Part shown: one piece after another, positions 1 through 64,000 of the stretch
Layout of the letters: each line of letters starts with the position of its first letter
Position numbering within the stretch: position 1 is the first letter of the stretch
IMG/VR virus record: IMGVR_UViG_3300024252_000004
Location: 62,001-126,000 of that record
Strand: one strand, 5' to 3'
Length of the DNA: 64,000 bases
Notes under the pieces: model-generated
Database searches by the model: none
Seen by the model: only the letters and a program-made list of their open reading frames with translations
Told to the model about the DNA's origin: nothing
Made by a program: the position numbers and the translations under genes

Positions 1-1
1 A

Positions 2-157
2 GGATGGAAGTGGACTGACTTTAAGGAAACCTATAACAGGTTGAAATGCAGAGCCAACATGGATGAACGAAATTTGACTCAAGCAGAACATGCAGAAGAG
101 ATGGGCTGGGTAAAAATATATGATGCCGGGCAAAGGCTATACAGGAAGAAATTATGA
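2..157 (+). CDS. 3' end of a phage protein truncated by the window start (...GWKWTDFKETYNRLKCRA...GWVKIYDAGQRLYRKKL*)
   Basis: Open frame from nt 2 to TGA at 155-157, overlapping the next ATG (ATGA). Hand-translated; not in the ORF track. Confidence 0.5.
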   Translation, partial: GWKWTDFKETYNRLKCRANMDERNLTQAEHAEEMGWVKIYDAGQRLYRKKL

Positions 158-1071
158 GCAGACTTAAAATTATGGATTTTTACGTGCATCAGGGTCATCA
201 ATACGAGTTCTTCAAAGGTAAGCATGACTTTTACCTATCAGGCTGCAACTCTCTACCGCCAGATTGGAATGCCGATCATAGGCCCACTCACGAAAACATG
301 ACATTCATTGATGAAAGGGATGCGTTACTCAATCATAATTTTGATGTAATTATGGTTCGTTCGCCATTGAATGCAAAACGATATGAAGCATTTCATAAGA
401 GGGGAGCTACAGGTATTGCGGTAGTTCAGACAACAGATCCTTTTCCGATCCCTGGGTGGGTTCCTTTCGTTGTGTGGAACTCTGAGGACGTAATGCGTCG
501 CTGGAAAGGCAGATTTCCAAAGAAGCAACACTTCTATATTCCTCATGGATTCGATCCAGACGAGTTTCGGGACTTATCTCTTGAGAGGATTGGTCCGGCA
601 TTAAGTGTGTGCAATGCATTCCGACAAAGGGCAGGATTCCTTGGTTATGATCTATGGAAATATCTTAGCAAAAGAAGTAAGTGTAAGATATACGGACATG
701 GTAACGAGAAGATGCGGCTCGACATCAGAGAGTGCGACAATTTTGAAGAGCTAATAAACGTGTATAATACACATAAGCTATACCTGAATACAACTCTTCA
801 CTCTGCAATGCCAAGAGCGAGGGCTGAAGCAATGATGTGCGGCATGCCATTGGTCACAACAGATAATTATGACATTGGAAAATATGTAGAGAATAAAAAG
901 GATTGTATCCTTACAAATGATAGAAACAAGATGCTTAAAGGAATCAATAAACTTCTTAAGTCCGAAGAGATGAGGGCGGAGTATGGTTCGCGTTCCAGAG
1001 AGATTGCGATAAAGCATTTTCATATCGATACTTACTTGGACAGATGGGACGAAGTTTTTAAGAGGGCCTAA
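154..1071 (+). CDS. GT-B glycosyltransferase (GT4-like)
   Basis: IPHGFD and C-terminal SAMPRARAEAMMCGMPLVTT donor-binding-type motif. Confidence 0.75.
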   Translation: MSRLKIMDFYVHQGHQYEFFKGKHDFYLSGCNSLPPDWNADHRPTHENMTFIDERDALLNHNFDVIMVRSPLNAKRYEAFHKRGATGIAVVQTTDPFPIPGWVPFVVWNSEDVMRRWKGRFPKKQHFYIPHGFDPDEFRDLSLERIGPALSVCNAFRQRAGFLGYDLWKYLSKRSKCKIYGHGNEKMRLDIRECDNFEELINVYNTHKLYLNTTLHSAMPRARAEAMMCGMPLVTTDNYDIGKYVENKKDCILTNDRNKMLKGINKLLKSEEMRAEYGSRSREIAIKHFHIDTYLDRWDEVFKRA

Positions 1072-1072
1072 G

Positions 1073-2077
1073 ATGAAGATTCTATATATTGACAATAGGG
1101 TATATGGGCATAACTCAGATCTGCACATAAAGTTTTTTCAGTATATGGAGAAGCGAAAGTATCATTCGATTTATGCCTACGGAGAGCATATGCCTCTCTA
1201 TTTCAAAAGAAGCTACGTACCTAAACGAGACAATGTAGCTAAAGATTTTGATAAGCTTCTTAAGAAAGTTAGACCCGATATCATTTTGACATATAACTGC
1301 AATGGTTCGAGCTACGAGATTGGATTAGATAACGTAGCTCAATTCAAATGGATTGCTCCGACTTTATCAAAGGTAGACATTCCTAAGTTTCATATAACTA
1401 CAGATTATTGTAGGTCTGGGTTCAGGAAAGAACAGGCGAAGTGGTTTGAGGATGTTAATTACACGGCAGCATTCTTCAGGCATAAGGTGGCATTGGATCA
1501 TCCGATTGAGGTGCCTGCATTTTGGTTGCCATTTTCTGTTGACCGAAGACTTTACCAAAGAAATTCTCAGATAAATGTTTCAAGGAAAAAACCAAAGGTA
1601 GGGTTCCTTGGGGCGGCACACAATTCTTCCAAGAAGCTGTATGCGAATAGGATTGCGGCATTTGACATGCTTGAGGAGAAAGATATGCTGGTTACATCCG
1701 CAGTCACCAATCCGATCAAAGGAACTCGAAAGATGTATTTCGGGGAGCAGTATGTTAGATTTTGGACAAGGAATATGTTTGGGCTAACATGTGGTGGAAC
1801 ATGTAATTTTATGACGGCAAAGTATTTTCAGATTCCGGCAGCGTATAGTATGCTCGTGTGCTCTCCGACAGAGGGTTTGGAAATTTTCCCTAAGGACACC
1901 TACATTACTTATGATCGAAAGAATATTGAGCAGTTGCACAAAGATCTTATTTGGCATATCAACAATTACTCAATTACAAAACAGAAGATAAGGACCTTGA
2001 ACAATTATGTCATGTTGAATCATAATCATGACATCAGAATTAAAAGGTTCACAAAAAGGATTAAGAAGCTCATATGA
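1073..2077 (+). CDS. GT-B glycosyltransferase (CgeB/Glyco_trans_1_2-like)
   Basis: WLPFSVD, VGFLG, KYFQIPAAYSMLV, NHNHDIR resemble CgeB-family motifs. Confidence 0.62.
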   Translation: MKILYIDNRVYGHNSDLHIKFFQYMEKRKYHSIYAYGEHMPLYFKRSYVPKRDNVAKDFDKLLKKVRPDIILTYNCNGSSYEIGLDNVAQFKWIAPTLSKVDIPKFHITTDYCRSGFRKEQAKWFEDVNYTAAFFRHKVALDHPIEVPAFWLPFSVDRRLYQRNSQINVSRKKPKVGFLGAAHNSSKKLYANRIAAFDMLEEKDMLVTSAVTNPIKGTRKMYFGEQYVRFWTRNMFGLTCGGTCNFMTAKYFQIPAAYSMLVCSPTEGLEIFPKDTYITYDRKNIEQLHKDLIWHINNYSITKQKIRTLNNYVMLNHNHDIRIKRFTKRIKKLI

Positions 2078-3027
2078 AAATCTTATTTTACTCTTCCCCT
2101 TACCAGTATTATCTGGAGAACTTAACTCCATTGGTCGAGGCAGCAAAGGAACGTGGACACAAAGTCTATACCAGATTTGCATTAAAGGAAGAGAAGAACA
2201 TCCGGAAGCTATTACCTGATGGAGAAGAGACTCATACCATCCACGATCTTATCGAGAAGAGAATGGTGGATGCAGTCGTTCTTGTTCAGCCATGGTGGTA
2301 TGCGGACAAGGAGGTTGCCGGAGCTTGCAACAAATATAATGTTCCATTCTACATAGTAGATCATGCTCCACCTATGATGCCGTACACTGAGGCTTCTGGA
2401 AAAAAGAGTCATCTGTATAGGGCTCGACTTTATAATGCAAGAGCATTCTTTGCTTATGGTGCAGCTACAAAGCAGGTGATGAGAAAAAGGGGCTGCAAGG
2501 AAAAAATTGTAGTCACTGGTTCTCCAAGGGTGGAGGCTATGCTTGAAAGGTATAAGGGTTTTGAGCAGAAGAAGGATTTTAAAGCATTTGTTCTGTATGA
2601 TACATCCCATAGGATGGAAGATAAATCTTTGATTAAAGAGGTCAATAAGCTTCGTAAAGATCTTGGAGCGGATTGGCAGATTTTTATCAAAAGGCATGCT
2701 CGAAGCCCTGATAATTTTAGGAAGATATCAGGAATTGGGTCACTTGAGGGGCCAGAAGAACAGATAGTTTTCTTTGCCGATATGGTGGGATTTACTTTTC
2801 CGTCCTCTGCGATGATTTTGCCAGCCATTGTTGACAAAGATATGGTGGCGCTATATGATAAACATTATTGCACAGAAGCTGTAGGGTATTTCAGAAAGTA
2901 TCAAGAGGCTATTCCGAATAGAAAAGGAAAGAGGGTTAGTACTTACAAAGAATTCATTACAGATAATTATCACACAAGAGGCTCGCCAACTAAAACCATT
3001 TTAGATTACATTGAGGGGAAGACATGA
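2074..3027 (+). CDS. GT-B-fold surface carbohydrate enzyme (glycerophosphotransferase/ulosonate transferase-like)
   Basis: IVVTGSPRVE motif, IKRH, located directly upstream of the neuB/neuA/kds genes. Confidence 0.5.
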   Translation: MKILFYSSPYQYYLENLTPLVEAAKERGHKVYTRFALKEEKNIRKLLPDGEETHTIHDLIEKRMVDAVVLVQPWWYADKEVAGACNKYNVPFYIVDHAPPMMPYTEASGKKSHLYRARLYNARAFFAYGAATKQVMRKRGCKEKIVVTGSPRVEAMLERYKGFEQKKDFKAFVLYDTSHRMEDKSLIKEVNKLRKDLGADWQIFIKRHARSPDNFRKISGIGSLEGPEEQIVFFADMVGFTFPSSAMILPAIVDKDMVALYDKHYCTEAVGYFRKYQEAIPNRKGKRVSTYKEFITDNYHTRGSPTKTILDYIEGKT

Positions 3028-3347
3028 AGATAGCATTCGATTTAGACCATACAGTTTTAACACAGGGATCACCCGATAACAATTACGCAGACTCAGCAGT
3101 CAAACCAGGCATGGTAGAGTTTGTGAATTCTTTTCATGATAAGGGTCACGAGATTTACTTCTTCACTGCAAGGCATTTTAAGCACCATGTATATACTGAC
3201 GAATTCCTACGAGCAGCAGGGTTCAAATTTCATGGGCTATACCTCAACAAGATTTCAGTACATCTCTTTGTGGATGACAGGGGTTTCCGTTGGGAAGATG
3301 GCAAAGAGCAGGAGCTTGTAGAACTAGTGGAGAGTATGGATGAGTGA
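3024..3347 (+). CDS. Small HAD-family phosphatase (capsule-biosynthesis phosphatase type)
   Basis: MKIAFDLDHTV (DxDxT), FFTAR, FVDDRG motifs. Confidence 0.72.
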   Translation: MKIAFDLDHTVLTQGSPDNNYADSAVKPGMVEFVNSFHDKGHEIYFFTARHFKHHVYTDEFLRAAGFKFHGLYLNKISVHLFVDDRGFRWEDGKEQELVELVESMDE

Positions 3348-3540
3348 ATCAGTCACATACATCAAGGCGCAGTGTTGCAATGAAGATTGTTATGCGATTG
3401 ATAATGAGGAGCCATGCTGGGGAGATACACAAGCCATCGATGAAGAATATTACGGTGATGACGATTACTATTGGGTCCATGCTTGCGAAGGTCATCAGGA
3501 CAAATATCATGGCGGAGACTACATAGAGGAGGAGCAATGA
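3340..3540 (+). CDS. Small acidic Cys/His-rich hypothetical protein
   Basis: 66-aa ORF overlapping both neighbours; CCNEDC, CWG, HACEGH. Confidence 0.5.
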   Translation: MSESVTYIKAQCCNEDCYAIDNEEPCWGDTQAIDEEYYGDDDYYWVHACEGHQDKYHGGDYIEEEQ

Positions 3541-4379
3541 GAGTTATTGCAGAGGTCGGATGCAACCATAAAGGTGACATTGAAATTGCGAAAGAGCACA
3601 TGCGTATTGCGAAAGAAGTCTGTAATGCTGACGTTGTCAAGTTTCAGAAGAGAACGAACCGAGAACTACTCTCCGAAGAGGAATTTGACGCGCCTCATCC
3701 TGTTCCATATAATTCTTATGGAGCTACCTATGGCGAGCATAGAGAGTTTTTAGAGTTCAGCATGGATCAGCATATGGAGCTTATGAGATATGCGGAAGAG
3801 TTGGGGATTGATTATTCTGCATCAGTGTGGGATATGACATCCACGAAACAATTGGTTAAGTTAAACCCCAGTCTTATCAAGATACCATCGCCAAGAAATA
3901 CTCAGTATGAAATGCTCGAATACTTGGTCAAGAATTATGCAGGGGAGATTCATCTTTCGCTTGGCATGACAACTCGCAAAGAGGAGGTTCGTATAATGAA
4001 AGTGCTGGACCCTGTTCGTGAAAGAGTCGTGTTGTACGCCTGCACTTCAGGTTATCCGGTAGACTTCAAGGATGTATGTCTTTATGAAGTTAAAAGATTA
4101 AAGGAGACATGGGGCAATGCAGTTTTGGGAATTGGTTTTTCTGGTCATCATCTTGGAATCGCCGTCGATATGGGCGCAATTACACTTGGCGCAACAGTAT
4201 TGGAAAGGCACTTCACTCTCGATAGAACGTGGAAGGGAACTGATCACGCTGCTTCGTTGGAGCCTGATGGGTTACGGCGATTAGTCCGAGACTCTAAAGC
4301 AATGACGCAAGCACTGACTTATAAGAATCAGCAGATTCTTGAGGTAGAGCAGGTGCAAAGGGATAAGTTTAAAAAATGA
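3537..4379 (+). CDS. neuB: Nonulosonic acid (NeuB/Kdn-9-P type) synthase, short form without C-terminal SAF domain
   Basis: IAEVGCNHKGD, VKFQKR, ACTSGYP, GFSGH, LERHFTLDR; start moved to ATG 3537 behind GGAGGAG. Confidence 0.9.
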   Translation: MRVIAEVGCNHKGDIEIAKEHMRIAKEVCNADVVKFQKRTNRELLSEEEFDAPHPVPYNSYGATYGEHREFLEFSMDQHMELMRYAEELGIDYSASVWDMTSTKQLVKLNPSLIKIPSPRNTQYEMLEYLVKNYAGEIHLSLGMTTRKEEVRIMKVLDPVRERVVLYACTSGYPVDFKDVCLYEVKRLKETWGNAVLGIGFSGHHLGIAVDMGAITLGATVLERHFTLDRTWKGTDHAASLEPDGLRRLVRDSKAMTQALTYKNQQILEVEQVQRDKFKK

Positions 4380-5053
4380 AAACAGTAGCGGTTTTATTAG
4401 CCAGAGGTGGGAGCAAAGAGATTCCAAGGAAAAATTTGATCGATGTGTGCGGTCAGCCTTTAATTTCTTATGGTATCGGTGCGGCTGTATTTGCCGGACT
4501 TGAGACATGGGTGAGTACCGACGATGAAGAAATTGCTGCGGTTTCCAAAGAGTGGGGAGCTAAAGTATTGATGCGACCAGCGGAGTTGGCAACAGATACC
4601 TCTCAGTCAGAGGACGCTTTGCTACACTTTGCTGAAAATGTTGAGTTCGATAGGTTGGTGTTCATTCAGCCAACCTCGCCGCTCCTGAAGCTACGCCACA
4701 TTAAAGAGGGCCTTAGATTAATGGAACAATATGATTCTGTATTCTCAGGGAATATAGATCACTGGACTCCCAAGTGGGGAGATGTAAATTATCGGAAAAA
4801 TTCAGCTATAGAGAAAAGACTTCTTCCAATCAGTTGGAAATTAGATAATCGACCAAGAAGGCAAGATGCTGCTGGCGGTGTTTATACAGAGAATGGAGCT
4901 TTTTACATTACTTCTAAAGAAAGATTGATGGAGTCAGAGTGCCGTTACTCAGGCAATATCGGTTGTTATGAGATGCTACAGTCGGAAAGTTTCCAAGTGG
5001 ACTCCTATGACGATCTAAGAATAATCGAAGCTATATTGGGAAGATCCAGATAA
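4376..5053 (+). CDS. neuA: Acylneuraminate/nonulosonate cytidylyltransferase
   Basis: ARGGSKEIPRKN, VSTDD, QPTSP, ENGAFY, QVDSYDD. Confidence 0.88.
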   Translation: MKTVAVLLARGGSKEIPRKNLIDVCGQPLISYGIGAAVFAGLETWVSTDDEEIAAVSKEWGAKVLMRPAELATDTSQSEDALLHFAENVEFDRLVFIQPTSPLLKLRHIKEGLRLMEQYDSVFSGNIDHWTPKWGDVNYRKNSAIEKRLLPISWKLDNRPRRQDAAGGVYTENGAFYITSKERLMESECRYSGNIGCYEMLQSESFQVDSYDDLRIIEAILGRSR

Positions 5054-5067
5054 TCGGAGGATGAACT

Positions 5068-5847
5068 GTGAGTAATTTAACATTGATAGCCGGCCCTTGT
5101 GCTGTAGAGAATGAGGAGACTCCATTCCTTGTGGCAAATACTGTAAAGGAAATTTGCGACAGACTTGGTGGAATCGACTTTATCTTTAAGGCTTCTTGGA
5201 AGAAGGCCAACCGAACACGATTGGATTCCTTCACGGGAATTGACAGACAGGATGCTCTTGATATTCTCAAGAGAGTGCGTGATGAACTTGGACTTCCAGT
5301 TATCACAGATATCCACGAGAGTCATGAGGCTGCATTGGTTGCGGACTACGTAACTCATTTGCAGATACCAGCTTTCTTATGCAGGCAGACAGATTTGCTT
5401 ATGGCAGCAGGAGCTACAGGGTTGCCGGTTGGGGTCAAGAAAGGACAATTTGTTTCTCCGGAAATGATGCAACATGCTGTGACTAAGATTAAGGCCGGTG
5501 GTGGATCAGACGTATTCCTTATGGAGAGAGGCACAACTTTCGGTTATAAGAATCTTGTAGTTGACTTTACCTCCTTACCAAAGATGAGAGAGTACGCTCC
5601 TGTATTTTTGGACTGTACTCATTGCCTGCAAGAGCCGAACCAAGCTCATGGAGTTACTGGTGGCAATCCTGCAATGATTGGGCATATGGTTAATGCGGCT
5701 GTTGCGGTTGGTGTAGATGGCTTATTTATCGAGACTCACCCAGACCCTGCTTCGGCAGGAAGTGACTCAGCAACGCAGTTGCAGCTTGACCAGCTTGAGA
5801 GAATTCTTGAGAGGGCAATGAGAGTTAGAGAAGCGGCGAGTTCATAA
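5068..5847 (+). CDS. kdsA: KDO-8-phosphate synthase
   Basis: IAGPCAVE, KASWKKANRT, QIPAFLCRQTDL, KKGQF, ERGTTFGY, ETHPDP. Confidence 0.95.
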   Translation: MSNLTLIAGPCAVENEETPFLVANTVKEICDRLGGIDFIFKASWKKANRTRLDSFTGIDRQDALDILKRVRDELGLPVITDIHESHEAALVADYVTHLQIPAFLCRQTDLLMAAGATGLPVGVKKGQFVSPEMMQHAVTKIKAGGGSDVFLMERGTTFGYKNLVVDFTSLPKMREYAPVFLDCTHCLQEPNQAHGVTGGNPAMIGHMVNAAVAVGVDGLFIETHPDPASAGSDSATQLQLDQLERILERAMRVREAASS

Positions 5848-6647
5848 TGGGTCGTAAGAAAAAAGTATTGGGAGTTATCCCTGCAAGGTATGGCTCCAAT
5901 AGATTGCCAGGTAAGCCACTGGCTGACATAGCAGGTAAGCCTATGATTCAATGGGTATATGAAAGGGCTATGTCTGCGGAACTTGATGGATTAGTTGTAG
6001 CTACAGATGATCAAAGGATTGTGGACGTAGTTAAGGCTTTCGGTGGCGATGTCGTAATGACATCTATGGATCATGTATCTGGCACCGCAAGAATGTGTGA
6101 AGTTGAAGGTATGAAAAGATTTGAGGACTACGACTACTTCATTAATATCCAAGGCGACCAGCCATTGATCGAAGAGTATACCATCAGGATGCTGTCGCTT
6201 AATCTTGTCAATTTCAAGCCAAATGAAATGGCGGTGCTGACGCTTGTGGCATCTCTTAAGAAAGACGAGATAAATAATCCTTCCGTTGCTAAGGTTGTTA
6301 CCGATAAAAATGGAAGAGCGTTATACTTTAGTCGTTCAGCAATTCCTTATACAAGGGAGGGAGATAGCGTCTCCCATTTCTATACAGATTTTCTTAGTAA
6401 GAAGAGTCCTTATCTTAAGCATCTTGGCGTTTATGGTTTTACAAAGAAGACTATCGATAAGGTTAGGGGATTGGAGACTTCTTATTTGGAGGAGACTGAG
6501 AAGCTTGAACAATTAACTTGGCTTTACGAAGGCATTCCTGTTTATACAGCTTTTGGTACGGATGTAAATAAGATATCGGTAGATACCCAAGAGGATCTCG
6601 ATAGGGTCAGGAAGATTGTGGAGAAGCGGGAAAAAGTGCGGTCATGA
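5847..6647 (+). CDS. kdsB: CMP-Kdo synthetase
   Basis: IPARYGSNRLPGKPLA, NIQGDQP, ALYFSRSAIP, HLGVYGF, EKLEQL, SVDTQED. Confidence 0.95.
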   Translation: MGRKKKVLGVIPARYGSNRLPGKPLADIAGKPMIQWVYERAMSAELDGLVVATDDQRIVDVVKAFGGDVVMTSMDHVSGTARMCEVEGMKRFEDYDYFINIQGDQPLIEEYTIRMLSLNLVNFKPNEMAVLTLVASLKKDEINNPSVAKVVTDKNGRALYFSRSAIPYTREGDSVSHFYTDFLSKKSPYLKHLGVYGFTKKTIDKVRGLETSYLEETEKLEQLTWLYEGIPVYTAFGTDVNKISVDTQEDLDRVRKIVEKREKVRS

Positions 6648-6703
6648 TTTATAGAATAAAAGATATAGAATTTTATCAGAAAGTAACAGGATGAAACAAA
6701 GTA

Positions 6704-7288
6704 ATGAAAACAGCGCAAGAGATAATTCAGGAAGAGATTAAGGCACTTCAGGCGATACCTTTAACCGGTATCCAAGAAGCTGTTGACGCCATCGTGGCCT
6801 GCGAAGGTAAAATTGTCTTTACAGGTATGGGAAAGGCTGGCTTAATTGCACGAAAAATTGCAGCGACCTTTGCCTCAACAGGAACGCCAGCATTTTATAT
6901 GCATCCTTGCGAGGCGCAGCATGGCGATCTGGGAATGATCGGGAAAGGCGATATGATACTGGCATTCTCGAACTCAGGTAGGACGAGAGAAGTTGTTGAG
7001 ACCGTCTCTCTTGCTAAGATTTTAGTTGACGGCATGAAACTAGTTACAGTAACATCCAACAGGGCTGCTGAGCTTGCATTAATCTCCGATGTGGTAATCG
7101 AGACAGGAGGATATCCTGAGGTGTGCCCACTTGGAATGGCGCCTACTTGCTCAACAACAGCGATGCTTGTTATCGGAGATGTTCTATCTATGATGGTAAT
7201 GGAAGCTAAGGAATTCTCAATTGAGGAGTATTCTAAAAGGCATCATGGCGGCTATCTTGGACAGAAATCAAGAGGAGAAGTTAAATGA
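6704..7288 (+). CDS. kdsD: Arabinose-5-phosphate isomerase, SIS domain only (no CBS pair)
   Basis: TGMGKAGLIARKIAATFASTGTP, EAQHGDLG, SNSGRT, APTCSTT, RHHGGYLG. Confidence 0.88.
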   Translation: MKTAQEIIQEEIKALQAIPLTGIQEAVDAIVACEGKIVFTGMGKAGLIARKIAATFASTGTPAFYMHPCEAQHGDLGMIGKGDMILAFSNSGRTREVVETVSLAKILVDGMKLVTVTSNRAAELALISDVVIETGGYPEVCPLGMAPTCSTTAMLVIGDVLSMMVMEAKEFSIEEYSKRHHGGYLGQKSRGEVK

Positions 7289-8091
7289 GATCAGTAGTTA
7301 ATCAAGATGGAAAGAAAGTAAGAAGACTTGATACAATTTATATCGGGTACGATAGCAGGGAGCATGAAGCAGTTGAGGTTTTAATTGATTCAATTGAGCG
7401 TCATGCATCAAGACCTCTTAACATTGTGACCTTGAATCAGATGGGCCTTCGTAAAGCGGGACTATACACAAGGGCGCCTCATCTGGATTCTACAGTTTGG
7501 GCCTCAAATCCTTTTGGGCACATGCATGACAGAATGGATGGCAAGCCATATTCTACAGAGTTTAGTTTCTCAAGGTTCCTTGTACCATTCCTGAATCAGC
7601 GTGAGGGATTCGCACTATTCATGGACTGCGATATGTATTTCAGAAGTGACCCTTGTGAGATTTTTGATAATTTCGCAACAGAAGATGCACCAGCAATTCA
7701 GTGTGTTCAGCACGAGTATGAGCATGGTGGAAATCTTAAGTTAAAACTATACGGATGTCCGCAGACTTTCTACAGGAGAAAGAATTGGTCCAGTGTAATG
7801 CTTTGGAACTGTGGACACGCAGGTCACGATAACCTTACAGTTGGAGATGTTAATATGAAGTCCGGAACATGGCTTCATAATTTCAAGTGGCTGGAGGATC
7901 AGGACATTGGTGCTCTACCTGAAGAGTGGAACTGGCTTGACGGTCACTCTCCAGAAGATTTGGAGCCAAAGAATGTTCATTTCACTACTGGCGGACCATG
8001 GTTTGATACTTGGATTGCTGAAAGATTTACAGATCTTCAATACTCTAACGAATGGGTTGAGTTGCGAAAAAACCTAAGTAATAAGAAATGA
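7285..8091 (+). CDS. GT-A glycosyltransferase (GT8-like, common in phage glycan loci)
   Basis: IYIGYDSRE, STEFSFSRFLVP, FMDCDM (DxD), KNWSSVML, WNWL, HFTTGGPWF. Confidence 0.75.
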   Translation: MRSVVNQDGKKVRRLDTIYIGYDSREHEAVEVLIDSIERHASRPLNIVTLNQMGLRKAGLYTRAPHLDSTVWASNPFGHMHDRMDGKPYSTEFSFSRFLVPFLNQREGFALFMDCDMYFRSDPCEIFDNFATEDAPAIQCVQHEYEHGGNLKLKLYGCPQTFYRRKNWSSVMLWNCGHAGHDNLTVGDVNMKSGTWLHNFKWLEDQDIGALPEEWNWLDGHSPEDLEPKNVHFTTGGPWFDTWIAERFTDLQYSNEWVELRKNLSNKK

Positions 8092-8849
8092 AGAAAGTTA
8101 TTTTAACAAATCCTTTAAAGAGCAAAAAGCTTTTTAAAAAACAGGCACGAGCTTTATCGAAAGAATACAAGTATCTATTTTTAAACGCAACTAAGGACGA
8201 GGTTTTTTTTCAAAAGAAAAAAAGGAAAATGTTTGGTTCTTTGCTTGTTCCGGATGGTGATAGTCATTTTCCCAAGGCTCACGATAGATATCAATATGCC
8301 ACCTTTCTGCTTGCAACCATTTATTTGAAAGAAAAAAGAGTGGCGGTAGACGTTGGGGCTCATGTTGGTTTCATGTCAAGAGCAATGTCCGAAATATTCA
8401 ACACAACAATTTCTATCGAGCCAGATCAAAGAAATTATCAGTGCCTTCAGCTTAACTGCCCCAAAGTTCTTCACATCAATGAGGCTGTAGGAACAGGTAA
8501 GGAAACCGGTTCAATAGTCTCTCATATAGAGAATACCGGCATGAATTATTTTGAAGAAGGCAGTGATGGTATGCAGACTTGCAGGATTGACGATTTGATA
8601 GAAGAAACAGATCAGGTTGATCTAATCAAATTCGATATCCAAGGTTTTGAGTATAAGGCTCTACTTGGAGCAGCAAAGACTATTGAAAAATGGATGCCTA
8701 TATTAATAGTGGAAGTTTCTATGGGTAATGGAGAATTTCATGATATAGAAGAAATACGAGAATTGTTATTTAATTTAGGATATGTAGAAGAGCTGAAATT
8801 TGGAAAGGATTGCCTGTATGTTCCGAAAGGAAAATCATTAAGGATATAA
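8088..8849 (+). CDS. FkbM-family SAM methyltransferase
   Basis: VDVGAHVG, SIEP, LIKFDIQGFEYKALLGA. Confidence 0.82.
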   Translation: MKKVILTNPLKSKKLFKKQARALSKEYKYLFLNATKDEVFFQKKKRKMFGSLLVPDGDSHFPKAHDRYQYATFLLATIYLKEKRVAVDVGAHVGFMSRAMSEIFNTTISIEPDQRNYQCLQLNCPKVLHINEAVGTGKETGSIVSHIENTGMNYFEEGSDGMQTCRIDDLIEETDQVDLIKFDIQGFEYKALLGAAKTIEKWMPILIVEVSMGNGEFHDIEEIRELLFNLGYVEELKFGKDCLYVPKGKSLRI

Positions 8850-8850
8850 A

Positions 8851-9789
8851 GTGAAGAAGACAAGGATTGACATAGTTTATGCTAAAAGAAAATCGACTGC
8901 AATAGATAGTATTCCTTGGGTTGAGGGACTTTCAGAATATCTGAAAATCGATCCTGAGATTACAGTATCTTGCGCTCTTGATGGAACACCTGAAGCAGAT
9001 TTAATTATATCTCCAATGGGAACTGGGCATAACCACTCAAAAAGCTCTCGTGCCCTTAGTGATGTCATTAAGAATTCATCTTGCCCTAAGCTTATCGTGA
9101 CTAAAGGAATATTCTCCGGATGGGGGAATATGACAATGACTTTTTCGTATATTGATAGCGGAGGACACATCAATCTTTTTCCAAAAAAAAGGATGATGCA
9201 ACCGGAACATATTAGAAGATTGATAAAGAGAAAACCTACAGGTTTCTCCATACAGCCATGGAAAAGAAATGGGGACTATTTTCTCTTTTGTGCTCAGAAT
9301 AGTCGCCCTCCATATTTCTCATATTATTATAACATAAGTTACAATACTTGGGCGTATAATTGTATACAGCATTTGTTAAAGAAGACAGATGAAAAGATTA
9401 TATATAGATTCCATCCAAGGAAATATCACCAGAATGAGAATTTGAGGTTCGGCAAAAGATTAACAGAATTATCTGATAGGATAGAAGTCTCTCCGTTTGA
9501 AAAGTCATTACAAGATGATTTTGAAGGAGCGAAGAAGGTGTTTACCTACAACTCTGGCGTTGCGATCAAATCAGTTTTCGCAGGAATCCCAACAGTGGTA
9601 GGGTGCAGATATTTTACAGGTCCAACAGCAGTGGTTGGATACGAAAATTTCAAAAAAAATTTAAGGCCGAATAGAACCGAATGGTTTTACAGACTAGCTC
9701 ATACAACTTGGTCCAACAAGGAAGTTCTTGATGGAAAAGCAAACTCATATATTTATGAGCTTGGAATGAAAAAAGATTTTAAAAGGTAA
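8851..9789 (+). CDS. KpsS/KpsC-like (Capsule_synth) GT-B protein, paralogue 1
   Basis: YRFHP...SLQDDFEGAKKVFTYNSGVAIKSVFAGIP C-terminal pattern shared with paralogues. Confidence 0.6.
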   Translation: MKKTRIDIVYAKRKSTAIDSIPWVEGLSEYLKIDPEITVSCALDGTPEADLIISPMGTGHNHSKSSRALSDVIKNSSCPKLIVTKGIFSGWGNMTMTFSYIDSGGHINLFPKKRMMQPEHIRRLIKRKPTGFSIQPWKRNGDYFLFCAQNSRPPYFSYYYNISYNTWAYNCIQHLLKKTDEKIIYRFHPRKYHQNENLRFGKRLTELSDRIEVSPFEKSLQDDFEGAKKVFTYNSGVAIKSVFAGIPTVVGCRYFTGPTAVVGYENFKKNLRPNRTEWFYRLAHTTWSNKEVLDGKANSYIYELGMKKDFKR

Positions 9790-9792
9790 ATC

Positions 9793-10401
9793 ATGGCAAA
9801 TAGATATGGAAATGTAACTAAAACTATCGCAGAATACGAGCCCCTTACTATCTGTGAGATTGGAACCTTCAGTGGGAGAAGAGCAATCTCTATGCTATTG
9901 GCGGCCCTTAAGTATAATAACGGTGTAAGCTATATAGGATACGATTTATTCGAAGAAGCTTCCGATGAAACTGATACTGAAGAATTCAACGGTAAAACTA
10001 CGAGAACAGAGGTGAGTAAGGTTAAAGAAGTCATCGAGAATAAGGTAACAAGAAAAGTTCGAAAAAATAAGAATGGAGACTTCGAGGTTGAACTTGTTAA
10101 AGGCAATACAAATGATGTTCTGCGTAAAGGGAAATATGATTTTGTATATATTGATGGAGGGCATCACATAGATACTATTAGACACGACTATTCCAAAGTC
10201 AGGCGCAGTAAGGTAATCATTTTTGATGACTATTATGATTGCGATGACAAAGATCTTCTTGCAAAAAGAACAGAGAAATTTGGATGCAATAATCTTATCC
10301 ATGAGCTTATGGAAGATCAGGAACTTCAAGTTTCTATCATGCCACTTTATGATACAAGCGGCGAATTCTATACCAAGCAGGTTTTGGTTATAAGAAAGTG
10401 A
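9793..10401 (+). CDS. Class I SAM methyltransferase (Methyltransf_24-like)
   Basis: EIGTFSG, GYDLF, DFVYIDGGH, IIFDDY. Confidence 0.78.
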   Translation: MANRYGNVTKTIAEYEPLTICEIGTFSGRRAISMLLAALKYNNGVSYIGYDLFEEASDETDTEEFNGKTTRTEVSKVKEVIENKVTRKVRKNKNGDFEVELVKGNTNDVLRKGKYDFVYIDGGHHIDTIRHDYSKVRRSKVIIFDDYYDCDDKDLLAKRTEKFGCNNLIHELMEDQELQVSIMPLYDTSGEFYTKQVLVIRK

Positions 10402-11297
10402 AAATCATCCTTTACAAGAGAAGAAAGAAGGAGCCGATGATTGATATCATTTATCCTATGCTGATGGAATCGATGTCCTCTCTTGAGAAGGATTTTCAGG
10501 TCAAATACGAGGATGAATACGAAGTCTCCGACATAGCTATTACTTATGGATTACACAAATACGCTACTAAAGGCGGAAGAGTAAGGAAAGCTATTTTTGA
10601 TGGGCAAGAGAAAGCCGGCAAAGATATGCTGATTATGGAGCGAGGGTTTCTAAAGCGTAGCGATTATTTTTCGCTTGGATTTAGCAACGTAAATGGTAGA
10701 GCTGAATTCTATAACCACAAAAGTCCATCAGATAGGTACAAGGAGCTAGGCATAGAACTATCCCCCTGGCGCGTTAAGGAAGACGGAATTATTCTATTAT
10801 GTGGCCAAGTAGCCTGGGACACCAATGTTCAGCACATCAATTATACAAAAGAGAAAAGTAAGAGTAAGATGATTAAAGGTTATCTTAATTGGCTTAGAGA
10901 TACTGCAATTTATTTGTCAGAAACTTACGACAAAGATGTTATTTTCAGACCTCATCCTTTATTCGCAAAGCCAAGTCTTTACAAAGAGGCTTTAGCTGGA
11001 GTTAATATAGGTTGGTCCGACAGGTCATTGGAGAAAGATCTTAAGGATTCTTATGTATGCGTTGCTTTTAATTCGAATACCTTAGTTGACGCAGCAATTA
11101 TGGGTGTACCGATTGTAGCTTTCGATAGAGGTTCTATGGCTTATCCTATTTCCAACAATATGAAAAAACTAAATAAATTGAAGCTCTACAAAAGAGAGCA
11201 ACTCCTTTTTGATATAGCATACTCTCAGTGGAATTCAAATGAAATTCTCAAAGGAATTCCATGGCAGAGGCTTAAGAAATCAAGGTATGACTCCTAA
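10398..11297 (+). CDS. KpsS/KpsC-like (Capsule_synth) GT-B protein, paralogue 2
   Basis: IMERGF, CGQVAWD, FRPHP, AFNSNTLVDAAIMGVP, IAYSQW. Confidence 0.65.
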   Translation: MKIILYKRRKKEPMIDIIYPMLMESMSSLEKDFQVKYEDEYEVSDIAITYGLHKYATKGGRVRKAIFDGQEKAGKDMLIMERGFLKRSDYFSLGFSNVNGRAEFYNHKSPSDRYKELGIELSPWRVKEDGIILLCGQVAWDTNVQHINYTKEKSKSKMIKGYLNWLRDTAIYLSETYDKDVIFRPHPLFAKPSLYKEALAGVNIGWSDRSLEKDLKDSYVCVAFNSNTLVDAAIMGVPIVAFDRGSMAYPISNNMKKLNKLKLYKREQLLFDIAYSQWNSNEILKGIPWQRLKKSRYDS

Positions 11298-12314
11298 TCT
11301 GCGAGCTTTTTTCTTAGAGTAATCTCCATTATCATTTAGCCGACTACGGAATCGATCCCATACGATTCCGTTTTTCATTTCATCACAGTTCCAACAGCTA
11401 TAAGCTAAGTTGTACAGCCACTGATCTCTATTTGGAAATTTTGGTGTAAGGATTTTGCTATAATTATGATTGGCAACAGGATATGTTAAACAGTCTTTGT
11501 TATCGGTAAAGATTGGGACGCCATTGATGACCGCCACAATAGTTGACGAAGATGTCATAGTAATGCAGGCGATAGCGCGCTCTGTTTCCTCAAGCATTGT
11601 GGTATTGTTAATAATTGATGGATGTCTGCCTATAATTCCTCCAGAGAACGTTATATTATTAACTCCGAGAAATTTTTTCCAGTGTCTTGATCTGTGAGTG
11701 ATTTCATCTCCACCTGGATGAAACCTGAGTCTAATCGGGAAATCGGTTTTCATTCTAATTTCTTTGATAGTATTTCTCAGCCATTTGTCTGCGTCATAAT
11801 TTCGAGTAGACCATCCGCGACCACGTTTATTGTCACTATTAAGACATATGAGAATATGATCACCTTCTTTACGATAGGGTTTTAGTACAATATTTTTCTC
11901 TTTACTAATTTTATCCCAACGATCTGATGGAGAGCCTTCATTAAAGTAGTAACCATCGCTTGGATACACAGAAGTATGAGAGACTCTAAGGTAATGAAGT
12001 GGATCAATTTGATTTTTCGGAAGATTGGTGCCGGCATATTTTAGCGGATCAGCATCAATGAATATACATTTTTTGCCGCGCGCCAAGTGAGCTTTAAATA
12101 CTTTTTTTCGCACACTTTGGGTATACCCAAGATTTTGCCCATAAAAGCCAAAGATAAGAGCGATGTCGCAGTTTCTATATTCTGGTTTATTTACGATAAT
12201 TGCTCTATCTTCAGACTTCCTAACACCTTCTGCAAAGCTATGCAAAATTCGTCTTTTTGAGTCAGTGGATGAGTTACCAACCGTTTCTAAAAAAATCCCA
12301 ACTTTCAGTCTCAC
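11280..12314 (-). CDS. KpsS/KpsC-like (Capsule_synth) GT-B protein, paralogue 3 (inverted)
   Basis: LRFHP, TSSSTIVAVINGVP, LAYSCW; GTG start behind GGAG. Confidence 0.65.
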   Translation of the reverse strand: MRLKVGIFLETVGNSSTDSKRRILHSFAEGVRKSEDRAIIVNKPEYRNCDIALIFGFYGQNLGYTQSVRKKVFKAHLARGKKCIFIDADPLKYAGTNLPKNQIDPLHYLRVSHTSVYPSDGYYFNEGSPSDRWDKISKEKNIVLKPYRKEGDHILICLNSDNKRGRGWSTRNYDADKWLRNTIKEIRMKTDFPIRLRFHPGGDEITHRSRHWKKFLGVNNITFSGGIIGRHPSIINNTTMLEETERAIACITMTSSSTIVAVINGVPIFTDNKDCLTYPVANHNYSKILTPKFPNRDQWLYNLAYSCWNCDEMKNGIVWDRFRSRLNDNGDYSKKKARRLGVIP

Positions 12315-12349
12315 GTTAATTCTCCGTCAGTCTCACGTTAATTCTCCGT
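12306..12349. repeat. Perfect 22-bp tandem duplication (CAGTCTCACGTTAATTCTCCGT x2) covering the RBS and start of the minus-strand gene
   Basis: Read directly at 12306-12327 and 12328-12349. Confidence 0.9.
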
Positions 12350-12352
12350 CGC

Positions 12353-12360
12353 TACTATTA
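12353..12360 (+). promoter_or_regulatory. Candidate phage promoter motif TACTATTA
   Basis: 32 nt upstream of ATG 12393 in a divergent intergenic region; a TATAAATA is also present at 12369-12376. Confidence 0.4.
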
Positions 12361-12392
12361 TACTTTTATATAAATATAAGGAAGCCTACCTA

Positions 12393-13148
12393 ATGAGAAA
12401 CATATTATTAACATTTAGTGACTCATACATTGAAAATGCAAAGGCTATGCTATCATCCATATATACTCACTCCAAAAATATTAGGCTAATTTTGTATATA
12501 ATCAACGCTTCTGAAGAAAACAGGAAGAGCCTTGAAGAGGAGTTTGAGCTGCTTAGAGCATTGCGTAATGACATACTCATAGAAGAGAATTATATATTCA
12601 AAGATTTGGATGAGTCAATCAATAAGAGACATAAGACTAAAGAATACAGCGAGCTAATGGCTTACTCTGCGAACTTAAGATTCTTAGTAATATACAAATT
12701 GCTAAAGTCAAGAGAGCTTTTAGATTTGATTTATTTGGATACTGATTCTATTTTAAATAAGGATATCGAATTGTTTTATGAAGATGTTAAGGGCTACGAT
12801 ATTGCTTTCCGACTAAGGGAAGGCGCAAGTAAAACTAAAGGGGCACTAAGTGGTGTATTGTATTTTAAGAATTCAGATAAAATTCTTGAATTTACAAAGA
12901 CCTTAAAAAAGGAAGTCTCAAAGGCCGGAGTTCTTAAGTGGTATTCGGATCAGATAGCGCTAAGAGGAACTTTTTATAAAAACAGAGAGTTTGTCAATCA
13001 TTATCAGCTTTTAGATAAACATATAGATTGGATGTTAAATGATGACAGTATAATCTGGGTTGGAAAAGGTGCGTTCAAAGATTTTGAAAAGTACGTCGAG
13101 GTAAAGGAATGTTATCTTGAGAAATATCAAGAATTAATTAAGGAGTAA
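12393..13148 (+). CDS. GT-A/nucleotide-diphospho-sugar transferase-like protein
   Basis: YSANLRF, YLDTDS (DxD), SGVLYF, WYSDQ. Confidence 0.6.
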   Translation: MRNILLTFSDSYIENAKAMLSSIYTHSKNIRLILYIINASEENRKSLEEEFELLRALRNDILIEENYIFKDLDESINKRHKTKEYSELMAYSANLRFLVIYKLLKSRELLDLIYLDTDSILNKDIELFYEDVKGYDIAFRLREGASKTKGALSGVLYFKNSDKILEFTKTLKKEVSKAGVLKWYSDQIALRGTFYKNREFVNHYQLLDKHIDWMLNDDSIIWVGKGAFKDFEKYVEVKECYLEKYQELIKE

Positions 13149-13149
13149 A

Positions 13150-13920
13150 GTGTCTATTTTATATATCACATCTTTTAGTGGTCATCTCTATAATCTAACA
13201 GGAAAGAGGCTTATTGAGACCTTTAAGAAAACCAAAACAGAAGGTGACCTTTTTTGTTACGTAGAAGGTATGGACACTTCTTTAATCAATGGCAAAAATA
13301 TTACAGTTGAAGACATGAGCGATAATAGGTTCTATAGAAGATGGTTCGAAGCAAATCTTGATATTATACCTGAAAAATTTGGTGGCAAAGCTACAAAGGA
13401 AAGTAGTTTTCAGGCATTTAAGACTCCAAACTATAGAACTGCGCAGTGGACTAAGAAGATTGCAACAATGAAGTACGCCATGGAAAATTATACGGACCAA
13501 TATGATTACTTTATGTGGGTAGATTGCGATTGCTTTTTTACAAATACGTTTACTGAGCAAGATTTAGTTAAAGCACTTCAAGGAAAGTCATTCGGCTATC
13601 ATCTCGGCAGGGACCGTACCAAGAAAAGGATGGGCGTAGAGACAGGGCTTCTTGGGTTTAAGAACGATAAGTACTCTAAGAAGGCATTATCCAAATGGAT
13701 TAAGAAGTATAATGGTGCTGGATTTAAACAGCACGAATGGTGGAACGATGCACACATGTTTTTTTATGTTCTTGATGCAAACCCTAAGCTTAAGGAGAAA
13801 GGTATAGATTTAGTAACTGATTATGGAGACACAGGTAGGTCAAAATCACACGTCATTATGAGAGGAGACCTTGGTAACTTTTTTGATCATCAAAAAGGAT
13901 ACCACAAACGAAACCTATGA
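13150..13920 (+). CDS. GT-A-like glycosyltransferase
   Basis: WVDCDC (DxD), VETGLLGF, EWWNDA, FDHQKG. Confidence 0.6.
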   Translation: MSILYITSFSGHLYNLTGKRLIETFKKTKTEGDLFCYVEGMDTSLINGKNITVEDMSDNRFYRRWFEANLDIIPEKFGGKATKESSFQAFKTPNYRTAQWTKKIATMKYAMENYTDQYDYFMWVDCDCFFTNTFTEQDLVKALQGKSFGYHLGRDRTKKRMGVETGLLGFKNDKYSKKALSKWIKKYNGAGFKQHEWWNDAHMFFYVLDANPKLKEKGIDLVTDYGDTGRSKSHVIMRGDLGNFFDHQKGYHKRNL

Positions 13921-14729
13921 AATTTTCCGTAAAACATGATAGCGGTTTTAAAGGCGGAATCAGAGATGAGATAAGGGCTTTAAAACCGAGGGTAGTTAAA
14001 AAATTCTCAGACATTAGAGATGATTATCTTTTTGTAAATGGGATGAAAGAAATGATCTCGATCAAAAGGCATACAGGTGGTTTTCCGCAGAACTATATTT
14101 TTGTAGACTCAGGTTATCTTGGTAATTTCAGAGATAAAGTCAAATATACAAGAATGATTCCAAATGCAATGCATCCGCCAGACTACGACGTTCCTCGTGG
14201 AGAAATATTTTCGTTTCTAAGGGGATATGACAAATATTATGAGACGGAGTATCTTAAGATGCTGGAGAATCAGTATGACTACAGTGCATATAATGGCGCC
14301 ATTATTATTCCTCCATCAAGGAAGTATTGTTTTCTTGAAGAGATAGATCCAGTAAGATGGGCTCAGGTTGTTGAATATGTAGAATATTCTTCCTATTTTG
14401 ACTCTTTCTATGTGAGAAAGAAATCTAAAGATAGAGAGGAGCGTATGTTACACAATCCTATCTATAATGATATGAGCGAAAAATCTGCTTTGATTTGTCA
14501 TAGTAGCATTGCTTCGGTAGATGCTCTTCTATATGGAATGCCATTTATTGATTTAGGAGCCGGCCCCCTTGTTCACATGTCTTCAAATAAAAAGAGTTTA
14601 TCGAGAAATAAGTTTCATAGCCAGGAGCAGATAGTCGATGCTCTCAATAAGCTGCTATTTTACCAATGCGTTCCGTTTACTTTTAAAAAGAAGTTACTTG
14701 AGATTATGCATTTTTATGAGTGCCTTTAA
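13917..14729 (+). CDS. Divergent KpsS-like GT-B protein, paralogue 4
   Basis: FVDSGYL, HSSIASVDALLYGMP, LLFYQ pattern like the other paralogues. Confidence 0.5.
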   Translation: MKFSVKHDSGFKGGIRDEIRALKPRVVKKFSDIRDDYLFVNGMKEMISIKRHTGGFPQNYIFVDSGYLGNFRDKVKYTRMIPNAMHPPDYDVPRGEIFSFLRGYDKYYETEYLKMLENQYDYSAYNGAIIIPPSRKYCFLEEIDPVRWAQVVEYVEYSSYFDSFYVRKKSKDREERMLHNPIYNDMSEKSALICHSSIASVDALLYGMPFIDLGAGPLVHMSSNKKSLSRNKFHSQEQIVDALNKLLFYQCVPFTFKKKLLEIMHFYECL

Positions 14730-15467
14730 GGCCGCTCCACTTGTAAGCTCTTCACGACTGAACTGATTATACATAAGATTTTTGATCCATTCTGTTCTGT
14801 CTGGACGGATAAGTTTTTCAACATTCGAGAGCTTTTGTGCTGATACGAATTTGCTGGCAGCTTCGCCAAGTACGATTGCGGGTGTGCCATGGAAAATAGC
14901 TTCTGTAGCAGCATTGCTGTTATAAGCAACAATACAATGTGCATTTTTAGCGGCATTAACTAAGGATTTTGAACCTTCGTATCTATCTCGAACTATTGGT
15001 CTCGCCCTAATAAGGATGTCCCTATTCGAATATTCCCTGAGTTCGGTAACAGTAGACTCCAGCCATTTTTTGTTATCAAACCCCCAATACCTGCCGGCCT
15101 TTGCGCATGGAGGGACAACAAGAATGTAATCTCCGTTTTTTTTCCAAGATTTAGGCTTAATTTTGATACCTCTACGCCATGAGCTAAAGTCTCTCATCCT
15201 CTCCATTTGAAAAGAATTATAACATACTCGCATCCATTGCTTCTTTCCGTCATCAATAATGTATCCCCTATCGATAAAGAAGTAAGGAATTCCGTAAGCC
15301 TCAAGTTTTATGATTAGCTTCATTCTTCCGAAGCCGGTAAAGGCAACGGTATATCCTTTCTTTTTTAGCTTTACTAAATCTTGTTTGTGTATGTTTGTGA
15401 TGGGAGCATTGGCTCCTTCTGCGAATTCACGAGTGAATCTCGTATCGTCATGGCAAATCAATTTCAT
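14694..15467 (-). CDS. KpsS-like GT-B protein, paralogue 5 (inverted)
   Basis: FIDRGY, VVPP, AYNSNAATEAIFHGTP, LMYNQF. Confidence 0.6.
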   Translation of the reverse strand: MKLICHDDTRFTREFAEGANAPITNIHKQDLVKLKKKGYTVAFTGFGRMKLIIKLEAYGIPYFFIDRGYIIDDGKKQWMRVCYNSFQMERMRDFSSWRRGIKIKPKSWKKNGDYILVVPPCAKAGRYWGFDNKKWLESTVTELREYSNRDILIRARPIVRDRYEGSKSLVNAAKNAHCIVAYNSNAATEAIFHGTPAIVLGEAASKFVSAQKLSNVEKLIRPDRTEWIKNLMYNQFSREELTSGAALKALIKMHNLK

Positions 15468-16252
15468 TAGGTTATCCTATGGTATTTAGTTAAAAAGTCT
15501 ATAGCTTCACCGTTTGACAGTTCGTCAACAGTGAATTGGTTACAGAATAAGTTTTTCAACCAAAGCTCTCTATCAGGATAGCAAAGGCTCTCTATGTCTG
15601 AGAGGTCTGTCCTGGCAACAAATTTGCTTGCGGCATCTCCAAGGACGATTGCTGGAACCCCACTAAAGATAGCCTCAGTTGCTGCATTGCTATTATACAC
15701 AACGATGCAGTGAGCATCTTCAAGTGCAGCTAACAATGATGTATCTCCATGATACCTTGCGATTTTATTATCAGGCTTGTACCTTATGATCACTTCTCTA
15801 TCGGAGTTTTTATCAAGATATTTAACAACTCTATTTAGCCATTTATCTTTATCAAATTTATAGAACTCGCTGGTCTTTTTACTTGGAGGACACACCACAA
15901 TTTTAGAGCCCCCTTTTCTCCATGGCTCGGGAGTTACAGGTGAGACGTTTCTCCATCCTTTAATATCTCTCATCTCATTCATCTGAAGGGAGTTGTAGGA
16001 TACACGTATCCAAAATTTTCTTTCCCCAAAAATATAAGCCCTGTCGAGAAAGAAGTATGGAATGCCAAGCTCTTCAAATTTTGATATAAGTTTAAGTCTT
16101 CCAAGTCCCGTAACTACGGCAGTATAACCAGAGCTTTTGATTGCTCTTAAATCCTGTTCGTATAAGTTCATAAGCGGAGCCTTAGCTCCGAACGAGAAAT
16201 GACTTGAGAATTTTTTGTCATCATGGCATATAATCTTCATTCGTTCACCCAT
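15467..16252 (-). CDS. KpsS-like GT-B protein, paralogue 6 (inverted; tandem duplicate of paralogue 5; start may be 16240)
   Basis: MKIICHDD vs MKLICHDD, FLDRAY, VYNSNAATEAIFSGVP, LFCNQF. Confidence 0.6.
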   Translation of the reverse strand: MGERMKIICHDDKKFSSHFSFGAKAPLMNLYEQDLRAIKSSGYTAVVTGLGRLKLISKFEELGIPYFFLDRAYIFGERKFWIRVSYNSLQMNEMRDIKGWRNVSPVTPEPWRKGGSKIVVCPPSKKTSEFYKFDKDKWLNRVVKYLDKNSDREVIIRYKPDNKIARYHGDTSLLAALEDAHCIVVYNSNAATEAIFSGVPAIVLGDAASKFVARTDLSDIESLCYPDRELWLKNLFCNQFTVDELSNGEAIDFLTKYHRIT

Positions 16253-16266
16253 ACTAATTATTTCGA

Positions 16267-16274
16267 TATTAATA
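16267..16274. promoter_or_regulatory. Palindromic TATTAATA in a divergent intergenic region (candidate bidirectional promoter)
   Basis: 24 nt from + start 16299 and 26 nt from - start 16240. Confidence 0.35.
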
Positions 16275-16298
16275 TGAGATGTAACATAGCTGAAGGAA

Positions 16299-16916
16299 AT
16301 GAGGCGGCAATTGATAATCAGTCATAAATATAAATTGATTTTCGTTAAGACTAAAAAAACATCAGGTTCTACTCTGGAGTTTCTGTTGTCAAGCAGGCTT
16401 GGGCCGAAAGATATCTGCACCGGTTCCGAACGTGATGGGACATCGAAAGTTAATACAAACATATCTAACGGGCACATGAATCTGTCAAAGATTAAGAAGA
16501 TTTTTCCAAAGGAATTCGAGAACTACTATAAATTTTCAATAGAACGAAATCCTTGGGACAAAGTTGTTAGTTCATATTTTTGGCATAACAAAGTGAAACC
16601 AGAGAAGTATGCTGGTATGGATTTCACAAAGTACATGATAGCAGCTAAGGGGCTTCCGGTCGGTTGGAAAATATACACTATTGGTGGAGAGATAGCAGCA
16701 GATAAAGTTTTTTTTTATGAAAACTTAAATGAAATGTATAATGAGCTTAATAGGCAATTTGATTTACAGATAACTCCCGAAGAAATCCGAGACACCAGAA
16801 AGAAATCTGGTATCAGAAAAGTTGGACATTATTCTGAGCTGCACAACGAAGAAACAATAGAAATAGTTAAAAAGCGCTTTGCAGATGAAATCAAAGCTTT
16901 CAGCTATACTTACTGA
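16299..16916 (+). CDS. Sulfotransferase family 2 protein
   Basis: IFVKTKKTSGST (5'-PSB loop), ERNPWDKVVSSY (3'-PB). Confidence 0.8.
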   Translation: MRRQLIISHKYKLIFVKTKKTSGSTLEFLLSSRLGPKDICTGSERDGTSKVNTNISNGHMNLSKIKKIFPKEFENYYKFSIERNPWDKVVSSYFWHNKVKPEKYAGMDFTKYMIAAKGLPVGWKIYTIGGEIAADKVFFYENLNEMYNELNRQFDLQITPEEIRDTRKKSGIRKVGHYSELHNEETIEIVKKRFADEIKAFSYTY

Positions 16917-16924
16917 GGAAATAT

Positions 16925-17560
16925 ATGAAACATGTTGGCGGACACGAAGGCAAAACTTGGATAGATTATGGTGCCTTAAAAGCTTTGGTAGATAGATTTC
17001 AAAATGCCAAAACATTTATTGATATAGGTTGCGGTCCAGGCAAACAGGTTGAGGTGGCGAAGGCTTTGGGGCTATCTGCTATTGGGGTCGATGGAGATCC
17101 TGAGATGACAAAGTTGAAGCATGTTAATCTTTTTGATTTTTCTAAGAAAAAAGCAGCTAAAGATGATCTGCCATTTCTTCCGAAAAGAAAATATTTCGAC
17201 ATTGGGTGGTCAACAGAATTTCTCGAACATATTGATGAGAAATACATTGAGAATTTTATGCCATTATTTGCTTTGTGCAAAGTTGTGGTCATAACTCATG
17301 CAACTCCGGGTCAAAAAGGGCATCATCATGTCAATGAACAATTATTTCCTTATTGGAAAGATATATTTCATAGTTATGGCTTAAATGAAGATAAAGAACT
17401 CACAAAGCTTCTTCGGATTAAATCAACAATGAAACAGAAAAAGATTAACCACTTTGTAAAGTATAAGAAAGACGGTACACCAAAGGTTAAAAGGATCAAG
17501 TCATCCTTCATGGTAAAATCAGGAAGAGTATTTATAAACACAAAGTTAAAGGAGCTATGA
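16925..17560 (+). CDS. Class I SAM methyltransferase
   Basis: IDIGCGPG, GVDG, STEFLEHI, HATPGQKGHHHVNEQ. Confidence 0.75.
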   Translation: MKHVGGHEGKTWIDYGALKALVDRFQNAKTFIDIGCGPGKQVEVAKALGLSAIGVDGDPEMTKLKHVNLFDFSKKKAAKDDLPFLPKRKYFDIGWSTEFLEHIDEKYIENFMPLFALCKVVVITHATPGQKGHHHVNEQLFPYWKDIFHSYGLNEDKELTKLLRIKSTMKQKKINHFVKYKKDGTPKVKRIKSSFMVKSGRVFINTKLKEL

Positions 17561-18531
17561 TGCTTAGAGCAGTTGTAACAGGTGCCGGCCAGGACTCGTC
17601 CTATTTGGCAGACCTTCTTCTTGAGAAGGGATATGAAGTTTTGGTGTTTACTCGCCGTCGTTCTGTTAATAATGAGAACGAAAATCTTAAACATATTATC
17701 GATCATCCTAACCTAACGGTGATGCATGGAGACATTACAGACCCAACTTTCGTCGGAAGAATTCTGCACGATTTCAAACCGCATGAGTATTACGGTCTTG
17801 CGGCACAGTCCCATGTAGGATACTCCTTTAAAGATCCTGTTCATACATTTGACGTAACAGGTAGGGCAGTTGTTATGCAGCTTGATCTCATTAGAGAGTT
17901 CAGCCCCGCAACCCGTTTCTATAATGCTGCTACCTCTGAACTGTTCGGTGGCCTTCATGTTCCTGATACGGGTTATACAGAGGAGTCTCCGTTCTATCCA
18001 CGCTCACCATATGCAGTGGCAAAGGCCGCAGGATTCTATGCCACAAGGAATTATAGAGAGGCGTACGGTCTGTTTGCCTGTTCAGGAATTCTATTCAATC
18101 ATTCCTCGCCAAGAAGAGGGCATGATTTTGCCACAAGAAAGATGACCCGAGGTATCGCAAAGGTGAAGCTTGGAATGGAAGAGCATTTGAGGATGGGCAA
18201 CCTTGAGCCGTATAGAGATGAGGGTCATGCAAAAGATTATGTCAAGGCTCAGTGGCTTATGTTGCAGCAGGAAGAGCCAGATGATTTCGTAATTGCCACT
18301 GGTTATGGGGCAAGCATAGAGGATATGTTTAAGTATATATGTGACCTTGCAGGTTTGAAATTTGAGGATGTATACAGATCAGACCCCAGATTCATGAGGC
18401 CATCGGATGTTCCGTTCCTTAGAGGCGATCCTTCAAAGGCAAAGACCGTTCTTGGATGGGAGCCTGAGTACGATTGGCAGAAACTTCTTAAGGAAATGTA
18501 TGAAGCGGATTTGGCCGAGTTAGATGTTTAA
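17557..18531 (+). CDS. gmd: GDP-mannose 4,6-dehydratase
   Basis: GQDSSYLA, AAQSHV, ATSELFG, PRSPYAVAK, GILFNHSSPRRG, FATRK. Confidence 0.95.
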   Translation: MMLRAVVTGAGQDSSYLADLLLEKGYEVLVFTRRRSVNNENENLKHIIDHPNLTVMHGDITDPTFVGRILHDFKPHEYYGLAAQSHVGYSFKDPVHTFDVTGRAVVMQLDLIREFSPATRFYNAATSELFGGLHVPDTGYTEESPFYPRSPYAVAKAAGFYATRNYREAYGLFACSGILFNHSSPRRGHDFATRKMTRGIAKVKLGMEEHLRMGNLEPYRDEGHAKDYVKAQWLMLQQEEPDDFVIATGYGASIEDMFKYICDLAGLKFEDVYRSDPRFMRPSDVPFLRGDPSKAKTVLGWEPEYDWQKLLKEMYEADLAELDV

Positions 18532-19162
18532 GAAGCTTTTAAAACGAAACGATTTTGATTATTGTATAGTAGGAAATTCGCCATGCGAAGTTGGCCAGAA
18601 AAATGGTGAGAAGATTGATTCTCACAAGTTAATCTTCAGGTTCAATGATTTCTCGTTGGACCAAGGTTTTCAGGAGGATTATGGCTCCAAGGTAAATATA
18701 TGGATCCGAGGAACTAACGATAAACTGGTTTACACAATGGAACAGAAGAAGGAATTATTAGAAGATTTAGATCTCATTATCCTTCGCGCCAAAGATGATA
18801 GAAATAAGAAGTTTAGAGACTACTGCAAGACTAACGGTATAAAATATTACGTGCTTCCGCTTGAAAATGAGCTGGAGCTTACGAAGGACCTTGGGCGATG
18901 CCCAAGCACAGGTCTTCTTTTGCTCTATAGCATCAAGAAGGTTACGGGTGGCTTGGACCGAAGCAGAGTTTATGGATTTTCTTTTTGCAGAGAGAATAGA
19001 AGCAAAAGAAAAACCGGTGGTCAGATTCATTACTACAACAAAGATGATCTTGTAAATCCTGTTACCGGAAAGGTAGAGAGCATTAAGAATACTTTCCTCA
19101 TCTCAAAGCATGATTGGGGGAGGGAAGAAATATATTTTAGGAACAAGATACTGAGAGGTTGA
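18524..19162 (+). CDS. GT29-family sialyltransferase-like protein
   Basis: Sialylmotif L (CIVGNS...IDSHKLIFRFN...EDYGSK), S (PSTGLLLL...VYGF), HYY and VS-like HDWGRE. Confidence 0.8.
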   Translation: MFKKLLKRNDFDYCIVGNSPCEVGQKNGEKIDSHKLIFRFNDFSLDQGFQEDYGSKVNIWIRGTNDKLVYTMEQKKELLEDLDLIILRAKDDRNKKFRDYCKTNGIKYYVLPLENELELTKDLGRCPSTGLLLLYSIKKVTGGLDRSRVYGFSFCRENRSKRKTGGQIHYYNKDDLVNPVTGKVESIKNTFLISKHDWGREEIYFRNKILRG

Positions 19163-19163
19163 A

Positions 19164-20015
19164 ATGAGTGAAGAAGCTGAAACAAAAGAAGAGTTTGTGC
19201 CTGTAAAGATCGGTGTCATTGGGATGGGATTTGTTGGAGGATCCGTTTTTGAATTTTTTTCGAAAGCAGGAGAACTTATGTATTCCTATGATAAGAAAGA
19301 ACTCTGGACTATACCAGGAGGCGAAGGGGAATTTGCAAGTAACAAATTTGAGGATTTAATTCCTACAGACTTTGTATTTATATGTCTGCCTACACCTTAC
19401 ATTGAAGGGTTCGGCTTTGACTATACAGCGCTGCATGAGAATTTCCTGAAGTTGGCACAAGCAAAGTACCAGGGAATCGTCGTCGTCAAAAGCACCATGG
19501 AGCCAGGAACTTTGAGAGCTTTAGCTGATAAGTATAAGTTAGCAATGGTTCATAACCCGGAATTTCTTACTGCAAGAACTGCGGTTGAAGATTTTGCCAA
19601 CCAGAAGCATGTAGTCGTTGGAGGCTTTGAGTTCTCCGTATGCCAAAAGGTTGTAGCTCTATATCAGAGACATTTCGAGGCACAGTATACGATTTGTGAT
19701 GCTGAACAAGCAGAGTTGATGAAGCTATTCTGTAACAACTTCTATGCAGTAAAGGTTCAATTGTTCAATGAGTTTGCTTTGACCTGCAAAAGAATGGGCG
19801 TTAAATATGAAGATGTGAGAAGCACTATGCTTAGAAACGGCTGGATTAATCCTATGCACACTGATGTGCCGGGACCAGACGGGCAATTTAGTTATGGAGG
19901 GGCATGTTTCCCCAAGGACACCAATGCTTTGCGAGACTTTATGAAACGTCACGGCGTTCCTTGCGAAGTTCTTGAGGCATGTATTAGTGAACGAAATAAG
20001 ATGAGGAAAGATTAA
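19164..20015 (+). CDS. ugd: UDP-glucose/GDP-mannose dehydrogenase family protein (short form)
   Basis: IGMGFVG, CLPTP, KST, NPEFL, GGACFPKD. Confidence 0.85.
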   Translation: MSEEAETKEEFVPVKIGVIGMGFVGGSVFEFFSKAGELMYSYDKKELWTIPGGEGEFASNKFEDLIPTDFVFICLPTPYIEGFGFDYTALHENFLKLAQAKYQGIVVVKSTMEPGTLRALADKYKLAMVHNPEFLTARTAVEDFANQKHVVVGGFEFSVCQKVVALYQRHFEAQYTICDAEQAELMKLFCNNFYAVKVQLFNEFALTCKRMGVKYEDVRSTMLRNGWINPMHTDVPGPDGQFSYGGACFPKDTNALRDFMKRHGVPCEVLEACISERNKMRKD

Positions 20016-20017
20016 AT

Positions 20018-20995
20018 ATGAATTATGAATACACAAGAGCCCTGGTAACAGGGGGAGCCGGATTTATAGGAAGTCACCTTGTTGACAGATTGTTAAGCGA
20101 TGGCTTAGAGGTTTGTGTAGTTGACAACTATAATTCTGGAGATAAAGAAAACATTAAAGATCACTTCAAGAACTCAAACTGTATGATAGAAAATCAGGGT
20201 ATTGAAGGAGAAGGGTTACATGATATTTTCAGAGTGTTTAGACCGGAGATGGTATTTCATCTTGCAGCTATCCCTGGGGTATATCAGTCAGTGCTTGAGC
20301 CGGCGAAGACAGCCGAGGTAAATCTTGTTGGCACTGCCAATGTTCTTGCTATGGCAGAAAAATTTGAGACAAAGAGAGTGTTATTCGCCTCTTCGTCTTC
20401 TGTTTATGGCGGTAAAGCAGAAATGCCAACAAGCGAAGCGTCTCTGCTTATGCCTAAGTCACCATATGCTTTGCAGAAGTATATTGGTGAAGAATATTGC
20501 AGGTATTACTCAAAGAATACATCAGTTGATACAGTAGCTCTAAGGCTATTCAATGTCTTTGGGCCCAGACAGAAAGGCAACTCGGCATACTCTGCTGTTA
20601 TCGCAGCATTTTTAGAAGCAAAGAAGAAGGGCTTTAGCGCCAATGTATATGGTGATGGAGAACAGACCAGAGACTTCTGTTATGTGGATAATGTTGTGGA
20701 GGCATTTATTCAGGCAAGCCAGCATAACTCACGATTCAATGGCGAAGGGTTCAATATAGCTTTCGGAGAAAGGACTTCGGTTAATGATCTTTTAGATATG
20801 ATTGGAGTCGAAGAGTACGATACTTATGACGATAGGCCGGGAGATGTAAAGGATTCTTGGGCATCTTTCGATAAGGCAAAATCTTGGTTCGGCTACAGTC
20901 CAAAAGTTTCTGTGCTACGTGGATTAGAGCTAACTGCACAGTGGTATTTGGGGGATGCATATGAGGTCGGAAAGAAGAAATCTAAAAGAGATTAG
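20018..20995 (+). CDS. NAD-dependent nucleotide-sugar epimerase/dehydratase
   Basis: TGGAGFIGSHL, HLAA, SSSSVYG, YALQK (YxxxK), NVFGP, RDFCYV. Confidence 0.9.
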   Translation: MNYEYTRALVTGGAGFIGSHLVDRLLSDGLEVCVVDNYNSGDKENIKDHFKNSNCMIENQGIEGEGLHDIFRVFRPEMVFHLAAIPGVYQSVLEPAKTAEVNLVGTANVLAMAEKFETKRVLFASSSSVYGGKAEMPTSEASLLMPKSPYALQKYIGEEYCRYYSKNTSVDTVALRLFNVFGPRQKGNSAYSAVIAAFLEAKKKGFSANVYGDGEQTRDFCYVDNVVEAFIQASQHNSRFNGEGFNIAFGERTSVNDLLDMIGVEEYDTYDDRPGDVKDSWASFDKAKSWFGYSPKVSVLRGLELTAQWYLGDAYEVGKKKSKRD

Positions 20996-21725
20996 GTTAA
21001 CTGCCATGATGCGCTCTGGTCATCATGGAATAATCAATTGGCTGATACCTCACTTTGAGGGATATGTTCTTCACAGAAATGACATTATGGAATTTGCAGC
21101 AAGAAGCAAACCTACTATTGATGAGGAATGGGGTATGCCGGACGAGATCCGGTCTTGCTACATTATCAATTTCGAAGAGCTATTGCCGTCACAAGTTTCC
21201 ACCCTTTATAAGCGATACAAAAATAGACTGATGGACGGGCATAGCGAAGAGGTTTTTAATGGACATGTAATACGTGATCCTTTTAATATGTTTGCGAGCC
21301 GCCGTAAATTATCTATAAAGCTTGAAAGAGAAAATCGAAACACCAACCGAGTTGGAAAGGTAGGATGGATCGATGACAAAGCGCTATCTTTGTGGAAAGA
21401 GTATGCCAAAGGTTATCTGAATCCAGAGCCAAATGATATTTGGATCAATTTTAATGAATGGTATCTAAGTAAGGAATACAGACGTTCTGTATCTGAGGCT
21501 TTTGGTATCGATTTTACAGACGTAGGTTTGAATATAGTTTCAAGTCATGGTTATGGTAGCTCTTTTGAGGGCACAAGTTATGATAAGCAAGCACAGTTCA
21601 TGCCAGTGTTAGAACGGTATAAAACAATGACAAGAGATTCGATTTATATGGATGCAATGAAGGATCCTGAAATTAGAGATCTTTACTCCCAAATCTGGGG
21701 AGAAATTCCAAAGGAGTTAAGATGA
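20955..21725 (+). CDS. Sulfotransferase-like protein
   Basis: MRSGHHGIINW, RDPFNMFASR, LWKEYA, FNEW, GYGSSF. Confidence 0.6.
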   Translation: MHMRSERRNLKEIRLTAMMRSGHHGIINWLIPHFEGYVLHRNDIMEFAARSKPTIDEEWGMPDEIRSCYIINFEELLPSQVSTLYKRYKNRLMDGHSEEVFNGHVIRDPFNMFASRRKLSIKLERENRNTNRVGKVGWIDDKALSLWKEYAKGYLNPEPNDIWINFNEWYLSKEYRRSVSEAFGIDFTDVGLNIVSSHGYGSSFEGTSYDKQAQFMPVLERYKTMTRDSIYMDAMKDPEIRDLYSQIWGEIPKELR

Positions 21726-22753
21726 GCGGTGATCAAAGAGATTTTTATGAAGAAGCGAAGAAGCTGGTTGCAGATTTGTTAAAGAAAAAAGAGTTAACAA
21801 CGGATGGCGAGCAAAAAATAGTTTCCGAAATGGCTGAGAATCTTGAAATAGAAAAGGATTTAGAAGTCCGAGCCGCAGAGCTTAGTGACGCAGCAAAAGA
21901 ATTGGACGAACCAAAGGCGTCAGAGAAGGCAAGGGCAGAGAAAATAGAATGCACCTGTACTCATGACCACTCAGAGGATCAGGAATGTTTTTGCATCAAA
22001 GATTGTCTTGTTCACTTTCCAAAAGAAAGTGATGTCCAGGCCGTTGCTAAAGACTTAACTCCTGAGCAGATTGAGGAAATGGAAGCTAAAAGAAAGTCAC
22101 TCGAAGAAGAACAGCTTAAGTTTAAATCACAAGAACGTCTTGAAACACAGGAACGACACAGATTAGAGTCTCTTCAGGCGGAAAAAACTTGGGCAAAAGA
22201 GAATCGCAAAGAAATCATTAATTCATTTGGCACAGGTGAGTTGGATGATATTCTATACAAGATTTCGAATAAAGGGCTTAGCGGCTTGACAGAGATTGAG
22301 CGTCTTGAGTGGCTTGGTGCTCGGTGCCGACATTCGATATATCCTCCAGTGGAAGGAAGAGAGGTCCGCCCACTCTCTATTGGAAAAAAGTATAGGCTTG
22401 CAAAGCAACACAGGACCACAAAGGTGACCGGATTTTTCAAGGGTTGCATTCCATTAGCAAGAAGAACAGGAGCTAATGAGCGTGTGTATCCAAAAAACTC
22501 TACGGCTATGAGAAGAGTCGAACTAGAAATGGGCTCAGTTCTTTCCGATCCCGACAGAGGACATATCAAATTATCTGATTTGGAAGAGGGTAAGGTAAAG
22601 CTCCCCGTACTTCTGAAGAGCGCAACTCGTGAACAGATTGCGGTAAGACTTCTTGAAATTGAGAGGGAAGAGCAGTTGGAATTAATTGAGGGAATTGACA
22701 ACACAATTGATTCTCTCAAGGTTCTTAAAAGCGAGCTTAAGTCCGAAGAGTAA
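21722..22753 (+). CDS. Hypothetical protein (charged/coiled-coil N-terminus, CxC...CxC patch)
   Basis: 343-aa ORF, ATGA-coupled; no recognised family. Confidence 0.65.
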   Translation: MSGDQRDFYEEAKKLVADLLKKKELTTDGEQKIVSEMAENLEIEKDLEVRAAELSDAAKELDEPKASEKARAEKIECTCTHDHSEDQECFCIKDCLVHFPKESDVQAVAKDLTPEQIEEMEAKRKSLEEEQLKFKSQERLETQERHRLESLQAEKTWAKENRKEIINSFGTGELDDILYKISNKGLSGLTEIERLEWLGARCRHSIYPPVEGREVRPLSIGKKYRLAKQHRTTKVTGFFKGCIPLARRTGANERVYPKNSTAMRRVELEMGSVLSDPDRGHIKLSDLEEGKVKLPVLLKSATREQIAVRLLEIEREEQLELIEGIDNTIDSLKVLKSELKSEE

Positions 22754-22801
22754 TCCGCAGCGTAGATAGTGGTTGCAGGCGGAAGCGCCGTTGGAGAACA
22801 A

Positions 22802-23383
22802 ATGAAGGACAAGCATATCCAGATAAGAATCGAGCAGTGCCTTGCGTTAGCAAAGGCTTCTAATTGCCCAAGGCTAAAGGTGGGGGCACTGCTGCTTGAC
22901 CCGGTCAGAAACGTTGTATTGATGGATGGATATAATGGCGGTCCTCGTAATGGTGGCAAACTATGCGGTGGCAGTCGTTGCGTCAGGGACGAAGAAAATA
23001 TTGCTTCAGGTACAAAGATTGAGCAAGGCTGTCATCATGCAGAAATGAATCTCATTTGTAATGCGGCTGCCAACGGAGTAAGAACAGGAGGGGCGTGGCT
23101 AATATTAACCTGTGAGCCCTGCCCTTTGTGCGCCAAATTAATCCACCATGCAGGCATCCAAAAGGTCATTGTTATTGATGGGGGTTTTCGCGGTGATAAC
23201 GGCGTGAAATATCTATTAAAACATGGGGTTAAGGTTGAGGGTCGAAATGGCCCATTAGATCCTAGAGTTAAAATTAAGGAAAAAATACAATGTTCAAAAA
23301 AGATGGCGAAGTCAAAGTCTACAAAGATAGCAAGGAAGTTAGCCCAAAAGTTGCTGACGAAACTCCTGAGCGATACACAGTAG
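22802..23383 (+). CDS. dCMP deaminase
   Basis: KVGALL, GYNG, HAEMN, PCPLCAK; start moved to ATG 22802. Confidence 0.85.
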   Translation: MKDKHIQIRIEQCLALAKASNCPRLKVGALLLDPVRNVVLMDGYNGGPRNGGKLCGGSRCVRDEENIASGTKIEQGCHHAEMNLICNAAANGVRTGGAWLILTCEPCPLCAKLIHHAGIQKVIVIDGGFRGDNGVKYLLKHGVKVEGRNGPLDPRVKIKEKIQCSKKMAKSKSTKIARKLAQKLLTKLLSDTQ

Positions 23384-23484
23384 ATGACTTAGTAGAAGAT
23401 GTTAACAAGTTTAAGAAGATCTTAGATGAGTCCCTGAAGGATCCTGATCTGAAAATAGAAGCACATAGTACTGAGGAGAAGTAA
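23290..23484 (+). CDS. Small hypothetical protein
   Basis: AAGGA upstream; stop abuts thioredoxin ATG; overlaps the deaminase tail by 94 nt. Confidence 0.45.
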   Translation: MFKKDGEVKVYKDSKEVSPKVADETPERYTVDDLVEDVNKFKKILDESLKDPDLKIEAHSTEEK

Positions 23485-23796
23485 ATGTCTGTAGTGAATG
23501 TAACCTCTGAGGATTTTCAGAGTGAGGTCCTTGACCACGAAGGCGAAACTGTATTTGTTGATTTTTGGGCAACGTGGTGTGGTCCTTGCAGGATGGTAGC
23601 TCCAGTTTATCAGGCTTTGTCTGAGCAGGTTGCTGATGCTAAATTTGTCAAGGTAGATATTGAGGAGAACCAAGAGCTTGCAATGAGATTTAATGTCAAA
23701 AGCATTCCGATGTTTTTAGCATTTAGAAATGGTGAAATTGTAGACTCAATGGTTGGTTCAAAAAACGTTGACTCCTTCGTAGATGATAATCTGTAA
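23485..23796 (+). CDS. trxA: Thioredoxin
   Basis: VDFWATWCGPCR, SIP. Confidence 0.95.
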   Translation: MSVVNVTSEDFQSEVLDHEGETVFVDFWATWCGPCRMVAPVYQALSEQVADAKFVKVDIEENQELAMRFNVKSIPMFLAFRNGEIVDSMVGSKNVDSFVDDNL

Positions 23797-23799
23797 GCT

Positions 23800-24414
23800 A
23801 TGCATAAATGGATAAAGCAATGGACCGACATATTGGATTTTTGGGGACTTGAAAAAGAAGCTGAGGATTTGCTTGGCGACTCCGTATATGTTTATTCTGC
23901 AATACCAAATTGGGCAGAAGATTCTGTAAGGCAGAGCGGATTACTTAGCGGTAAATTAATTGCTAAGGACAAAGAGCTTTTGACTAAAATTCATCCAGAC
24001 GAAAAGGATAGAGAGCATTGGTTAAAAAGAATGGATGATCCATCTTTTGCAATAACTTATCAAGGGCCAAATGTTTTTTTCACTGTGCCTCCAAAAAGTT
24101 TATCTGAGCACCCTGTGAATAAGAATGATATGAAGATTTTGAAGATCAACCTGTCATCTTTGATTAATGATATTCCGGAGACAAAGCTTCATGGCCTTGA
24201 GCTTATACCTTATGAAACTGATGAAGAGTACGAATCGAACAAGAAAGATATCGATCGGCCAATAAGTTTTGAAGAGGCAGTAGAGTTATCCGAGGGAACA
24301 GAGGATGAGCAGTGGGCCGAGTATACTGGAGGGGGATTTTTTGCGGGAAATGTTCCGCATGCTGTAGTAATAACTCCTAATGGAAAAATCGATAGCAAAT
24401 ATATTGAGGTCTGA
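23800..24414 (+). CDS. Protein with conserved N-terminal leader; possible ADP-ribosyltransferase-like fold
   Basis: Leader MHKWIKQWTDILDFWGLEKEAEDL; YVYS...VRQSGLLS, VFFT and GKIDSKYI loosely resemble ART/DarT-like strands. Confidence 0.55.
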   Translation: MHKWIKQWTDILDFWGLEKEAEDLLGDSVYVYSAIPNWAEDSVRQSGLLSGKLIAKDKELLTKIHPDEKDREHWLKRMDDPSFAITYQGPNVFFTVPPKSLSEHPVNKNDMKILKINLSSLINDIPETKLHGLELIPYETDEEYESNKKDIDRPISFEEAVELSEGTEDEQWAEYTGGGFFAGNVPHAVVITPNGKIDSKYIEV

Positions 24415-25935
24415 ATGGGGTTAACTTTAAGCTCATACCAAAAGGCAATTATTGATGCCGTAAAGAATACTGATGATTGTCTTTCTATTCAGGCAGTAGC
24501 GGGATCTGGAAAGACCTATACTTTGTTAGAATGCATGAAGCATATTAATACATATAATGCTATCTTCATTGCATTCAATAAATCAATTGCGGACGAGCTT
24601 GCATCCAAGGTCCCAGCAAATTTTGCAGCAAGAACATTTCACTCAATTTGCTTTGAAGCATGGAGAAACTTCTGCGACGACAGAAGATTAAAAGTTGACG
24701 AAGACAAAGTCTGGTCAATCATTTGGAAACTCTTTGAAGAGGACGATGTAAAAACTTACGGGTATTTCATAAAGCAATTGGTCGGTCTTGCTAAGAATAT
24801 GGGGATTGGTACCGACTTGCTTCCTGATACATTAGATGCCTGGAACGAACTTGTTGACCGCCATGATCTCAGAATCCCCTCGGCAAGAGGCGATCAAACT
24901 GTTGGAATCCTATACGCACGGAAGGTGTTGGTAGAATCTTCAAAAGCACGATATGTAATCGATTTTGATGATATGCTATACCTTCCTTTGCTTTATGGGG
25001 CAACATTCAGAAGATTTGATATCATATTTATTGATGAGGCACAGGATTTGTCATCCATTCAACATGCCCTCCTTGAGTCTATGTTAAATGCAGATGGAAG
25101 ACTCATTGCTGTTGGTGATGAGCATCAGGCTATCTATGGATTTCGCGGTGCAGACTCCGAATCAATGGGAAAACTGGCAGATGATTTTGACTGTGTTAAA
25201 TTTCCTCTCAGCGTTACATATAGATGTGATAAAGCGATTGTAGAACACGCAAAGCAATGGGTCCCTCATATTGAGCCAAGGAAGTACGCTGGTGATGGCA
25301 TCGTAGAAGAGCTTGCAGAGTTCTCAGTTAATACTTTTGACGATGGCGACGTTGTCATCTGTAGAAACTCGGCACCATTAATCTCATTGGCATATGGGTT
25401 CATTAGGAGGGGGCGCAGGGTTAAGATGCTAGGGAGAGATATTGGCGAAGGGCTAATTCTCCTTATCGATAAGATGAGGACCGAGGACATTGATGAGCTT
25501 GAAGTTAAGCTTGAGAAATGGTATACGAGAGAAATGGAGAAGGCTCGTAAGAGAAGCAATGAGTCTCTTATGATTTCTGTTGAAGACAAGTATCAGTGTA
25601 TCAATATTTTCATTCAAAATTTAGATGAGGACTACAGGACAGTGGATGATCTTTGCTACGAGATTGCAAGGATCTTTAAGGAAACCGACGAGTCCATGTT
25701 AACCTTATGCACAGGTCACAAATCAAAGGGCCTTGAGTGGGAACATGTTTTCTGGCTTGAGAGGGGATTGATACCTTCTGCGTATGCTACCAAGGAGTGG
25801 ATGCTGCGCCAAGAGGATAATTTGGCATACGTCATCACGACGAGAGCCAAGCATCATTTGTCTTTCATTAGTCAGTCAGGATGGGTTCATGGCGAAAAAT
25901 ATATAGAAGAGAAAGATACTAATAATGAAGAATGA
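24415..25935 (+). CDS. UvrD/Rep-like SF1 helicase
   Basis: AVAGSGKT, AFNK, IDEAQD, VGDEHQAIYGFRGA, TYRC, HKSKGLEW, YVITTRAK. Confidence 0.9.
   Translation: MGLTLSSYQKAIIDAVKNTDDCLSIQAVAGSGKTYTLLECMKHINTYNAIFIAFNKSIADELASKVPANFAARTFHSICFEAWRNFCDDRRLKVDEDKVWSIIWKLFEEDDVKTYGYFIKQLVGLAKNMGIGTDLLPDTLDAWNELVDRHDLRIPSARGDQTVGILYARKVLVESSKARYVIDFDDMLYLPLLYGATFRRFDIIFIDEAQDLSSIQHALLESMLNADGRLIAVGDEHQAIYGFRGADSESMGKLADDFDCVKFPLSVTYRCDKAIVEHAKQWVPHIEPRKYAGDGIVEELAEFSVNTFDDGDVVICRNSAPLISLAYGFIRRGRRVKMLGRDIGEGLILLIDKMRTEDIDELEVKLEKWYTREMEKARKRSNESLMISVEDKYQCINIFIQNLDEDYRTVDDLCYEIARIFKETDESMLTLCTGHKSKGLEWEHVFWLERGLIPSAYATKEWMLRQEDNLAYVITTRAKHHLSFISQSGWVHGEKYIEEKDTNNEE
25917..25924 (+). promoter_or_regulatory. 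Candidate phage promoter motif TACTAATA
   Basis: 31 nt upstream of ATG 25956. Confidence 0.4.
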
Positions 25936-25955
25936 TTTGAATATCTGGAGTTATC

Positions 25956-27530
25956 ATGATGAGTCAGTTATCCTCATTAATATCATTATTATCAAAACTT
26001 GGATTTAATAGCGAGTCTGATTATATCCGAAAGTTTTCTATAGACTATAGCCAAGTCAAAGAGAGGCTTTATTCTAAAAAATTTGAAAAAGCTATTAAGA
26101 AGTATTTTTTTGGAAATGATTTAAGAGTTATACCGGAAGACTTTTGGGATGAGAGTTCTCAAGAGTATTCTGATTTTATGAAAATTTATCAAGATATAGC
26201 AGGAGCTTTAGAGTGGGCAATACCTTCTGATATAACTGAGCAGGACAGGGCCCATGCTCTCAATTGGGTTATTACGGTTTTTGTTAGAGACCCAGACAAA
26301 CATAATCCCCAGATACTTGGAACAAGCATTTTAAGCGAAGTAAGAAGTTCTTTGGAAACTTTTTTTCAGATAAAAGAGCAAGGTTTTGAGGGAATACTTC
26401 AAGAGCCTGATATCTATCAGTACCAGGATTATATAAGTTTTGTTCGTGCCGTCGAAAATGTCTCATACACATATAAAAAGCTTCTTGAAGAAAGGATTTC
26501 GACAAAGGATGTTGCCGGCGGAATGAATAAGATTTTTGAAGATGAAGAATATGAGGTTTACATTCCGACGAATAAAGCAGCAGCATGTCACTTAGGAAAA
26601 GGGACGGAGTGGTGTACGGCGGCTCCTGGCTTGAGCTATTACGAAGATTATCATAGTCCTGATGACCCACTGATTATCTTCATGCATAAAGCTGACGAAA
26701 AGCAGAGGGTTCAGTTTAGCTTTGGTTCTAAACAGTTTATGGATGTAAATGATGAAGATATTCCTTACCAGCTATTAACGAAACTAACCAGCAAGCTTCT
26801 CAATGGAGAAACTGTACCTGATAATGTAAAGAAGCTTGCAAAAGAATATGATGACAGCCACCTTAAGACATCTCCAGAAAATCTTCAATTAAATTCGGAT
26901 GATGTAAGCAAAGGATTTGGTGATTCCGAATCAGCTCATGTTATGTCCGAGAATCTGCATCTTTATTACGAAGAAAGAGAGGATGACCCTTATGATTTAA
27001 GGGGCAAAGCATTTACGGAGGGGGTAAAGAAAAGGTTTGATAGTTTTCAACATGATACGGATAAGGATAGGTTTTTCCGAAATATTATACAAATAGTAAA
27101 TGAAAATATTTACAAAGGGGTTACGAAATCATGGGCCTCTCGCAAAGTATTGGGCGCCTTTATTCATGAGGCAGATTCCGATATAGATTTCACGATTTCT
27201 CAATATACAAATGACTCAGACATAGTCGAAACCTTAGTCGAAAGATATAAATCCGACGCCCTCTCTGAATCGGGGTATTTGGGGGATATATATTCTGAGC
27301 TTGTACATAGAAATACCTCTTGGTCACGAAAGCCTAGGATTCTGATGAAAATATTTGAAAATATTTTAAAAAGTAATGTTAAATGGCAAGGTGCGTGGAG
27401 CTTCATGTCAAGAGCTATTAAGAAAATAAGCAAAGATTATGTACAGAAGCATATTGAAAAGTTCAAGGCAGATCCTGATGTGAATCCTGAAAATCTCAAT
27501 ATTGCCATTGAAGGCATACAACTTTTGTAA
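25956..27530 (+). CDS. Large phage protein with conserved N-terminal leader and PcfJ-like central segment
   Basis: Leader MMSQLSSLISLLSKLGFNSESDYI; AACHLGKGTEWCTAA...YYEDY...PLIIF. Confidence 0.65.
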   Translation: MMSQLSSLISLLSKLGFNSESDYIRKFSIDYSQVKERLYSKKFEKAIKKYFFGNDLRVIPEDFWDESSQEYSDFMKIYQDIAGALEWAIPSDITEQDRAHALNWVITVFVRDPDKHNPQILGTSILSEVRSSLETFFQIKEQGFEGILQEPDIYQYQDYISFVRAVENVSYTYKKLLEERISTKDVAGGMNKIFEDEEYEVYIPTNKAAACHLGKGTEWCTAAPGLSYYEDYHSPDDPLIIFMHKADEKQRVQFSFGSKQFMDVNDEDIPYQLLTKLTSKLLNGETVPDNVKKLAKEYDDSHLKTSPENLQLNSDDVSKGFGDSESAHVMSENLHLYYEEREDDPYDLRGKAFTEGVKKRFDSFQHDTDKDRFFRNIIQIVNENIYKGVTKSWASRKVLGAFIHEADSDIDFTISQYTNDSDIVETLVERYKSDALSESGYLGDIYSELVHRNTSWSRKPRILMKIFENILKSNVKWQGAWSFMSRAIKKISKDYVQKHIEKFKADPDVNPENLNIAIEGIQLL

Positions 27531-27611
27531 TCGAAAACATATTAAAATAATGAATTAGATGAGAGTTATTGTGCCGATAATGCATATGCTCAAGATGAAA
27601 TGTGAGGCTGT

Positions 27612-28508
27612 ATGGAAAAGATGAAAGTAATATGGGAGATGGAGACGGGTGATCCTGATGATTACCTAACTCTTTTGTTTTTAATTGGTCACCCGAAGGT
27701 TGATCTCATAGGTGTGAATGTAAATCCAGGTAGTTGGGATCAAGTGTCAGTAGTTAAGCAGGCATTTAAAAAGTTCGGAGTGCAGAACGTACCGGTCGGA
27801 GCCCATCTTGATGAGGATGATACGACAAGCAGAGTGTCTGGTTGGCATTACAAAACAGTAGATTTAGATAGGACGAGAGTAGCCCCAGACATGAATGGTG
27901 CTGAGCTATTAGATTCCTTGTATGCCGAAGACGTAACATTGATTACGGGAAGCCCGCTCAAGAACGTGGGCAAATTTTTGCGGGAGTTTGCGCCAAGAAA
28001 ACTTGGCAGAATAATCGTGCAGGGTGGTTTCGCAGGAGAAGGAGTAGTTCCTTCTGCTCTCCAGCTTGAGAAGTTTTCGGGCAAAACGCATGTGCCCACT
28101 TATAATTTGAATGGCGATCCGAAATCGGCTTTGCTGGTTGTTGACTCTCCATATTTTTCAGAGAAGAAATTCGTATCTAAGAATGTATGTCATGGTGTAT
28201 ACTTTGATGACGAGATTAAGCGGTCTATGTATTCCAAGTTACACAAGATTAACAAGGGACATGGTCGCGAGAACCTCCTACTTCGCAGGTATCTTAACAC
28301 GTTTGTATATAACTGCCGAGATGGCAAAAAGCTTCACGATCCATTGGCGGCAGCATGTGCAATTGATACATCGGTTGGCACATGGGCTAAGGTTGATTTG
28401 TATAGACGAAAAGGACAGTGGGGAGCTATTTTGAATCCTGAGTCCAAACTTGAGATTATCATAGATTATGATAGGCCGAGATTTATTGAGGTTTTAAACG
28501 GAGGATGA
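27612..28508 (+). CDS. Inosine/uridine-preferring nucleoside hydrolase family protein
   Basis: ETGDPDD Asp cluster, TGSPLKN, QGGF, YNLNGDP, LHDPLAA. Confidence 0.8.
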   Translation: MEKMKVIWEMETGDPDDYLTLLFLIGHPKVDLIGVNVNPGSWDQVSVVKQAFKKFGVQNVPVGAHLDEDDTTSRVSGWHYKTVDLDRTRVAPDMNGAELLDSLYAEDVTLITGSPLKNVGKFLREFAPRKLGRIIVQGGFAGEGVVPSALQLEKFSGKTHVPTYNLNGDPKSALLVVDSPYFSEKKFVSKNVCHGVYFDDEIKRSMYSKLHKINKGHGRENLLLRRYLNTFVYNCRDGKKLHDPLAAACAIDTSVGTWAKVDLYRRKGQWGAILNPESKLEIIIDYDRPRFIEVLNGG

Positions 28509-28828
28509 TTAGGGTGCAAGAATTTTGTCATTTTTTTTCCGAAGATATCGGAGTAAGTTTATCTCAGAAATATGAGGCGGAACACATTTGTTCCCCATAC
28601 TATGGGAGTTCGTGTGGGGAAGCTGTAGTTTATAAGCTGAAAGATGTGGAGTACCCAAGAGTTACTCCGAAGTTTGAGTTTCAAACAAAGCCTGAAGTTG
28701 AAGAGCTTAGAAGTATGGCTACAGATTTCTATAAAAAAATTGGAGCTTATCCCTTTTTATTTGTTCTTATATCAAGTGACGAACCTAATCCAAGATATGC
28801 CATAATTATGACTGGAGGTGGCACATGA
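28505..28828 (+). CDS. Hypothetical protein
   Basis: 107-aa ORF, ATGA-coupled to upstream gene. Confidence 0.55.
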   Translation: MIRVQEFCHFFSEDIGVSLSQKYEAEHICSPYYGSSCGEAVVYKLKDVEYPRVTPKFEFQTKPEVEELRSMATDFYKKIGAYPFLFVLISSDEPNPRYAIIMTGGGT

Positions 28829-28874
28829 AGCAAGGTGACAAAGTTATTTTCAAGATGAAAAATAGAGGGGAAAG

Positions 28875-29534
28875 ATGGAAATTGAAAGAGTGCCAATTAG
28901 AGTTATCGGAGCAAGAGATCCAAGGGAAAAAAAGGCTATCAACACGACCTCATCCTGCAAAGGTATAGGGCGTAGCTTCAGTCCGTTTATTCTTGGGCCA
29001 GTGAGCCTATATCCTGGGGCAGTTGCAGCTCAGGCATTAAACGTGGAGAATGCTTGGCAGTTCTCTAAGGTGTATAAATGTCATACAGATGACAATGGAG
29101 ATCCAACAGATGAATATTTTGAGTGGGCTAAAAAGGGCTGGCGTGACACTCGCGCTCATCGTTACCCTATGGGAAAAGGAGCCATCCCAGAATACTCGTG
29201 GTGGAACGGAAAGAAGCTTGGATACATTGAGGCCAGAAAGCGGATATATTTCCCCCTATATGCCGCAGCGGTAATAAGAACAAAAGCTTTCAACCTTCTA
29301 AAGGAAGGCTACAATGCTGGAAGACAGATTACCTTATGGGATTATGATGGTTACAACCATCTTGCCCTGGATATGACACTGAAAGATGTTATTAATAATC
29401 CGAGTAGACCTATGGGGCACGCCTTTGTGTTGGCGGCCTTAATTCAAGATGAATTCAAGAGGGTCTCTGATGGACAAACGAATAGCGAGCCTGTACAAAG
29501 CATTGAAGAAGATAGGTTTCAAGAAAGAAGCTGA
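28875..29534 (+). CDS. DUF6939-like protein (possibly NADAR-related)
   Basis: INTTS, FSPFILGP, VENAWQFSKVY, YIEARKRIY, HAFVLA. Confidence 0.62.
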   Translation: MEIERVPIRVIGARDPREKKAINTTSSCKGIGRSFSPFILGPVSLYPGAVAAQALNVENAWQFSKVYKCHTDDNGDPTDEYFEWAKKGWRDTRAHRYPMGKGAIPEYSWWNGKKLGYIEARKRIYFPLYAAAVIRTKAFNLLKEGYNAGRQITLWDYDGYNHLALDMTLKDVINNPSRPMGHAFVLAALIQDEFKRVSDGQTNSEPVQSIEEDRFQERS

Positions 29535-30285
29535 GCAGATTTTAAAGCTTAGCGAAGAAGATGACATCTTCACGATCTCCCCTGAGATGAAAAGATTAAG
29601 GGATTCTGGTAGATATGAGATAACCCGAGAAGATGATGACGATATAGAATCTTATAGGGTTTCTCCATCAGGTGTCTCTGGTTGGCCTGAGCAGTTTCAA
29701 TACATGAGACATCCGGACTCAGGCGAGATGATCCCGAGGCGCTCTTTTCGATACAACTCTGATATGTCCGAGGTATACGAAGAGGAAGACGAATTTGGTA
29801 TAACTTCAAGGACAAGGCTTAAGGACGGTTGGATCGAGAAGCTGCCCGAAGAAGGACCATTAATGTATAGGGGCATGTCTTATGAGGAATGGATGTTCAT
29901 TCAGGAGACAGGCAGGATAGAATCTCTTGGCGATTATAACCTTGGCGATGAGCAGATAGGATTGACTTATTTTTCAACGGAGCCAGACTCAGCAGCTCAT
30001 TATGCTCATGGGTTTGCACCATCCGAATACAAGGCAACGCCGGATAAACCAGCCTACGTCATTGGTGTACCAAGGCAAGAAGGTGAGCCCGTCGCAGGAG
30101 TGGGTGAACATGAGGTTGGAGTTCGTGGCCCCGTAGATGCATCCTTAATTGAAGAGGTATGGATTGGTATGCCATATTTTGCTACCACCAATGGAAGGGT
30201 AGACGTAATTGACGATTATCGAGGAAGACGATCCGGTTCTCGTTATCTACCATCAGTAAGCGTAGCATGGAAGAGGGTCAAATAA
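29470..30285 (+). CDS. Putative R-S-E clade ADP-ribosyltransferase with conserved N-terminal leader
   Basis: Leader MDKRIASLYKALKKIGFKKEAEQI; LMYRGMS (R), TYFST (S), GEHEVGV (ExE); start moved to ATG 29470. Confidence 0.7.
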   Translation: MDKRIASLYKALKKIGFKKEAEQILKLSEEDDIFTISPEMKRLRDSGRYEITREDDDDIESYRVSPSGVSGWPEQFQYMRHPDSGEMIPRRSFRYNSDMSEVYEEEDEFGITSRTRLKDGWIEKLPEEGPLMYRGMSYEEWMFIQETGRIESLGDYNLGDEQIGLTYFSTEPDSAAHYAHGFAPSEYKATPDKPAYVIGVPRQEGEPVAGVGEHEVGVRGPVDASLIEEVWIGMPYFATTNGRVDVIDDYRGRRSGSRYLPSVSVAWKRVK

Positions 30286-30303
30286 CCTGATAATGGAAGG
30301 CAG

Positions 30304-31260
30304 ATGGAAGTTACATTTTTGACATTTAATTACGGCACAGCGGGACGATACGTAAACGGTCCCGGCATGTGTTTACATAATTTAGTAACCTACCTTAGAG
30401 ACTCAGCTTACACAGTTAATGTCTTTTCTGTTTTAGACTCTCCTTACGAAGGAGTTGCAGGGGTATCATCTATAAATAGAGTTAAGAAAGCAATTGATAG
30501 GTCAGACATCGTCCATCATTGGAGCGGACTCAATAAGAGTTTTTCATCTCTTTGTGCATACGCAAAGAAAAAGAATAAAGCGGTGCTTATCGGCCCCAAC
30601 CTTATAGACACTGTTGATTTTAAAAATGAGCAAGAGTACTTATCCAGAACCAAATATGATAAAATCTTGGTACCTAATTATAGACTGAAATACAAAGTTG
30701 CAAAAGAGCATGGCATCCCTTTGAATAAAATAGAAAAGTTCGTTGTGGGTCCAGATGCTGAATTATGGAAACCAGTTCTGGATGAAGAAAGGGAAGAATT
30801 CATACTATGGAAAGGTAACGGAAAGCAGTATGTTAAAGATGTGAAGTTCGGAATTGAGATAGCTAAAAGGTTAAAGGGAAAATATAAGTTTGAGTTTATG
30901 GGGCATCCAAAGCCTTATGTTTATGAGGCTCACATTGAAAAGGCCAAAAAAGCTAAGCTCTTCATATGCACTTCACTAAGTGAAACGATGGGTCTTGCTC
31001 TGTGGGAACAACATATGGCTGGAGTCCCATCTGTTGTTCATCCAAAGATATATATGCCTGGAATCAATTATACAACAGGCATCATAACTAATAGAACCAT
31101 TGAGGACTATGTGCAGGCTATTGATGAGATTATGTCAGATGATGTTCTGCATAAAAAGTTATCTTATGGAGCAAGTCGGCTCGCACACAAGGCATTCTCC
31201 GATGTGGAAATTGTACAGGAATATAACATAATTATGTATGGAGTTATAAATGCAAGTTAG
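30304..31260 (+). CDS. GT-B glycosyltransferase (GT4-like)
   Basis: FICTSLSETMGLALWEQHMAGVPSV motif. Confidence 0.68.
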   Translation: MEVTFLTFNYGTAGRYVNGPGMCLHNLVTYLRDSAYTVNVFSVLDSPYEGVAGVSSINRVKKAIDRSDIVHHWSGLNKSFSSLCAYAKKKNKAVLIGPNLIDTVDFKNEQEYLSRTKYDKILVPNYRLKYKVAKEHGIPLNKIEKFVVGPDAELWKPVLDEEREEFILWKGNGKQYVKDVKFGIEIAKRLKGKYKFEFMGHPKPYVYEAHIEKAKKAKLFICTSLSETMGLALWEQHMAGVPSVVHPKIYMPGINYTTGIITNRTIEDYVQAIDEIMSDDVLHKKLSYGASRLAHKAFSDVEIVQEYNIIMYGVINAS

Positions 31261-31912
31261 CGTAATCATTCCATTTAAAGATCCGAGTCCTAATCAGCTT
31301 CATAAAGCAATTCGTTCAGTAAGAAGCCAAACTCTTAAGGCTCATGAGATTATTCTGATTGACGATGGCTCAACGAAGATCGACTATACTTTTGGTAGAG
31401 ATATGAAACTGGTCAAGCTTGATGAGAATATGGGCCCTTCTGCTGCGAGAAATGCTGGAATAAAAAAATCTACAGGGCAGCTAATTAGCTTTCTTGACGC
31501 CGATGACTTTTGGCTGCCCAAGAAGCTTGAGCTTTCCGTCAAAGAATTCGAAAAGAGTCCCGACATTGGAATGACCTGTGGCAACTACAGATGGATGATA
31601 AATAACAAATTGTCCGGTCGTTTGTTCTATCGGACCGCACCAAGGATCACCTTTGAGACTTTAAAGAAGATTAACTATGTCGCCTCAGGTTCGGTAACTG
31701 TACGCAGAGATGTGCTTGATGACGTAGGAATGTTTAATGAGAAGTATTGGGTAGGGGAGGACTACGAACTGTGGTTAAGAATTGCAAGAAAATATCCTGT
31801 CAAATTCATCAACAAAGAACTCTATACCTACAGGAGAAATGACGGAGCAGAATCTCTATCTGTGAGAAAAGATATAGGCGACAAGGTTTTCAACATAAAG
31901 GATTTTAAATGA
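31250..31912 (+). CDS. GT2 glycosyltransferase
   Basis: VSVIIP, IDDGS, GPSAARN, FLDADD, EDYELWLR. Confidence 0.9.
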   Translation: MQVSVIIPFKDPSPNQLHKAIRSVRSQTLKAHEIILIDDGSTKIDYTFGRDMKLVKLDENMGPSAARNAGIKKSTGQLISFLDADDFWLPKKLELSVKEFEKSPDIGMTCGNYRWMINNKLSGRLFYRTAPRITFETLKKINYVASGSVTVRRDVLDDVGMFNEKYWVGEDYELWLRIARKYPVKFINKELYTYRRNDGAESLSVRKDIGDKVFNIKDFK

Positions 31913-32907
31913 GACGATACCTTATCAAGACCTACTGCTACGAATCCGGACTTTTCTATTTGTCTAAAAATCTTGGAGATAAGCTACTGTCCGAAGGGCA
32001 CGTTGTAGTCTACGCTCCTAAGGCTAAGTATATTTTGGATGGAAGAGTCTATAGGAGAGTTTATCCCAGCCAGAAGAACCCAGATGAGTTTAAGCGCGAT
32101 ATCATCCTGCCATTCACGGCAAAGCGTCCTGTTAGCTACCTGATGCACAACGCAATCATTAAATATAAGATTGATACAGTCATTTCTTTTGAGACTCTTA
32201 TGGAGAAAGGGCAATGGGTGGCAAAGATTAAAGCACGAGACAAGGTTAAGATGATTGATGTTCCGATGGTTGAATGGGTAACTCCTTCATATGTCAAGAA
32301 CGGGTCTTACGATGTGTTCGATGAGATTTGGTGCCTAACTGATTTAACTAAGCAGGTATTTGACATGCCCAAAGCCAAACGGGTAAACTTTGACCTTGTA
32401 GACCGGAGCATTTTTTATCCGCCGGAATCCAAGCAGAACGATATAGTCACATTCTATCATGCAGGAAGTCTGAATCCAGACCATAGCACAAAGAATACGG
32501 ACTTGGTTGTGGCTGCTTTTAACAGGTTTCTTAGGGTAAATAATCCCAAGGCAAAGCTTATATTCACTGGCTCAACAGAGCGTATTGCTATTGATAACCA
32601 TACTAATATTTTACATATAGATAGGGTACTTAATAGGAACGAAATCGGTAAAATATATAGAGAAGCTGATGTCGTATTGGCACCTTCTCAAAAGGAGGGG
32701 CTGGGTTTGAGTTTATATGAGGCCCAAGCTTGCGGTTGCAAAATCATTACCACAGATGCTGCACCGATGAACGAAGTTGAAGCAGACTACCTATGCAGAG
32801 TAGATAAGCTAAAAAGGGACAGGGGATTTATCCCATTGGCCTTTGTTAACGAAGACGAAATATATAATCAAATCAAACAAGCGTATGAGGATATCATCAA
32901 TGGCTAA
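31909..32907 (+). CDS. GT4-like glycosyltransferase
   Basis: APSQKEGLGLSLYEAQACGCKIITTD. Confidence 0.78.
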   Translation: MRRYLIKTYCYESGLFYLSKNLGDKLLSEGHVVVYAPKAKYILDGRVYRRVYPSQKNPDEFKRDIILPFTAKRPVSYLMHNAIIKYKIDTVISFETLMEKGQWVAKIKARDKVKMIDVPMVEWVTPSYVKNGSYDVFDEIWCLTDLTKQVFDMPKAKRVNFDLVDRSIFYPPESKQNDIVTFYHAGSLNPDHSTKNTDLVVAAFNRFLRVNNPKAKLIFTGSTERIAIDNHTNILHIDRVLNRNEIGKIYREADVVLAPSQKEGLGLSLYEAQACGCKIITTDAAPMNEVEADYLCRVDKLKRDRGFIPLAFVNEDEIYNQIKQAYEDIING

Positions 32908-34342
32908 ATACAAAGTAAGCGTAAGTGAAAAAGACGCAGCAGTAAAACCAAAGTCCGAACAAGATGTCGCAAATGAAAACGCAGCACTTATGGACGCATT
33001 CGAAACACCGGCCGAAACACCGGCCGAAACACCGGCTGAGGTGGCACCAGAGCCGGAGCGTAAGCTCGATCCGGACATTCTGGCGAGGCTTAAGGCGAAG
33101 AAAACAAAAGTAAAAAAGGAGGAACCTGTGCCTGAATTAGTTGAAGAGCAAGAGGTTAGCATTAATATTGGAGTTGTAGGAGTTGGACAGGCTGGTTCCC
33201 GTCTTGCTGAGCAGTTTCACAAGTTAGGGTATGACGTAGGCGTCATCAATACATCCGCACAGGATCTTAGGTTCGTTGACGTGCTTCCAACCCAGAAGCT
33301 ATTGCTTGAGGGAAGCCTTGGTGGTACAGGTAAGGACCTCGATCTCGGCCGAGAAATCTTCTCTGATAACACAGAGGTATGTGCTCAGTTCATTGATAGG
33401 ATTGCAGAAGGAAATGACATGCTTTTCCTTGCAATGTCTGGTGGAGGAGGTACTGGCTCAAGCTCCGTTGATACAATGGTTGAGCTTTGCTATTCGACCG
33501 GCATGCCTCTTGGGCTTATCTTCGTGCTTCCAAAAGCGACTGAAGATGCTCAGTCTAAGAAGAACTCCATTGAGACTCTTGCAAAGCTTGCAAGAATGAC
33601 AGCAGACGATAAGGTGTCTTGTTTGGTCGTAGCAGATAACGCACGTATCGAGCAGATCTATGGCGGGCTTGGTCAGTCTCAGTTCTGGAGCACGGCTAAC
33701 AACGCAATCGTTGAGCCTATCCACTTGTTCAACAGCCTTACTTCTCAGGCATCCAAGTACACCTCTATGGACCCGTCCGACTTTGGTAAGGTAATTTCTT
33801 GCGGTGACTGCTCGGTGTATGGAATGGTTGAAGTTGAAGATTACATGGATGAGGTTGGCATTGCAGAAGCAATGATGGACTCTCTTAATAGCAACATGCT
33901 CGCAGAAGGATTCGATCTTGCACAGACCAGAACCGGTGGCGTTATCATCGTAGGTTCTGAGGAAGCATTAGAGAACCTTCCGGCAATCAACATTGATTAT
34001 GCGTTCCACGTTATCTCTGAGCAGACTGAGGATGCCAACATCTATCGAGGCGTTTATGCGCAGGAGGGTGTTGAGAATGTAAGGGTATATACTTGGTTTG
34101 CAGGACTTGGTCTTCCTCAGGATAGAATCGAGAATCTTAAGAAGGAAAGCAAGGACGCGACTGCTGCTGCGGCAGCTAAGGAAGGAAAGAGAGCTTCCGC
34201 AATGACTCTTGACCTTGAAGAGAACAAGGTATCTTCCGTTAAGGATGAGATTCACAGAAAGATTCGAGGCAAGAAGTCTGGCTTTGGTAAGCTACAAGGT
34301 GGCACAAGGCGTTCTTTGATTGACCGAAGAAGAAAGAGATAA
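32900..34342 (+). CDS. Tubulin/FtsZ-family GTPase (phage TubZ/PhuZ-like)
   Basis: VGVGQAGSRLA, INTS..D, GGTGKD, SGGGGTGSS tubulin signature, DPSDF; start moved to ATG 32900 behind GAGG. Confidence 0.9.
   Translation: MAKYKVSVSEKDAAVKPKSEQDVANENAALMDAFETPAETPAETPAEVAPEPERKLDPDILARLKAKKTKVKKEEPVPELVEEQEVSINIGVVGVGQAGSRLAEQFHKLGYDVGVINTSAQDLRFVDVLPTQKLLLEGSLGGTGKDLDLGREIFSDNTEVCAQFIDRIAEGNDMLFLAMSGGGGTGSSSVDTMVELCYSTGMPLGLIFVLPKATEDAQSKKNSIETLAKLARMTADDKVSCLVVADNARIEQIYGGLGQSQFWSTANNAIVEPIHLFNSLTSQASKYTSMDPSDFGKVISCGDCSVYGMVEVEDYMDEVGIAEAMMDSLNSNMLAEGFDLAQTRTGGVIIVGSEEALENLPAINIDYAFHVISEQTEDANIYRGVYAQEGVENVRVYTWFAGLGLPQDRIENLKKESKDATAAAAAKEGKRASAMTLDLEENKVSSVKDEIHRKIRGKKSGFGKLQGGTRRSLIDRRRKR
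33002..33037 (+). repeat. 12-bp tandem repeat x3 (GAAACACCGGCC, encodes ETPA) in the tubulin N-terminal extension
   Basis: Read directly; third copy ends GCT. Confidence 0.85.
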
Positions 34343-34352
34343 TCTTCAAATG

Positions 34353-34378
34353 AAAAGGCCCCTTTCGGGGCCTTTTTT
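34353..34378. terminator. Bidirectional intrinsic terminator between convergent genes
   Basis: AAAA-GGCCCC-TTTC-GGGGCC-TTTTTT. Confidence 0.85.
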
Positions 34379-34379
34379 G

Positions 34380-34847
34380 TTACTTGAGTTTTGATTTTGC
34401 CGCAAGTATAAGTGCTTTGGTTTGTTCTTCTTCAGGGTCTCCACCGATAGCCAAAAGAAGCAGCTCTAAACTTTCTTTATTTGCAAGTCCTTTGCCGATA
34501 ATTGCACATGAAAGGCGAGTTGTTGCATCAATTTTTGCACCAGCAAAATTTACGTTTTCCAAATTGCAGCACCTAAGGTCTGCACCTCTTAAATCTGTTT
34601 TTCTAAAATCTGAATTACTCAGATCACACTTTTTCAATCCGGCCATTCTGAGGTCAGCATTCGAAAAGTCAGAATCAGATAAATCTTTTTCAAGAAGGTT
34701 TATTTTCTTGGGAGCACTCAGGCACCATTTTTTAAAAACAATAGAGTCCTTTGCTATGGGATTCTGAGGATCGACGGGGTCCGGTGGCCTTCCGGCGCCA
34801 AGAAGAGCTTTTTTATGATCTTTGATTAATTTTTCTATATTCATCAT
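34380..34847 (-). CDS. Pentapeptide-repeat protein
   Basis: DLSDS DFSNA DLRMA GLKKC DLSNS DFRKT DLRGA DLRCC NLENV NFAGA. Confidence 0.85.
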   Translation of the reverse strand: MMNIEKLIKDHKKALLGAGRPPDPVDPQNPIAKDSIVFKKWCLSAPKKINLLEKDLSDSDFSNADLRMAGLKKCDLSNSDFRKTDLRGADLRCCNLENVNFAGAKIDATTRLSCAIIGKGLANKESLELLLLAIGGDPEEEQTKALILAAKSKLK

Positions 34848-34853
34848 CTATCC

Positions 34854-36806
34854 TTATGCTGGTGCTGCGGTAGTCCGCGCCCTAATGTTTTGCAAAGCAC
34901 CTGAGGATCCGGCAGGTAGAGTTTCCGCCGCCCAGGTAATACCATCTGTAGAGGCAATGCATTCAGTATTTGTACCTACTGCTACAAATTCACCAGCTCC
35001 AGCATCCCACTGAACTTGGTTTAGAGTTTCTGATGTTCCTGAAGTTCGTGAGGTCCACGCTACACTGGTCGGATCGGTAGTGGTGTAAATGACTCCACTA
35101 ACACCAACTGCGACCCATAAACTCCCGTCAGGCTTGCACGCTACACCATAGAAATTGGTAGAAGCATAAGCGACAGTTGTATCCCAGGTAGTGCCCTCAT
35201 TAGATGAGAAACCCATGACTCCCCAGGTTGAAGACGAACCAACGCAAACCAGCGTAGTGCCATCCGTACACATCTTTCGTGGGAAACCCTGCGTCCATCC
35301 CCCCAGGACACGTTCGGTCCAAGTTCCGCTTGGGGCACCATCACAAGTAGACAAATGTGGCTGTCCGTTACCGCTGTTCCAGTGCCATCCGCAAACAACT
35401 ATCCGGCCACTTGCAAAAGAGATATAATCATCTGGTATTGAATAGTTGTTACCACTCCAATCCCCACCGCTGTTGAATCGCATAGTAGAGAAGCTGCTGA
35501 AGTTGCCATCAGTTAGTACGTCAGCAATAGCTTTGTAAGTGCCTCTGCCGTTGTTGTGGCCAAACAACACATATCCATTTACATCATCAACATAAGTGGT
35601 TTGTGCAGCGTAACTGGTGCCGCCAATGTTTGTATTGCCGTTCCACGTCGGAGTCACAATATCCGTTGACTGGAGCGTGTCTGCATTAGTAGTCTGATCA
35701 AATCTGCACAACATTACCAAGAAATTGTCTGTGTCCTCACTGATATCAATATCCAGAAGGTTTTGCCCACTCCAAACAAGATCCACTTCCCATGAACCAC
35801 CAGCGTGACGATAGTAAACGTATCCATCATCGCTGACAATCATGAGCAGCGTGCTCGTGTCAGGAGTAATTACAACCTGAACTGTGCTCGTTGTATATCC
35901 TAATCCGCCTTCGTTATCAACAGATAGAGTGAACTCGTACTCTCCTCCAGCGCCAGAACCACCACCTGCGCTGAGATTTGTAGCTGCGGCTATCGAAACA
36001 GTTCCATCTGATCCTCCGCTTAGGGAGAAGCTTGCGGCATCTGAACCTCCAAGTGTCGCTCCACTTGAGTCTGTAGGGCCTCTAAAGTCTATTGAGCCAG
36101 CACCCCATCCGCTTGTTGCATTAGACACATTCGTAGTATTTATTGACTGCGTGTCATCATCGGGATCCAAAGCTCCTCCGCCACTTGCTGCTGCAATGCT
36201 AACAGTGTGAACGGATACAGATAATACTTCATTTCCGGTATTCCTTGCTTGCAGTACTAAGGCGAATGAATCGCCATCAGCATGTCCGCTGAAAGTATAA
36301 GCTCCTAATCCGGAGCCACCAGCAATTGCCGTTGAACCCACAAGGTTTAATATTATCGCGTTATAATTATCTATTCTGTTATCTGAGTCTGTAAATGCAG
36401 AGAATGTCTTTGAGGATGGTGAGCCTCCAGAGCTAACATCTTCATTCGTTGGAGCAGCAGAGCTTACAATTGCATCAGCAGGATCAACGCTAACAGTATG
36501 CGCAGCAGATGCCAAAACCTCATTCGAAGAGTTCCTTGCTTGTAAGAATAATACAAACGAGTCACCGTCAGAATAGCTACTGAAGCTATAAGGGCCTAGC
36601 CCTGAACCTGATACTCCAGAGGAGCCTACCAGATTTGAAATTACAGCATTATAGTTGTCAATTAGACTGTCGGTATCTGTGAAAGCAGAGAATGTTTTTC
36701 CGCTTGGAGTACCGCCTGTGGATACATCCTCATTCGTTGGGGATGGCGCGACAACAACAGCGCCACCTCCACCACCTGTTGAAGAGATTCCTCTTAGTTT
36801 AGCCAT
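34854..36806 (-). CDS. Putative virion fibre/adhesin: two ~96-aa repeats, cadherin-like segment, C-terminal beta-propeller-like region
   Basis: PTNEDVS...DNYNA...LQARN...HTVS twice; G/S/T-rich; repeated W-T/S motifs (TWTER, TTWDT, AWTSR, ITWAA). Confidence 0.65.
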   Translation of the reverse strand: MAKLRGISSTGGGGGAVVVAPSPTNEDVSTGGTPSGKTFSAFTDTDSLIDNYNAVISNLVGSSGVSGSGLGPYSFSSYSDGDSFVLFLQARNSSNEVLASAAHTVSVDPADAIVSSAAPTNEDVSSGGSPSSKTFSAFTDSDNRIDNYNAIILNLVGSTAIAGGSGLGAYTFSGHADGDSFALVLQARNTGNEVLSVSVHTVSIAAASGGGALDPDDDTQSINTTNVSNATSGWGAGSIDFRGPTDSSGATLGGSDAASFSLSGGSDGTVSIAAATNLSAGGGSGAGGEYEFTLSVDNEGGLGYTTSTVQVVITPDTSTLLMIVSDDGYVYYRHAGGSWEVDLVWSGQNLLDIDISEDTDNFLVMLCRFDQTTNADTLQSTDIVTPTWNGNTNIGGTSYAAQTTYVDDVNGYVLFGHNNGRGTYKAIADVLTDGNFSSFSTMRFNSGGDWSGNNYSIPDDYISFASGRIVVCGWHWNSGNGQPHLSTCDGAPSGTWTERVLGGWTQGFPRKMCTDGTTLVCVGSSSTWGVMGFSSNEGTTWDTTVAYASTNFYGVACKPDGSLWVAVGVSGVIYTTTDPTSVAWTSRTSGTSETLNQVQWDAGAGEFVAVGTNTECIASTDGITWAAETLPAGSSGALQNIRARTTAAPA

Positions 36807-36836
36807 AACATTACTCCTTTACAAATATAATAGAAG

Positions 36837-36844
36837 TAATAGTA
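36837..36844 (-). promoter_or_regulatory. Candidate phage promoter motif TACTATTA (minus strand)
   Basis: 30 nt upstream of start 36806. Confidence 0.4.
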
Positions 36845-36915
36845 AGTTTGAAGTTGCGAGCTAATTTGATTTTTGCGTATGAATTTAGTAGGCGATAGAA
36901 AATTCTTCGGCAAAT

Positions 36916-37422
36916 ATGGAGGTTGGTAAAATGATTTGGGTAATGATTCAAGTAGTGATAGCGTGGTATTATGGACACTTTGCAGAATGGGCACTTCACC
37001 AATTTTTACACGAACATGGAACCAAAAAAAAGAGCTTATTTTCTTTTCATTTCAGAGAGCATCATGCTATCTGTCGAAGAAACGAAAACGCAGACCCAGG
37101 ATATAAGTCTTGTAAGAATACTGTTAGATGGAACAGGATAGGAAAAGAGGTTACCGCTTTACTTCTTCTTGTGGTAGTTCATGCTCCGCTTCTGGCATTT
37201 GCCCCGTGGTTTGTTCTTACTGTTTGGGCTTCAGCTCTACATTATTACTACATTCACAGAAAAAGTCATGTTGATGTCGAATGGGGCAAAAAGCATTTGC
37301 CATGGCACCACGATCATCACATGGGAAAGAATCAGCATTTGAACTGGGGAGTTAGGTCAGATATGTTTGATAGACTCTTCGGAACAAGAAAAAAGTATCT
37401 GGAAGAAGAATCTAACGAGTAA
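36916..37422 (+). CDS. Fatty acid hydroxylase/sterol desaturase superfamily membrane protein
   Basis: His boxes EWALHQFLH, HFREHH, YIHRKSH, WHHDHH, NWGV; hydrophobic segments. Confidence 0.8.
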   Translation: MEVGKMIWVMIQVVIAWYYGHFAEWALHQFLHEHGTKKKSLFSFHFREHHAICRRNENADPGYKSCKNTVRWNRIGKEVTALLLLVVVHAPLLAFAPWFVLTVWASALHYYYIHRKSHVDVEWGKKHLPWHHDHHMGKNQHLNWGVRSDMFDRLFGTRKKYLEEESNE

Positions 37423-37461
37423 TGCTAATTTCGTATAATAAACTGAAAGGTACGGTTTATT

Positions 37462-38913
37462 ATGACGAAAATTATTGTAGGAAATAACAGATGCAAACTG
37501 ATGTCATTGCAAGATGATGAGATTCTGCGAGAGCTTGATACTCGTCTTTCTTACATGGTGCAAGGTTTTCAGTTTATGAATGTCCGCAACAATTGGGATG
37601 GGCGGCATAGGCTTCTCGATAGGAAGGGATTCTTTCCTGTCGGGATGTTGCCTACAGTTGAGTCTATCTTGAGGAAAAATGGTCATCCGTATCAGATAGT
37701 AGACAACAGACCACCATTAAATTATCAAAACAAAATGGTTATCAATCCGAAATCTGGTTTTGAACATAGAGACTATCAGGTAGAGCTTATTGATGCTGCA
37801 TGGAAACACAAAGGTGGCATCGTTCGTGCGGCTACCGGAGCGGGAAAAACCTTTTGCATTGCCAGCATAGCAGCTAAGTTCGGAGTTAAGACAATTGTAT
37901 ATGTAATTGGCATCGAACTACTGTATCAGATGAAGGGAACTTTTATGAAAGCATATCCTCATTTGAATGTGGGTATGGTTGGTGATGGAAATTGTGACAT
38001 CGGCGATATTACGATTATGACAATCTGGAGTGCAGCGGCAGCTTTCAATCAGAAAGTCAAGTTGACCGATTCTGATCTAACTAACGACTCGGCTCGTAAG
38101 AATAAAAACCTGAACAAAGCATTAGTTCAGAAGGCAGTTAAAGATGCGGAGCTATTCATTCTTGATGAGTGTCAGTACGCAGCATCTCAGACTGTGCAAT
38201 TTTTGGACAGAGTATCTGTGAATGCAAGACACAGGTTCCTTTTGTCAGGAACTCCATGGAGGGAGTCTGGTGACGATCTTCTTATCGAAGCAGTAGGTGG
38301 CCCAAAGTTTTTTGATATGTCTGCTACAAAGCTTATTAATGCAGGTTGGCTGGTAAAGCCAGAGATTCACTTTATCAATGTGCCTTTGAAAAGAGGCATC
38401 GGGAAAAAGTACCATGAGGTCTATGAGAACTTCATTGTAGAAAATGAAGATAGGAATGGTAGGATTATAGCTGCAACTAAGAAGCTTGTCGCAAGTGGAA
38501 AGAAATGTTTGATTCTTGTAACTAAGCTTAGTCATGGCAAAAAGCTTTTAGGAATGTTAGAGCAAGACCTTAGAGTAGCATCTCTGGACGGAAGCAATAA
38601 AACTGTAGATAGATTAGCAGCAATCAAGAGTATGCAAGATGGTGATCTTGATGTGCTTGTAGCATCAAAGATTTTCGATCAGGGTATTGATATTCCTCAG
38701 CTTGATGCATTGATTCTCGCTGGCTCTGGTAAGTCAAGCGCAAGAGCATTACAGAGGATTGGGCGAGTCATTAGAAATTATCCTGGGAAAGAGAAGGCTA
38801 TCGTGGTTGATTTCTACGATAACTGCAAATTCCTTAGGGAGCATTCTAAAGCAAGGCTTAAGGTTTACAAAACCGAACCAGGATTTCAGATTAAGATGCC
38901 GAGAAAGAAATGA
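37462..38913 (+). CDS. SF2 helicase (UvsW/Res-III-like)
   Basis: AATGAGKT, ILDECQ, LSGTP, IFDQGIDIP, QRIGRVIR. Confidence 0.9.
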   Translation: MTKIIVGNNRCKLMSLQDDEILRELDTRLSYMVQGFQFMNVRNNWDGRHRLLDRKGFFPVGMLPTVESILRKNGHPYQIVDNRPPLNYQNKMVINPKSGFEHRDYQVELIDAAWKHKGGIVRAATGAGKTFCIASIAAKFGVKTIVYVIGIELLYQMKGTFMKAYPHLNVGMVGDGNCDIGDITIMTIWSAAAAFNQKVKLTDSDLTNDSARKNKNLNKALVQKAVKDAELFILDECQYAASQTVQFLDRVSVNARHRFLLSGTPWRESGDDLLIEAVGGPKFFDMSATKLINAGWLVKPEIHFINVPLKRGIGKKYHEVYENFIVENEDRNGRIIAATKKLVASGKKCLILVTKLSHGKKLLGMLEQDLRVASLDGSNKTVDRLAAIKSMQDGDLDVLVASKIFDQGIDIPQLDALILAGSGKSSARALQRIGRVIRNYPGKEKAIVVDFYDNCKFLREHSKARLKVYKTEPGFQIKMPRKK

Positions 38914-39671
38914 TCAATTCGATAATTAGGGGAGATTGTTTCGAGGTAATGAAAAGGATTGAAGATGGCACCATAGATATTACGGTGACATCTCCACCTT
39001 ACAATGTAGACTTAGGTAATAACAAATACCGAAAGGCCGGCTATGATATCTACAAAGATAACAAGGAGCACAATGAATATTTGGAATGGCTTAGCGGGAT
39101 ATTTGAGTTAGTTTATAAGAAGACTAAAGCAGGAGGGCGAATTGCTATCAATGTTAATGATGGTAAAAATGGCGCTATCCCAACTTCTTCAGACATAATT
39201 CAGTTTATGACGAAAGACATTGGGTGGACTCCGATGGCTCATATTATCTGGAATAAAAACACAACCTCCAATAGGGCAGCATGGGGCAGTTGGCTGTCTC
39301 CTTCTTGCCCTTCCTTTCCTACTACCTTTGAAAGGATTCTGGTATTTGCCAAGGAGTCAAAGAAATTATCTTACAAGGGTGAGACAGATTTGGAAAGAGA
39401 TGAGTTTATTAAATGGGCTAACTCTATTTGGACCTTTGCTCCTGAGAAGAAAATGAAACGGTACGGACATAACGCGATGTTCCCCGAGGAGCTACCGAAG
39501 AGATTAATAAAGATGCTTTCTTGGAAAGGGGCATTAGTTCTTGATCCATTCGTTGGCGTAGGAACTACTTGCGTGGCTGCAAAGAAGCTCGGTCGAGATT
39601 ACATAGGCGTAGAAATCTCAGAAGATTATGCAGAGGAAGCACGCAAACGGATCGAGGCTATCGGCTGCTAA
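38910..39671 (+). CDS. Orphan DNA methyltransferase (N4-C/N6-A, beta class)
   Basis: VTSPPYN, HNAMFPEEL, VLDPFVGVGTT. Confidence 0.9.
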   Translation: MINSIIRGDCFEVMKRIEDGTIDITVTSPPYNVDLGNNKYRKAGYDIYKDNKEHNEYLEWLSGIFELVYKKTKAGGRIAINVNDGKNGAIPTSSDIIQFMTKDIGWTPMAHIIWNKNTTSNRAAWGSWLSPSCPSFPTTFERILVFAKESKKLSYKGETDLERDEFIKWANSIWTFAPEKKMKRYGHNAMFPEELPKRLIKMLSWKGALVLDPFVGVGTTCVAAKKLGRDYIGVEISEDYAEEARKRIEAIGC

Positions 39672-39687
39672 TAATGCAGGATTAACC

Positions 39688-40134
39688 ATGGAAGTTTACG
39701 GAAGAAAGAAACGTGGCCAGAGGCCATTCATATTGAGAATTCATTCCGAGCTTGTATCAACGGAGATGTTTCGTCAGGTAACAGACCATGGTGGTAATCG
39801 TTGTTATAGGTTAGTTGGAACACCATTTAGGTTATTGGTAAAAGGAAACGCGAAATCCTATGCAGATTTGTCTTGGCAAATTGATGATAGTTCTAAGCAG
39901 GCCAAGCTGATGATTAAGAACTCTGGAAAGATTATTCTGAGGAAGCCTTTTAGAGTTAAAAGATCGAATCCGAGAGCAGCGGTTGAGCCGAAGCGAACTA
40001 ACTTCATTGACATTCACCCGATTGAATTTCGTCAGATGTTTATGGACATATTTGATGACGTTCCGGATTACATGCAAGAAGGATTTGTTTGCAATATGCA
40101 CATTTTCTCTCCTGACCTTATCGAGGATGAGTAG
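39688..40134 (+). CDS. Hypothetical protein
   Basis: In-operon ORF; likely start ATG 39688. Confidence 0.55.
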   Translation: MEVYGRKKRGQRPFILRIHSELVSTEMFRQVTDHGGNRCYRLVGTPFRLLVKGNAKSYADLSWQIDDSSKQAKLMIKNSGKIILRKPFRVKRSNPRAAVEPKRTNFIDIHPIEFRQMFMDIFDDVPDYMQEGFVCNMHIFSPDLIEDE

Positions 40135-40172
40135 AGTTCTGTAACTCTATATATGAAATTGTTGGAGAAATA

Positions 40173-40499
40173 TTGAGCAATGAAAAGAAAGTGGCATCGA
40201 GAAGCTTATTCGGCACCTCCGATTTGATCAAAGAACTGCAAAAGAATCCTGCCTATTCTCGCACAGAGAGGTGCCGCTATAATAGAGGTTACCAGCGCAT
40301 AGTTTTTGCAGAAAGGGTCAGCGTAGATATACCCAGGAGGGCATCCGAGATTGAGGCCGGCATTTGGTATTATCGCCATGAGGGCTCATGGATGGCCACC
40401 TCCGATCCGAAGGGTTTCATTGAGGGAAACCTTTTTGAATCAGAAGGTTTAACTGAAGACGAGCAATATGGGTTTCTTTTGCTGATTGCAATGCTGTAA
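40173..40499 (+). CDS. Hypothetical protein
   Basis: TTG start behind GGAG. Confidence 0.55.
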   Translation: MSNEKKVASRSLFGTSDLIKELQKNPAYSRTERCRYNRGYQRIVFAERVSVDIPRRASEIEAGIWYYRHEGSWMATSDPKGFIEGNLFESEGLTEDEQYGFLLLIAML

Positions 40500-40509
40500 C
40501 GGAGTAGTG

Positions 40510-41112
40510 ATGAACGAAGCTGAATTTTATGAAAACATTCCAGAGTGGATCTCTAAAGATAAGGAGACCTGGAATCATATCACATACCTTGCATACTTTT
40601 GTCATAAGTACGAAAAGGTTAACGGAGTTAAGTTCCGACTTGTAAGAGGACGTAAAGGTCCAACTATGGGTAAGGAGGCTGGAGATTTCGCTAAGCTATT
40701 CAGGATACTTGCCCCAGAGAACTATAAAGATTTGGGTGCGAAAGCTAAGAAGGCGGCTCGTTCGGAGATTAATTGGAAGGTATACAATTATATCAATTGG
40801 GTATTCGACTACAAGTTCCGAATGAAAATGGGTTCTGTTAACGGCACAAGGTTATTTCACATATCCTCTTTGATCGTAGAGTTCGAGAGGATGTACAATG
40901 TTCATCAGAACAGAAAGAAGGCAACGGACAAAATGGCGCAACTCATCACTTGGTGCATGGAGAACCATCCGCAAGTTTTAGATATGCATCAGATGGCTGA
41001 GCCGAAAGATTTATCAATGCTTAAAGCGTACATGGAGTCCTATGCTATCCTTGGTGGAGAGCCGGAGGGCAGAGTGATTGCCAAAGCAAGAGAAATAGGG
41101 ATAGAATTCTAA
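40510..41112 (+). CDS. Hypothetical protein in the replication module
   Basis: GGAG RBS, ATG 40510; coupled to the next gene. Confidence 0.65.
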   Translation: MNEAEFYENIPEWISKDKETWNHITYLAYFCHKYEKVNGVKFRLVRGRKGPTMGKEAGDFAKLFRILAPENYKDLGAKAKKAARSEINWKVYNYINWVFDYKFRMKMGSVNGTRLFHISSLIVEFERMYNVHQNRKKATDKMAQLITWCMENHPQVLDMHQMAEPKDLSMLKAYMESYAILGGEPEGRVIAKAREIGIEF

Positions 41113-41738
41113 TGTTAAAAAGACTTATCAGAAAGCTCTTAACCTCAAGGGACAGGATGCACTACATCGGCAGAACATACATATTCATTACTGATGGTGG
41201 ATGGGAAGTGTCCGGAAGAATTATAGAGTTCAGTGACGCAAGTATTTTGATTGAGACGGAAGGCAGAGTGATTAAGCTGGATCGTTCAAAGATTATTGGT
41301 GAGACCGCGATGGGCCTTGCAAATGCACAGCTTCAGCCATTAGTCCCGGCCTCTGCGCCGAGGTACGATATAAGGGAGGCGGCTGCGATGCCGCTGCCGG
41401 CAGTCGCCAAGGCCAAGCTCGGCCCGGGACCCGCAGCCACCGATTTGCAGGAGAGGCTCGGAGAAGCAACGGTGGAAGCTGTAGAGTTAAGAGAGGAGCT
41501 TGGGATTACAGAGACTCTTTCTGACGAAAGAAAGCAGGCAAGAACCAGAGAGAGAAAAACCTCTGGTTCGATTATTCCTGAGCACATGCTTTTACCAGAA
41601 GATGGAGAAGAGGCTGAGCAGCCAGAATTCGAAACTGAAGACTTGGAGTCTTCTAAAGAAATAAGCATAGGCGATCTCTCGGCAAGCTTTGGAGTTGATT
41701 TTCGAAAAAATATAAGAGGTCAATTTGACGAAGGATAA
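41112..41738 (+). CDS. Hypothetical protein with possible Sm/Hfq-like N-terminal domain and acidic tail
   Basis: IFITDGGWEVSGRIIEFSDASILIETEGRVIKLDRSKI resembles Sm1/Sm2 strands. Confidence 0.5.
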   Translation: MLKRLIRKLLTSRDRMHYIGRTYIFITDGGWEVSGRIIEFSDASILIETEGRVIKLDRSKIIGETAMGLANAQLQPLVPASAPRYDIREAAAMPLPAVAKAKLGPGPAATDLQERLGEATVEAVELREELGITETLSDERKQARTRERKTSGSIIPEHMLLPEDGEEAEQPEFETEDLESSKEISIGDLSASFGVDFRKNIRGQFDEG

Positions 41739-41740
41739 AT

Positions 41741-42406
41741 ATGGTACCTACCAAGAAAATGGAGAGGCTGGCGAACAACGTTAGAAAAAGTTGTGAGTGC
41801 AGCGGGACGGGATGTAGTAAGTGTGCAGGCAAGGTCAGCAGAATGAGAGGCTATGCAAAGGCCGGAATCCCGGTTGTATATTGGAAACTTCCATTCAAGA
41901 ACTTTGAAGGCGATCCGAGATTTGGGGATAGCGTTAGGGTTATTTTGAAAGACATGGACAACTTCTACGATGAAGGCAAATCATATGCATTCATTGGAAA
42001 CCTCGGCACAGGTAAGAGTTATGCAGCATGCTGTATCTTGAAGTCTGCTGTTGTTGCAGGTTACGATTGTCACTACTCTCAGATGGCAGAAATTGTAAAC
42101 AATTTGTTGTCTGGACGAGATACGAAGGGTTACTTAACGGACCTATTAGAATATGATGTTTTGGTTATTGATGAGTTTGATCCTCGTTGGGTATTTCCTT
42201 CGGAGAAGGTCGAAAGGATTTTCGGCTCAAATTTAGAGTACATTCTGAGGACAAGATTTCAAAATGGCATGCCGACAATTGTTTGTTCGAATGCGGCCGA
42301 CATTGATGAGGTTCTTTCAAATGATTTCGCGAAGGCATTCGCTTCTCTTAGAAATATGTACATGACGGTATATGTCGTCACAGGAAAAGATTTTAGAAAA
42401 AGGTGA
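41741..42406 (+). CDS. DnaC/IstB-like ATPase (helicase loader)
   Basis: CECSGTGC, GNLGTGKS Walker A, LVIDE Walker B, TIVCSN; adjacent to DnaB. Confidence 0.85.
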   Translation: MVPTKKMERLANNVRKSCECSGTGCSKCAGKVSRMRGYAKAGIPVVYWKLPFKNFEGDPRFGDSVRVILKDMDNFYDEGKSYAFIGNLGTGKSYAACCILKSAVVAGYDCHYSQMAEIVNNLLSGRDTKGYLTDLLEYDVLVIDEFDPRWVFPSEKVERIFGSNLEYILRTRFQNGMPTIVCSNAADIDEVLSNDFAKAFASLRNMYMTVYVVTGKDFRKR

Positions 42407-42409
42407 TAA

Positions 42410-43771
42410 ATGGATATAGCTGATAAGAAAGTTCTTAGCTGGATGCTTAAAGGTTCCGCAGAACTTAACCGAGTTTCAAGAGTTGTTGATCTAAAGCTGC
42501 TGAAAGAGGCTATGCTTCCACAATACAAGCCCACCTTTGAGAGGGTTTTAGAATATTACTCAAGGTATAAAGCTCCGCCAACTTATGATATCCTTATCGA
42601 GACTTCCACGGATATTGAGGAGCTTCCGGTAATTAAGATCCTACAGGAGACAGATTGCCCAGAAGGCGAAGTAGAGTATTATGTTGATAAGATTAAAGAT
42701 CGATATAACGCTTTTCTGATCAAGAAGGTAATTGAGGACACACAGCTCGCAAGTGAAGACGCAGAGCTTGATGATATCAATGATAACTTCAGAAGGATTG
42801 TATCTAAGGTTGAGAGGCTCAAGAAGGGTTCTGTTTTTTCTGAAGGTAGACTTTCTGAAACTGTGCAGGATCGTGTTGATACATATGAGTACACGAAAGA
42901 GAATCCGAATATGGTGGCAGGTGTTCTTTCTGGATACAGAGAGATTGATGATTATACTTTTGGTATTAGAAACTCAGAGTTCCTGGTTGTCGTAGGCGCA
43001 TCGTCATCTGGTAAGAGCATGCTCATGCTGAACATGGCAATCAATTCGTGGCTTGGATCAAATAAGCCAGACCAGTATCTTGGGCAAGACCTTATTGATG
43101 ACGGGAAAAATGTTGTATACGTTTCTCTTGAAATGAGTAAGTCTCAGCTTGAGGCAAGAGTCGATGCCAATTTGGCACAGATTAGACATAAGGCGCTTAG
43201 TCGAGGTTATTTATCTGAAAACGAAGTGGGTCGTTGGGAGCGCTCTCTTGATTTCCAGAAGATTTACCATAAAAACTTCTACATCATTGATATGCCGAGA
43301 GGCTCAAGGACAATGGATATTGAGGCAAGACTAGAATCTGTATCCGCAGAATTCACGATTGATCTATTATGCATTGACTACCTTGGTATCATGAAGCCAA
43401 ACACAGATTTCGGTCAAGATTGGCTTGAGGTTGGTCATGTTGCGGCAGATGTTCATGAATTGTGTAGAAAGAAGGACTTACCTGTCATTTCTGCTGCACA
43501 GAAGAAAGCTAAGGATAAAAAGGCCAAGAAATCGTTTAATGATGTTGAGGAAATCGGACGCAGTAAAATGATTGGAGATAACTCCAATATTGTGTTGATC
43601 ATCGAATCAAGAGATGAAGAGCATCTTCATGAGGATATGCCGGTACATATTGCAAAGAACAGGGATGGTGCAAAGGGAGTTGTCTACCTCGAAAAGGAAT
43701 TTGAAAAATCGAGAATTAACAATTATCCCGAAGACTGGGTTAAAGATGACGGCGAAGAAAATGAAGTTTAA
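42410..43771 (+). CDS. dnaB: DnaB-like replicative helicase
   Basis: GASSSGKS, VSLEM, CIDYL, SAAQ, IAKNRDG. Confidence 0.9.
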   Translation: MDIADKKVLSWMLKGSAELNRVSRVVDLKLLKEAMLPQYKPTFERVLEYYSRYKAPPTYDILIETSTDIEELPVIKILQETDCPEGEVEYYVDKIKDRYNAFLIKKVIEDTQLASEDAELDDINDNFRRIVSKVERLKKGSVFSEGRLSETVQDRVDTYEYTKENPNMVAGVLSGYREIDDYTFGIRNSEFLVVVGASSSGKSMLMLNMAINSWLGSNKPDQYLGQDLIDDGKNVVYVSLEMSKSQLEARVDANLAQIRHKALSRGYLSENEVGRWERSLDFQKIYHKNFYIIDMPRGSRTMDIEARLESVSAEFTIDLLCIDYLGIMKPNTDFGQDWLEVGHVAADVHELCRKKDLPVISAAQKKAKDKKAKKSFNDVEEIGRSKMIGDNSNIVLIIESRDEEHLHEDMPVHIAKNRDGAKGVVYLEKEFEKSRINNYPEDWVKDDGEENEV

Positions 43772-44054
43772 TTACAAAGCTTTAAAAGCTTTTGATTTTA
43801 TTCACCTACGTTCGAAGAACTGGGGAGCAATCGATTGTGTTGTGATAAAAAACAGTCGAAAAAAAATTACATTTTTAGCAACTGAGCCTTACGAGGACTC
43901 TGATGTTATGGATTTCAGATATTTCACAATGATAGACAAATATGAAGACCTCGAAGGCTTTTTCTTCAAGGAAGTAGAAGACATTTTCATGTTGCTCGGA
44001 AAAACTGATGATCGTATCCTCAGCATGCAATATAGGATATTGGACAATGAGTGA
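43761..44054 (+). CDS. Hypothetical protein
   Basis: Likely start ATG 43761 overlapping the DnaB end. Confidence 0.5.
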   Translation: MKFNYKALKAFDFIHLRSKNWGAIDCVVIKNSRKKITFLATEPYEDSDVMDFRYFTMIDKYEDLEGFFFKEVEDIFMLLGKTDDRILSMQYRILDNE

Positions 44055-44250
44055 AAAAGTTGTAGGAAGAATCAGGAGCGTCACATATTGTGAAGAAGAG
44101 GATGTTCTCGACTTCACAATAAGAGTGACTGACCCCAAGTTTAAGAAGAAGTTACTTAGAGATCTATCTCTTGCCGGTAAGATTAAGCTTGAGGGTGACA
44201 AAATTGTCTATATAGGCGATGAGAATGAGGAGAAAGATGCCGGTATATAA
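44047..44250 (+). CDS. Small hypothetical protein
   Basis: Likely start ATG 44047; coupled in operon. Confidence 0.55.
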   Translation: MSEKVVGRIRSVTYCEEEDVLDFTIRVTDPKFKKKLLRDLSLAGKIKLEGDKIVYIGDENEEKDAGI

Positions 44251-44527
44251 TTTCGTATGTGACAAGTGTGAAGCAGTATCCACTGAAGTTATGAGCATAT
44301 CAAGCTTCATGAAACAGCGGAGCAATCCTGAGGAGTGTTGTGAGTGTTCCGAAGGAAAAGTCTTGGTTTCCTTATCCCCTCCTACGGGCAGGATAGAGAA
44401 AAGGAAAGAAGATATTATACAAGAGATAGAGGACGAAGTACGAGAAATCGTAAAAAAGGTACGTGAGGGTGACGAAGCAGCCATCGAGGATGTGTACGGA
44501 CACCGCGAGAACCCATACAAAAAATGA
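44237..44527 (+). CDS. FmdB-family zinc-ribbon protein
   Basis: MPVYNFVCDKC...CCEC; GAGGAG RBS. Confidence 0.8.
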   Translation: MPVYNFVCDKCEAVSTEVMSISSFMKQRSNPEECCECSEGKVLVSLSPPTGRIEKRKEDIIQEIEDEVREIVKKVREGDEAAIEDVYGHRENPYKK

Positions 44528-46455
44528 CTAACGGAGAACAGATGACATCAGCAGATTCATTACTTGAGCTTGTAAGTTCCCACATGGAGCAGAGTAAGCA
44601 GGAAGCATGGGAAGGTACCCTTGGAGAGTACTTAAAGATGGTGGTCGATGACCCATCTATTCACATGGGAGCACACGAACGAGTTCTTAGAATGATTGAG
44701 AGCCATGGTTTTGAGACGGACGAAGAAGATGAGGTAACTCAGTATAATTTCTTCAAAGATGACCTATTCGGTGTGCAGGATCAGATCGAAGAGTTTATGA
44801 AGTACCTTAGGGCTGCCGCAGCAGGCAGTGAAGTCGGTCGTAGAATCCTTCTTGTATACGGACCAACATCATCCGGCAAGTCCCAACTGGCCATCCTTTT
44901 GAAGAGAGGGCTTGAGGCTTTCTCCAAGACAGAGGACGGTGCATTATACGCATTCTCCGATTCGCCGATGAACGAAGATCCAATGACGGCAATCCCTATG
45001 GAGCTTAGAGGTAGGCTGCGTGAGGAGTATGGTATTCGCGTCCAGGGAGAACTATCTCCCTACATGGAGGCTATTCTTAAAGAGAAGTATGGTGGAAACA
45101 TCATGGAGCTACCGGTTCGTAGGATTTTCATCTCCGAAAGGGCAAGAAACTGCATTGGTACTTTCGTACCTTCCGATAAGAAGAGTCAGGATATCTCTGA
45201 GCTTGTTGGCTCCATTGATCTTAGTAAGATTGGTAAGTACGGCACAGAGTCTGACCCAAGAGCTTACAAGTTCGATGGCGAACTCATGGTTGCTAACCGT
45301 GGCATGATGGAATTTGTTGAGATGCTCAAGGTTGATCAGAAGTTCCTTTACGTTCTTCTCACCCTTGCTCAGGAAAAGAACATCAAGACCGGAAGGTTCC
45401 CGCTTATCTATGCGGACGAATTTGTTCTCGCTCACACTAACGAGACTGAGTACAAGAGATTCCTTGGGAAAGATGAGATGGAGGCACTCCATGATAGAAC
45501 TATTGTTCTACGATTCCCATACAACCTCAGTGTCAATGAGGAAGTAAGGATTTACGAGAAGCTCATTCGTCAGGCGAATTTCAAGGGTGTTCACATTGCA
45601 CCACATACGTTAAGGTGCGCAGCAATGTTCTCTATCCTTTCGAGACTAATTGAATCTGACCACCAGGGGCTTAGCACTCTGAACAAGATGAGACTATACA
45701 ACGGTGATGAGGTTGATGGATTCTCTAAGCACGAAGTACCTAAGTTCAAGGGAGAATTCAAAGATGAAGGAATGGTTGGAGTATCTCCACGATACGTTAT
45801 CAACAGAATCTCTTCCATCCTTGCTTCTGGCAAGAAGGGTTACATCACTCCGGTTGATATCGTAAGATCCCTTAGAGATGGGCTTGAATCTAACCCTAAG
45901 GTTGACGAGAAAGAACAGAACAGATTAGAGGGTATCCTTACTGCTGTAATTGAAGAATACACCAAGATGGCAATGAACGATGTTCAGAAGGCATTCTTCG
46001 TTAACTTCGAGAGCGAGATCGAAAACCTTCTCAAGAACTACCTTGACCATGTTGAGGCATACCTTGACGGTCATATGCTTGAGGATGAGTGGGGCAATGA
46101 TGTTCAGCCAGATGAGAGACTCATGAGAAGCGTCGAAGAGAAGATTAGAATCTCCGACTCTGGCAAGAGATCTTTCAGGCAGGAAGTGTATCGTAAGATG
46201 CTTCGTTCGGCAAGAGATAACGATGGTACCCTTTCCTACAAGGAGCACCCAAGACTCAAGGAAGCGCTTGAGAAGCAGCTTTTTGACGAGAGACGTGACG
46301 TTATCAGAATCACTGTTAGTTCCAGAAACCCAGATGAGGAAGAGCTTAAGAAGATCAATGTTGTCATCGAGACCCTTGCGGACCATCACGGTTACACTGT
46401 CGGAAGTGCCAACGAATTGCTTAGATACGTTAGCTCACTTATGGCAAGAAACTAA
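44524..46455 (+). CDS. prkA: PrkA/YeaG-family AAA+ protein
   Basis: DDLFG, YGPTSSGKS, IGTFVPSDKKSQD, DPRAY, ANRGMMEFVEMLK, HIAPH, GVSPRY. Confidence 0.93.
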   Translation: MTNGEQMTSADSLLELVSSHMEQSKQEAWEGTLGEYLKMVVDDPSIHMGAHERVLRMIESHGFETDEEDEVTQYNFFKDDLFGVQDQIEEFMKYLRAAAAGSEVGRRILLVYGPTSSGKSQLAILLKRGLEAFSKTEDGALYAFSDSPMNEDPMTAIPMELRGRLREEYGIRVQGELSPYMEAILKEKYGGNIMELPVRRIFISERARNCIGTFVPSDKKSQDISELVGSIDLSKIGKYGTESDPRAYKFDGELMVANRGMMEFVEMLKVDQKFLYVLLTLAQEKNIKTGRFPLIYADEFVLAHTNETEYKRFLGKDEMEALHDRTIVLRFPYNLSVNEEVRIYEKLIRQANFKGVHIAPHTLRCAAMFSILSRLIESDHQGLSTLNKMRLYNGDEVDGFSKHEVPKFKGEFKDEGMVGVSPRYVINRISSILASGKKGYITPVDIVRSLRDGLESNPKVDEKEQNRLEGILTAVIEEYTKMAMNDVQKAFFVNFESEIENLLKNYLDHVEAYLDGHMLEDEWGNDVQPDERLMRSVEEKIRISDSGKRSFRQEVYRKMLRSARDNDGTLSYKEHPRLKEALEKQLFDERRDVIRITVSSRNPDEEELKKINVVIETLADHHGYTVGSANELLRYVSSLMARN

Positions 46456-46808
46456 TGTTCTTCGGCATCATGAAGAATGAGGTTACCTCGGCGCCAGTAG
46501 AGGCGCTGAGGGAAGCCCTTACCGATGAGTTTGGTGACGACATTAGATTTTCTCAAGGTGTTCTGCTTGTTGCTTGCTCATTAGAGTTTGCGGCGAATCC
46601 CATGAGGACCAGAATCGTGTATGCAAAAGATCCTGATGGTGAGTTTGACGCGATGGTTAAAGAGGCTGTTGAGCGGATTATGTTTGAAGTGAAAAGCTCA
46701 GAGACAGATCTTTCTGATTATGAATTCTCGCTTTCTTGTTTGCCGTGTGAAGAGGCAGATTCCCTTTCGATTGGATTCGTACTTTGGGTTAATGGATGTT
46801 GTAAGTAA
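46455..46808 (+). CDS. Hypothetical protein
   Basis: TAATG-coupled to PrkA. Confidence 0.55.
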   Translation: MFFGIMKNEVTSAPVEALREALTDEFGDDIRFSQGVLLVACSLEFAANPMRTRIVYAKDPDGEFDAMVKEAVERIMFEVKSSETDLSDYEFSLSCLPCEEADSLSIGFVLWVNGCCK

Positions 46809-46820
46809 CATGGGAAGATT

Positions 46821-47171
46821 ATGAATATATTGAAAATATATGCTATGATAAAACAAAGGCTGGAGAATTTAAAACTTTCCGAGGATTTCTTTACGCTTGA
46901 TAATGTTCCTTTGGAGGCGCTCCCTATATATCTAGGGCAAAGTTTCAATGGATATAGTAATGAGGATGGAAGCTTTTCTTTCCAAAATAGCTTCATTGAT
47001 ATCATAGAACTTGGGCAACCATTTAGTACAGATGAAACCGAAGAGGAGACTGTGAATCGTTTGGTATCTTTTCTCAAAGAGTACCGTGCAGAACTTGGGC
47101 AAGACCCGTTTCAGTTGGTTATATCTGTTAAAGATACGAAAGATTGTTACGGAATCTTAGCTGTACATTAA
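46821..47171 (+). CDS. Hypothetical protein
   Basis: 116-aa in-operon ORF. Confidence 0.55.
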   Translation: MNILKIYAMIKQRLENLKLSEDFFTLDNVPLEALPIYLGQSFNGYSNEDGSFSFQNSFIDIIELGQPFSTDETEEETVNRLVSFLKEYRAELGQDPFQLVISVKDTKDCYGILAVH

Positions 47172-47184
47172 ACCAGGAGAAGTA

Positions 47185-47295
47185 ATGACTATTATAATTA
47201 ATTATGGAAAAAGTACATTTATAGAGTCTGATGCTTATGAAGATGAAAATCAAAACCATGATACAATAAGAATAGTGTCTGGTATGGAGGAGTAA
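47185..47295 (+). CDS. 36-aa small protein (MTIIINYGKSTFIESDAYEDENQNHDTIRIVSGMEE)
   Basis: Hand-translated; GGAG RBS upstream; fills the gap before YeaH; not in the ORF track. Confidence 0.45.
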   Translation: MTIIINYGKSTFIESDAYEDENQNHDTIRIVSGMEE

Positions 47296-47296
47296 A

Positions 47297-48466
47297 ATGT
47301 CTGATAGTCTTTCTGATATTTGGAAACTGAAGAAACGTGGTAAAAGAGATTCTGATCGACATGAAGAGCTTGTCAAAAGAGCAATCAGAAAGCATGGGCG
47401 AGACGTAATCACAGAGTATAACATCATTCGTTCTTCAGGCTCCAAGAAAGTTAAGATTCCTGTAAGGTTTCTTGATAAGCATACGTTCAAATATGGAAAA
47501 TGGAAAGATGACTCTCAGGTTGGTCAAGGTCAGGACGTAGTCCCCGGAAAAAACTATGAAGTTAAGAAGGGACAAGCTGCTCCTGGCGGCCCAGGAGACC
47601 AAGAGGGCGAGAGAATTTTTGAAGCTGAAATCTCTGTAGATGAGTTGGTCAACATGCTAATGGAAGAGTTAAATCTTCCATGGATGGAGCCAAACAAGTC
47701 CAGTCAGATTGAAGTAGTTCATGAAGAAGTTTCGTCAATCGATAGAAAGGGAATCTTCCCAAATCTTGACATCAAAAGAACTCTCCTTCAGAACATCAAA
47801 AGGAATGCTGCGCTTGGAAATCCACACGTTGGAGATTTTCATAACGAAGACCTCAGATATAAGGTGTGGGAAGAGGAGACTGAGTACGTCTCAAATGCTG
47901 CGGTCTATATCATGATGGATAGATCTGGCTCTATGGATGACAAGAAGACCTATATTGCTAAGAGCTTCTACTTCTGGATGGTTCAGTTTCTAAAAAGACG
48001 TTATCAAAATGTTGAGTTAATCTTCATTGCTCATGATACAACTGCATTTGAAACTACAGAAGAAGAGTTCTTTACGATTTCGGCAAGCGGTGGAACTAAG
48101 TGCAGTTCTGCATTCAAGTTCGCTCTTGATCATATCAAGAATAACCATCCGCCAGATGATTGGAACAATTACGTTTTTGAGTTCAGCGATGGCGACAACT
48201 GGATGCAGGATAACAGAGAGTGCGTAGGTCTTGTAAGGGAGCTATTGCCTTTATGCACTGCAATCGGGTATGGTGAAATTGTGCCGGACGAGCAAGCGGA
48301 GCTACCTTGGTTCAAGGAAGAAGATAAGCTTTACAACGTGTTCAATAATGAGATTTCAAGAACGCGATTTGTATCCTTAAGAGTTAACTCTAAAGATGGC
48401 GTTTTCGATGCTCTAAAGCAATTCTTTAACGTTAATGGTGTGTCAAAAAAGGCTGAAAAGAAATGA
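47297..48466 (+). CDS. yeaH: YeaH/YhbH-family (DUF444) vWA protein
   Basis: RDSDRH, PGDQEG, EDLRY, MMDRSGSM, FIAHDT, GGTKCSSA, EFSDGDNW. Confidence 0.93.
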   Translation: MSDSLSDIWKLKKRGKRDSDRHEELVKRAIRKHGRDVITEYNIIRSSGSKKVKIPVRFLDKHTFKYGKWKDDSQVGQGQDVVPGKNYEVKKGQAAPGGPGDQEGERIFEAEISVDELVNMLMEELNLPWMEPNKSSQIEVVHEEVSSIDRKGIFPNLDIKRTLLQNIKRNAALGNPHVGDFHNEDLRYKVWEEETEYVSNAAVYIMMDRSGSMDDKKTYIAKSFYFWMVQFLKRRYQNVELIFIAHDTTAFETTEEEFFTISASGGTKCSSAFKFALDHIKNNHPPDDWNNYVFEFSDGDNWMQDNRECVGLVRELLPLCTAIGYGEIVPDEQAELPWFKEEDKLYNVFNNEISRTRFVSLRVNSKDGVFDALKQFFNVNGVSKKAEKK

Positions 48467-51036
48467 AAAAAAGATTAATCGAAGTAGACAAATGGTGTCA
48501 GAAGAAGTGTGATGAGATGGGCGTAGATTATTTTCCAATCAATTGGGAAGTTGTGCCTGAAGAGGTCATGCTTGAGGTAATGAGCTATGGTCTTCCGACC
48601 AGAGCACGACACTGGACATACGGTCAGAGTTACAAATACCAGAAGCTTAATGGTGAAATGGGTATGTCAAAGGTTTACGAGCTAATCCTTAACAACAATC
48701 CATCTTATGCTTTCCTTCTTGATACCAACCCTGACATTGCACAGATTATGGTCATCGCTCACTGTGTCCATGAGGATGCTAAAATTATTACTTTGGATGG
48801 AGTAAAGCCCATCTCTGAAGTAAAAAAGGGCGATAAAGTATTTACACATAAAGGTAGAATTTCTACTGTTAACTGGTGTAAAGAGACTGCAAGAAAAAAA
48901 GAAATTACTGAATTGAAAGTAAGGGGTTCCGATGAGGTTTATAGGTTTACATCTGATCATAAGATTTATGTAGAAACTGATGTTGGCCCATCTTGGGTAA
49001 AAGTTTCTGAAATAAGGGAAGATGATAGAATCATTTACCCTAAGGCTTCTCAGAACGAGGAGTCTGCTCTCGAAGAGATTTTAATTGAAATCGAAAATAT
49101 TCAGAGTAATGATAGGCTGTTTAGGAAAAAAGCTTTCCATGAAAGCAATGGATATACTTTAAAATTAAATGAAGAATCCGGAAGGATGATCGGGCTATAT
49201 ATTGCTGAAGGCTATCTTAGCGGAACACAAGTTCATTTTGCGATGCACAAGGATGAAGACGATTATCATGCAGCAATTTCAAATGCAATTAATCAGTTAT
49301 CTCCGAAACTTCCTGTACATGTATCCAAAAGAGAGCGTGATAATTCTGGCATTGTTCATTTTTCTGACAAATGGATTGGAAAATGGCTTGAAGAAAGCTG
49401 TGGGAAAGGTTGTGAGAACAAGAAGATACCTGATTTTGTATTTGCAAACAATGTTCCTCTTGAGTTTAAAAAGGGAATTGTAAGAGGGCTTTTCGAAGGT
49501 GATGGTTATTTTGATAATGAAAATAGAAGCTCTTCTTTTTCTACCACAAGCGATCTGCTTGCAAATCAGTTAAAATTTCTTCTGAATTCATTTGGAATTT
49601 TTTCATCTATTTCTTCAAGAAACAGGAAATCTTTTGATATAAAGGGGGAAAGAAAAACTTCTTATGAATTGGTTTTAAGTGGCGAAGACAACTTGGAGTT
49701 ATATAACATAGTTGGATATGAGACTGAATATGCTCCGACCAGAACTTGGTCTTTCTCTGCAAAGAAAGATGAATATATAGCTGGACAAATCGAATGGGTT
49801 CGCTCATTCTCTACAGAAAAGATTCAAAGTTTTTGGGACATGGAAGTGGAAGGAGATCATAGCTTTGCGCTATATGGCGGAATTGTAGCTCATAACTGTT
49901 ACGGACACAGCGCATTCTTCAAGAATAACTACCTATTCAAGCAGACAGACAGGAAGATGGTTTACCATGCTGCTGAACGTGCTGCAAGAATCGAAGGCTA
50001 TATTGAGAGGTATGGTTTAGAAAGAGTTGAACGCATCATGGATATTGGTCTCTCCGTTGAGAAGAATATTGATTGGCATAAAGGTTTATTCCGTGAGAAA
50101 TACCCTGGCAGAAGAAAGGTGGTCAAGAGTCGTAAGATTGGTGAATTCGAAGATGTACTTGGAATCAAAAGTCCAGAGAGAAAAGAGGTAACGGTTAACA
50201 CGAAGTTCCCACCTGCAAAAGAGATTGATATCAACTGGTTCTTGATGACTTACTCTTCTAAGCTTGAAGATTGGGAGCGTGATGTCCTCTCTATTATCCG
50301 AGAAGAATCCTTTTACTTCTACCCTCAGTACATCACAAAGATTATGAACGAAGGCTTTGCAAGCTATATTCATGCAGAACTCATGTATGTCATGGGCGAG
50401 GAGATGCTTTCCGCAGCAGAGTATATTGATTTCGTTAAGATTCATGAGAGAGTTGTTCAGCCAGGACGTGATCCATTCAATATGAACCCATACTTCTTAG
50501 GCTTTACGATTTTCAACGACATTAAGAAAAGATGGGATGAGCTATACGAGAAAGGTGAGTCAACCATTACAGGTTTTCAGAAGATTCTTGAGGTATGCGA
50601 GGAAGAAGATGATGTATCATTCTTGAACATCTACCTCACTCAGGAGATTGTTGATGAGCTTAAGATGTTCACCTATGTTCAGAGAAGGGACCCGAGAAGT
50701 AAAAACCAATACGTTCAGGTTCAGAGCAATAAGGTTAAGGACATTGTTGAGTCAATGACCAGCAAGCTTCATAACTACAGAGTTCCTATGATTGCGATTA
50801 CTAACGTAACATCTATGAGTCTTGAGCTTGAGCATGGAAGCCCAGAGATTGGAACGATTGCTTATAAGCATCTTCCAAAGGTTATGGAGTATCTATATGA
50901 GGCATGGGGCAATGTGATTGACCTGAAGACGTGGGACACGTCAGGCAATCCATTCCACTTCACTTTCGATGAGGAAGGTTTCAGTGATGTCGATCCAGAA
51001 AAAGGTCTCACAATTATTAGAAGGAAACAAAAGTAA
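48463..51036 (+). CDS. spoVR: SpoVR/YcgB-family protein containing an intein
   Basis: GLPTRARHW, YELILN, AH|CYGHSAFFKNN after splicing, TKIMNEGFASY, NPYFLGF. Confidence 0.92.
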   Translation: MKKRLIEVDKWCQKKCDEMGVDYFPINWEVVPEEVMLEVMSYGLPTRARHWTYGQSYKYQKLNGEMGMSKVYELILNNNPSYAFLLDTNPDIAQIMVIAHCVHEDAKIITLDGVKPISEVKKGDKVFTHKGRISTVNWCKETARKKEITELKVRGSDEVYRFTSDHKIYVETDVGPSWVKVSEIREDDRIIYPKASQNEESALEEILIEIENIQSNDRLFRKKAFHESNGYTLKLNEESGRMIGLYIAEGYLSGTQVHFAMHKDEDDYHAAISNAINQLSPKLPVHVSKRERDNSGIVHFSDKWIGKWLEESCGKGCENKKIPDFVFANNVPLEFKKGIVRGLFEGDGYFDNENRSSSFSTTSDLLANQLKFLLNSFGIFSSISSRNRKSFDIKGERKTSYELVLSGEDNLELYNIVGYETEYAPTRTWSFSAKKDEYIAGQIEWVRSFSTEKIQSFWDMEVEGDHSFALYGGIVAHNCYGHSAFFKNNYLFKQTDRKMVYHAAERAARIEGYIERYGLERVERIMDIGLSVEKNIDWHKGLFREKYPGRRKVVKSRKIGEFEDVLGIKSPERKEVTVNTKFPPAKEIDINWFLMTYSSKLEDWERDVLSIIREESFYFYPQYITKIMNEGFASYIHAELMYVMGEEMLSAAEYIDFVKIHERVVQPGRDPFNMNPYFLGFTIFNDIKKRWDELYEKGESTITGFQKILEVCEEEDDVSFLNIYLTQEIVDELKMFTYVQRRDPRSKNQYVQVQSNKVKDIVESMTSKLHNYRVPMIAITNVTSMSLELEHGSPEIGTIAYKHLPKVMEYLYEAWGNVIDLKTWDTSGNPFHFTFDEEGFSDVDPEKGLTIIRRKQK
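48763..49896 (+). mobile_element. Intein (378 aa) with LAGLIDADG homing endonuclease in SpoVR
   Basis: Starts CVHEDAKII, ends IVAHN followed by Cys; IGLYIAEG and RGLFEGDG blocks. Confidence 0.92.
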
Positions 51037-51539
51037 TGACTGAACCTGTTGTAGATTTTGCATATCAATTATCCGTATCGCGTGAACGAATTGAGAAAAG
51101 AGTTTTTCAGAACCTCCGCAATATCTCAGAAGAGCTATTGATGAAGGATGAATTCGTAGGATCCCTTATTGTATTTGGAGTTTTTAAAACCCAAGTCGAC
51201 GGGATGAGACAATTCGGAGGAAGCAAGCTTGAAAAATACATCAATGTTGTTGGTGCTCACGAAGAGGAGTTCATTAACATGGTGCGGAGTGGTGATGATG
51301 GAGCAATTGTTATCAGCGATAGTGGGCAGATACTAGGATCTGGTATATATTTAACCGTGGACGATCCCACCTTAGACATCCCCGAGGGGGCAGGCACCAG
51401 ACATATCTCTGCTGCCTCATTCTCCAAGCGGGATGATATATTAGCTACCTTTACATTGTCCGAAGAGACGCGCATCGTGCGAAAATGGAAAGACGGTGCT
51501 GTGAACGAACAGTTCGATCCTTCAGACGATCAAGAGTAG
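51036..51539 (+). CDS. Stand-alone diadenylate cyclase (DAC/DisA_N) domain protein
   Basis: DDGAIVI (DGA), GAGTRHISAA (RHR-like), LSEET motifs. Confidence 0.82.
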   Translation: MTEPVVDFAYQLSVSRERIEKRVFQNLRNISEELLMKDEFVGSLIVFGVFKTQVDGMRQFGGSKLEKYINVVGAHEEEFINMVRSGDDGAIVISDSGQILGSGIYLTVDDPTLDIPEGAGTRHISAASFSKRDDILATFTLSEETRIVRKWKDGAVNEQFDPSDDQE

Positions 51540-51562
51540 TTGACCTTATTTTTAAGGAAAGG

Positions 51563-51586
51563 GCCGCCCAAGTTGGGTGGCTTTTT
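51563..51586 (+). terminator. Intrinsic terminator after the DAC gene
   Basis: GCCGCCCA-AGT-TGGGTGGC followed by TTTTT. Confidence 0.7.
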
Positions 51587-51806
51587 CAACTTTTATTAGA
51601 GAAGAATAGTCAGATTTGTAGAGACAAAAACATATCCAAATTGTTTGATTCGCAAAAAGATTTGGATTTGAATATATGAAAACAGATTCCTTAAAGGGCC
51701 TTGCAACCAGCTTTTCATATACCCAAACTCTATTAATCTTGGCAGTGTAAGTGCTACAATGAGCACGATACCAATGAGAATTTTATGATGTAGGAGTACT
51801 GTTTTA

Positions 51807-54800
51807 ATGTTTATTCAAAATATCTCTCAAGAAGTATGGGGCGGAGAAGCTGGTAAGTATAGGCTTCGTGATTCCGAAGGACAACCCATCGATCTAACAC
51901 CTGAAGACACCTGTTTGAGAGTCGCAAAAGGGTTAGCATCACTTGAGCCAAAACCAGAAGAATGGGAAGTTGAGTTTTCCAGAATTCTATTAGAAGGTAA
52001 GTTCGCAGGTGGCGGACGTATTATGGCCAATGTCGGCGCTGGCGACCTCAAGCGAGACGCCAGCCCGATTAACTGTACGGTGCTCAGGCAGATCCCTGAC
52101 TCGATGGATGGCATCATGCAGACCGCCAAAGAATCTGCGATGACACTGCGCACAGGCGCTGGTGTGGGCTATGATTTCAGCCCAATTAGGCCAAGCGGCG
52201 CGTATGTATTTGGCGCAGGAGCAGAGACTTCTGGCGTCATTTCTTTTATGAAAATCTTCGATGCAACGTGCAGCACAGTTATGAGCGGCGGTGGCAGACG
52301 TGGAGCCCAAATGGGTTGCCTCGACATTCAGCATCCAGAGATTGAGAATTTCATCACTTGTAAAAGAGAAGATGGCGTTCTTAGATATTTTAACTTATCT
52401 GTTTTAATCACAGATGCTTTCATGACGGCTGTTAGAGATGATGCCATGTGGAAGCTATGGTTCTGGGAGCGTTGCGAGAAATGTGACATAGAGGAAATTG
52501 GTGCAGATGAGGTTGCAGTGATGAAAGCTGGAGATATCCCTTTCAGATATCCTGAATACGATTACTTCAGTTATGCAGCAGATCACACTGAAGTCCTTAG
52601 CGGTAACTGCGAAGTAGGAACTATCTTTAAGAAGAGAGTATTCAAGGTGCTTAGAGCCGTTGAACTCTTTGATAAGATTATGACATCAACATACAATTTC
52701 GCCGAGCCTGGATTCATTCTTATCGATAGGGTGAACAGAGATAATATCCTTTGGTTCTGTGAAGTTATTAGAGCTACGAATCCATGTGTACCTTCTGATA
52801 CCTGGGTTCATACAGAAGAAGGCCCGAAGCAGGTTTCCGATCTTATAGGTCAAGAATGCACCTTGATGGTGAACGGAAAGCCATATCAATCAGAAGGATT
52901 TTTTAAAACCGGATATAAATCGGTTTTGAATTTAGAAACCAAAGAAGGCTTCAAATTAAGATTAACTCCTAATCATAAAGTTATGGTAGTAAGCTCCAAT
53001 AATGGTGATAAAATTATTTCCAATTGGAAAGAAGCAGGCGAAATTGAGATTGGTGATAAAGTTATTCTTCATGATCATAGTGATTCTGCTTACTGGTTAG
53101 GAACAGACAAAATGAATGGAGTCTACTCTGTAGATCAGGGATACCTGATGGGGCTACTCGTTGGGGACGGAACGCTGAAGAAAGATTCTGCTATCCTGTC
53201 CGTTTGGAGTTCTGACAATGAAAATGGTTATGAGTCTATTATGTCTCGTGTAAATATGTCGATAAGACACCTTAAGAAAAGAGCAGATTTTAAGGGTTGG
53301 CACAAAATAGCTGGCCGAAATGAGTATAGGCTTAAGTTGTCTGGAATAAGAGATTTGGCGCATGAATTTGGAATGAGCAATCAAAACAAGTTTATTACTC
53401 CTAAAATGGAGAAAGCATCTCATGCCTTTTCTGCCGGGTTCTTAAGGGGGCTTTTTGATGCAGATGGCTCGGTCCAAGGCGATCAAAGCAAAGGAGTTTC
53501 TGTAAGGCTTGCTCAAAGTAACTTAGAGACCTTGGAAGCTGTGCAAAGAATGCTTCTTAGATTTGGAATCGTATCTAAGATTTACAAATTCAGGCGAGAA
53601 AGTGGAGAGTCACTTTTGCCTAACGGGAAAGGTGGAAAGAAACTTTATAAGACAAAAGCTCAGCACGAATTAGTTATTAGCAAAAGTAATTTAAAAACTT
53701 TTGAGAGATTGATTGGCTTTGCTGATGACACTAAGCATTCTAAATTAGTAAACTTATTAAGTGACTACAAAAGAGAATTAAACAAAGAAAGTTACGCAGT
53801 AACGATATCATCAATTAGTGACGGAGGCATTTGCGACGTTTATGACGTACAGGTTCCAGGTATAAACGCTTTTGATGCAAACGGCATTTATGTTCATAAT
53901 TGTGGCGAACAGCCTTTACCTGCCAATGCAAGTTGCCTATTGGCTTCAATGATTTTAGCTCCATATGTGATGAATAAATTTGCGGATGATTCCTTTTTTG
54001 ATTGGGAGGCTTTCGAAGTAGATATTGCTGTCGCTACAAGGATGATGGACAACGTTGTTGAGATCAACAACCTGCCTCTGCCTGAAATGAGAGAGCAGAT
54101 TCTCCAGAAGAGAAGGCATGGCTTAGGCTTCACAGGTCTTGGCACTGTATTTAACATGCTCGGCATGTCTTATGGTGATGATGCTTCTCAGGCGTTCGCA
54201 GATAAGATTGCATACACGATTGCAAAAGTATCTCTATTTATGAACATGGAGCTTGCGCAAGAGAAAGGACATGCTCCCATTTTCGACACGATAGTGTCCA
54301 GACAGAACGCTATTGATTCAGGATATATGAAGAGGTTGTTATCAACCTTTGATGACGATTTAAGGCATGGATTAGAGCAGGAGATTCTTGAGCATGGTCT
54401 CAGATTCTCTCACGCTACCAGCATTGCACCAACAGGAACCATGAGTTTAACTTGGGGTAACAACTGTAGCAATGGTGTTGAGCCGAGCTTCACTGATGAG
54501 TACGCAAGAAACTTCAGGCAGCATGGAAAGAAGACGAAGGTTCAGGAAATCGTAAGAAGTCTTGAATACCATCTATGGATAGAGATGTATGGTGACAGAG
54601 AGCTACCAAGTCATTGGAGGGTTTCCAATGACCTATCTGTCGAAGATCATATCAACATCCAGGCAAAGATTCAGAAGTGGGTTGACTCTGCCGTATCTAA
54701 GACGGCAAATGTTCCTACTGATTACCCATTCGAGGATTTCAAAAAGATCTACATGATGGGATGGGAGAAGGGGCTTAAGGGCATCACCACCTTCAGGTAT

Positions 54801-54989
54801 AATCCTGAGGCGTTTTCAGGTGTCCTTGTTCGCAAAGAGGATCTCGAAAATACGAAATACGTTTTCATCCTCGCAGATAATGAAGAAATAACAGTATCCG
54901 GAAGTGATACAATTGAGTACGATGGTGAGCTTCACAATGCGGCCAATTTGTTTGATGCGCTGAAAGAAGGCATGTATGGGGATATGTAA
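51807..54989 (+). CDS. nrdJ: Class II (B12-dependent) ribonucleotide reductase NrdJa with intein
   Basis: GGRIMAN, INC, GGRRGAQM, EPG, TNP|CGEQPL, RHGLGFTG, IAPTGT, KGITTFR. Confidence 0.93.
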   Translation: MFIQNISQEVWGGEAGKYRLRDSEGQPIDLTPEDTCLRVAKGLASLEPKPEEWEVEFSRILLEGKFAGGGRIMANVGAGDLKRDASPINCTVLRQIPDSMDGIMQTAKESAMTLRTGAGVGYDFSPIRPSGAYVFGAGAETSGVISFMKIFDATCSTVMSGGGRRGAQMGCLDIQHPEIENFITCKREDGVLRYFNLSVLITDAFMTAVRDDAMWKLWFWERCEKCDIEEIGADEVAVMKAGDIPFRYPEYDYFSYAADHTEVLSGNCEVGTIFKKRVFKVLRAVELFDKIMTSTYNFAEPGFILIDRVNRDNILWFCEVIRATNPCVPSDTWVHTEEGPKQVSDLIGQECTLMVNGKPYQSEGFFKTGYKSVLNLETKEGFKLRLTPNHKVMVVSSNNGDKIISNWKEAGEIEIGDKVILHDHSDSAYWLGTDKMNGVYSVDQGYLMGLLVGDGTLKKDSAILSVWSSDNENGYESIMSRVNMSIRHLKKRADFKGWHKIAGRNEYRLKLSGIRDLAHEFGMSNQNKFITPKMEKASHAFSAGFLRGLFDADGSVQGDQSKGVSVRLAQSNLETLEAVQRMLLRFGIVSKIYKFRRESGESLLPNGKGGKKLYKTKAQHELVISKSNLKTFERLIGFADDTKHSKLVNLLSDYKRELNKESYAVTISSISDGGICDVYDVQVPGINAFDANGIYVHNCGEQPLPANASCLLASMILAPYVMNKFADDSFFDWEAFEVDIAVATRMMDNVVEINNLPLPEMREQILQKRRHGLGFTGLGTVFNMLGMSYGDDASQAFADKIAYTIAKVSLFMNMELAQEKGHAPIFDTIVSRQNAIDSGYMKRLLSTFDDDLRHGLEQEILEHGLRFSHATSIAPTGTMSLTWGNNCSNGVEPSFTDEYARNFRQHGKKTKVQEIVRSLEYHLWIEMYGDRELPSHWRVSNDLSVEDHINIQAKIQKWVDSAVSKTANVPTDYPFEDFKKIYMMGWEKGLKGITTFRYNPEAFSGVLVRKEDLENTKYVFILADNEEITVSGSDTIEYDGELHNAANLFDALKEGMYGDM
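52785..53900 (+). mobile_element. Intein (372 aa) with LAGLIDADG endonuclease at the RNR NP-C-GEQ active-site cysteine
   Basis: Starts CVPSDTWV, ends IYVHN followed by Cys; GLLVGDG and RGLFDADG blocks. Confidence 0.93.
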
Positions 54990-55606
54990 TGCAGACAGTT
55001 AAGATTGAAAAGAAAATTGTAGGTTGGAGAGTTAAAGGTCTAAGTGAGTCTGATCAAGAGAAGATCAGGGATAGTCAGGCTCCTAAGAGACCGTTAGGTT
55101 TAAAGTGTGAAATACATAGGGCGACAATCAAGGGTGAAGACTGGACCATCTTGATTGGACTACTTCATGAGAGACCTTATGAAGTAATTGGTGGACTCTC
55201 AAGTAATATTGAGATCCCCAAGAAATATAAATTTGGTACTTTGCTAAAAAACCCGAGAAAAAGCGTTAATGCAAGATACGACCTTAGATTTGGAGAGGAG
55301 GGCAGCGAAATCTTAATCAAAGATGTGGTTTCGGTATTCGACAATCCAAATAATGGGTCTTTGACAAGGATGGTATCGATGTGCTTAAGGCACGGTGTTC
55401 CTATTCAATACATGGCCGAACAATTAAAGAAAGATAAGTATTCTGATATGTTTTCCTTTTCGGCTGTAGTTTCTCGGGTATTAAAGAAGTATATCGAAGA
55501 CGGCGCGGACGGCGGCGGCAAGTGTGATGATTGTCAATCACCAAACCTAATTTATGCAGGTGGATGCCCGGTCTGTCAAGATTGCGGCTATAGTAAGTGT
55601 GGATAA
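54989..55606 (+). CDS. NrdJb-like (TSCPD domain plus C-terminal zinc ribbon) RNR subunit
   Basis: RPYEV, LTRMVSMCLRHG, CDDC...GGCPVCQDCGYSKCG; coupled to NrdJa. Confidence 0.85.
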   Translation: MQTVKIEKKIVGWRVKGLSESDQEKIRDSQAPKRPLGLKCEIHRATIKGEDWTILIGLLHERPYEVIGGLSSNIEIPKKYKFGTLLKNPRKSVNARYDLRFGEEGSEILIKDVVSVFDNPNNGSLTRMVSMCLRHGVPIQYMAEQLKKDKYSDMFSFSAVVSRVLKKYIEDGADGGGKCDDCQSPNLIYAGGCPVCQDCGYSKCG

Positions 55607-55948
55607 ATGGAAATTACTCTTTTAGTGAACAGGTTTAATTATCAAGAAGATATAGATGAGCTTAGAGATTCTTGGCTTGAAGATATTCTTATGTATCTTG
55701 AATTGAACCCTGTTGAACTAAAAGAGATGTTGCCTCATGTTTTTGTAGATTTGTTGTATAGTATGAACTTAGATATTGTTGACTACCCGAGTCTGGGGGC
55801 AATGGCGGTTGTGTACGAAGGAGACCTAATAGGTGAGTGGGCTGGCCCAGAACTCACGTTAAAGAAAGATAAAGAAACAGGTGAGCTATATTATGAGGTT
55901 CTAATCCAACAATGGTCTATTTTGGATGAAGAAATCGACATGAGCTAA
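55607..55948 (+). CDS. Hypothetical acidic protein
   Basis: 113-aa ORF adjacent to the NrdJb stop. Confidence 0.6.
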   Translation: MEITLLVNRFNYQEDIDELRDSWLEDILMYLELNPVELKEMLPHVFVDLLYSMNLDIVDYPSLGAMAVVYEGDLIGEWAGPELTLKKDKETGELYYEVLIQQWSILDEEIDMS

Positions 55949-55987
55949 CCGAATAACAACAACATATAAAAAACAGGATAAGCTTTA

Positions 55988-57289
55988 ATGCTAGAAAATC
56001 ATCCTTTAGAGAAAAGAATTAACTACGTTCTTGATACATCTGCGTTAATCTCAAACCCCAAGCTATTAGAACAGTTTGAATCTTGCACACACCTCATTCC
56101 GATGGAAGTGCTACAAGAACTTGACAACCTAAAAACACGATCTGATCATGTTGGAAAAAATGCACGTTACGTGAATAGATTCCTTGATCAGCTTCGACAG
56201 CAAGGTAGTCTGTTTGAAGGCGTCATCGTAGACGAAGGAGTGACCGTAAAGGTCGTTTCTAAGCACGATGCTCTGCTCCCAATCTTTGAGGACACTGTAG
56301 ATAATAGAATTATTTCAACAGCGTTTCACCTCTCTGAAAAGATTGATGTTGTATGCCTCTCAAATGATATCGCATTCCGAGTGAAATGTGATGCAATCGG
56401 TTTAAAAGCCGAATCAGTAGACGCTGATGCTGTAAAGGTTACAGATTCTGGTTACACAGGCTTTACTGAGCTTGAAGTTTCAAATGAGATAATCGAAGCA
56501 TTCTATGAAGATGGTTACCTCGATTTTGAAGATGTAGAATTCTTTCCTAACCAGGGAGTTCTGTTAGTTGCTCCGGGGTCCACCGCTCTGTGCGTTGCTA
56601 ACGGCTGCAATACTCTTGACAAATTAGAATACACGAAAGGGCGCAAGTTTAATGTTGAAGGAGTTACTCCTCGCAACAAAGAGCAGACTATCGCCCTCGA
56701 ATTGCTTCTTGACCCAGATATTCCTTTGGTAACTCTGAACGGTATTGCTGGCTGTGGTAAAACCTTGCTTGCAATTGCGTCTGCCATGTCGCAGCATAAG
56801 CAGGGATTGTATAAGAAGATTATCATTTCCAGACCGATTGAAAGTACGAGTAACGATATTGGTTTCCTGCCCGGTACGAAAGAAGAGAAGATGGCGCCTT
56901 GGGTTCAGCCGATTTTTGACAACCTTGAAGTGTTGTACAGAAAGAAGGGTCTTCATTACATCGAATTGATGATGCAGAAAGGCCACCTTGAGATTGAGGC
57001 AATCTCTCACATTAGAGGACGAAGCCTACCCGACACCATCTTTATTGTTGACGAGGCACAGAACATTACGAGGCATGAGGCGAAGGCCCTCTTGACAAGA
57101 ATGGGTGAGAGATCCAAAATCGTTCTTATTGGCGATCTTGATCAAATTGACTCACCTAAGCTCAGTCATAAAAATTCTGGCTTAAGCGTTATCATTGAGG
57201 CATTCAAGGATACAGAGCTTGCAGGTCACGTCAAATTACTCAAGGGAGAACGTAGCGCACTTGCTACTTACGCAGCGACAGTACTTTAA
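55988..57289 (+). CDS. phoH: PIN-PhoH (PhoH2/YlaK-like) protein
   Basis: VLDTSAL, ELDNLK, DNRI (PIN); GIAGCGKT, GFLPG, IRGRS, VDEAQN, GDLDQID. Confidence 0.92.
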   Translation: MLENHPLEKRINYVLDTSALISNPKLLEQFESCTHLIPMEVLQELDNLKTRSDHVGKNARYVNRFLDQLRQQGSLFEGVIVDEGVTVKVVSKHDALLPIFEDTVDNRIISTAFHLSEKIDVVCLSNDIAFRVKCDAIGLKAESVDADAVKVTDSGYTGFTELEVSNEIIEAFYEDGYLDFEDVEFFPNQGVLLVAPGSTALCVANGCNTLDKLEYTKGRKFNVEGVTPRNKEQTIALELLLDPDIPLVTLNGIAGCGKTLLAIASAMSQHKQGLYKKIIISRPIESTSNDIGFLPGTKEEKMAPWVQPIFDNLEVLYRKKGLHYIELMMQKGHLEIEAISHIRGRSLPDTIFIVDEAQNITRHEAKALLTRMGERSKIVLIGDLDQIDSPKLSHKNSGLSVIIEAFKDTELAGHVKLLKGERSALATYAATVL

Positions 57290-57298
57290 GGAGATTCT

Positions 57299-57493
57299 AT
57301 GAGCGAAGAGAAGAGAGTTCCACTTTACATTCATGATGACTTCGACCCAGAGCTACAAAGGCGATGGGAAGAAGAGCAGAAATTAAAGAAAGAAGTCCCG
57401 GTTAGTCGATACAGGTCAAATACTGATGACCCACTTGTTGTTGACCTTACCATTGATTTTAATGATGGAAATGTCGATTTTACTTTGAATTAG
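57299..57493 (+). CDS. Small hypothetical protein
   Basis: AAGGAG RBS, 64 aa. Confidence 0.6.
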   Translation: MSEEKRVPLYIHDDFDPELQRRWEEEQKLKKEVPVSRYRSNTDDPLVVDLTIDFNDGNVDFTLN

Positions 57494-57499
57494 AATCCT

Positions 57500-57507
57500 T
57501 ACTAATA
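57500..57507 (+). promoter_or_regulatory. Candidate phage promoter motif TACTAATA
   Basis: 28 nt upstream of the lysozyme ATG. Confidence 0.4.
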
Positions 57508-57516
57508 AAGCAGGTT

Positions 57517-57536
57517 TGTCGTAGGAGTCTGCGACA
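57517..57536 (+). promoter_or_regulatory. RNA hairpin occluding the lysozyme RBS and start
   Basis: TGTCGTAG-GAGT-CTGCGACA: 8-bp stem with one G-U pair; SD AGGAG in stem/loop; last base is the A of ATG. Confidence 0.55.
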
Positions 57537-58222
57537 TGAACCAGAAGATTCAAAAACTTGCAAAGCTATTAGCTCATCTTGGCCACTCGAAAGAGGCGGC
57601 TGAGGTGGGCTTCTTTGCGTTGGCACAAGAGGTTTATAAGATTCAGTCAGGTGATAATCCGTGGTCGTTGTCTGGTGGAGATGCAAAATATCATCAGATG
57701 ATTATGGACGCCAACCCTAAGGTTAATTGGAATAAGCTACAGATTGGTCAAGAGATCACTTTGCCAGCGAAGCCAAGCTATCCGAACAAGGGCATGCAGC
57801 CGTCCCGGTCAGCTTATGACATCATTAAGTCTCATGAAAAGCTGAAGCTTAGAGCTTACAATGACGGATTCGGTAATATGACTATTGGGTATGGTCATGT
57901 AATTAAGAAAGGGGAATCATTCTCTTCTATCTCAGAGCCTAAAGCGAAGCAGTTGCTTGTCAGCGATGCTACCGCTGCTGCCAAAGCTATTCAGCAGCTT
58001 GTCACTTCAAAGTTAAATCAGAATCAATTTGATGGACTTACCAGTTTGATCTTCAATATAGGAAGAGGGAACTTTGCAAGATCATCTATGCTTAAGAAGC
58101 TTAACTCTGGAGATTTTCAGGGAGCTGCAAGAGAGTTTGTATCTTTCAACAATGCTGGCGGAAAAGAGAATGCTCATTTGACAGGAAGAAGAAAAACCGA
58201 GGCCGCCCTATTTGTGAGCTAA
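57536..58222 (+). CDS. Leader + LysM + GH24 phage lysozyme
   Basis: Leader MNQKIQKLAKLLAHLGHSKEAAEV; YKIQSGDNPW...LQIGQEITLP (LysM); HEKLKLRAYNDGFGNMTIGYGH, NQNQFD, RRKTEAALF. Confidence 0.9.
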   Translation: MNQKIQKLAKLLAHLGHSKEAAEVGFFALAQEVYKIQSGDNPWSLSGGDAKYHQMIMDANPKVNWNKLQIGQEITLPAKPSYPNKGMQPSRSAYDIIKSHEKLKLRAYNDGFGNMTIGYGHVIKKGESFSSISEPKAKQLLVSDATAAAKAIQQLVTSKLNQNQFDGLTSLIFNIGRGNFARSSMLKKLNSGDFQGAAREFVSFNNAGGKENAHLTGRRKTEAALFVS

Positions 58223-58223
58223 A

Positions 58224-58418
58224 ATGAAATTAAAACTGGATGATAAAAGTTACATCGAGATAAAAGAAGATAAACTAAAGAACAAGGCACGCATTTCTAT
58301 CAAGACTAAATCTGATAAGAAGTCTATCATCGTGACTGCTGAGCTTGAAGAAGAGCAGGTAGTTAAGTTGATAGCGGAGCTTATATCTATTAAGGCGGGA
58401 CTATATGGCCGAGCATGA
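58224..58418 (+). CDS. Small hypothetical protein
   Basis: 64-aa ORF directly after lysozyme. Confidence 0.55.
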   Translation: MKLKLDDKSYIEIKEDKLKNKARISIKTKSDKKSIIVTAELEEEQVVKLIAELISIKAGLYGRA

Positions 58419-58719
58419 TATCAAATATGAGAAGACAATCACCGAAGCTGTAGAGGAGATCAATGAAAGAAAGACCTCCGGCAAAAAGGTGCATCCCTTA
58501 ACGGAAGAGGGCATGAAGGCTATTGATGTGGCGAACATGATAGTGGGAACCATCATGAAAAGAAACCAACCTGATGTTAGTTTCTTCAAGGTTTACATGA
58601 ATAGCACGAATGACAGGTTGGGTAAAATGTCAGGCAAGAAAAAAGCGGCCAACGAGGGCCGCAAATCTCTTAGAAGGAAGCGTTCAAATCGTGTAAACGA
58701 TAGTAAGGACTCCTCCTGA
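58405..58719 (+). CDS. Hypothetical basic protein
   Basis: 104-aa ORF overlapping the upstream stop. Confidence 0.55.
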   Translation: MAEHDIKYEKTITEAVEEINERKTSGKKVHPLTEEGMKAIDVANMIVGTIMKRNQPDVSFFKVYMNSTNDRLGKMSGKKKAANEGRKSLRRKRSNRVNDSKDSS

Positions 58720-59595
58720 ATCTGGAATGTCCGTAAGAACGACAGCGTTTCTATTTTCGTCGTATCTCCAGTGATCATATTCAGTAGAGTTGCTTCCATC
58801 TTCGCTTAAGAACACTTTAAGCTTATCAATCTGAAGAGGAAGGTGATCAAGGTGCCATACCTCATTAAGGGTTGGCAAGTGCTCCTTAGGTCTATCAAGA
58901 ACGGCAGACCAATCTTCATCACAAAGATCTACGACAGTTTCTGATACATCAAGGTATCCTACGCCCAACTGAGCAGAGTCACAACGATTACCTTCATAGG
59001 TAGCAACGATTGCCGACTCGGTAACCTCAAAGGGGCCTGATTTTACAAGGTCCATTAGGGTGTTGTATTCTGTTGGAGAGACAGAGGACTGGTCGGGTTC
59101 ATCGCTGATGTATACAATAAGGAGATCAGCTTCTTCTCTTTCAAAACCAGAGTTATCCCACGCTACAGTCTCAAGAGCACTGTCGAGCCCTGCCTCTCTG
59201 TAATGATTTTCAAGAAGAGAGGTCAAAGACATAAGCTTCAGGAGAGCATCAGGATCGTTGTAATCAACCCAGCCATAGATTTCTCCAGCGGAGTCGGTAG
59301 ATTTGATTCCTACTCTCCACTTGAGGTCAGTGAATTCGGGACCAATAAGGATACTATATATCTCTGGCATAGTTGCAGCTAAGGTTTCCCAGTCATCACT
59401 CATTGAACCTGATTCGTCAACGATGAATAGAATATCTACTGCTTGATCATAGACCACACCAGTTTGAACAATAGGTTCTCCGTAGATGCTTACGTCTTCA
59501 GTGTAATTGGCTACAACGCCAATGTCTGAAGAGCAAGAGGTTAGTGTCATTGCTGCACATAGTGCTAATCCATATAGCTTTAGTTTGCCGAACAT
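58684..59595 (-). CDS. vWA (MIDAS) domain lipoprotein
   Basis: Lipobox-like MTLTSC; DILFIVDESGSMS; VYISDEPDQS. Confidence 0.8.
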   Translation of the reverse strand: MFGKLKLYGLALCAAMTLTSCSSDIGVVANYTEDVSIYGEPIVQTGVVYDQAVDILFIVDESGSMSDDWETLAATMPEIYSILIGPEFTDLKWRVGIKSTDSAGEIYGWVDYNDPDALLKLMSLTSLLENHYREAGLDSALETVAWDNSGFEREEADLLIVYISDEPDQSSVSPTEYNTLMDLVKSGPFEVTESAIVATYEGNRCDSAQLGVGYLDVSETVVDLCDEDWSAVLDRPKEHLPTLNEVWHLDHLPLQIDKLKVFLSEDGSNSTEYDHWRYDENRNAVVLTDIPDSGGVLTIVYTI

Positions 59596-59607
59596 ATTAA
59601 CTCCGTA

Positions 59608-60462
59608 TCATTTTATGTTGTTTCGCTCAAGAAATATCAAAATGTCAGGCATTCCGATTCCTAACCCTCCGTATGAGAACATGACAGAGTTTTGACCAAC
59701 TCTATCTCTCACCGAAGAAGCAAAGGAAATACCAACAAGTTCTCCTCTTTTGTTGTAGATGGGACTACCACTATGTCCCGGTTGTAACATTTCGGATACC
59801 ATAAGGGCACCCTGTTCTCCTTCACCTAAACTGCCTAACTGAGAACGAGGAACATATCCCGAAAAGAATGTTTCCAAAATGATTGGTGCATTAGAATTAG
59901 GTGCTCCAACGATGTACAGTTTTTCAGCAACATCTAATTTTGTGTCTTTATCGATTTTAACTATTGGGTGCGAGCCATCTGCTTTTAATAGACACAAATC
60001 GTTAGCAGGATCTTTATCCACGACAGTCATCTGCATGTCTGGTTTTCCATCATATCTGAACGAAGCCTGAGAGTCATTTAACTTTTCCCCTACAAAAGTA
60101 ATACCCAAAATAGGCATGCTACAAATATGGTCATTTGATAAAAAGTAAGTTTCATCTGCTTTTTTATCATAAGCGATGCCAAAGGCAGTGCCACTACTCT
60201 GCACCTGTGAGCCGCTCAATGTATAGATGACCACAACAGGCTCCACCATTCTTTTGTAGTTTTTCTTAACAGACACTTCTTCAGTTTTGCTATCTGAGGA
60301 GTAAAGTTCGGCTATTGGCCTATCGTTCACCATGATCATGTTTTGGGGACTTGCTACGAAGTAACATAGTAGTGTCAGTGCCAAAAACAGAGCGAGGAAT
60401 TTTGCGTTTTTCAATTTGATTCCTTTATATTTTTTCCACGTTTTCTTATTCGGTATGTTCAA
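59608..60462 (-). CDS. Membrane-anchored trypsin-like serine protease
   Basis: N-terminal hydrophobic helix; triad SNDHIC (H), ANDLC (D), PGHSGSP (S). Confidence 0.85.
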   Translation of the reverse strand: MNIPNKKTWKKYKGIKLKNAKFLALFLALTLLCYFVASPQNMIMVNDRPIAELYSSDSKTEEVSVKKNYKRMVEPVVVIYTLSGSQVQSSGTAFGIAYDKKADETYFLSNDHICSMPILGITFVGEKLNDSQASFRYDGKPDMQMTVVDKDPANDLCLLKADGSHPIVKIDKDTKLDVAEKLYIVGAPNSNAPIILETFFSGYVPRSQLGSLGEGEQGALMVSEMLQPGHSGSPIYNKRGELVGISFASSVRDRVGQNSVMFSYGGLGIGMPDILIFLERNNIK

Positions 60463-60523
60463 AGGGGGTTACTTGTAAATACAGGCTCCCCAAAGTAGGA
60501 TGATTATTAATAAAAAGTACAAC

Positions 60524-60531
60524 TGCTAATA
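60524..60531 (+). promoter_or_regulatory. Variant promoter motif TGCTAATA
   Basis: 31 nt upstream of ATG 60563. Confidence 0.3.
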
Positions 60532-60562
60532 TTTGGTGTACATTTGATTGGAGGTTTTAATC

Positions 60563-60703
60563 ATGGGATGTGGCTGTGCCAAAAGAAAGAAAGCAAACCA
60601 GAAAACAAGAGTTCGAAACCCGTCTTCGAAGTCAAGGGCAAAAGGTTTGCCTATCATTACAATCAAACGCAATAAGAAAATTGTAACCAAAAAGAGTAAG
60701 TAA
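60563..60703 (+). CDS. 46-aa highly basic protein starting MGCGC
   Basis: GGAGG RBS; MGCGCAKRKKANQKTRVRNPSSKSRAKGLPIITIKRNKKIVTKKSK; hand-translated, not in the ORF track. Confidence 0.7.
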   Translation: MGCGCAKRKKANQKTRVRNPSSKSRAKGLPIITIKRNKKIVTKKSK

Positions 60704-60712
60704 GAGGTCTGA

Positions 60713-61873
60713 ATGTCAGATTATAGCATTTATCCAGAAGCATTAGATGGGTACTCTCAGTTACCTCTTGCTGTAGACTTGGTCACGCCTGTTGAAGCAA
60801 AGAGTGTCAACAGATTGCGTAGTGCAATTGTGAACATTGAGGCTGAGCTTGGTGTTGAGCCAAGTGGAAATTTTGCAGACGTAGTTGGCAGACTTGAAAG
60901 CATCGAAGAAAGCATAGGTGTATTGGAGTCTGAAGAATCGGATGACTTAGTCGTCGGGGTCGATGTTCAGGCTTATGACGCCACACTTACCGGCATTGCA
61001 TCTTTGGGTACCGCAGCAGATAAAATGCTTTACACCACCGCAGCAGATACATGGGCTGAGACCTCAGTGACTTCAGCAGGAAGAGCAATCTTAGATGACA
61101 CAAATTCAGCCGCACAAAGAGTGACATTAGGTTTACAAATAGGCTCAGATGTTCAGGCTTATGATGCTACACTTACAAGTCTTACATCTTTGGGTACCGC
61201 AGCAGATAAAATGCTTTACACCACCGCAATAGATACATGGGCCGAAACCTCAGTGACCTCAGCAGGAAGGGCTATCTTGGACGATGCAAACTCTGCCGCT
61301 CAAAGAGTGACGTTGGGTTTGCAAATTGGTACAGATGTCCAGGCACAGAGTGTCAACCTTCAGGACGTTTCAGATTTAACTCTTGTTAAGGGACAAGTCT
61401 TGGTATCTGATGGCTCTGACTTATTGGCATTGTCAGTAGGTACTAATGGTCAAACACTAATTGCTGACAGTTCAGACTCTGAAGGTGTTGTATGGGGAAG
61501 AAACAGGACGTGGACTCATCATATGGATTGGCCAGAAGGAACTGCTCAAGCAAATAATACGATTAATTATTTTGGATGGGCACCATTTGGGTGCAGGCTT
61601 GATAAGCTAACAGTTGTTATGGTCAGCCTGAATACTCAAGGAACATTTACTCTTTCTTTAAATAATCAAGCTACAGTAGCCTCAATGTTATCTGGTTCAA
61701 GTTATAATATGAATGGGTTATCTGCGGCTACCGTAACATCGATTCCGTTGTCAGGAACTGATGCAAATCTTGCTCTCGCCGAAAATGGTGGATGGCAGTT
61801 AAGCCTTGTAAGCAATGATGCCAACTTCGATGGAAGCGGAATATACATCCAGTTACATTTTGAGGAGATCTGA
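60713..61873 (+). CDS. Tail-fibre-like virion protein with 62-aa internal repeats
   Basis: DVQAYDATLT...TSAGRAILDD...QRVTLGL repeats; GQVLVSDG/GQTLIADS; N-terminal module shared with 63686. Confidence 0.75.
   Translation: MSDYSIYPEALDGYSQLPLAVDLVTPVEAKSVNRLRSAIVNIEAELGVEPSGNFADVVGRLESIEESIGVLESEESDDLVVGVDVQAYDATLTGIASLGTAADKMLYTTAADTWAETSVTSAGRAILDDTNSAAQRVTLGLQIGSDVQAYDATLTSLTSLGTAADKMLYTTAIDTWAETSVTSAGRAILDDANSAAQRVTLGLQIGTDVQAQSVNLQDVSDLTLVKGQVLVSDGSDLLALSVGTNGQTLIADSSDSEGVVWGRNRTWTHHMDWPEGTAQANNTINYFGWAPFGCRLDKLTVVMVSLNTQGTFTLSLNNQATVASMLSGSSYNMNGLSAATVTSIPLSGTDANLALAENGGWQLSLVSNDANFDGSGIYIQLHFEEI
60962..61333 (+). repeat. 186-bp tandem repeat x2 (plus start of a third) inside the fibre gene
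   Basis: GATGT(T/C)CAGGC at 60962, 61148 and 61334. Confidence 0.88.
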
Positions 61874-62562
61874 TGGCTACTTATAATTCTCCAGAGCATG
61901 CACGCTCCGCTTCATCCTCAAGCGGTATAAGCTGGACAACTCAAGACCTAAATACTTTTGCTCTAAATGATCCGGCAGGTTTAATAAGCTCGGCAACTTG
62001 GAGCACTACAAGCAGTATGACTCCAGTTACAGGAACTCAGGGAGCAATAGATGCTGGACGTGATGGCATATGGTTAGCAAAAGCTGTAGAAAGCGGAATA
62101 ACCTGGGCAGATTATAATGGCATCTTGGTAAGGATGACAGCTACAGAGTGGAGAGCAGGAACCGGAGTAGATACTCATGTTCTGGTTGGCTATTCTGACA
62201 CATTATTACAGTCAACAGGTGTAGGCTCTTTGGCTGGAATAAATTCATCTCCATCGGCTACCTCAATTAGAAGGGCAGCTACGATCTCGCCAGGAGGTTC
62301 TTTGGCTACGAGCAGTGCTAACTTTTCAACAAGCTCCTCTGTAACTACCACAGTATGGATTCCGTTTGGAAGTTCGGGGCCACTTGGTGCTCAGCCAACA
62401 GTTTATCTGGATAGCTCAACAACTGCGGCTGGAAGGAATAATACAAATCCGGTTTCGGTAAGCGATTTGAACTTAGTTATATCAATTGGTAATACAGGTT
62501 CATGGGCCAGTGCAGTAGGCATTACTGGATTCACAGTTGAAACTGCGCTCATAAATAGTTAA
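61873..62562 (+). CDS. S/T/G-rich putative virion protein
   Basis: Coupled to the fibre gene; composition typical of beta-rich structural proteins. Confidence 0.55.
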   Translation: MATYNSPEHARSASSSSGISWTTQDLNTFALNDPAGLISSATWSTTSSMTPVTGTQGAIDAGRDGIWLAKAVESGITWADYNGILVRMTATEWRAGTGVDTHVLVGYSDTLLQSTGVGSLAGINSSPSATSIRRAATISPGGSLATSSANFSTSSSVTTTVWIPFGSSGPLGAQPTVYLDSSTTAAGRNNTNPVSVSDLNLVISIGNTGSWASAVGITGFTVETALINS

Positions 62563-62568
62563 AATGAT

Positions 62569-63015
62569 ATGTCTGATTGGAATAGTCTAAGAAATTATCT
62601 TGTTAATTGGATTGAGAATAAAAAAGGTTATATAGTTCACTTCGCAACAGAAGGCGAACTAAATATCATTGACAGTGATTTTAATGAAATTGTCATTGAT
62701 GAAAGACTTTCTTATGAACTTCAGACCTATGTATTGCTGCATGAGTGTGGACATATCCTTACATGGGAAAATGGAATGTTCTTAAGCCTTGAAAAGAAAG
62801 CAAGCAGACATAAGGCCGCAACTTTTAAAGAAAGAACTTTTACGGTTATAGAGGAAATAGAAGCGTGGAAGAGAGGATTATCTCTTGCCAAGAGACTTAA
62901 CATCCCAGTGGATGTGGTAAAATGGGAGGAGGAGATGGCATCCGCCATCGGGAAATATATAACATGGTCCATCAACCCGGAAGGGTACGAATCAATTGAT
63001 GGACCTAAGCCATAA
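62569..63015 (+). CDS. HExxH metallopeptidase-like protein (IrrE/ImmA-like)
   Basis: VLLHECGH, EEIEAW. Confidence 0.55.
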   Translation: MSDWNSLRNYLVNWIENKKGYIVHFATEGELNIIDSDFNEIVIDERLSYELQTYVLLHECGHILTWENGMFLSLEKKASRHKAATFKERTFTVIEEIEAWKRGLSLAKRLNIPVDVVKWEEEMASAIGKYITWSINPEGYESIDGPKP

Positions 63016-63033
63016 AACTGAGGAGAGCCGAAT

Positions 63034-63642
63034 ATGGGAATGACTAAAATTAAATTACTTGATGACAGAGCAGAGGTGCCTACCCGCGCTCATGAGTCCG
63101 ACACCGGATATGATCTTCGCATGATTGATGTAAAAACAATCACTGGAGATACAATTTATTTCAGAACTGGCATTGCAGTCCAACCGCCAGAGGGTCACTA
63201 TTTTGAGATTGTGCCCAGGAGTTCGCTTTCTAAACTCCCGCTCGCTCTTGCAAATTCTGTAGGGATTGTTGATGAGCATTACCGTGGAGAGATTCTTGTT
63301 GCAATCAAAGTGTTGCACTCGGAGCTTGGAAAAAACCTTGGCCGACAGGCATTCCCTGGAGGCATAATTACCATTTTTGATAAGAAGCCTCGCTCGCTCT
63401 ATGACGTAGCTAACCTTATTCTTTCTCAGAAGCCTGTGCTGACTCAGCTTATTCTCAAAGAAAGATTAAGCACTGATTTTGAAGAAGTAGCTGAGCTTGA
63501 AAAAACAGAAAGAGGCGATGGCGGATTTGGCAGCACTGATGGCAAGCCTGTAGTTAAGTCTACGAGGGCAGCTAGACCAACTCAGACTGTTACCAAGGCG
63601 AGCACTCGCAAAGGATTAGTAAGAAGATCTTCTGACGCCTGA
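63034..63642 (+). CDS. dut: Trimeric dUTPase with internal insertion
   Basis: DTGYDL, PRSS, GIVDEHYRGEI, TQLI, RGDGGFGSTD. Confidence 0.92.
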   Translation: MGMTKIKLLDDRAEVPTRAHESDTGYDLRMIDVKTITGDTIYFRTGIAVQPPEGHYFEIVPRSSLSKLPLALANSVGIVDEHYRGEILVAIKVLHSELGKNLGRQAFPGGIITIFDKKPRSLYDVANLILSQKPVLTQLILKERLSTDFEEVAELEKTERGDGGFGSTDGKPVVKSTRAARPTQTVTKASTRKGLVRRSSDA

Positions 63643-63652
63643 AAAACTTACT

Positions 63653-63660
63653 TACTAATA
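63653..63660 (+). promoter_or_regulatory. Candidate phage promoter motif TACTAATA
   Basis: 25 nt upstream of ATG 63686. Confidence 0.4.
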
Positions 63661-63685
63661 AGCTGACCCTATTTAGAGGGTGATG

Positions 63686-64000
63686 ATGTCAGACTACAGT
63701 ATATATCCAAGCGCGCTTGATGGTTACTTACAATTACCATTAGCAGTAGACGGAACAACCGAAGTTGATGCGGCAAGTGTCAACCGGTTGCGTTCCGCTA
63801 TTGTTAATATTGAAAGTGAGCTTGGCACTGCGCCGAGCGGGGACTATGGGACAGTCTCTTCTCGGCTTTCTACATTTGAAACTCTTATTTTAGATTATGA
63901 TTATCACCTGACAGATGAGAGCAATCCCCATGCAACATCTTTGGCGAATCTGGTTGGTGGCACAATAACAGAACTAAATGATTTATTATCAGATGGCACA
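63686..64000 (+). CDS. 5' part of a second tail-fibre-like protein (runs off window)
   Basis: Hand-translated MSDYSIYPSALDGYLQLPLAVDGTTEVDAASVNRLRSAIVNIESELG...HLTDESNPH; GAGGG RBS. Confidence 0.8.
   Translation, partial: MSDYSIYPSALDGYLQLPLAVDGTTEVDAASVNRLRSAIVNIESELGTAPSGDYGTVSSRLSTFETLILDYDYHLTDESNPHATSLANLVGGTITELNDLLSDGT

What the first reader, a model, noticed from the sequence alone, without database searches (positions are those of the whole stretch)
154..21725. ~21.5-kb viral glycan factory with both CMP-Kdo and CMP-nonulosonate pathways
Seen: kdsA, kdsB, kdsD, neuB, neuA, HAD phosphatase, gmd, ugd, an epimerase, a dozen or more GT-like genes, two sulfotransferase-like genes and three methyltransferases, plus three more GTs at 30304-32907. 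Known: making both activated ulosonic acids is typical of cellular capsule/LPS loci. Inference: the phage builds a complex acidic, sulfated and methylated glycan, either on the virion or to remodel the host surface. No flippase or polymerase is recognisable in the window, which fits cytoplasmic virion glycosylation better.
Basis: partly seen in the sequence, partly recalled or inferred. Interest (0 to 1): 0.72.

Follow-up and report, generated by a model that had tools for sequence, protein, structure and literature searches.

The report
Jumbo-phage Kdo and sialic-type glycan island
A roughly 400-kb marine phage carries a 27-kb block of soluble enzymes that make activated Kdo and a sialic-acid-like sugar, with matching transferases, so the phage probably builds its own acidic sugar coat, though what it coats is unknown.

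Summary
The gene list is real. The window lies in a 395-kb IMG/VR phage record that also holds baseplate, tail-fibre and terminase genes, 44 tRNAs and a tmRNA.

- **Kdo route:** KdsA and KdsB pass NCBIfam equivalog cut-offs. KdsD is a SIS-only form, and a 107-aa HAD stands in for KdsC.
- **Nonulosonate route:** only the last two steps are encoded, a NeuB-family synthase without the SAF domain and a CMP-sialate-type synthetase. The genome has no NeuC and no DegT aminotransferase.
- **Matching transferases (new here):** five Pfam-less paralogs plus one divergent member are related by profile and fold to retaining beta-Kdo transferases (KpsC, WbbB, KrkA). A 212-aa protein is a compact GT29-type sialyltransferase with all four sialylmotifs.
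- **Corrections:** 'ugd' lacks its whole C-terminal domain. The island starts 5 kb before the window with three more GT4 genes, right after baseplate and giant fibre-like genes. A relative at about 55% amino-acid identity keeps this order.
- **No membrane machinery:** no priming transferase, flippase, polymerase, ligase or ABC-2 permease was found in the genome, and no island protein has a membrane segment.

Stepwise cytoplasmic assembly is therefore likely. The acceptor, virion or host lipid-linked glycan, remains inferred. This is a new variant of known virus-encoded glycosylation clusters.

The parts
154..1071 (+). GT4-like GT-B glycosyltransferase
   Evidence: Pfam Glyco_trans_1_2 and Glycos_transf_1, E 9e-11 and 2.5e-9
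1073..2077 (+). GT-B-like glycosyltransferase from a phage-specific family
   Evidence: No Pfam match. Atlas feature score 0.98 to viral clusters that carry Glyco_trans_1_2. 58% identical homologue in relative G001.
2074..3027 (+). Unassigned GT-B-like protein, distantly related to the beta-Kdo-transferase-like family
   Evidence: 33 homologues, many on contigs of 100-420 kb, none with a Pfam domain. hhalign against A2: probability 82%, E 1e-5. Against UDP-GlcNAc 2-epimerases: probability 41%. No match among solved structures.
3024..3347 (+). Minimal HAD-type phosphatase, candidate Kdo-8-P (and possibly NulO-9-P) phosphatase
   Evidence: Weak HAD matches. DLDHT, T, K and DD motifs read directly from the sequence. 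It sits next to KdsA in L006, where no NeuB was found within 10 kb.
3340..3540 (+). 66-aa Cys-rich ORF of unknown role
   Evidence: Read from the sequence. No equivalent lies between HAD and NeuB in G001.
3537..4379 (+). NeuB-family nonulosonate synthase without a SAF domain
   Evidence: Pfam NeuB E 3e-64. TIGR03569 183 bits, below its cut-off of 399. Best solved relative is N. meningitidis NeuB at 86 bits, ahead of PseI at 69.
4376..5053 (+). CMP-nonulosonate synthetase (NeuA-like)
   Evidence: CTP_transf_3. Full-length matches to CMP-Neu5Ac synthetases, E 4e-30 to 6e-21, stronger than to KdsB at E 7.5e-10.
5068..5847 (+). KdsA, Kdo-8-phosphate synthase
   Evidence: NF003543 332 bits (cut-off 242) and TIGR01362 315.3 bits (cut-off 314). 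The nearest cellular homologues listed, 51-60% identical, are nearly all named Bacteroidota.
5847..6647 (+). KdsB, CMP-Kdo synthetase
   Evidence: NF003952 277 bits (cut-off 193) and TIGR00466 224.6 bits (cut-off 155.2)
6704..7288 (+). KdsD-like arabinose-5-P isomerase, SIS domain only
   Evidence: SIS E 4e-21. KpsF/GutQ TIGR00393 172.5 bits covering model positions 1-152 of 268.
7285..8091 (+). GT-A (GT8-like) glycosyltransferase
   Evidence: Atlas score 0.98 to viral 'nucleotide-diphospho-sugar transferase' clusters, some carrying Glyco_transf_8
8088..8849 (+). FkbM-type methyltransferase
   Evidence: PF05050 E 2.5e-18
8851..9789 (+). Beta-Kdo-transferase-like paralog 1: HP motif kept, QxxxD motif not
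   Evidence: blastp paralogy; A2 HMM E 1.3e-51; motifs
9793..10401 (+). Methyltransf_24 / TylF-like O-methyltransferase
   Evidence: PF13578 E 2e-10
10398..11297 (+). Beta-Kdo-transferase-like paralog 2, the only one with both GQxxxD and HP motifs
   Evidence: A2 HMM E 3e-90; motifs
11280..12314 (-). Beta-Kdo-transferase-like paralog 3, the one that was modelled
   Evidence: AF2 mean pLDDT 94. The 12 best Foldseek matches are KpsC, KrkA and WbbB, E 7e-9 to 1e-5.
12393..13148 (+). Weak GT8-like GT-A
   Evidence: PF01501 E 1e-4, 22.4 bits against a cut-off of 24.3. Homologue in G001.
13150..13920 (+). DUF6492-like protein, possibly GT-A-like; weak assignment
   Evidence: PF20102 E 4.5e-4; weak GT34 and GT2_4 matches
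13917..14729 (+). Divergent sixth member of the beta-Kdo-transferase-like family
   Evidence: A2 HMM E 4.6e-6, C-terminal motif region only
14694..15467 (-). Beta-Kdo-transferase-like paralog 4: lacks the His of the HP motif and lacks QxxxD
   Evidence: 51% identical to paralog 5; motifs
15467..16252 (-). Beta-Kdo-transferase-like paralog 5: lacks the His of the HP motif and lacks QxxxD
16299..16916 (+). Sulfotransferase (Sulfotransfer_2 family)
   Evidence: PF03567 E 2.5e-7, 31.5 bits against a cut-off of 22
16925..17560 (+). Class I SAM methyltransferase
   Evidence: PF13489 and PF08241
17557..18531 (+). GDP-mannose 4,6-dehydratase
   Evidence: PF16363 E 3e-99. TIGR01472 333 bits, below its cut-off of 415.
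18524..19162 (+). Compact GT29-type sialyltransferase, 212 aa, no membrane anchor
   Evidence: PF00777 37.6 bits against a cut-off of 23. Sialylmotifs L, S, III and VS conserved across 27 homologues. AF2 mean pLDDT 81. The 25 best Foldseek matches are mammalian GT29 enzymes.
19164..20015 (+). Truncated UDP-glucose/GDP-mannose dehydrogenase homologue: N-terminal and central domains with the catalytic Cys motif, no C-terminal domain
   Evidence: PF03720 was not found anywhere in the genome. The same short form, 278 aa, occurs in G001.
20018..20995 (+). SDR nucleotide-sugar 4-epimerase
   Evidence: PF01370 E 1e-60. Best solved relatives are UDP-hexose, UDP-HexNAc and UDP-GlcA 4-epimerases.
20955..21725 (+). 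Protein with a sulfotransferase fold
   Evidence: No Pfam match. Atlas structure TM 0.66-0.69 to Sulfotransfer_1/3 clusters.
30304..32907 (+). Satellite trio of GT4, GT2 and GT4
   Evidence: Pfam. These, together with the island, account for all GT1 and GT2 Pfam matches in the 395-kb genome.

Best explanation
This is a phage-encoded glycan-synthesis island of about 27 kb (genome 56,989-83,725, which is window -5,011 to 21,725), plus a three-GT satellite at window 30,304-32,907. It lies in a marine jumbo phage of about 395-415 kb whose host is probably a member of the Bacteroidota.

Shown at family level:
1. A full route from ribulose-5-P to CMP-Kdo: a SIS-only KdsD, KdsA, a minimal HAD phosphatase in place of KdsC, and KdsB.
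2. The last two steps of a nonulosonate route: a SAF-less NeuB-family synthase and a CMP-sialate-type synthetase.
3. Transferases that fit both CMP donors: six members of a family related to retaining beta-Kdo transferases (GT99/GT107), and a compact GT29-type sialyltransferase.
4. GMD, a truncated UGD homologue, a 4-epimerase, about eight further GT-A or GT-B enzymes, three methyltransferases and two sulfotransferase-like proteins.

Inferred:
- All these proteins are soluble, and the phage encodes no lipid-carrier priming enzyme, flippase, polymerase, ligase or exporter. The glycan is therefore assembled sugar by sugar in the infected cell's cytoplasm, using host-made hexose precursors, CTP, PEP, SAM and PAPS.
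- The most likely acceptor is phage virion protein (baseplate or fibre proteins, or capsid decoration), giving particles an acidic, partly methylated or sulfated coat.
- The low-GC middle of the island is a swappable cassette that differs between relatives, as in O-antigen loci or the clade-specific clusters of giant viruses.

My confidence is about 0.85 in the biosynthetic capacity and about 0.45 that the virion is the acceptor. The single figure reported is for the whole statement.
For: - Phage identity: a 395-kb IMG/VR record that CheckV rates 100% complete; PHROG matches to DnaB, RNR, PhoH and tail fibre; a gp6-like baseplate wedge, E 5e-36; TerL; 44 tRNAs and a tmRNA. The same DNA is held in at least 20 seawater metagenome runs and in an independent 236-kb contig at about 100% identity.
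- Kdo and NulO enzymes.
- Beta-Kdo-transferase relatives: five paralogs by blastp. The 85-sequence profile matches only KpsC and WbbB among solved structures, E 4.8e-4 and 3e-3. The model has mean pLDDT 94, and its 12 best fold matches are KpsC, KrkA and WbbB. A sixth member was found with the same profile.
- GT29.
- Soluble enzymes and no export machinery: no membrane segments in island proteins and no protein with seven or more such segments in the genome. No Polysacc_synt, WaaA, Capsule_synth, Bac_transf, ABC2_membrane or Wzy_C.
- All GT1 and GT2 Pfam matches in the genome lie in the 57-95 kb region.
- Position: the island follows the gp6-like baseplate gene, a 3218-aa protein with a LamG/ConA-like domain and a 1516-aa protein. 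Relative G001 keeps this order at about 40-75% identity per protein.
- Cassette behaviour: G001 has eight other genes (DegT, SDR, GT10-like, PhyH and others) between KdsA and KdsB, and no sulfotransferase homologue was seen there. Window 8088-17560 has 36.8% GC against 43.8% for the genome.
Against: - No chemistry, expression data or virion data exist. No RNA run was listed.
- All solved relatives of the beta-Kdo-transferase-like family act on lipid-linked glycans (lyso-PG-linked capsule linker, Und-PP-linked O-antigen). This favours a host envelope acceptor.
- Only one of the five clear paralogs keeps both the GQxxxD and HP motifs, and two lack both, so some may not transfer Kdo at all.
- NeuB lacks the SAF domain and scores below the equivalog cut-offs. 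Its substrate is unknown, and no precursor pathway is encoded.
- The UGD homologue lacks its UDP-sugar-binding domain.
- The giant proteins upstream have no PHROG match of their own. That they are fibres is inferred from their size, the LamG domain and the neighbouring baseplate gene.
- Lying next to structural genes is weak evidence about the acceptor.
Confidence: 0.5

Rival explanations
1. Host-surface remodelling. The soluble phage enzymes extend host lipid-linked intermediates (lipid A-core, Und-PP-linked O-antigen, or a lyso-PG/Kdo capsule linker) at the inner face of the membrane, and the host's own flippases or ABC transporters export the altered LPS or capsule. The likely benefit would be superinfection exclusion or protection of the infected cell during a long latent period.
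For: - The closest solved relatives of the six-member family (KpsC, WbbB, KrkA) all work on lipid-linked glycans.
- Published readings of kdsA, kdsB and LPS genes in marine phages favour modification of the host cell surface (PMC12801897; PMC5332604).
- The nearest cellular KdsA homologues are from Bacteroidota, which fits a host-derived envelope pathway.
Against: - The whole genome shows no priming transferase, flippase, polymerase, ligase, ABC-2 permease or WaaA.
- No island protein has a membrane segment.
- The GT29-like family and the beta-Kdo-transferase-like family are almost unseen in 301-401 sampled Bacteroidota genomes, so these are not simply borrowed host envelope genes.
- The island sits next to baseplate and fibre genes in two diverged relatives.
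Confidence: 0.3
2. DNA hypermodification. Some of the transferases attach Kdo or other sugars to modified bases in phage DNA to block host nucleases, as shown for other phage gene clusters.
For: - Phage GT-B enzymes can put Kdo-like and uronic sugars on 5hmC (bioRxiv 10.1101/2023.12.21.572611).
- A dCMP deaminase, a nucleoside hydrolase and a DNA methyltransferase lie downstream in the window.
Against: - No Tet_JBP and no thymidylate-synthase-like hydroxymethylase was found in the genome. The Tet_JBP search had no positive control, so that absence is weak.
- More than 20 transferases plus methyl- and sulfotransferases is far more than a base modification needs.
- No T4-type DNA glucosyltransferase signal was seen.
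Confidence: 0.05
3. Not a viral feature. The block is host chromosome joined to phage DNA by misassembly, or host DNA flanking a prophage.
For: - IMG/VR labels relative G001 a 'provirus'.
- The Kdo genes look bacterial.
Against: - The island is internal, about 57-84 kb into a 395-kb record, with phage genes on both sides.
- It is found at about 100% identity in an independent contig, and in the same order in a relative at about 55% identity.
- At least 20 seawater runs hold it.
- Many island proteins belong to clusters that are 80-100% viral.
Confidence: 0.02

Closest known systems
38-kb carbohydrate cluster of Cafeteria roenbergensis virus (CroV), and Fadolivirus (predicted Kdo pathway in giant viruses; Chem Rev 2022, PMC9614988)
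   Same: A virus-encoded, bacterial-like route to CMP-Kdo sits in one island with several glycosyltransferases, a UDP-glucose dehydrogenase and sugar methyltransferases. In both cases the product and the acceptor have not been validated.
   Different: Here the virus is a tailed phage of bacteria. The enzymes are single-domain rather than fused and bifunctional. A separate NeuB and NeuA pair, a GT29-type transferase, a six-member beta-Kdo-transferase-like family and sulfotransferases are also present.
Marine phages annotated with kdsA, kdsB, neuA, gmd and glycosyltransferase genes: cyanomyovirus S-SCSM2R (PMC12801897) and an environmental viral genome of Nishimura et al. 2017 (PMC5332604)
   Same: These are tailed marine phages carrying KdsA with or without KdsB, NDP-sugar enzymes and many glycosyltransferases (13 in S-SCSM2R). 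The genes are read there as cell-wall or LPS genes.
   Different: Those reports stop at annotation and list no dedicated Kdo or sialyl transferases. Here there are about 20 GT-like genes, both CMP-ulosonate synthetases, matching transferase families, and a genome-wide lack of export genes. KdsA occurs in at least 38 IMG/VR loci, but only 4 of the 38 hold the beta-Kdo-transferase-like family within 10 kb.
Retaining beta-Kdo transferases KpsC/KpsS (GT107), WbbB (GT99) and KrkA
   Same: Same GT-B-derived fold. The HP motif and the S-x-x-G-x-E-A-type motif align, and one paralog keeps GQxxxD.
   Different: Sequence identity is about 10-15%. There is no Pfam Capsule_synth match in this genome. Four of the five clear paralogs lack the nucleophile motif. 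The proteins are single-domain, 257-344 aa, with no sign of a membrane or lipid-binding part.
Eukaryotic GT29 sialyltransferases (ST8Sia, ST6GalNAc, ST6Gal, ST3Gal)
   Same: Pfam GT29 score above the gathering cut-off, sialylmotifs L, S, III and VS present, and the best fold matches are GT29 enzymes.
   Different: Only 212 aa, with no signal anchor or stem region. It is cytoplasmic and phage-borne. The family was seen only on metagenomic contigs of up to 420 kb, several from marine surveys such as Tara, and was essentially not found in 401 sampled Bacteroidota genomes.
Virion glycosylation of mycobacteriophages (Freeman et al. 2023; cited in PMC12619734) and the clade-specific glycosylation clusters of Mimivirus (PMC9614988)
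   Same: Virus-encoded soluble transferases lie near structural genes, and the sugar cassettes differ between lineages.
   Different: Those systems have experimental proof of glycans on capsid, tail or fibrils. There is none here. The sugars differ too: ulosonic acids and possible sulfate.

Membership tests
Bacterial CMP-Kdo pathway (KdsD-KdsA-KdsC-KdsB) | Kdo-8-P synthase scoring above the equivalog cut-off | tested here: met
   NF003543 332 bits (cut-off 242); TIGR01362 315.3 bits (cut-off 314)
Bacterial CMP-Kdo pathway (KdsD-KdsA-KdsC-KdsB) | CMP-Kdo synthetase scoring above the equivalog cut-off | tested here: met
   TIGR00466 224.6 bits (cut-off 155.2); NF003952 277 bits (cut-off 193)
Bacterial CMP-Kdo pathway (KdsD-KdsA-KdsC-KdsB) | Arabinose-5-P isomerase with a SIS domain plus a CBS pair | tested here: inconclusive
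   The SIS domain matches KdsD and KpsF strongly (E about 1e-50), but the protein ends at model position 152 of 268 and scores below the cut-offs. That SIS-only isomerases exist is my recollection; it was not tested here.
Bacterial CMP-Kdo pathway (KdsD-KdsA-KdsC-KdsB) | KdsC-type Kdo-8-P phosphatase | tested here: not met
   No KdsC model matched. Only a 107-aa HAD with weak Cof, LNS2 and acid-phosphatase matches is present. Its role is inferred from its position next to KdsA in three relatives.
NeuB / sialic acid synthase | NeuB TIM-barrel domain | tested here: met
   PF03102 E 3e-64
NeuB / sialic acid synthase | C-terminal SAF (antifreeze-like) domain and an equivalog-level score | tested here: not met
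   280 aa. The match stops at model position 274 of 329, with 183 bits against a cut-off of 399.65. The G001 homologue is also short, 285 aa.
Complete Neu5Ac, legionaminic or pseudaminic acid pathway | Enzymes that make the precursor (NeuC or LegG 2-epimerase; DegT aminotransferase) | tested here: not met
   PF02350 and PF01041 were not found in the 395-kb record, with positive controls. ORF 2074-3027 matches epimerases at only 41% hhalign probability.
GT29 sialyltransferases | Pfam GT29 score above the gathering cut-off, and sialylmotifs L, S, III and VS | tested here: met
   37.6 bits against a cut-off of 23. The motifs are invariant across 27 homologues. The motif definitions are from my own knowledge.
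GT29 sialyltransferases | GT-A variant 2 fold of the sialyltransferases | tested here: met
   The 25 best Foldseek matches are all mammalian GT29 enzymes, E 4e-6 to 2e-3, TM about 0.5, followed by GT42 CstII. The model has mean pLDDT 81.
GT29 sialyltransferases | Type II membrane topology with a stem region | tested here: not met
   212 aa with no hydrophobic segment
Retaining beta-Kdo transferases (GT99/GT107) | Characteristic fold, closest to KpsC, WbbB and KrkA | tested here: met
   Foldseek ranks 1-12. The profile matches only KpsC and WbbB among solved structures.
Retaining beta-Kdo transferases (GT99/GT107) | Catalytic Asp motif (QxxxD-type) and the HP motif | tested here: inconclusive
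   Both motifs are present in 10398-11297. Only HP is present in 8851-9789 and 11280-12314. Neither is present in 14694-15467 or 15467-16252.
Retaining beta-Kdo transferases (GT99/GT107) | Pfam Capsule_synth (PF05159) match | tested here: not met
   No match in the genome even at E up to 10. Only 6 of the 85 wider family members match it.
Wzx/Wzy- or ABC-transporter-dependent polysaccharide locus | Priming phosphoglycosyltransferase, flippase, polymerase or ligase, or ABC-2 permease | tested here: not met
   PF02397, PF01943, PF04932 and PF01061 were not found, with positive controls. No polytopic membrane protein of the needed size is present. PF00953 (the WecA type) was not searched.
Phage DNA sugar-hypermodification clusters | An enzyme that makes 5-hydroxymethylpyrimidine (TET/JBP or ThyA-like) | tested here: not met
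   PF12851 and PF00303 were not found. The PF12851 search had no positive control.
Carbohydrate sulfotransferases | Family match and a source of PAPS | tested here: inconclusive
   PF03567 scores above its cut-off for 16299-16916. For 20955-21725 there is fold evidence only. No APS kinase is encoded, so the donor must come from the host. The PAPS-binding motifs were not examined.
Virion glycosylation systems (mycobacteriophage or giant-virus type) | Glycan shown on virion proteins | not testable with these tools
   Only position next to baseplate and fibre genes is available.

The most novel reading that the evidence does not exclude
The phage coats its own baseplate fibres or capsid with a Kdo- and sialic-type, methylated and sulfated glycan made entirely by phage enzymes. 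These include phage-specific lineages of beta-Kdo transferases and of GT29-type sialyltransferases, a family otherwise thought of as eukaryotic. The coat would work in infection, either as bait for the glycan-capture systems of polysaccharide-feeding Bacteroidota or as a shield. Marine jumbo phages would then be a large unrecognised reservoir of ulosonic-acid glycobiology and of compact, soluble sialyltransferases.
Probability: 0.12. Interest if true: 0.85.

Novelty: new variant of a known kind. Interest (0 to 1): 0.62.

Why it matters
Virus-encoded glycosylation has been proven for chloroviruses, mimiviruses and some mycobacteriophages. For marine phages, 'LPS genes' have been noted only as annotations.

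This island pairs both CMP-ulosonate donors with dedicated transferase families and has no export machinery. That makes a concrete, testable case that a tailed phage builds an acidic glycan in the cytoplasm.

It also exposes two enzyme families of wider interest:
- A very large, mostly metagenomic family related to retaining beta-Kdo transferases: 4,971 representative clusters at E up to 0.001.
- A compact, soluble GT29-type sialyltransferase found on contigs of up to 420 kb. It could matter for the origin of eukaryotic sialyltransferases and as a small biocatalyst.

Tried and rejected
- Megablast of window 1-22000 against GenBank phages: no match.
- PHROG scans of the giant upstream proteins (3218, 1516, 2033, 1596, 1444, 1188 and 1069 aa): no useful match. 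Their fibre nature is therefore inferred.
- NeuC hypothesis for ORF 2074-3027: Pfam Epimerase_2 E 0.018, but hhalign against six Bacteroidota epimerases gives only 41% probability, compared with 82% against the beta-Kdo-transferase-like family. The idea is rejected as unsupported. The profile of this family finds nothing among solved structures.
- A direct Pfam Capsule_synth search of the genome: nothing. The relationship appeared only with an 85-sequence profile and with the fold.
- RNA runs holding KdsA and KdsB: none was listed, so expression is untested. Read laying was not used, because independent contigs already show that the island is contiguous with phage DNA.
- Ser/Thr-richness scan for obvious O-glycosylation targets: the giant proteins are only mildly enriched, 0.14-0.20 against a genome mean of 0.125, which is not decisive.
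- Co-occurrence of KdsA with the beta-Kdo-transferase-like family in other viral loci: only 4 of 38 within 10 kb, so the pairing is not general.
- Complex prediction was not used, because no specific protein pair is claimed to bind.
- No alternative genetic code was needed. All island ORFs are open under table 11.

Full report
**Where the window lies.** The window is bases 62,001-126,000 of a single 395,127-bp IMG/VR virus record that CheckV rates 100% complete.

The record is a tailed phage:
- PHROG matches in the window include a DnaB-like helicase, the ribonucleotide reductase large subunit, PhoH and a tail fibre protein.
- Upstream there is a gp6-like baseplate wedge protein (E 5e-36) and a virion structural protein.
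- A large terminase lies at the far end of the record.
- The genome has 44 tRNAs and a tmRNA.
- Genes run almost entirely on one strand.

The same DNA is held near-identically by at least 20 seawater metagenome runs. An independent 236-kb contig carries it at about 100% identity. Proteins identical to those of the island occur on a contig of 414,644 bp, so the true genome may be somewhat larger than this record.

**The observation.**
- KdsA and KdsB pass NCBIfam equivalog cut-offs.
- KdsD is a 194-aa SIS-only form without the CBS pair.
- The HAD is a 107-aa minimal protein with all four HAD motifs readable in the sequence.
- NeuB most likely starts at the ATG at 3537 (MRVIAEVGCNH...), giving 280 aa, and has no SAF domain.
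- The NeuA-like protein matches CMP-Neu5Ac synthetases over its full length (E 4e-30) and much better than it matches KdsB.
- GMD, a 4-epimerase-type SDR, three methyltransferases and one Pfam-level sulfotransferase are clear.
- The second 'sulfotransferase' (20955-21725) has no Pfam match, but its Atlas model aligns with sulfotransferase clusters at TM 0.66-0.69.
- The 'ugd' keeps the catalytic GGxCxPKD motif but ends where the UDP-sugar-binding C-terminal domain should begin. That domain is found nowhere in the genome. A relative has the same short form, so the truncation is conserved and is not an assembly error.

**New finding 1: transferases that match the donors.**

Ten ORFs in the interval had no Pfam match. 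Five of them are paralogs of each other (alignment A1): 8851-9789, 10398-11297, 11280-12314(-), 14694-15467(-) and 15467-16252(-).
- A profile search of 1.84 billion representative proteins found 4,971 related clusters at E up to 0.001.
- A profile built from 85 of these matches only KpsC and WbbB among all solved structures, E 4.8e-4 and 3e-3. The alignment falls on the HP motif and the Ser-x-x-Gly-x-Glu-Ala motif.
- A minority of the family members touch Pfam DUF6716 or Capsule_synth.
- An AlphaFold model of 11280-12314 has mean pLDDT 94. Its 12 best Foldseek matches are all retaining beta-Kdo transferases: KpsC, KrkA and WbbB.
- The same profile detects a sixth, divergent member at 13917-14729 (E 4.6e-6).
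- ORF 2074-3027 is a more distant relative (hhalign probability 82%).
- Caveat: only 10398-11297 keeps both GQxxxD and HP. Two paralogs keep HP only, and the 51%-identical pair on the minus strand keeps neither. Some members may therefore use another donor or another mechanism.

ORF 18524-19162 scores above the Pfam GT29 cut-off.
- Its 27 homologues are all about 212 aa. They come from metagenomes, including Tara, on contigs of up to 420 kb.
- They conserve what I recognise as sialylmotifs L, S, III and VS.
- The model has mean pLDDT 81. Its 25 best fold matches are all mammalian GT29 sialyltransferases, followed by GT42 CstII.
- The family is essentially not found in 401 sampled Bacteroidota genomes, with three marginal partial matches. 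The beta-Kdo-transferase-like family gives only 4 weak partial matches in 301.

So the phage carries donor-synthesis genes and cognate transferase families for both ulosonic acids, and these families are not ordinary genes of the presumed host.

**New finding 2: extent and setting of the island.**
- The island begins before the window. Three GT4 genes lie at genome 56,989-60,766, then a 464-aa HTH/DUF7487 ORF, then the window's first GT4.
- Directly upstream lie, in order, a gp6-like baseplate wedge protein, a 3,218-aa protein with a LamG/ConA-like domain, and a 1,516-aa protein.
- All Pfam GT1 and GT2 matches in the 395-kb genome fall between 57 and 95 kb.
- A 332-kb relative, G001 (99% complete; proteins 40-75% identical), has the same order: giant proteins, three GT4, GT4, a LAGLIDADG ORF, the 1073- and 2074-type genes, HAD, NeuB, NeuA, KdsA. 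Eight genes absent from this phage follow: FkbM, DegT aminotransferase, SDR, GT10-like, a DegT fragment, PhyH and two unknowns. After them come KdsB, KdsD, a GT-A, five beta-Kdo-transferase-like paralogs with methyltransferases, GMD, GT29, the short UGD, the epimerase and a GT4.
- No sulfotransferase homologue was seen in G001.
- In this phage the middle segment (window 8,088-17,560) has 36.8% GC against 43.8% for the genome. It contains 4 of the 10 lowest-GC 2-kb windows of the genome.
- The island is thus a conserved frame with swappable cassettes, like O-antigen loci and the clade-specific clusters of mimiviruses (PMC9614988).

**New finding 3: what is missing.**

Searches of the whole record, each with positive controls in reference genomes, did not find:
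- NeuC-type 2-epimerase, DegT aminotransferase, sugar-1-P nucleotidyltransferase or APS kinase;
- Wzx-type flippase, WaaA, Capsule_synth, Bac_transf priming enzyme, ABC-2 permease or Wzy/ligase.

A hydropathy scan finds no membrane segment in any island protein and no polytopic protein of flippase or polymerase size in the genome. The nonulosonate route is therefore only its last two steps, and the hexose precursor, PAPS and GDP-mannose must come from the host.

The HAD lies next to KdsA in a third relative (L006) where no NeuB was found within 10 kb. I therefore read it primarily as the Kdo-8-P phosphatase. That it also serves a phosphorylated NeuB product, as in a Kdn-9-P-type route, is speculation.

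**Mechanism.**
- Shown: family-level capacity for CMP-Kdo and for a CMP-nonulosonate, candidate transferases for both, further GT-A and GT-B enzymes, and O-methyl and sulfo decorating enzymes, all of them soluble.
- Inferred: stepwise cytoplasmic assembly on an acceptor.
- I favour virion proteins as the acceptor, at about 0.45. The reasons are that no part of a lipid-linked export pathway is encoded, that the island is fixed next to baseplate and fibre genes in two diverged genomes, and that the key transferase families are phage-associated rather than host-like.
- The main rival, at about 0.3, is extension of host lipid-linked glycans that host machinery then exports. It is supported by the fact that all solved beta-Kdo transferase relatives act on such acceptors, and by the usual reading of phage LPS genes (PMC12801897, PMC5332604).
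- DNA glycosylation (bioRxiv 10.1101/2023.12.21.572611) is unlikely. No hydroxymethylpyrimidine-forming enzyme was found, and the enzyme set is far larger than a base modification needs.

**Host.** The best 80 cellular KdsA relatives kept by the search (51-60% identical) are nearly all named as Bacteroidota, among them Flavobacteriales, Cytophagales-type lineages and Saprospiraceae. This is a hint at a marine Bacteroidota host, not proof.

**Comparison and novelty.**
- The closest described systems are the unvalidated Kdo clusters of the giant viruses CroV and Fadolivirus, and marine phages annotated with kdsA, kdsB, neuA and up to 13 glycosyltransferases.
- Proven virion glycosylation exists for mycobacteriophages and giant viruses.
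- In the searched literature I found no phage report that combines both CMP-ulosonate synthetases with a GT29-type enzyme and a beta-Kdo-transferase-like family. The library is incomplete, so this is not proof of priority.
- I rate the finding a new variant of a known kind, with interest 0.62. It is solid and richer than first described, but it is still genomic inference with an unknown product and acceptor.

Noticed in passing
window 32843-34342 (+): TubZ/PhuZ-like tubulin (Pfam Tubulin and TubZ-like_C), lying just after the satellite GT trio.
   Followed up: no
window 44524-51036 (+): A PrkA/YeaG-type 'serine kinase' AAA protein, 36% identical to proteins of Thermus phages and matching huge uncultured phage records. 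It is followed by a protein matching a PHROG family labelled 'sporulation protein' and by an 857-aa protein with an endonuclease-like insert. The three look like a stress-kinase operon carried by the phage.
   Followed up: partly
window 51807-54989 (+): The ribonucleotide reductase large subunit (1060 aa) has an endonuclease-like stretch at about residues 441-562. This suggests an intein or homing-endonuclease insertion.
   Followed up: no
genome 302460-302537 (outside the window) and genome-wide: The genome has 44 tRNAs and one tmRNA. One tRNA has a CTA anticodon and could be an amber suppressor. All island ORFs are open under table 11, so no recoding was assumed.
   Followed up: no
window -1237 to 157 (L001:263-1657); relative L004:5276-6139: A 464-aa HTH/DUF7487 ORF interrupts the run of GT genes. 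Relative G001 has a LAGLIDADG-domain ORF nearby. Both look like selfish mobile genes inside the island.
   Followed up: partly
window 19164-20015 (+): The UDP-glucose dehydrogenase homologue lacks its whole C-terminal UDP-sugar-binding domain but keeps the catalytic Cys motif. The short form is conserved in a relative at 48% identity. Its function is unclear.
   Followed up: partly
window 8088-17560: A low-GC island, 36.8% against 43.8% for the genome. It coincides with the part of the cluster that differs between relatives.
   Followed up: yes
window 3340-3540 (+): A 66-aa Cys- and acid-rich ORF sits between HAD and NeuB, overlapping both by a few bases. No equivalent lies there in relative G001.
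   Followed up: no
window 22769-28508 (+): A nucleotide-metabolism block lies just after the island: a dCMP deaminase, a UvrD-type helicase with a 43%-identical paralog at genome 170894-172552, and an inosine-uridine nucleoside hydrolase.
   Followed up: no
relative record G001 (loci L004, L122, L123): IMG/VR labels this 332-kb relative, rated 99% complete, a 'provirus'. Its layout matches the phage studied here. The label may be a side effect of the bacterial-looking sugar genes.
   Followed up: no
loci L020, L025, L026 (contigs of 23-35 kb): Small viral contigs carry KdsA, a cytidylyltransferase, a GT-A of the 7285 type, an FkbM methyltransferase and 3-4 beta-Kdo-transferase-like paralogs. 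A smaller version of the Kdo module therefore circulates in other marine viral contigs.
   Followed up: partly

What the first reader, a model, noticed from the sequence alone, without database searches (positions are those of the whole stretch)
8851..16252. Six KpsS/KpsC-like paralogues, three inverted, next to a CMP-Kdo pathway
Seen: ORFs 8851, 10398, 11280(-), 13917, 14694(-) and 15467(-) share a C-terminal R-x-[HKR]-P...[NS]S...[EDA]A...G[VITM]P...L-x-Y/N-x-Q/C-W/F pattern. The 14694/15467 pair is a recent tandem duplicate. Only three keep the HP dipeptide. Known: KpsS/KpsC (GT107) are CMP-Kdo-dependent beta-Kdo transferases that build capsule linkers. Inference: an expanded, diversifying set of ulosonate transferases assembling an oligo-Kdo or Kdn glycan.
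Basis: partly seen in the sequence, partly recalled or inferred. Interest (0 to 1): 0.6.

Follow-up and report, generated by a model that had tools for sequence, protein, structure and literature searches.

The report
Six Kdo-transferase-like genes in jumbo phage
A 395-kb marine jumbo phage carries six old, diverged copies of an unnamed, mostly viral enzyme family with the fold of bacterial Kdo (capsule-linker) sugar transferases, but only one copy keeps the full catalytic kit, so most of them probably use a different chemistry or sugar.

Summary
The six ORFs are real paralogues. A profile built only from outside sequences picks exactly these six out of the phage's 1447 ORFs (E 1.6e-101 to 1.2e-7; next ORF 0.21). 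None matches Pfam Capsule_synth. Confident models of two of them (pLDDT 93 and 90) nevertheless match KpsC (GT107), WbbB (GT99) and KrkA (GT140) best, at Z 13.9-12.4 and 11.4-9.5. A 148-sequence profile reaches KpsC by sequence (E 2.3e-4) and lines up QxxxD, RxHP and S...GxP.

Only ORF 10398 keeps both the nucleophile Asp (QVAWD) and RPHP. ORFs 8851 and 11280 keep HP but have no Asp. ORFs 14694 and 15467 have PP..K plus R-x-[RK]-P. ORF 13917 has neither motif.

The 14694/15467 pair is not recent: 51% aa identity, 59% nt identity, and each copy has its own orthologue in related phages.

The family is large (6086 clusters at 50% identity) and mostly phage-borne. It usually occurs as 2-5 copies per locus, next to a GT-A transferase, and nearly always without Kdo genes.

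The window is a roughly 23-kb island of soluble glycan-building enzymes. It includes KdsD/KdsA/KdsB, a NeuB-like pair, a GT29-like protein, methyltransferases and a sulfotransferase. The acceptor is unknown.

Verdict: the fold and kinship are supported. "Six ulosonate transferases" is shown for none and plausible for one to three.

The parts
10398..11297 (+). Paralogue B (299 aa). It is the only copy with the complete motif set: Q137-V-A-W-D141 (QxxxD), R184-P-H186-P187 and the N-domain acid E81. It is the best candidate for a CMP-beta-Kdo-dependent retaining transferase.
   Evidence: (E 9.2e-67). The nearest Atlas clusters are viral, with 10-18% of members carrying PF05159.
11280..12314 (-). 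Paralogue C (344 aa). It keeps RFHP and the N-domain Asp. At the nucleophile position it has N...G-W-S where QxxxD would be.
   Evidence: E 1.6e-101; model pLDDT 93.2; KpsC Z 13.9.
8851..9789 (+). Paralogue A (312 aa). It keeps Q and RFHP. It has no Asp at the nucleophile column, and Thr replaces the otherwise 99%-conserved N-domain acid.
   Evidence: (E 3.4e-29). It has a weak hit to the TIGR04331 LIC12162-family transferase.
13917..14729 (+). Paralogue D (270 aa), the most degenerate copy. It has no Q, no D and no HP (RKKS instead), but keeps S...G-M-P. It may be non-catalytic or use another donor.
   Evidence: (E 1.2e-7). Orthologues are present in L008 and L009.
14694..15467 (-). Paralogue E (257 aa). 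It has PPCAK in place of QxxxD and RARP in place of RxHP. It keeps the N-domain Asp.
   Evidence: (E 4.8e-82).
15467..16252 (-). Paralogue F (261 aa; public gene calls start 4 codons in, giving 257 aa). It has PPSKK in place of QxxxD and RYKP in place of RxHP. It is the tandem partner of E, and its stop overlaps E's start by one base.
   Evidence: E 1.1e-78; model pLDDT 89.6; KpsC Z 11.4.
5068..7288 (+). CMP-Kdo supply: KdsA (5068-5847), KdsB (5847-6647) and a KdsD/KpsF-type arabinose-5-phosphate isomerase SIS domain (6704-7288).
3471..5053 (+). Second ulosonate route: a NeuB-family synthase without the C-terminal domain (3471-4379) and a PseF/NeuA-like cytidylyltransferase (4376-5053). The sugar is not identified.
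7285..8091 (+). GT-A/GT8-like viral glycosyltransferase (phrog_28018). It is the most constant neighbour of the family in other phages (61 of 79 loci) and is sometimes fused to a family domain.
8088..8849 (+). FkbM-type methyltransferase.
9793..10401 (+). Methyltransf_24 methyltransferase. Its end overlaps the start of paralogue B by 4 bases.
12393..13920 (+). Two GT-A-like ORFs: GT8-like (12393-13148) and DUF6492-like (13150-13920). The Pfam hits are weak.
   Evidence: A DUF6492-like neighbour is present in 25 of 79 phage loci.
16299..17560 (+). Carbohydrate-type sulfotransferase (16299-16916) and a class I methyltransferase (16925-17560).
17557..20995 (+). GDP-mannose 4,6-dehydratase, a GT29-like (sialyl-motif) protein at 18524-19162, an NDP-sugar dehydrogenase and an NAD-dependent epimerase.
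154..1071 (+). GT4-type (GT-B) glycosyltransferase at the left edge of the island.

Best explanation
The six ORFs are ancient paralogues of a large, unnamed and mainly phage-borne glycosyltransferase family. The family has the trimmed GT-B fold of the retaining beta-Kdo transferases (the GT99/GT107/GT118/GT140 superfamily). They lie in a roughly 23-kb island of soluble glycan-building enzymes in a 395-kb marine jumbo phage.

ORF 10398 keeps every motif the covalent mechanism needs: Gln and Asp of QxxxD, RxHP for CMP, and an N-domain acid as the likely base. It most likely transfers Kdo from the CMP-beta-Kdo made by the adjacent KdsD/KdsA/KdsB, with retention.

ORFs 8851 and 11280 keep the CMP-binding RxHP but have no nucleophile. 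If active, they probably use a CMP-activated ulosonic acid by a one-step (inverting, sialyltransferase-like) mechanism.

ORFs 14694 and 15467 ([RK]P instead of HP, PP..K instead of QxxxD) and ORF 13917 (neither motif) have changed donor site. Their donor is unknown, and 13917 may be non-catalytic.

Together with three GT-A enzymes, a GT4-like and a GT29-like protein, three methyltransferases and a sulfotransferase, they would build a complex acidic, methylated and sulfated glycan in the cytoplasm. The acceptor is not identified; a phage protein is the most likely one.

Shown: paralogy, fold, motif states, age, distribution and neighbours. Inferred: donors, mechanism and acceptor.
For: Paralogy.

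Fold: the model of 11280 has pLDDT 93.2. Foldseek's top hits are KpsC at E 1.3e-7 to 2.1e-6, then KrkA and WbbB. VIA-align gives 6mgb Z 13.9, 6mgd 13.5, 5fa0 13.0 and 9yfx 12.4, and the next entry scores 9.5. The model of 15467 has pLDDT 89.6, and the same four structures lead at Z 11.4-9.5.

Sequence bridge: profile A3 hits KpsC 6mgd at E 2.3e-4 and WbbB at 8e-3, with QxxxD, RxHP and S..EA..GxP aligned. Family member P0152 passes Pfam Capsule_synth. The nearest Atlas clusters are viral, with 10-18% of members carrying PF05159.

Motif states of each paralogue.

A QxxxD subfamily with GQ(V)P(W)D(T/A)S(V)Q, very like KpsC's GQVESDAS, contains ORF 10398.

Need for the Asp: PMC10148158 (the D160A variant forms no adduct) and PMC12887879 (QXXXD is absolutely conserved in GT99/107/140).

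Kdo supply next door. All three phages of this lineage carry the Kdo genes together with a Q..D+HP copy.

No membrane-spanning segment in any of the 29 island ORFs.

Multi-copy arrays are the rule: 69 of 79 other phage loci have 2-5 copies.
Against: No activity was measured and no coordinates were superposed. 'No nucleophile' therefore rests on alignment columns, and another acid could sit nearby in 3D.

The link between QxxxD and phage Kdo genes is weak outside this lineage. L019 has a Q..D+HP copy with no KdsA within 10 kb, and L046 has KdsA with no such copy.

Kdo, NeuB and cytidylyltransferase genes are absent from 78-79 of the 79 other loci, so the family as a whole is not tied to phage-made ulosonates. 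A Gram-negative host would supply CMP-Kdo anyway.

None of the six passes Pfam Capsule_synth.

The acceptor is unsupported by any direct evidence.

The GT29-like protein is an equally good user of the NeuB-route sugar.
Confidence: 0.6

Rival explanations
1. One reading: all six are active CMP-ulosonate (Kdo or Kdn) transferases that together polymerise an oligo-Kdo/Kdn chain, as KpsS and the two KpsC modules do for capsule linkers.
For: All six share the KpsC/WbbB-like fold family. Two CMP-ulosonate routes lie next door. KpsC itself works as a pair of diverged modules with different linkage specificity (PMC10148158).
Against: Five of the six lack the Asp that is absolutely conserved and essential in every characterised retaining Kdo transferase (PMC10148158, PMC12887879). 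Three lack the His of HP, and 13917 lacks the Pro too. In 79 other phage loci, arrays of the same subfamilies occur with no Kdo or NeuB genes nearby. The island also holds five other transferases and GDP-/UDP-sugar enzymes, which points to a mixed glycan.
Confidence: 0.15
2. DNA hypermodification: the array glycosylates a hydroxylated base in phage DNA, possibly with Kdo, to escape host nucleases. Several transferases would extend the sugar chain, as in the polyarabinosylated 5-hydroxycytosine of RB69 and DLP3.
For: In the other jumbo-phage clade the array sits between ssb-uvsX-uvsY and a DNA helicase. In this window it is followed by a dCMP deaminase and a UvrD helicase. Multi-transferase DNA glycosylation is known (PMC13326640). 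A probable Kdo adduct on 5hmC made by a phage GT-B enzyme has been reported (bioRxiv 10.1101/2023.12.21.572611). All six proteins are basic, with pI 8.8-9.8.
Against: No thymidylate-synthase-family gene (the source of 5hm/5ho pyrimidines) is found in this complete genome or in a 98%-complete relative. No Tet/JBP hit was found either, though that control was uninformative. Known DNA transferases resemble T4 beta-GT or GT4 enzymes, not KpsC (PMC13326640 Table 1). With eleven or more transferases, three methyltransferases and a sulfotransferase, the island is far larger than any known DNA-sugar pathway. Gene neighbourhood in jumbo phages is weak evidence.
Confidence: 0.1
3. Host-envelope remodelling: the enzymes act on the host's lipid-linked LPS or capsule intermediates at the inner face of the membrane, as KpsS and KpsC do on phosphatidylglycerol. 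This would change the cell surface during infection, for example for superinfection exclusion.
For: The closest characterised enzymes all work on lipid-linked or lipid-anchored glycans (PMC10148158, PMC9587256). The proteins are basic. In bacterial MAGs the family lies with sulfotransferases, a methyltransferase and an ABC transporter.
Against: The island has no flippase, polymerase, ABC exporter or priming transferase, and no membrane-spanning segment in 29 ORFs. The family is overwhelmingly viral. A lytic jumbo phage has little time to rebuild an envelope.
Confidence: 0.15

Closest known systems
KpsC / KpsS, GT107 (Pfam PF05159 Capsule_synth): retaining beta-Kdo transferases that build the poly-Kdo capsule linker
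   Same: It is the best structural match for both models (Z 13.9/13.5 and 11.4/11.1; Foldseek E 1e-7). It is the only family reached by sequence profile (E 2.3e-4), with QxxxD, (K/R)xHP and S..EA..GxP in register. ORF 10398 and its subfamily carry GQVxWD(T/A)S, close to KpsC's GQVESDAS. Both occur as several diverged modules used together.
   Different: None of the six passes the Pfam model. Five of the six lack the nucleophile Asp and three lack His-Pro. They are single-module proteins of 257-344 aa with no predicted membrane anchor. They are phage-encoded, with no kpsMTED export genes.
WbbB N-terminal domain, GT99: retaining beta-Kdo transferase that caps an O-antigen
   Same: Structural match at Z 13.0 and 10.6. 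The profile hits it at E 8e-3, with Q228...D232 and R-A-H-P aligned to the family's motifs.
   Different: WbbB has an added helical domain and is part of a larger multi-module protein. There is no significant pairwise sequence similarity.
KrkA N-terminal module, GT140 (E. coli K13 capsule; PMC12887879)
   Same: Structural match at Z 12.4 and 9.5. Both are examples of a Kdo-transferase fold with negligible sequence similarity to GT99/GT107.
   Different: KrkA keeps QTLND with an absolutely conserved Asp and has Ser in place of the K/R of (K/R)xHP. No sequence match was found even with the 148-sequence profile.
Bacterial GT-B sialyltransferases (GT38, GT52, GT80)
   Same: They share the (K/R)xHP CMP-binding motif. 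They use an N-domain acid as general base in a one-step inverting reaction, which is the mechanism proposed here for the Asp-less, HP-bearing copies (8851, 11280).
   Different: The structural match is much weaker (polysialyltransferase 5wc6 Z 8.6, within the generic GT-B background). No sequence match was found.
Phage DNA glycosyltransferases (T4 beta-GT-like and GT4-like Aat enzymes; PMC13326640, bioRxiv 10.1101/2023.12.21.572611)
   Same: They are phage-encoded, several transferases act in series, they lie next to sugar-nucleotide genes including an arabinose-5-phosphate isomerase, and Kdo has been reported as one DNA-linked sugar.
   Different: They belong to a different branch of GT-B folds and use UDP-sugar donors. 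They are always paired with a ThyA-family or TET enzyme that makes the hydroxylated base, and none was found here.

Membership tests
GT107 / Pfam PF05159 Capsule_synth (KpsC, KpsS) | Match to the curated family HMM above its cut-off (20 bits) | tested here: not met
   No hit for any of the six at E up to 10. A six-frame search of the whole phage genome gave no match at E <= 10. One external family member (P0152) does pass, at 24 bits, and 1 of 33 A2 members scores E 0.016.
Retaining beta-Kdo transferase superfamily (GT99/GT107/GT140) | Trimmed GT-B fold closest to KpsC, WbbB and KrkA | tested here: met
   The 11280 model gives Z 13.9, 13.5, 13.0 and 12.4, and the next entry scores 9.5. Foldseek probability is 1.00 at E 1.3e-7. 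The 15467 model gives Z 11.4, 11.1, 10.6 and 9.5. The other four were not modelled and are tied in by sequence only.
Retaining beta-Kdo transferase superfamily (GT99/GT107/GT140) | QXXXD motif: Gln binds the Kdo carboxylate and Asp is the covalent nucleophile (absolutely conserved; PMC12887879, PMC10148158) | tested here: not met
   Met only in ORF 10398 (Q137-V-A-W-D141). 8851 has Q but no D. 11280 has N...G. 14694, 15467 and 13917 have P/S and no D. Family-wide, D occupies that column in 58 of 148 sequences and G in 61.
Retaining beta-Kdo transferases and sialyltransferases | (K/R)XHP CMP-binding motif | tested here: inconclusive
   Met in 8851 (RFHP), 10398 (RPHP) and 11280 (RFHP). Changed to RARP in 14694 and RYKP in 15467. 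Lost in 13917 (RKKS). Family-wide, H is present in 133 of 148 and P in 137 of 148.
Retaining beta-Kdo transferase superfamily | General-base Glu from the N-terminal domain (Glu66 in KpsC-N; Glu102 in KrkA) | tested here: inconclusive
   An N-domain acid (E81 in 10398 numbering) is D or E in 99% of 148 family members and in five of the six copies; 8851 has Thr. Its structural equivalence to Glu66 could not be checked because no coordinates were available.
Retaining beta-Kdo transferase superfamily | Transfers Kdo from CMP-beta-Kdo with retention, via a Kdo-enzyme adduct | not testable with these tools
   This needs protein, CMP-Kdo and LC-MS. Only the supply genes KdsD/KdsA/KdsB are shown next door.
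Phage DNA glycosylation systems | A ThyA-family or TET/5mYOX enzyme in the genome that makes the hydroxylated pyrimidine acceptor | tested here: not met
   PF00303 is absent from G000 (100% complete by CheckV) and from the 98%-complete relative G002, and the controls worked. PF12851 gave no hit, but its control did not ring, so that half is uninformative.
TIGR04331 LIC12162-family transferase (O-antigen loci) | Match above the curated cut-off (225 bits) | tested here: not met
   Only 17.9 and 21.5 bits, over about 100 C-terminal residues of ORFs 8851 and 10398. This is a distant relative at most.

The most novel reading that the evidence does not exclude
The Asp-less branches are the QxxxG(W)S type and the 'PP..K / R-x-[KR]-x' type. 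Together they make up nearly all copies in jumbo-phage arrays. They could be new glycosyltransferase families that reuse the Kdo-transferase scaffold for a different mechanism or donor. The arrays, always with a GT-A partner and often with methyl- and sulfotransferases, would then be a widespread phage-specific assembly line. It would decorate jumbo-phage virions (or, less likely, their DNA) with a complex acidic glycan made entirely in the cytoplasm.
Probability: 0.3. Interest if true: 0.75.

Novelty: new variant of a known kind. Interest (0 to 1): 0.55.

Why it matters
Retaining Kdo transferases are a small, recently defined group (GT99, GT107, GT118, GT140), known only from bacterial capsules and O-antigens. 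All of them rely on one Asp for an unusual covalent mechanism.

This work finds a very large relative of that group: 6086 clusters at 50% identity, 1843 of them at E <= 1e-30. It lives mainly in phages, is invisible to Pfam and PHROGs, comes in arrays of 2-6 diverged copies, and mostly lacks that Asp.

If the copies are active, the scaffold supports more chemistry than is now known, and large phages make elaborate glycans of their own. That parallels the capsid glycans of giant eukaryotic viruses.

It also offers one clean test case, ORF 10398, for a phage Kdo transferase fed by a phage-encoded CMP-Kdo pathway.

Tried and rejected
- **Pfam, PHROGs and NCBIfam on the six:** nothing usable. There were only sub-threshold hits to DUF6716, TIGR04331 and noise.
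- **Small profiles against PDB sequences:** A1 gave WbbB at E 1.5 only, and A2 gave nothing relevant. Only the 148-sequence profile reached KpsC.
- **Word-based homologue searches:** few, unnamed relatives.
- **Context of three QxxxD-type relatives by exact look-up:** contigs of 3 kb or less, uninformative.
- **Megablast of the island against deposited phages:** no match.
- **Expectation that QxxxD copies track phage Kdo genes outside this lineage:** not borne out (L019, L046).
- **First guess that the other phage loci sit in a capsid module:** wrong. The neighbours are ssb, uvsX, uvsY and a helicase, and the 'small' contigs are fragments of roughly 350-kb phages.
- **Promoter and terminator scan of 8000-17000:** no more sites than shuffles give.
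- **PDB sequence searches of unknown island ORFs 1073, 2074 and 21722:** nothing.
- **Expression:** no RNA run holds the stretch, so expression was not assessed and read laying was not used.
- **Careful tree search:** did not finish. The tree cited is the quick IQ-TREE one, and the placement of the long 13917 and 8851 branches within it is unsure.

Full report
**Where the window lies.** The window is bases 62001-126000 of a 395,127-bp IMG/VR virus record that CheckV rates as complete. It encodes a TubZ/PhuZ-like tubulin, UvsW- and DnaB-type helicases, PrkA, an intein-bearing SpoVR, an intein-bearing ribonucleotide reductase and PhoH. This is a jumbo phage. Near-identical DNA occurs in seawater and marine metagenomes from 22 studies, and no RNA run holds it.

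**Checking the observation.** The six ORFs are at the stated coordinates, three of them on the minus strand.
- Pairwise BLAST links them at 20-27% identity, apart from the tandem pair.
- The fair test used an HMM built from 27 external relatives only, searched against all 1447 ORFs of at least 60 aa in the phage. It hits exactly these six, at E 1.6e-101 (11280), 4.8e-82 (14694), 1.1e-78 (15467), 9.2e-67 (10398), 3.4e-29 (8851) and 1.2e-7 (13917). The next ORF scores 0.21.
- The count of three HP dipeptides is right.
- ORF 13917 has R-K-K-S, so it fits only part of the pattern.

**Age of the tandem pair.** 'Recent tandem duplicate' is wrong.
- The pair is 51.2% identical in protein and 58.6% in DNA.
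- Third codon positions agree at only 43.5% of identical residues.
- Two related phage contigs (L008 and L009) carry the same island in the same relative orientations, with six and five paralogues.
- In a quick maximum-likelihood tree every window copy groups with its own orthologue. The 14694 and 15467 clades are separate, with SH-aLRT 95-99.
- The careful tree search did not finish, and the long 13917 and 8851 branches are unsure within the tree.

**What the proteins are.** Pfam, PHROGs and NCBIfam give nothing above threshold. A six-frame search of the genome with Pfam Capsule_synth finds nothing at E <= 10. Structure decides the matter.
- The AlphaFold2 model of ORF 11280 has pLDDT 93.2 and pTM 0.90.
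- Foldseek against the PDB puts KpsC first (8fux, 8fuw, 6mgc and 6mgb at E 1.3e-7 to 2.1e-6), followed by KrkA and WbbB.
- An independent all-against-representatives search gives KpsC 6mgb Z 13.9, KpsC 6mgd 13.5, WbbB 5fa0 13.0 and KrkA 9yfx 12.4. There is then a gap to 9.5 for generic GT-B proteins.
- The model of ORF 15467 (pLDDT 89.6) gives the same four at Z 11.4, 11.1, 10.6 and 9.5.

**Sequence then confirms the structure.**
- An exhaustive profile search finds 6086 clusters at E <= 1e-3 and 1843 at E <= 1e-30.
- A profile of 148 of these sequences hits KpsC 6mgd at E 2.3e-4 and WbbB at 8e-3.
- In those alignments the family's G-Q-x-x-x-D lies on KpsC's GQVESD and WbbB's Q228...D232. R-x-H-P lies on KPHP/RAHP. 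[NT]S...EA...G-x-P lies on the same elements.
- One strong family member passes Pfam Capsule_synth at 24 bits against a cut-off of 20.
- The nearest ESM Atlas clusters to ORF 10398 are Uroviricota 'hypothetical protein' clusters in which 10-18% of members carry PF05159.

**The catalytic residues.** In GT99, GT107 and GT140 the Asp of QXXXD is the covalent nucleophile and is absolutely conserved. The D160A variant of KpsC forms no Kdo adduct. The Gln binds the Kdo carboxylate. (K/R)XHP binds CMP and is shared with sialyltransferases. A Glu from the N-terminal domain is the general base (PMC10148158, PMC12887879).

Reading those columns for the six copies:

| ORF | QxxxD position | RxHP position | N-domain acid (position 81) |
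|---|---|---|---|
| 10398 | QVAWD | RPHP | Glu |
| 11280 | N...G-W-S | RFHP | Asp |
| 8851 | Q, no Asp | RFHP | Thr |
| 14694 | PPCAK | RARP | Asp |
| 15467 | PPSKK | RYKP | Asp |
| 13917 | none | none (RKKS) | Asp |

Across the 148 family members:
- The nucleophile column is Asp in 58 and Gly in 61.
- His is present in 133 and Pro in 137.
- The N-domain acid is D or E in 99%.
- W165, R184, S226, G236, P238, R266, E282 and G286 are nearly invariant.
- ORF 10398 belongs to a well-defined QxxxD subfamily whose motif, GQ(V)P(W)D(T/A)S(V)Q, closely resembles KpsC's.

**How the family is distributed.**
- A scan of IMG/VR with the 15467-type alignment found 192 relatives.
- In the 79 loci kept besides this phage's own, 69 carry 2-5 family copies within 20 kb.
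- The contigs are fragments of roughly 350-kb phages.
- The most constant neighbour is a homologue of window ORF 7285-8091, present in 61 of 79 loci. It is sometimes fused to a family domain in 550-aa proteins.
- The Atlas places that ORF among viral GT-A/GT8-like transferases.
- A DUF6492-like protein, an epimerase, an FkbM methyltransferase and a GDP-mannose dehydratase recur in 20-25 loci.
- KdsA, KdsB, NeuB and the cytidylyltransferase occur in 0-1.
- Of 248 family copies in phage loci, only four combine Q..D with HP: window ORF 10398, its two orthologues and one in L019.
- In that other clade the array lies between ssb-uvsX-uvsY and a helicase.
- Three bacterial MAG loci were found. In a Pseudomonadales chromosome the gene is flanked by three sulfotransferases.

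**The island in this window.** From about 154 to 22753 it holds:
- a GT4-like transferase;
- two unknown ORFs;
- a short HAD-like ORF;
- a NeuB-family synthase without the C-terminal domain, plus a PseF/NeuA-like cytidylyltransferase;
- KdsA, KdsB and a KdsD-type SIS domain;
- the GT-A partner;
- three methyltransferases;
- two more GT-A-like ORFs;
- a sulfotransferase;
- GDP-mannose dehydratase;
- a GT29-like protein;
- an NDP-sugar dehydrogenase and an epimerase.

None of its 29 ORFs has a membrane-spanning segment by a hydropathy scan. The six paralogues are basic, with pI 8.8-9.8.

**Most likely working.**
- ORF 10398 has all that the covalent retaining mechanism needs and sits 3.7 kb from KdsB. 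I take it as a CMP-beta-Kdo-dependent retaining transferase (inferred, about 0.6).
- ORFs 8851 and 11280 keep the CMP site but not the nucleophile. With the N-domain acid as base (present in 11280, absent in 8851), a one-step inverting transfer of a CMP-activated ulosonic acid is the simplest reading (inferred, weaker).
- The 14694/15467 pair and 13917 have altered donor sites. Their donors are unknown, and 13917 may be non-catalytic.
- The whole island would make a mixed, acidic, methylated and sulfated glycan in the cytoplasm.
- The acceptor is open. I favour phage proteins because the set is soluble, viral and lacks export genes.

**Rival readings.**
- DNA glycosylation has precedent, including a probable Kdo-5hmC (bioRxiv 10.1101/2023.12.21.572611) and polyarabinosylated 5-hydroxycytosine (PMC13326640), and the gene neighbourhood hints at it. 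However, no ThyA-family gene is present in this complete genome or in a 98%-complete relative. Known DNA transferases also have other GT-B folds, and the island is far too large for such a pathway.
- Remodelling of the host envelope cannot be excluded.

**Comparison and novelty.** The family works like, and is related to, GT107/GT99/GT140. The six do not pass the GT107 model, and five fail the superfamily's defining QXXXD test, so I do not file them as GT107 members. I found no paper describing phage-encoded KpsC-like arrays, though the library is not complete. I rate this a new variant of a known kind: a phage-borne, largely Asp-less branch of the Kdo-transferase fold.

**Limits.**
- No coordinates could be superposed, so the residue states rest on alignments.
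- Four of the six were not modelled.
- Expression was not assessed.

Noticed in passing
window 18524-19162 (+): A 212-aa protein matches the sialyl-motif region of GT29, the eukaryote-type sialyltransferase family (E 2.1e-9). It is conserved in both related phage contigs. It is an alternative user of the NeuB-route CMP-sugar.
   Followed up: partly
window 7285-8091 (+); L016:10699-12351 and similar: This ORF (phrog_28018, 'unknown function') looks like a viral GT-A/GT8-like transferase. It accompanies the family in 61 of 79 phage loci. In about 20 loci it is fused N-terminally to a family domain, giving proteins of roughly 550 aa.
   Followed up: partly
window 48463-51036 and 51807-54989 (+): The SpoVR-like gene and the ribonucleotide reductase large subunit each carry an intein with a LAGLIDADG homing endonuclease.
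   Followed up: no
window 44524-51036 (+): PrkA, a 389-aa ORF and SpoVR lie together, like the bacterial prkA-yeaH-spoVR stress operon, here inside a phage.
   Followed up: no
window 32843-34342 (+): A TubZ/PhuZ-like tubulin, typical of jumbo phages that position their DNA or build a nucleus-like compartment.
   Followed up: no
window 3471-4379 (+): The NeuB-family synthase is only 302 aa. It aligns to residues 21-286 of 349-aa NeuB structures, so it lacks the C-terminal antifreeze-like domain. It scores below the NeuB and PseI equivalog cut-offs, so the sugar made is not identified.
   Followed up: partly
window 2074-3027 (+) and 1073-2077 (+): These two unknown ORFs are conserved in L008 and L009. 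ORF 2074 has weak hits to UDP-GlcNAc 2-epimerase (E 0.018) and to TIGR04396 'surface carbohydrate biosynthesis protein' (E 1.7e-4). They may be further divergent GT-B-like enzymes. The family HMM does not detect them.
   Followed up: partly
L093:6719-12114 (Pseudomonadales MAG chromosome): A bacterial QxxxD-type family member is flanked by three sulfotransferase genes and an animal-type haem peroxidase. The sulfotransferase association echoes window ORF 16299-16916.
   Followed up: partly
L037:4735-18342 and about 75 similar IMG/VR loci: In another clade of roughly 350-kb phages the transferase array always lies between ssb-uvsX-uvsY and a DNA helicase. It is preceded by a 255-aa protein with a cytidylyl-/adenylyltransferase-like N-terminal half and a cupin-like C-terminal half.
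   Followed up: partly
L009:1-2129: In a related phage the UvrD-type helicase downstream of the island carries a Hint/homing-endonuclease insertion and is followed by an ART-PolyVal ADP-ribosyltransferase-like gene. Both are absent from this window.
   Followed up: no

What the first reader, a model, noticed from the sequence alone, without database searches (positions are those of the whole stretch)
18524..19162. Eukaryote-type GT29 sialyltransferase in a phage
Seen: sialylmotifs L, S, HYY and a VS-like HxxxxE in a 212-aa soluble protein with no TM anchor. Known: GT29 is mainly the animal/plant Golgi family; bacteria mostly use GT38/42/52/80, with few GT29. Inference: this is the probable user of the NeuA product, and a minimal GT29 useful for evolution and biocatalysis studies.
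Basis: partly seen in the sequence, partly recalled or inferred. Interest (0 to 1): 0.6.

Follow-up and report, generated by a model that had tools for sequence, protein, structure and literature searches.

The report
Minimal sialyltransferase-family enzyme in jumbo phage
A 395-kb marine phage carries a stripped-down, soluble 212-residue member of the GT29 sialyltransferase family, of the bacterial rather than the animal type, inside a 22-kb gene island that makes two activated acidic sugars (CMP-Kdo and a CMP-sialic-acid-like sugar) and holds many other sugar-adding enzymes.

Summary
Window 18524-19162 (+) is an intact 212-aa ORF. It passes Pfam's GT29 threshold and carries sialylmotifs L, S, III (HYY) and VS (HxxxxE) at family-invariant positions. 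It has no membrane anchor. Its model (pLDDT 81) matches mammalian sialyltransferase structures (Z 9.7-11.8), ahead of GT42 (Z about 7-8) and unrelated folds (Z about 4). The record is a 395-kb phage found in many seawater metagenomes.

"Eukaryote-type" is not supported. The nearest relatives are about 30 phage homologues of similar length, then multidomain bacterial proteins (GT29 fused to KpsC-like, TPR or GT2 domains; E 1e-40 to 1e-15). Animal enzymes match only at E about 1e-3. TM-less, disulfide-less bacterial GT29s were described in 2018.

The donor is unresolved.
- The phage encodes both KdsA/KdsB/KdsD (CMP-Kdo) and a NeuB-like synthase, a HAD-like phosphatase and a NeuA-like synthetase.
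- In two bacterial loci, 55-61%-identical NeuB homologues sit directly beside a GT29 gene, which favours the nonulosonic donor (about 0.55).
- Other bacterial GT29s sit with Kdo genes, so CMP-Kdo stays plausible (about 0.3).
- The island also holds six KpsC/WbbB-like paralogues and a TagF/polysialyltransferase-like GT-B, so GT29 is not the only candidate user.

It is a new phage clade of a known family. No activity, acceptor or expression is shown.

The parts
18524..19162 (+). GT29-family glycosyltransferase, 212 aa, soluble. Motif L spans about residues 14-41(64), motif S 127-153, motif III H169-Y170-Y171, motif VS H196...E201.
   Evidence: ORF. Pfam PF00777 37.6 bits against cut-off 23. Family alignment A1. 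Profile against PDB, ST8SiaIII E 1.1e-6. AF2 pLDDT 81. Foldseek and VIA-align top hits are all GT29 structures, Z 9.7-11.8.
17557..18531 (+). GDP-mannose 4,6-dehydratase-like SDR. Its stop overlaps the GT29 start by 8 nt.
   Evidence: PF16363 E 3e-99. TIGR01472 gmd 333 bits, below its cut-off of 415. Kept next to or near GT29 in related phages.
19164..20015 (+). Short (283 aa) UDP-glucose/GDP-mannose dehydrogenase-like protein. It has the N-terminal and central domains; no C-terminal domain was detected.
   Evidence: PF00984 and PF03721. The order GT29 -> short dehydrogenase (261-283 aa) -> epimerase is conserved in L010 and L011.
20018..20995 (+). NAD-dependent nucleotide-sugar epimerase/dehydratase. 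The best model is the TviC-like UDP-GlcNAcA 4-epimerase, below its cut-off.
   Evidence: PF01370 E 1e-60. NCBIfam.
3471..4379 (+). NeuB-family nonulosonic acid (or 9-phosphate) synthase. It is short, with no C-terminal SAF part matched. The likely true start is the internal Met about 22 codons in.
   Evidence: PF03102 E 3e-64. TIGR03569 183 bits, below its cut-off of 399. 61% and 55% identical to the NeuB genes that sit next to GT29 genes in bacterial loci L041 and L015.
4376..5053 (+). NeuA/PseF-like CMP-nonulosonate synthetase, 225 aa.
   Evidence: PF02348 E 5e-20. Best NCBIfam model is PseF at 110 bits, below cut-off. 36-38% identical to the synthetases beside GT29 in L015 and L041.
3024..3347 (+). 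Small HAD-like phosphatase (107 aa, DLDHT motif). Candidate sugar-phosphate phosphatase for either pathway.
   Evidence: ORF and motif read from the sequence. PDB 9iqw 'capsule biosynthesis protein' E 1.3e-4.
5068..5847 (+). KdsA, Kdo-8-phosphate synthase.
   Evidence: NF003543 332 bits against cut-off 242; TIGR01362 315 against 314.
5847..6647 (+). KdsB, CMP-Kdo synthetase.
   Evidence: NF003952 277 bits against cut-off 193; TIGR00466 225 against 155.
6704..7288 (+). KdsD/KpsF-like arabinose-5-phosphate isomerase, SIS domain only.
   Evidence: PF01380. TIGR00393 172 bits, below its cut-off of 204.
2074..3027 (+). GT-B protein of the TagF / UDP-GlcNAc 2-epimerase / polysialyltransferase-like kind, two genes upstream of NeuB. 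Rival user of the CMP-nonulosonate.
   Evidence: ESM Atlas search by features and by structure: Glyphos_transf, Epimerase_2, A-2_8-polyST, TM 0.7-0.8. Weak Pfam Epimerase_2 hit, E 0.018. A lead only.
8851..9789 (+). KpsC/WbbB-like (beta-Kdo transferase fold) paralogue 1.
   Evidence: Paralogy by blastp. hhalign of the six paralogues against Capsule_synth domains gives probability 95.7%, E 8.6e-9.
10398..11297 (+). KpsC/WbbB-like paralogue 2.
11280..12314 (-). KpsC/WbbB-like paralogue 3.
13917..14729 (+). KpsC/WbbB-like paralogue 4, the most divergent.
14694..15467 (-). KpsC/WbbB-like paralogue 5.
   Evidence: 51% identical to paralogue 6. hhalign.
15467..16252 (-). KpsC/WbbB-like paralogue 6, the one that was modelled.
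   Evidence: AF2 pLDDT 90.8. The top Foldseek PDB hits (17 of the first 18 rows shown) are the retaining beta-Kdo transferases KpsC, WbbB and KrkA, E 2.5e-6 to 1e-3.
154..2077 (+). Two GT-B (GT4 / Glyco_trans_1_2-like) glycosyltransferases: 154-1071 and 1073-2077.
   Evidence: Pfam. ESM Atlas.
12393..13920 (+). GT8-like protein (12393-13148) and DUF6492-like protein (13150-13920). Both hits are below Pfam cut-offs.
16299..17560 (+). Sulfotransferase (16299-16916) and SAM methyltransferase (16925-17560). Further methyltransferases lie at 8088-8849 and 9793-10401.

Best explanation
The ORF encodes a cytoplasmic, single-domain, prokaryote-type GT29 glycosyltransferase.

How it probably works, by homology to solved GT29 enzymes (inferred, not shown here):
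- Motifs L and S bind a CMP-activated 2-keto-3-deoxy acid sugar.
- The motif-III His (H169) contacts the phosphate.
- The motif-VS His (H196) acts as general base in an inverting transfer.

The most likely donor is the CMP-nonulosonic acid made by the phage's own module: a NeuB-like synthase, a small HAD-like phosphatase and a NeuA-like synthetase. The exact sugar (Neu5Ac, Kdn or another) is unknown.

The enzyme would add this sugar to a glycan assembled in the infected cell's cytoplasm by the other soluble enzymes of the same 22-kb island:
- GT4-like, GT8-like and six KpsC-like transferases.
- Methyltransferases and a sulfotransferase.
- Nucleotide-sugar enzymes translationally coupled to the GT29 gene (GMD, a short UGDH-like protein, an epimerase).

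Whether the finished glycan decorates virion proteins or the host envelope is not determined.

Shown here: family membership, motifs, fold, phage origin, gene context and its conservation. Inferred: catalysis, donor, acceptor, target.

The confidence of 0.5 applies to the whole statement including the nonulosonic donor. That it is a GT29-family CMP-ulosonate transferase I put at about 0.9.
For: Family and fold:
- Pfam hit over cut-off.
- Motifs invariant in 27 close and about 150 distant homologues.
- Family profile against PDB.
- AF2 model with Foldseek and VIA-align: GT29 structures Z 9.7-11.8 over 167-183 of 212 residues, GT42 Z 6.8-8.2, next fold Z 4.4.

Nonulosonic donor:
- The phage's NeuB is 61% and 55% identical to NeuB genes that lie immediately beside a CMP-synthetase and a GT29 gene in two bacterial loci, L041 and L015. 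In L041 a UDP-glucose dehydrogenase also flanks the GT29, as in the phage.
- Those two bacterial GT29s group together in the tree with support 94.
- The six KpsC/WbbB-like paralogues are natural consumers of CMP-Kdo. GT29 is the island protein whose solved relatives are all sialyltransferases; the GT-B ORF at 2074-3027 has only a weak polysialyltransferase-like lead.

Module conservation: GT29, NeuB, the NeuA-like gene, KdsA/B/D and the KpsC-like paralogues are kept together in three phage lineages at 38-64% GT29 identity.

Cytoplasmic assembly: none of the 30 island ORFs checked (1-24.4 kb) looks like a membrane protein. Two have a single hydrophobic window (KD 1.68): the GT-B ORF 2074-3027 and the dehydrogenase-like ORF 19164-20015. 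No flippase, polymerase or ABC transporter was seen.

The gene is intact and identical in independent seawater assemblies.
Against: - No biochemical data exist for this protein. None for any bacterial-type GT29 was found in the papers read.
- The phage also makes CMP-Kdo.
- The closest non-phage relatives by score are fused or adjacent to KpsC-like domains and to KdsA/KdsB/KdsD.
- Plant GT29 RCKT1 is a putative Kdo transferase.
- ORF 2074-3027, which lies closer to NeuB than GT29 does, is a GT-B with polysialyltransferase/TagF-like features and could be the NulO transferase.
- Co-occurrence across phages cannot separate the two donors, because both pathways are always present.
- The tree leaves the sister group of the phage clade unresolved.
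- HMMER aligns only motif L with significance to animal enzymes. Residue-level superposition of H169 and H196 on the catalytic histidines was not inspected.
- No transcript evidence covers the gene.
Confidence: 0.5

Rival explanations
1. The GT29 is an inverting alpha-Kdo transferase. It uses the CMP-beta-Kdo made by the phage's KdsA/KdsB/KdsD, as proposed for plant RCKT1. The CMP-nonulosonate is then used by another enzyme, for example the GT-B ORF 2074-3027 or one of the KpsC-like paralogues.
For: - KdsA and KdsB score above NCBIfam cut-offs in the same island.
- The best-scoring non-phage relatives are GT29 domains fused to or next to KpsC-like Capsule_synth domains. In L009 they lie beside KdsA, KdsB and KdsD; in L005 and L007 beside a KdsB-like synthetase.
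- GT29 members in plants are implicated in Kdo transfer (PMC11288761 and PMC5811610).
- A polysialyltransferase/TagF-like GT-B lies closer to NeuB than GT29 does.
Against: - Six KpsC/WbbB-like paralogues already provide ample CMP-Kdo users.
- Two bacterial loci place a GT29 directly beside homologues of the phage's NeuB and NeuA-like genes, with no kdsA match found there.
- Every GT29 structure matched is a sialyltransferase.
Confidence: 0.3
2. The gene is a eukaryote-type Golgi sialyltransferase recently captured from a eukaryote.
For: The Pfam family is dominated by eukaryotic sequences, and all solved relatives are mammalian.
Against: - There is no TM anchor or stem.
- The Cys position of motif L is Ala in 85 of 150 homologues, and no conserved motif-S Cys was seen in the family alignment.
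- Animal enzymes match at E 0.004 and weaker over 50 residues. Prokaryotic multidomain proteins match at 1e-40 to 1e-15 over 150-200 residues.
- The nearest relatives' architectures and gene neighbourhoods are bacterial.
- Only 1 of the first 60 representatives has a hydrophobic N-terminus.
Confidence: 0.04
3. The protein is a catalytically dead or repurposed GT29 fold, for example a CMP-sugar- or glycan-binding subunit.
For: It is much shorter (212 aa) than the Pfam model (272 positions) and than animal catalytic domains. Residues 160-190 are modelled with low confidence.
Against: Every motif residue linked to CMP binding and catalysis is invariant across a family diverged to 39% identity and across 150 distant homologues. 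That pattern is what selection on catalysis would give.
Confidence: 0.05

Closest known systems
Bacterial GT29 sialyltransferase-like proteins (Petit et al. 2018, Sci Rep 8:2946, PMC5811610)
   Same: All four sialylmotifs are present. There is no transmembrane domain and no conserved L/S disulfide cysteines. The organisms are mostly marine. No function has been assigned.
   Different: That set came from alpha-, gamma- and epsilon-proteobacterial genomes. This protein is phage-encoded, single-domain and only about 212 aa. With about 30 metagenomic homologues it forms its own well-supported clade (99). Many bacterial relatives are fused to KpsC-like, TPR or GT2 domains.
Animal Golgi sialyltransferases with solved structures (ST8SiaIII 5BO6, ST6GalNAc2 6APJ, ST3Gal1 2WNB, ST6Gal1 4JS1)
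   Same: The GT-A variant fold matches, Z 9.7-11.8, with 167-183 residues aligned. Motifs L, S and III align in register. The HxxxxE motif is present.
   Different: Identity is 17-22%. The phage protein has no TM or stem, no disulfide pair and about 60-90 fewer residues in the catalytic domain. It has a 27-residue spacing between the motif III and VS histidines, including a roughly 10-residue insert that the divergent phage subfamily lacks. Its location is cytoplasmic rather than Golgi-lumenal.
Plant GT29 RCKT1 (putative RG-II CMP-beta-Kdo transferase; PMC11288761)
   Same: It is a GT29 member implicated in use of CMP-Kdo rather than CMP-sialic acid. The phage also supplies CMP-Kdo and uronic-acid-type nucleotide-sugar enzymes.
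   Different: RCKT1 is a Golgi membrane protein. No direct sequence comparison was run here. This is a functional analogy only.
GT42 sialyltransferases CstI/CstII of Campylobacter jejuni
   Same: They share the related GT-A variant-2 fold, are soluble bacterial enzymes and use a CMP-Neu5Ac donor.
   Different: Structural similarity is lower (Z 6.8-8.2, 11-14% identity), and GT42 lacks the sialylmotifs. The protein is not GT42.
Myxoma virus alpha-2,3-sialyltransferase (a poxvirus GT29; recalled from my own knowledge, not checked here)
   Same: It is a virus-encoded GT29.
   Different: It is a vertebrate-derived ST3Gal-type membrane enzyme of an animal virus. The phage enzyme is prokaryote-type.
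Phage 'cell-wall synthesis and modification' genes, e.g. kdsA/kdsB in cyanomyovirus S-SCSM2R (PMC12801897)
   Same: It is a marine phage of over 200 kb carrying kdsA, kdsB, a UDP-glucose dehydrogenase and many glycosyltransferases.
   Different: That paper does not mention sialic acid. No paper in the library pairs GT29 with phages in this sense.

Membership tests
CAZy GT29 / Pfam PF00777 | Match to the family HMM above the curated threshold | tested here: met
   37.6 bits against cut-off 23, E 2.1e-9. Precomputed PF00777 is listed for all 27 homologues.
CAZy GT29 / Pfam PF00777 | Sialylmotif L (xVGNS...ID...RxN) | tested here: met
   Residues 14-41 align to ST8SiaIII, ST6Gal1, ST6GalNAc2 and ST3Gal1. 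G17, N18, D32, R39 and N41 are conserved in at least 147 of 150 distant homologues.
CAZy GT29 / Pfam PF00777 | Sialylmotif S (PSxG...YGF) | tested here: met
   P127-S128-T-G130 ... G151-F152 aligns in register with ST8SiaIII in the profile search, though that domain alone is not significant. The positions are invariant in the family.
CAZy GT29 / Pfam PF00777 | Motif III (H-Y-Y/F/W-D/E/N) | tested here: met
   H169-Y170-Y171-N aligns to HYYD of ST8SiaIII. H is found in 113 and Y in 132 of 150 distant homologues.
CAZy GT29 / Pfam PF00777 | Motif VS (HxxxxE) carrying the catalytic His | tested here: met
   H196-D-W-G-R-E201. H is found in 136/136 and E in 126/126 ungapped homologues. The structural alignments span model residues 1-212. 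Residue-level superposition on the catalytic His was not inspected.
CAZy GT29 / Pfam PF00777 | GT-A variant fold of the solved sialyltransferases | tested here: met
   Foldseek E 4e-6 to 2e-3; VIA-align Z 9.7-11.8. These stand clearly above GT42 (about 7-8) and unrelated folds (4.4 or less).
CAZy GT29 / Pfam PF00777 | Inverting transfer from a CMP-activated sialic or ulosonic acid | not testable with these tools
   Needs an enzyme assay.
Eukaryote-type (Golgi) sialyltransferase | Type II topology: N-terminal TM anchor plus stem | tested here: not met
   Maximum hydropathy is 0.81. The catalytic motif L starts at residue 14.
Eukaryote-type (Golgi) sialyltransferase | Conserved disulfide between motif L and motif S cysteines | tested here: not met
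   C14 is present, but that position is Ala in 85 of 150 homologues, and no conserved Cys is seen within motif S. Petit et al. describe the same for bacterial GT29.
Eukaryote-type (Golgi) sialyltransferase | Nearest relatives are eukaryotic | tested here: not met
   The nearest relatives are phage and bacterial multidomain proteins, E 1e-70 to 1e-15. Animal structures match at E 0.004 and weaker. No labelled eukaryotic sequences were available for a tree.
Retaining beta-Kdo transferases GT99/GT107 (KpsC, WbbB), for the six neighbouring paralogues and not for the GT29 | Fold and Capsule_synth-type profile similarity | tested here: met
   hhalign probability 95.7%, E 8.6e-9. The top Foldseek hits (17 of the first 18 rows shown) are KpsC, WbbB or KrkA.
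Retaining beta-Kdo transferases GT99/GT107 (KpsC, WbbB), for the six neighbouring paralogues | Catalytic Asp nucleophile (QxxxD-type motif) and HP motif | tested here: inconclusive
   An 'hP' aligns with the template 'HP'. Where the template has the acidic Q-V-E-D-D segment, the paralogues have C-P-P-S-K-K-type sequence. The nearly invariant D70 may substitute. This was not resolved.

The most novel reading that the evidence does not exclude
A widespread lineage of marine jumbo phages (200-420 kb) builds its own acidic glycan in the host cytoplasm, rich in Kdo and a sialic-acid-like sugar and further methylated and sulfated. It uses dual CMP-ulosonate pathways, six KpsC-like transferases and a minimal GT29 that adds the nonulosonic acid. 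The phage uses this glycan to coat its virions, a 'sialylated' phage analogous to glycan-coated giant viruses, rather than to remodel the host. If so, phages would be a reservoir and vehicle for the bacterial GT29 lineage from which eukaryotic sialyltransferases are thought to derive. The 212-aa enzyme would also be the smallest natural sialyltransferase scaffold.
Probability: 0.2. Interest if true: 0.8.

Novelty: new member of a known kind. Interest (0 to 1): 0.5.

Why it matters
GT29 is the family behind all animal sialylation. Its prokaryotic branch was found only in 2018 and, in the papers read here, has no assigned activity.

A compact, soluble 212-aa version without a disulfide pair or a membrane anchor should be easy to express in bacteria. 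It would suit donor-specificity tests (Neu5Ac, Kdn, Leg/Pse, Kdo), structural work on the minimal catalytic core and glyco-engineering.

Its setting matters too. A conserved phage island with two CMP-ulosonate pathways and at least 12 glycosyltransferase-like genes suggests that some marine jumbo phages synthesise complex acidic glycans themselves. That bears on virion decoration, host-surface remodelling and the evolutionary spread of sialylation genes.

The full-text searches run here found no paper describing a phage GT29.

Tried and rejected
- PHROGs and NCBIfam gave no hit for the protein.
- tblastn against 50,697 GenBank phage records, and megablast of 20 kb of the window, gave no match.
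- Pattern-based scans found few extra loci: 3-6 viral contigs and one Syntrophobacter MAG. This is a limit of the method, not evidence of rarity.
- Cluster look-up gave no names for the nearest relatives.
- Co-occurrence was tried to separate the donors and failed. Every sufficiently complete related phage has both the Kds and the NeuB/NeuA-like genes. The more divergent viral contigs are 10-50% fragments with neither.
- The FastTree phylogeny of 178 GT29 domains did not resolve the sister group of the phage clade. No labelled eukaryotic sequences could be added, so the direction of transfer was not tested.
- Expression: one metatranscriptome holds contigs identical to 16305-16631 (the sulfotransferase gene) and a 90-95%-alike fragment at 20054-20085, but nothing over the GT29 gene. 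DNA carry-over cannot be excluded.
- Terminase_6C and Phage_sheath_1 were not found. Terminase_6N scored only just over its cut-off.
- One search was a mistyped request and returned an error.
- Genome-wide stop-codon recoding was considered because of a tRNA with anticodon CTA. It was rejected: coding density is 91% under table 11, and TAG ends 88 of 518 ORFs.
- No complex prediction was run, because no specific binding claim is made.
Full report
**What is there.** Window 18524-19162 (+) is an uninterrupted ATG-to-TGA ORF of 212 codons. Its ATG lies 8 nt inside the end of the upstream GDP-mannose-4,6-dehydratase-like gene. The next gene, a short UDP-glucose-dehydrogenase-like ORF, starts 1 nt after its stop. 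The three genes, plus a following epimerase, therefore look translationally coupled. The protein has no hydrophobic segment.

**Is it GT29?** Yes, on the tests that could be run.
- Pfam PF00777 scores 37.6 bits against a gathering threshold of 23, E 2.1e-9. Only motif L (residues 12-64) is aligned.
- A word-indexed search of 5.8 billion proteins returned 27 homologues of 193-221 aa at 39-84% identity, all flagged PF00777.
- The invariant columns of their alignment are the sialylmotifs: GNSP17-20, ID31-32 and RFN39-41 (L); PS127-128, G130 and GFS151-153 (S); HY169-170 (III); H196 and E201 (VS).
- A profile of this alignment hits human ST8SiaIII at E 1.1e-6. A second, individually insignificant stretch aligns motif S and the HYY motif in register.
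- An AlphaFold2 model (pLDDT 81, pTM 0.81) finds only mammalian GT29 structures at the top of Foldseek (E 4e-6 to 2e-3).
- VIA-align gives Z 9.7-11.8 for GT29 structures with 167-183 of 212 residues aligned. GT42 CstI/CstII score Z 6.8-8.2, and unrelated folds Z 4.4 or less.
- Across 150 more distant homologous domains the same motif residues are the best-conserved positions.

**Is it a phage?** Yes.
- The window is bases 62001-126000 of a 395,127-bp IMG/VR record that CheckV rates complete.
- Coding density under table 11 is 91%. There are 44 tRNAs and a tmRNA.
- PHROG hits cover helicases, DnaB, RNR and PhoH. There is a Terminase_6N hit at the record's end, a weak, sub-threshold tail-sheath C-terminal hit in a block of giant ORFs, and a TubZ-like tubulin.
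- The exact protein occurs on 15 contigs, the longest 414 kb.
- The region is held by at least 18 seawater metagenome runs. Contigs from three independent runs show no differences over the gene.

**Eukaryote-type? No.**
- An exhaustive HMMER search of 1.84 billion cluster representatives found 821 clusters at E <= 1e-3 and 280 at E <= 1e-10.
- Of the 88 nearest, 87 carry PF00777. Fifteen are fused to Capsule_synth (KpsC/KpsS-type) domains, about twelve to TPR repeats, and others to GT2, GT1 or GT8 domains.
- Only one of the first 60 has a hydrophobic N-terminus.
- The loci inspected are bacterial: next to tgt/queA, toxin-antitoxin genes, dnaA/dnaN/gyrB, tatC, or KpsMT-like ABC transporter genes.
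- These proteins match the phage protein at E 1e-40 to 1e-15 over 150-200 residues. Animal enzymes match at E 0.004 and weaker over 50 residues.
- The motif-L cysteine position is Ala in most homologues, and no conserved motif-S cysteine was seen.
- Petit et al. 2018 had already reported bacterial GT29s with all four motifs, no TM domain and no disulfide cysteines, mostly from marine proteobacteria, and argued that eukaryotic GT29 derives from them.
- The family is nevertheless sparse in genomes: 2 of 301 genomes sampled in one phylum and 0 of 14 control genomes.
- In a tree of 178 domains the phage family (32 rows) is one clade with support 99 on a long stem. Its sister group is unresolved. 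A second short-protein clade that includes four viral contigs is separate.

**Context.** Window 1-22 kb is a glycan island whose ORFs all look soluble. It contains:
- Two GT4-like GT-B enzymes.
- A GT-B with TagF / 2-epimerase / polysialyltransferase-like features.
- A 107-aa HAD-like phosphatase.
- A short NeuB-family synthase and a NeuA/PseF-like cytidylyltransferase, both below equivalog cut-offs.
- KdsA and KdsB above cut-offs, and a SIS-only KdsD-like isomerase.
- Four methyltransferases, a sulfotransferase, a GT8-like protein and a DUF6492-like protein.
- Then the GMD, GT29, short UGDH-like and epimerase genes.

Six ORFs without Pfam hits are paralogues of one another. They match a Capsule_synth profile by hhalign (probability 95.7%, E 8.6e-9). 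The modelled one (pLDDT 90.8) hits almost only the retaining beta-Kdo transferases KpsC, WbbB and KrkA at the top of Foldseek. Their catalytic Asp could not be confirmed.

The island, including GT29, both CMP-sugar pathways and the KpsC-like paralogues, is conserved in two further phage lineages whose GT29s are 64% and 38% identical. The order GT29, short dehydrogenase, epimerase is kept in three lineages.

**Which donor?** This is the main open point.

For a nonulosonic acid:
- The phage NeuB is 61% and 55% identical to NeuB genes that, in bacterial loci L041 and L015, lie directly beside a CMP-synthetase and a GT29 gene. The synthetase is fused to a HAD hydrolase domain in both; a cupin is fused in L015 and encoded as a separate neighbouring gene in L041.
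- L041 also has a UDP-glucose dehydrogenase next to the GT29, echoing the phage arrangement.
- The six KpsC-like proteins are obvious consumers of CMP-Kdo.

For Kdo:
- The best-scoring non-phage relatives are fused or adjacent to KpsC-like domains. They sit with KdsA/KdsB/KdsD (L009) or a KdsB-like synthetase (L005, L007).
- Plant GT29 RCKT1 is a putative CMP-Kdo transferase.
- The GT-B ORF two genes upstream of NeuB could be the nonulosonate transferase.

My estimates are about 0.55 for a CMP-nonulosonate, about 0.3 for CMP-Kdo, and the remainder for other or no activity. The HAD phosphatase, and the HAD and cupin partners in the bacterial loci, hint at a 9-phosphate (Kdn- or Neu5Ac-9-P-type) route. 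That is speculation.

**Target of the glycan.** No flippase, polymerase, ABC transporter or initiating phosphotransferase is encoded in the island. The island follows a block of giant ORFs, one of which has a weak tail-sheath signal. That fits cytoplasmic glycosylation of virion proteins. Peripheral action on host lipid-linked intermediates, as KpsC and KpsS do, is not excluded.

**Limits.**
- There is no activity, acceptor, expression or host information.
- HMMER alignment to animal enzymes is significant only for motif L.
- Model coordinates could not be inspected at residue level.
- No eukaryotic sequences could be placed in the tree.
- Several neighbour annotations are below curated cut-offs or rest on a language-model look-alike search, and are marked as such.

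Noticed in passing
window 8851-9789(+), 10398-11297(+), 11280-12314(-), 13917-14729(+), 14694-15467(-), 15467-16252(-): Six paralogous ORFs have no Pfam hit, yet by hhalign and by an AF2 model with Foldseek they have the fold of the retaining beta-Kdo transferases KpsC/WbbB/KrkA. The acidic QxxxD-type nucleophile segment is not obviously conserved in them.
   Followed up: yes
window 30304-34342: A GT4-GT2-GT4 gene trio lies directly upstream of a TubZ-like tubulin (32843-34342; PF00091 and TubZ-like_C). The same glycosyltransferase-tubulin neighbourhood occurs in related phage contigs L011, where GT1 and tubulin are fused in an 813-aa product, and L012.
   Followed up: partly
G000:C1:302460-302537, outside the window: ARAGORN calls a tRNA with anticodon CTA (reported as Pyl, i.e. 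a TAG suppressor) among 44 tRNAs, and a tmRNA at 325213-325615. There is no sign of genome-wide recoding: TAG ends 88 of 518 ORFs and coding density is 91% under table 11. Local or late-gene use was not examined.
   Followed up: partly
window 19164-20015; L010 10643-11479; L011 10645-11430: The UDP-glucose/GDP-mannose dehydrogenase-like gene after GT29 is consistently short (261-283 aa; N-terminal and central domains only, no C-terminal UDP-binding domain detected). It looks like a conserved truncated form rather than a broken gene.
   Followed up: partly
window 3024-3540: A 107-aa HAD-like ORF with a DLDHT motif weakly matches PDB 9iqw 'capsule biosynthesis protein'. It is followed by a 66-aa Cys/His/acid-rich ORF (3340-3540) just before NeuB. 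A 106-aa ORF sits at the same place in L040.
   Followed up: partly
window 44524-51036: A PrkA/YeaG-like serine kinase (643 aa, phrog_22605) is 36% identical to genes of Thermus phages and matches several unannotated 595-642-kb uncultured-phage records. It is followed by ORFs matching phrog_19072 (weaker hit to a 'sporulation protein' PHROG) and phrog_35217. This may be a phage copy of the bacterial yeaG-yeaH-ycgB stress module.
   Followed up: no
window 51807-54989: The ribonucleotide reductase large subunit is 1060 aa. PHROG matches split into residues 16-328 and about 708-992. The roughly 380-residue gap suggests an intein or another insertion.
   Followed up: no
G000:C1:6281-56672, upstream of the window: A block of nine giant ORFs (795-3218 aa) has almost no Pfam or PHROG matches. 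One (15901-19110) has a weak tail-sheath C-terminal hit. The glycan island starts right after this block and a glycosyltransferase-like ORF (58056-59648).
   Followed up: partly
window 16305-16631: A seawater metatranscriptome run (X21) holds two 151-nt contigs identical to the sulfotransferase gene. Nothing covers the rest of the 4.7-kb stretch laid, apart from a 32-nt piece at 20054-20085 that is only 90-95% alike. This is not proof of transcription.
   Followed up: partly
loci L005/L006, L007, L009, L013, L041 (bacterial): Bacterial GT29 domains are repeatedly fused to or adjacent to KpsC-like Capsule_synth domains, up to four per protein, and to TPR repeats. One Syntrophobacter MAG contig carries four such ORFs. 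In L007 the fusion is followed by an HMGL-like aldolase-type gene and a KdsB-like synthetase, possibly a route to an unusual ulosonic acid.
   Followed up: partly
window 36916-37422, 38910-39671; G000:C1:334579-336177: The phage also carries a fatty-acid-hydroxylase-family ORF, an N6/N4 DNA methylase, and elsewhere in the genome a GroEL-like chaperonin (phrog_5725, E 4e-142).
   Followed up: no
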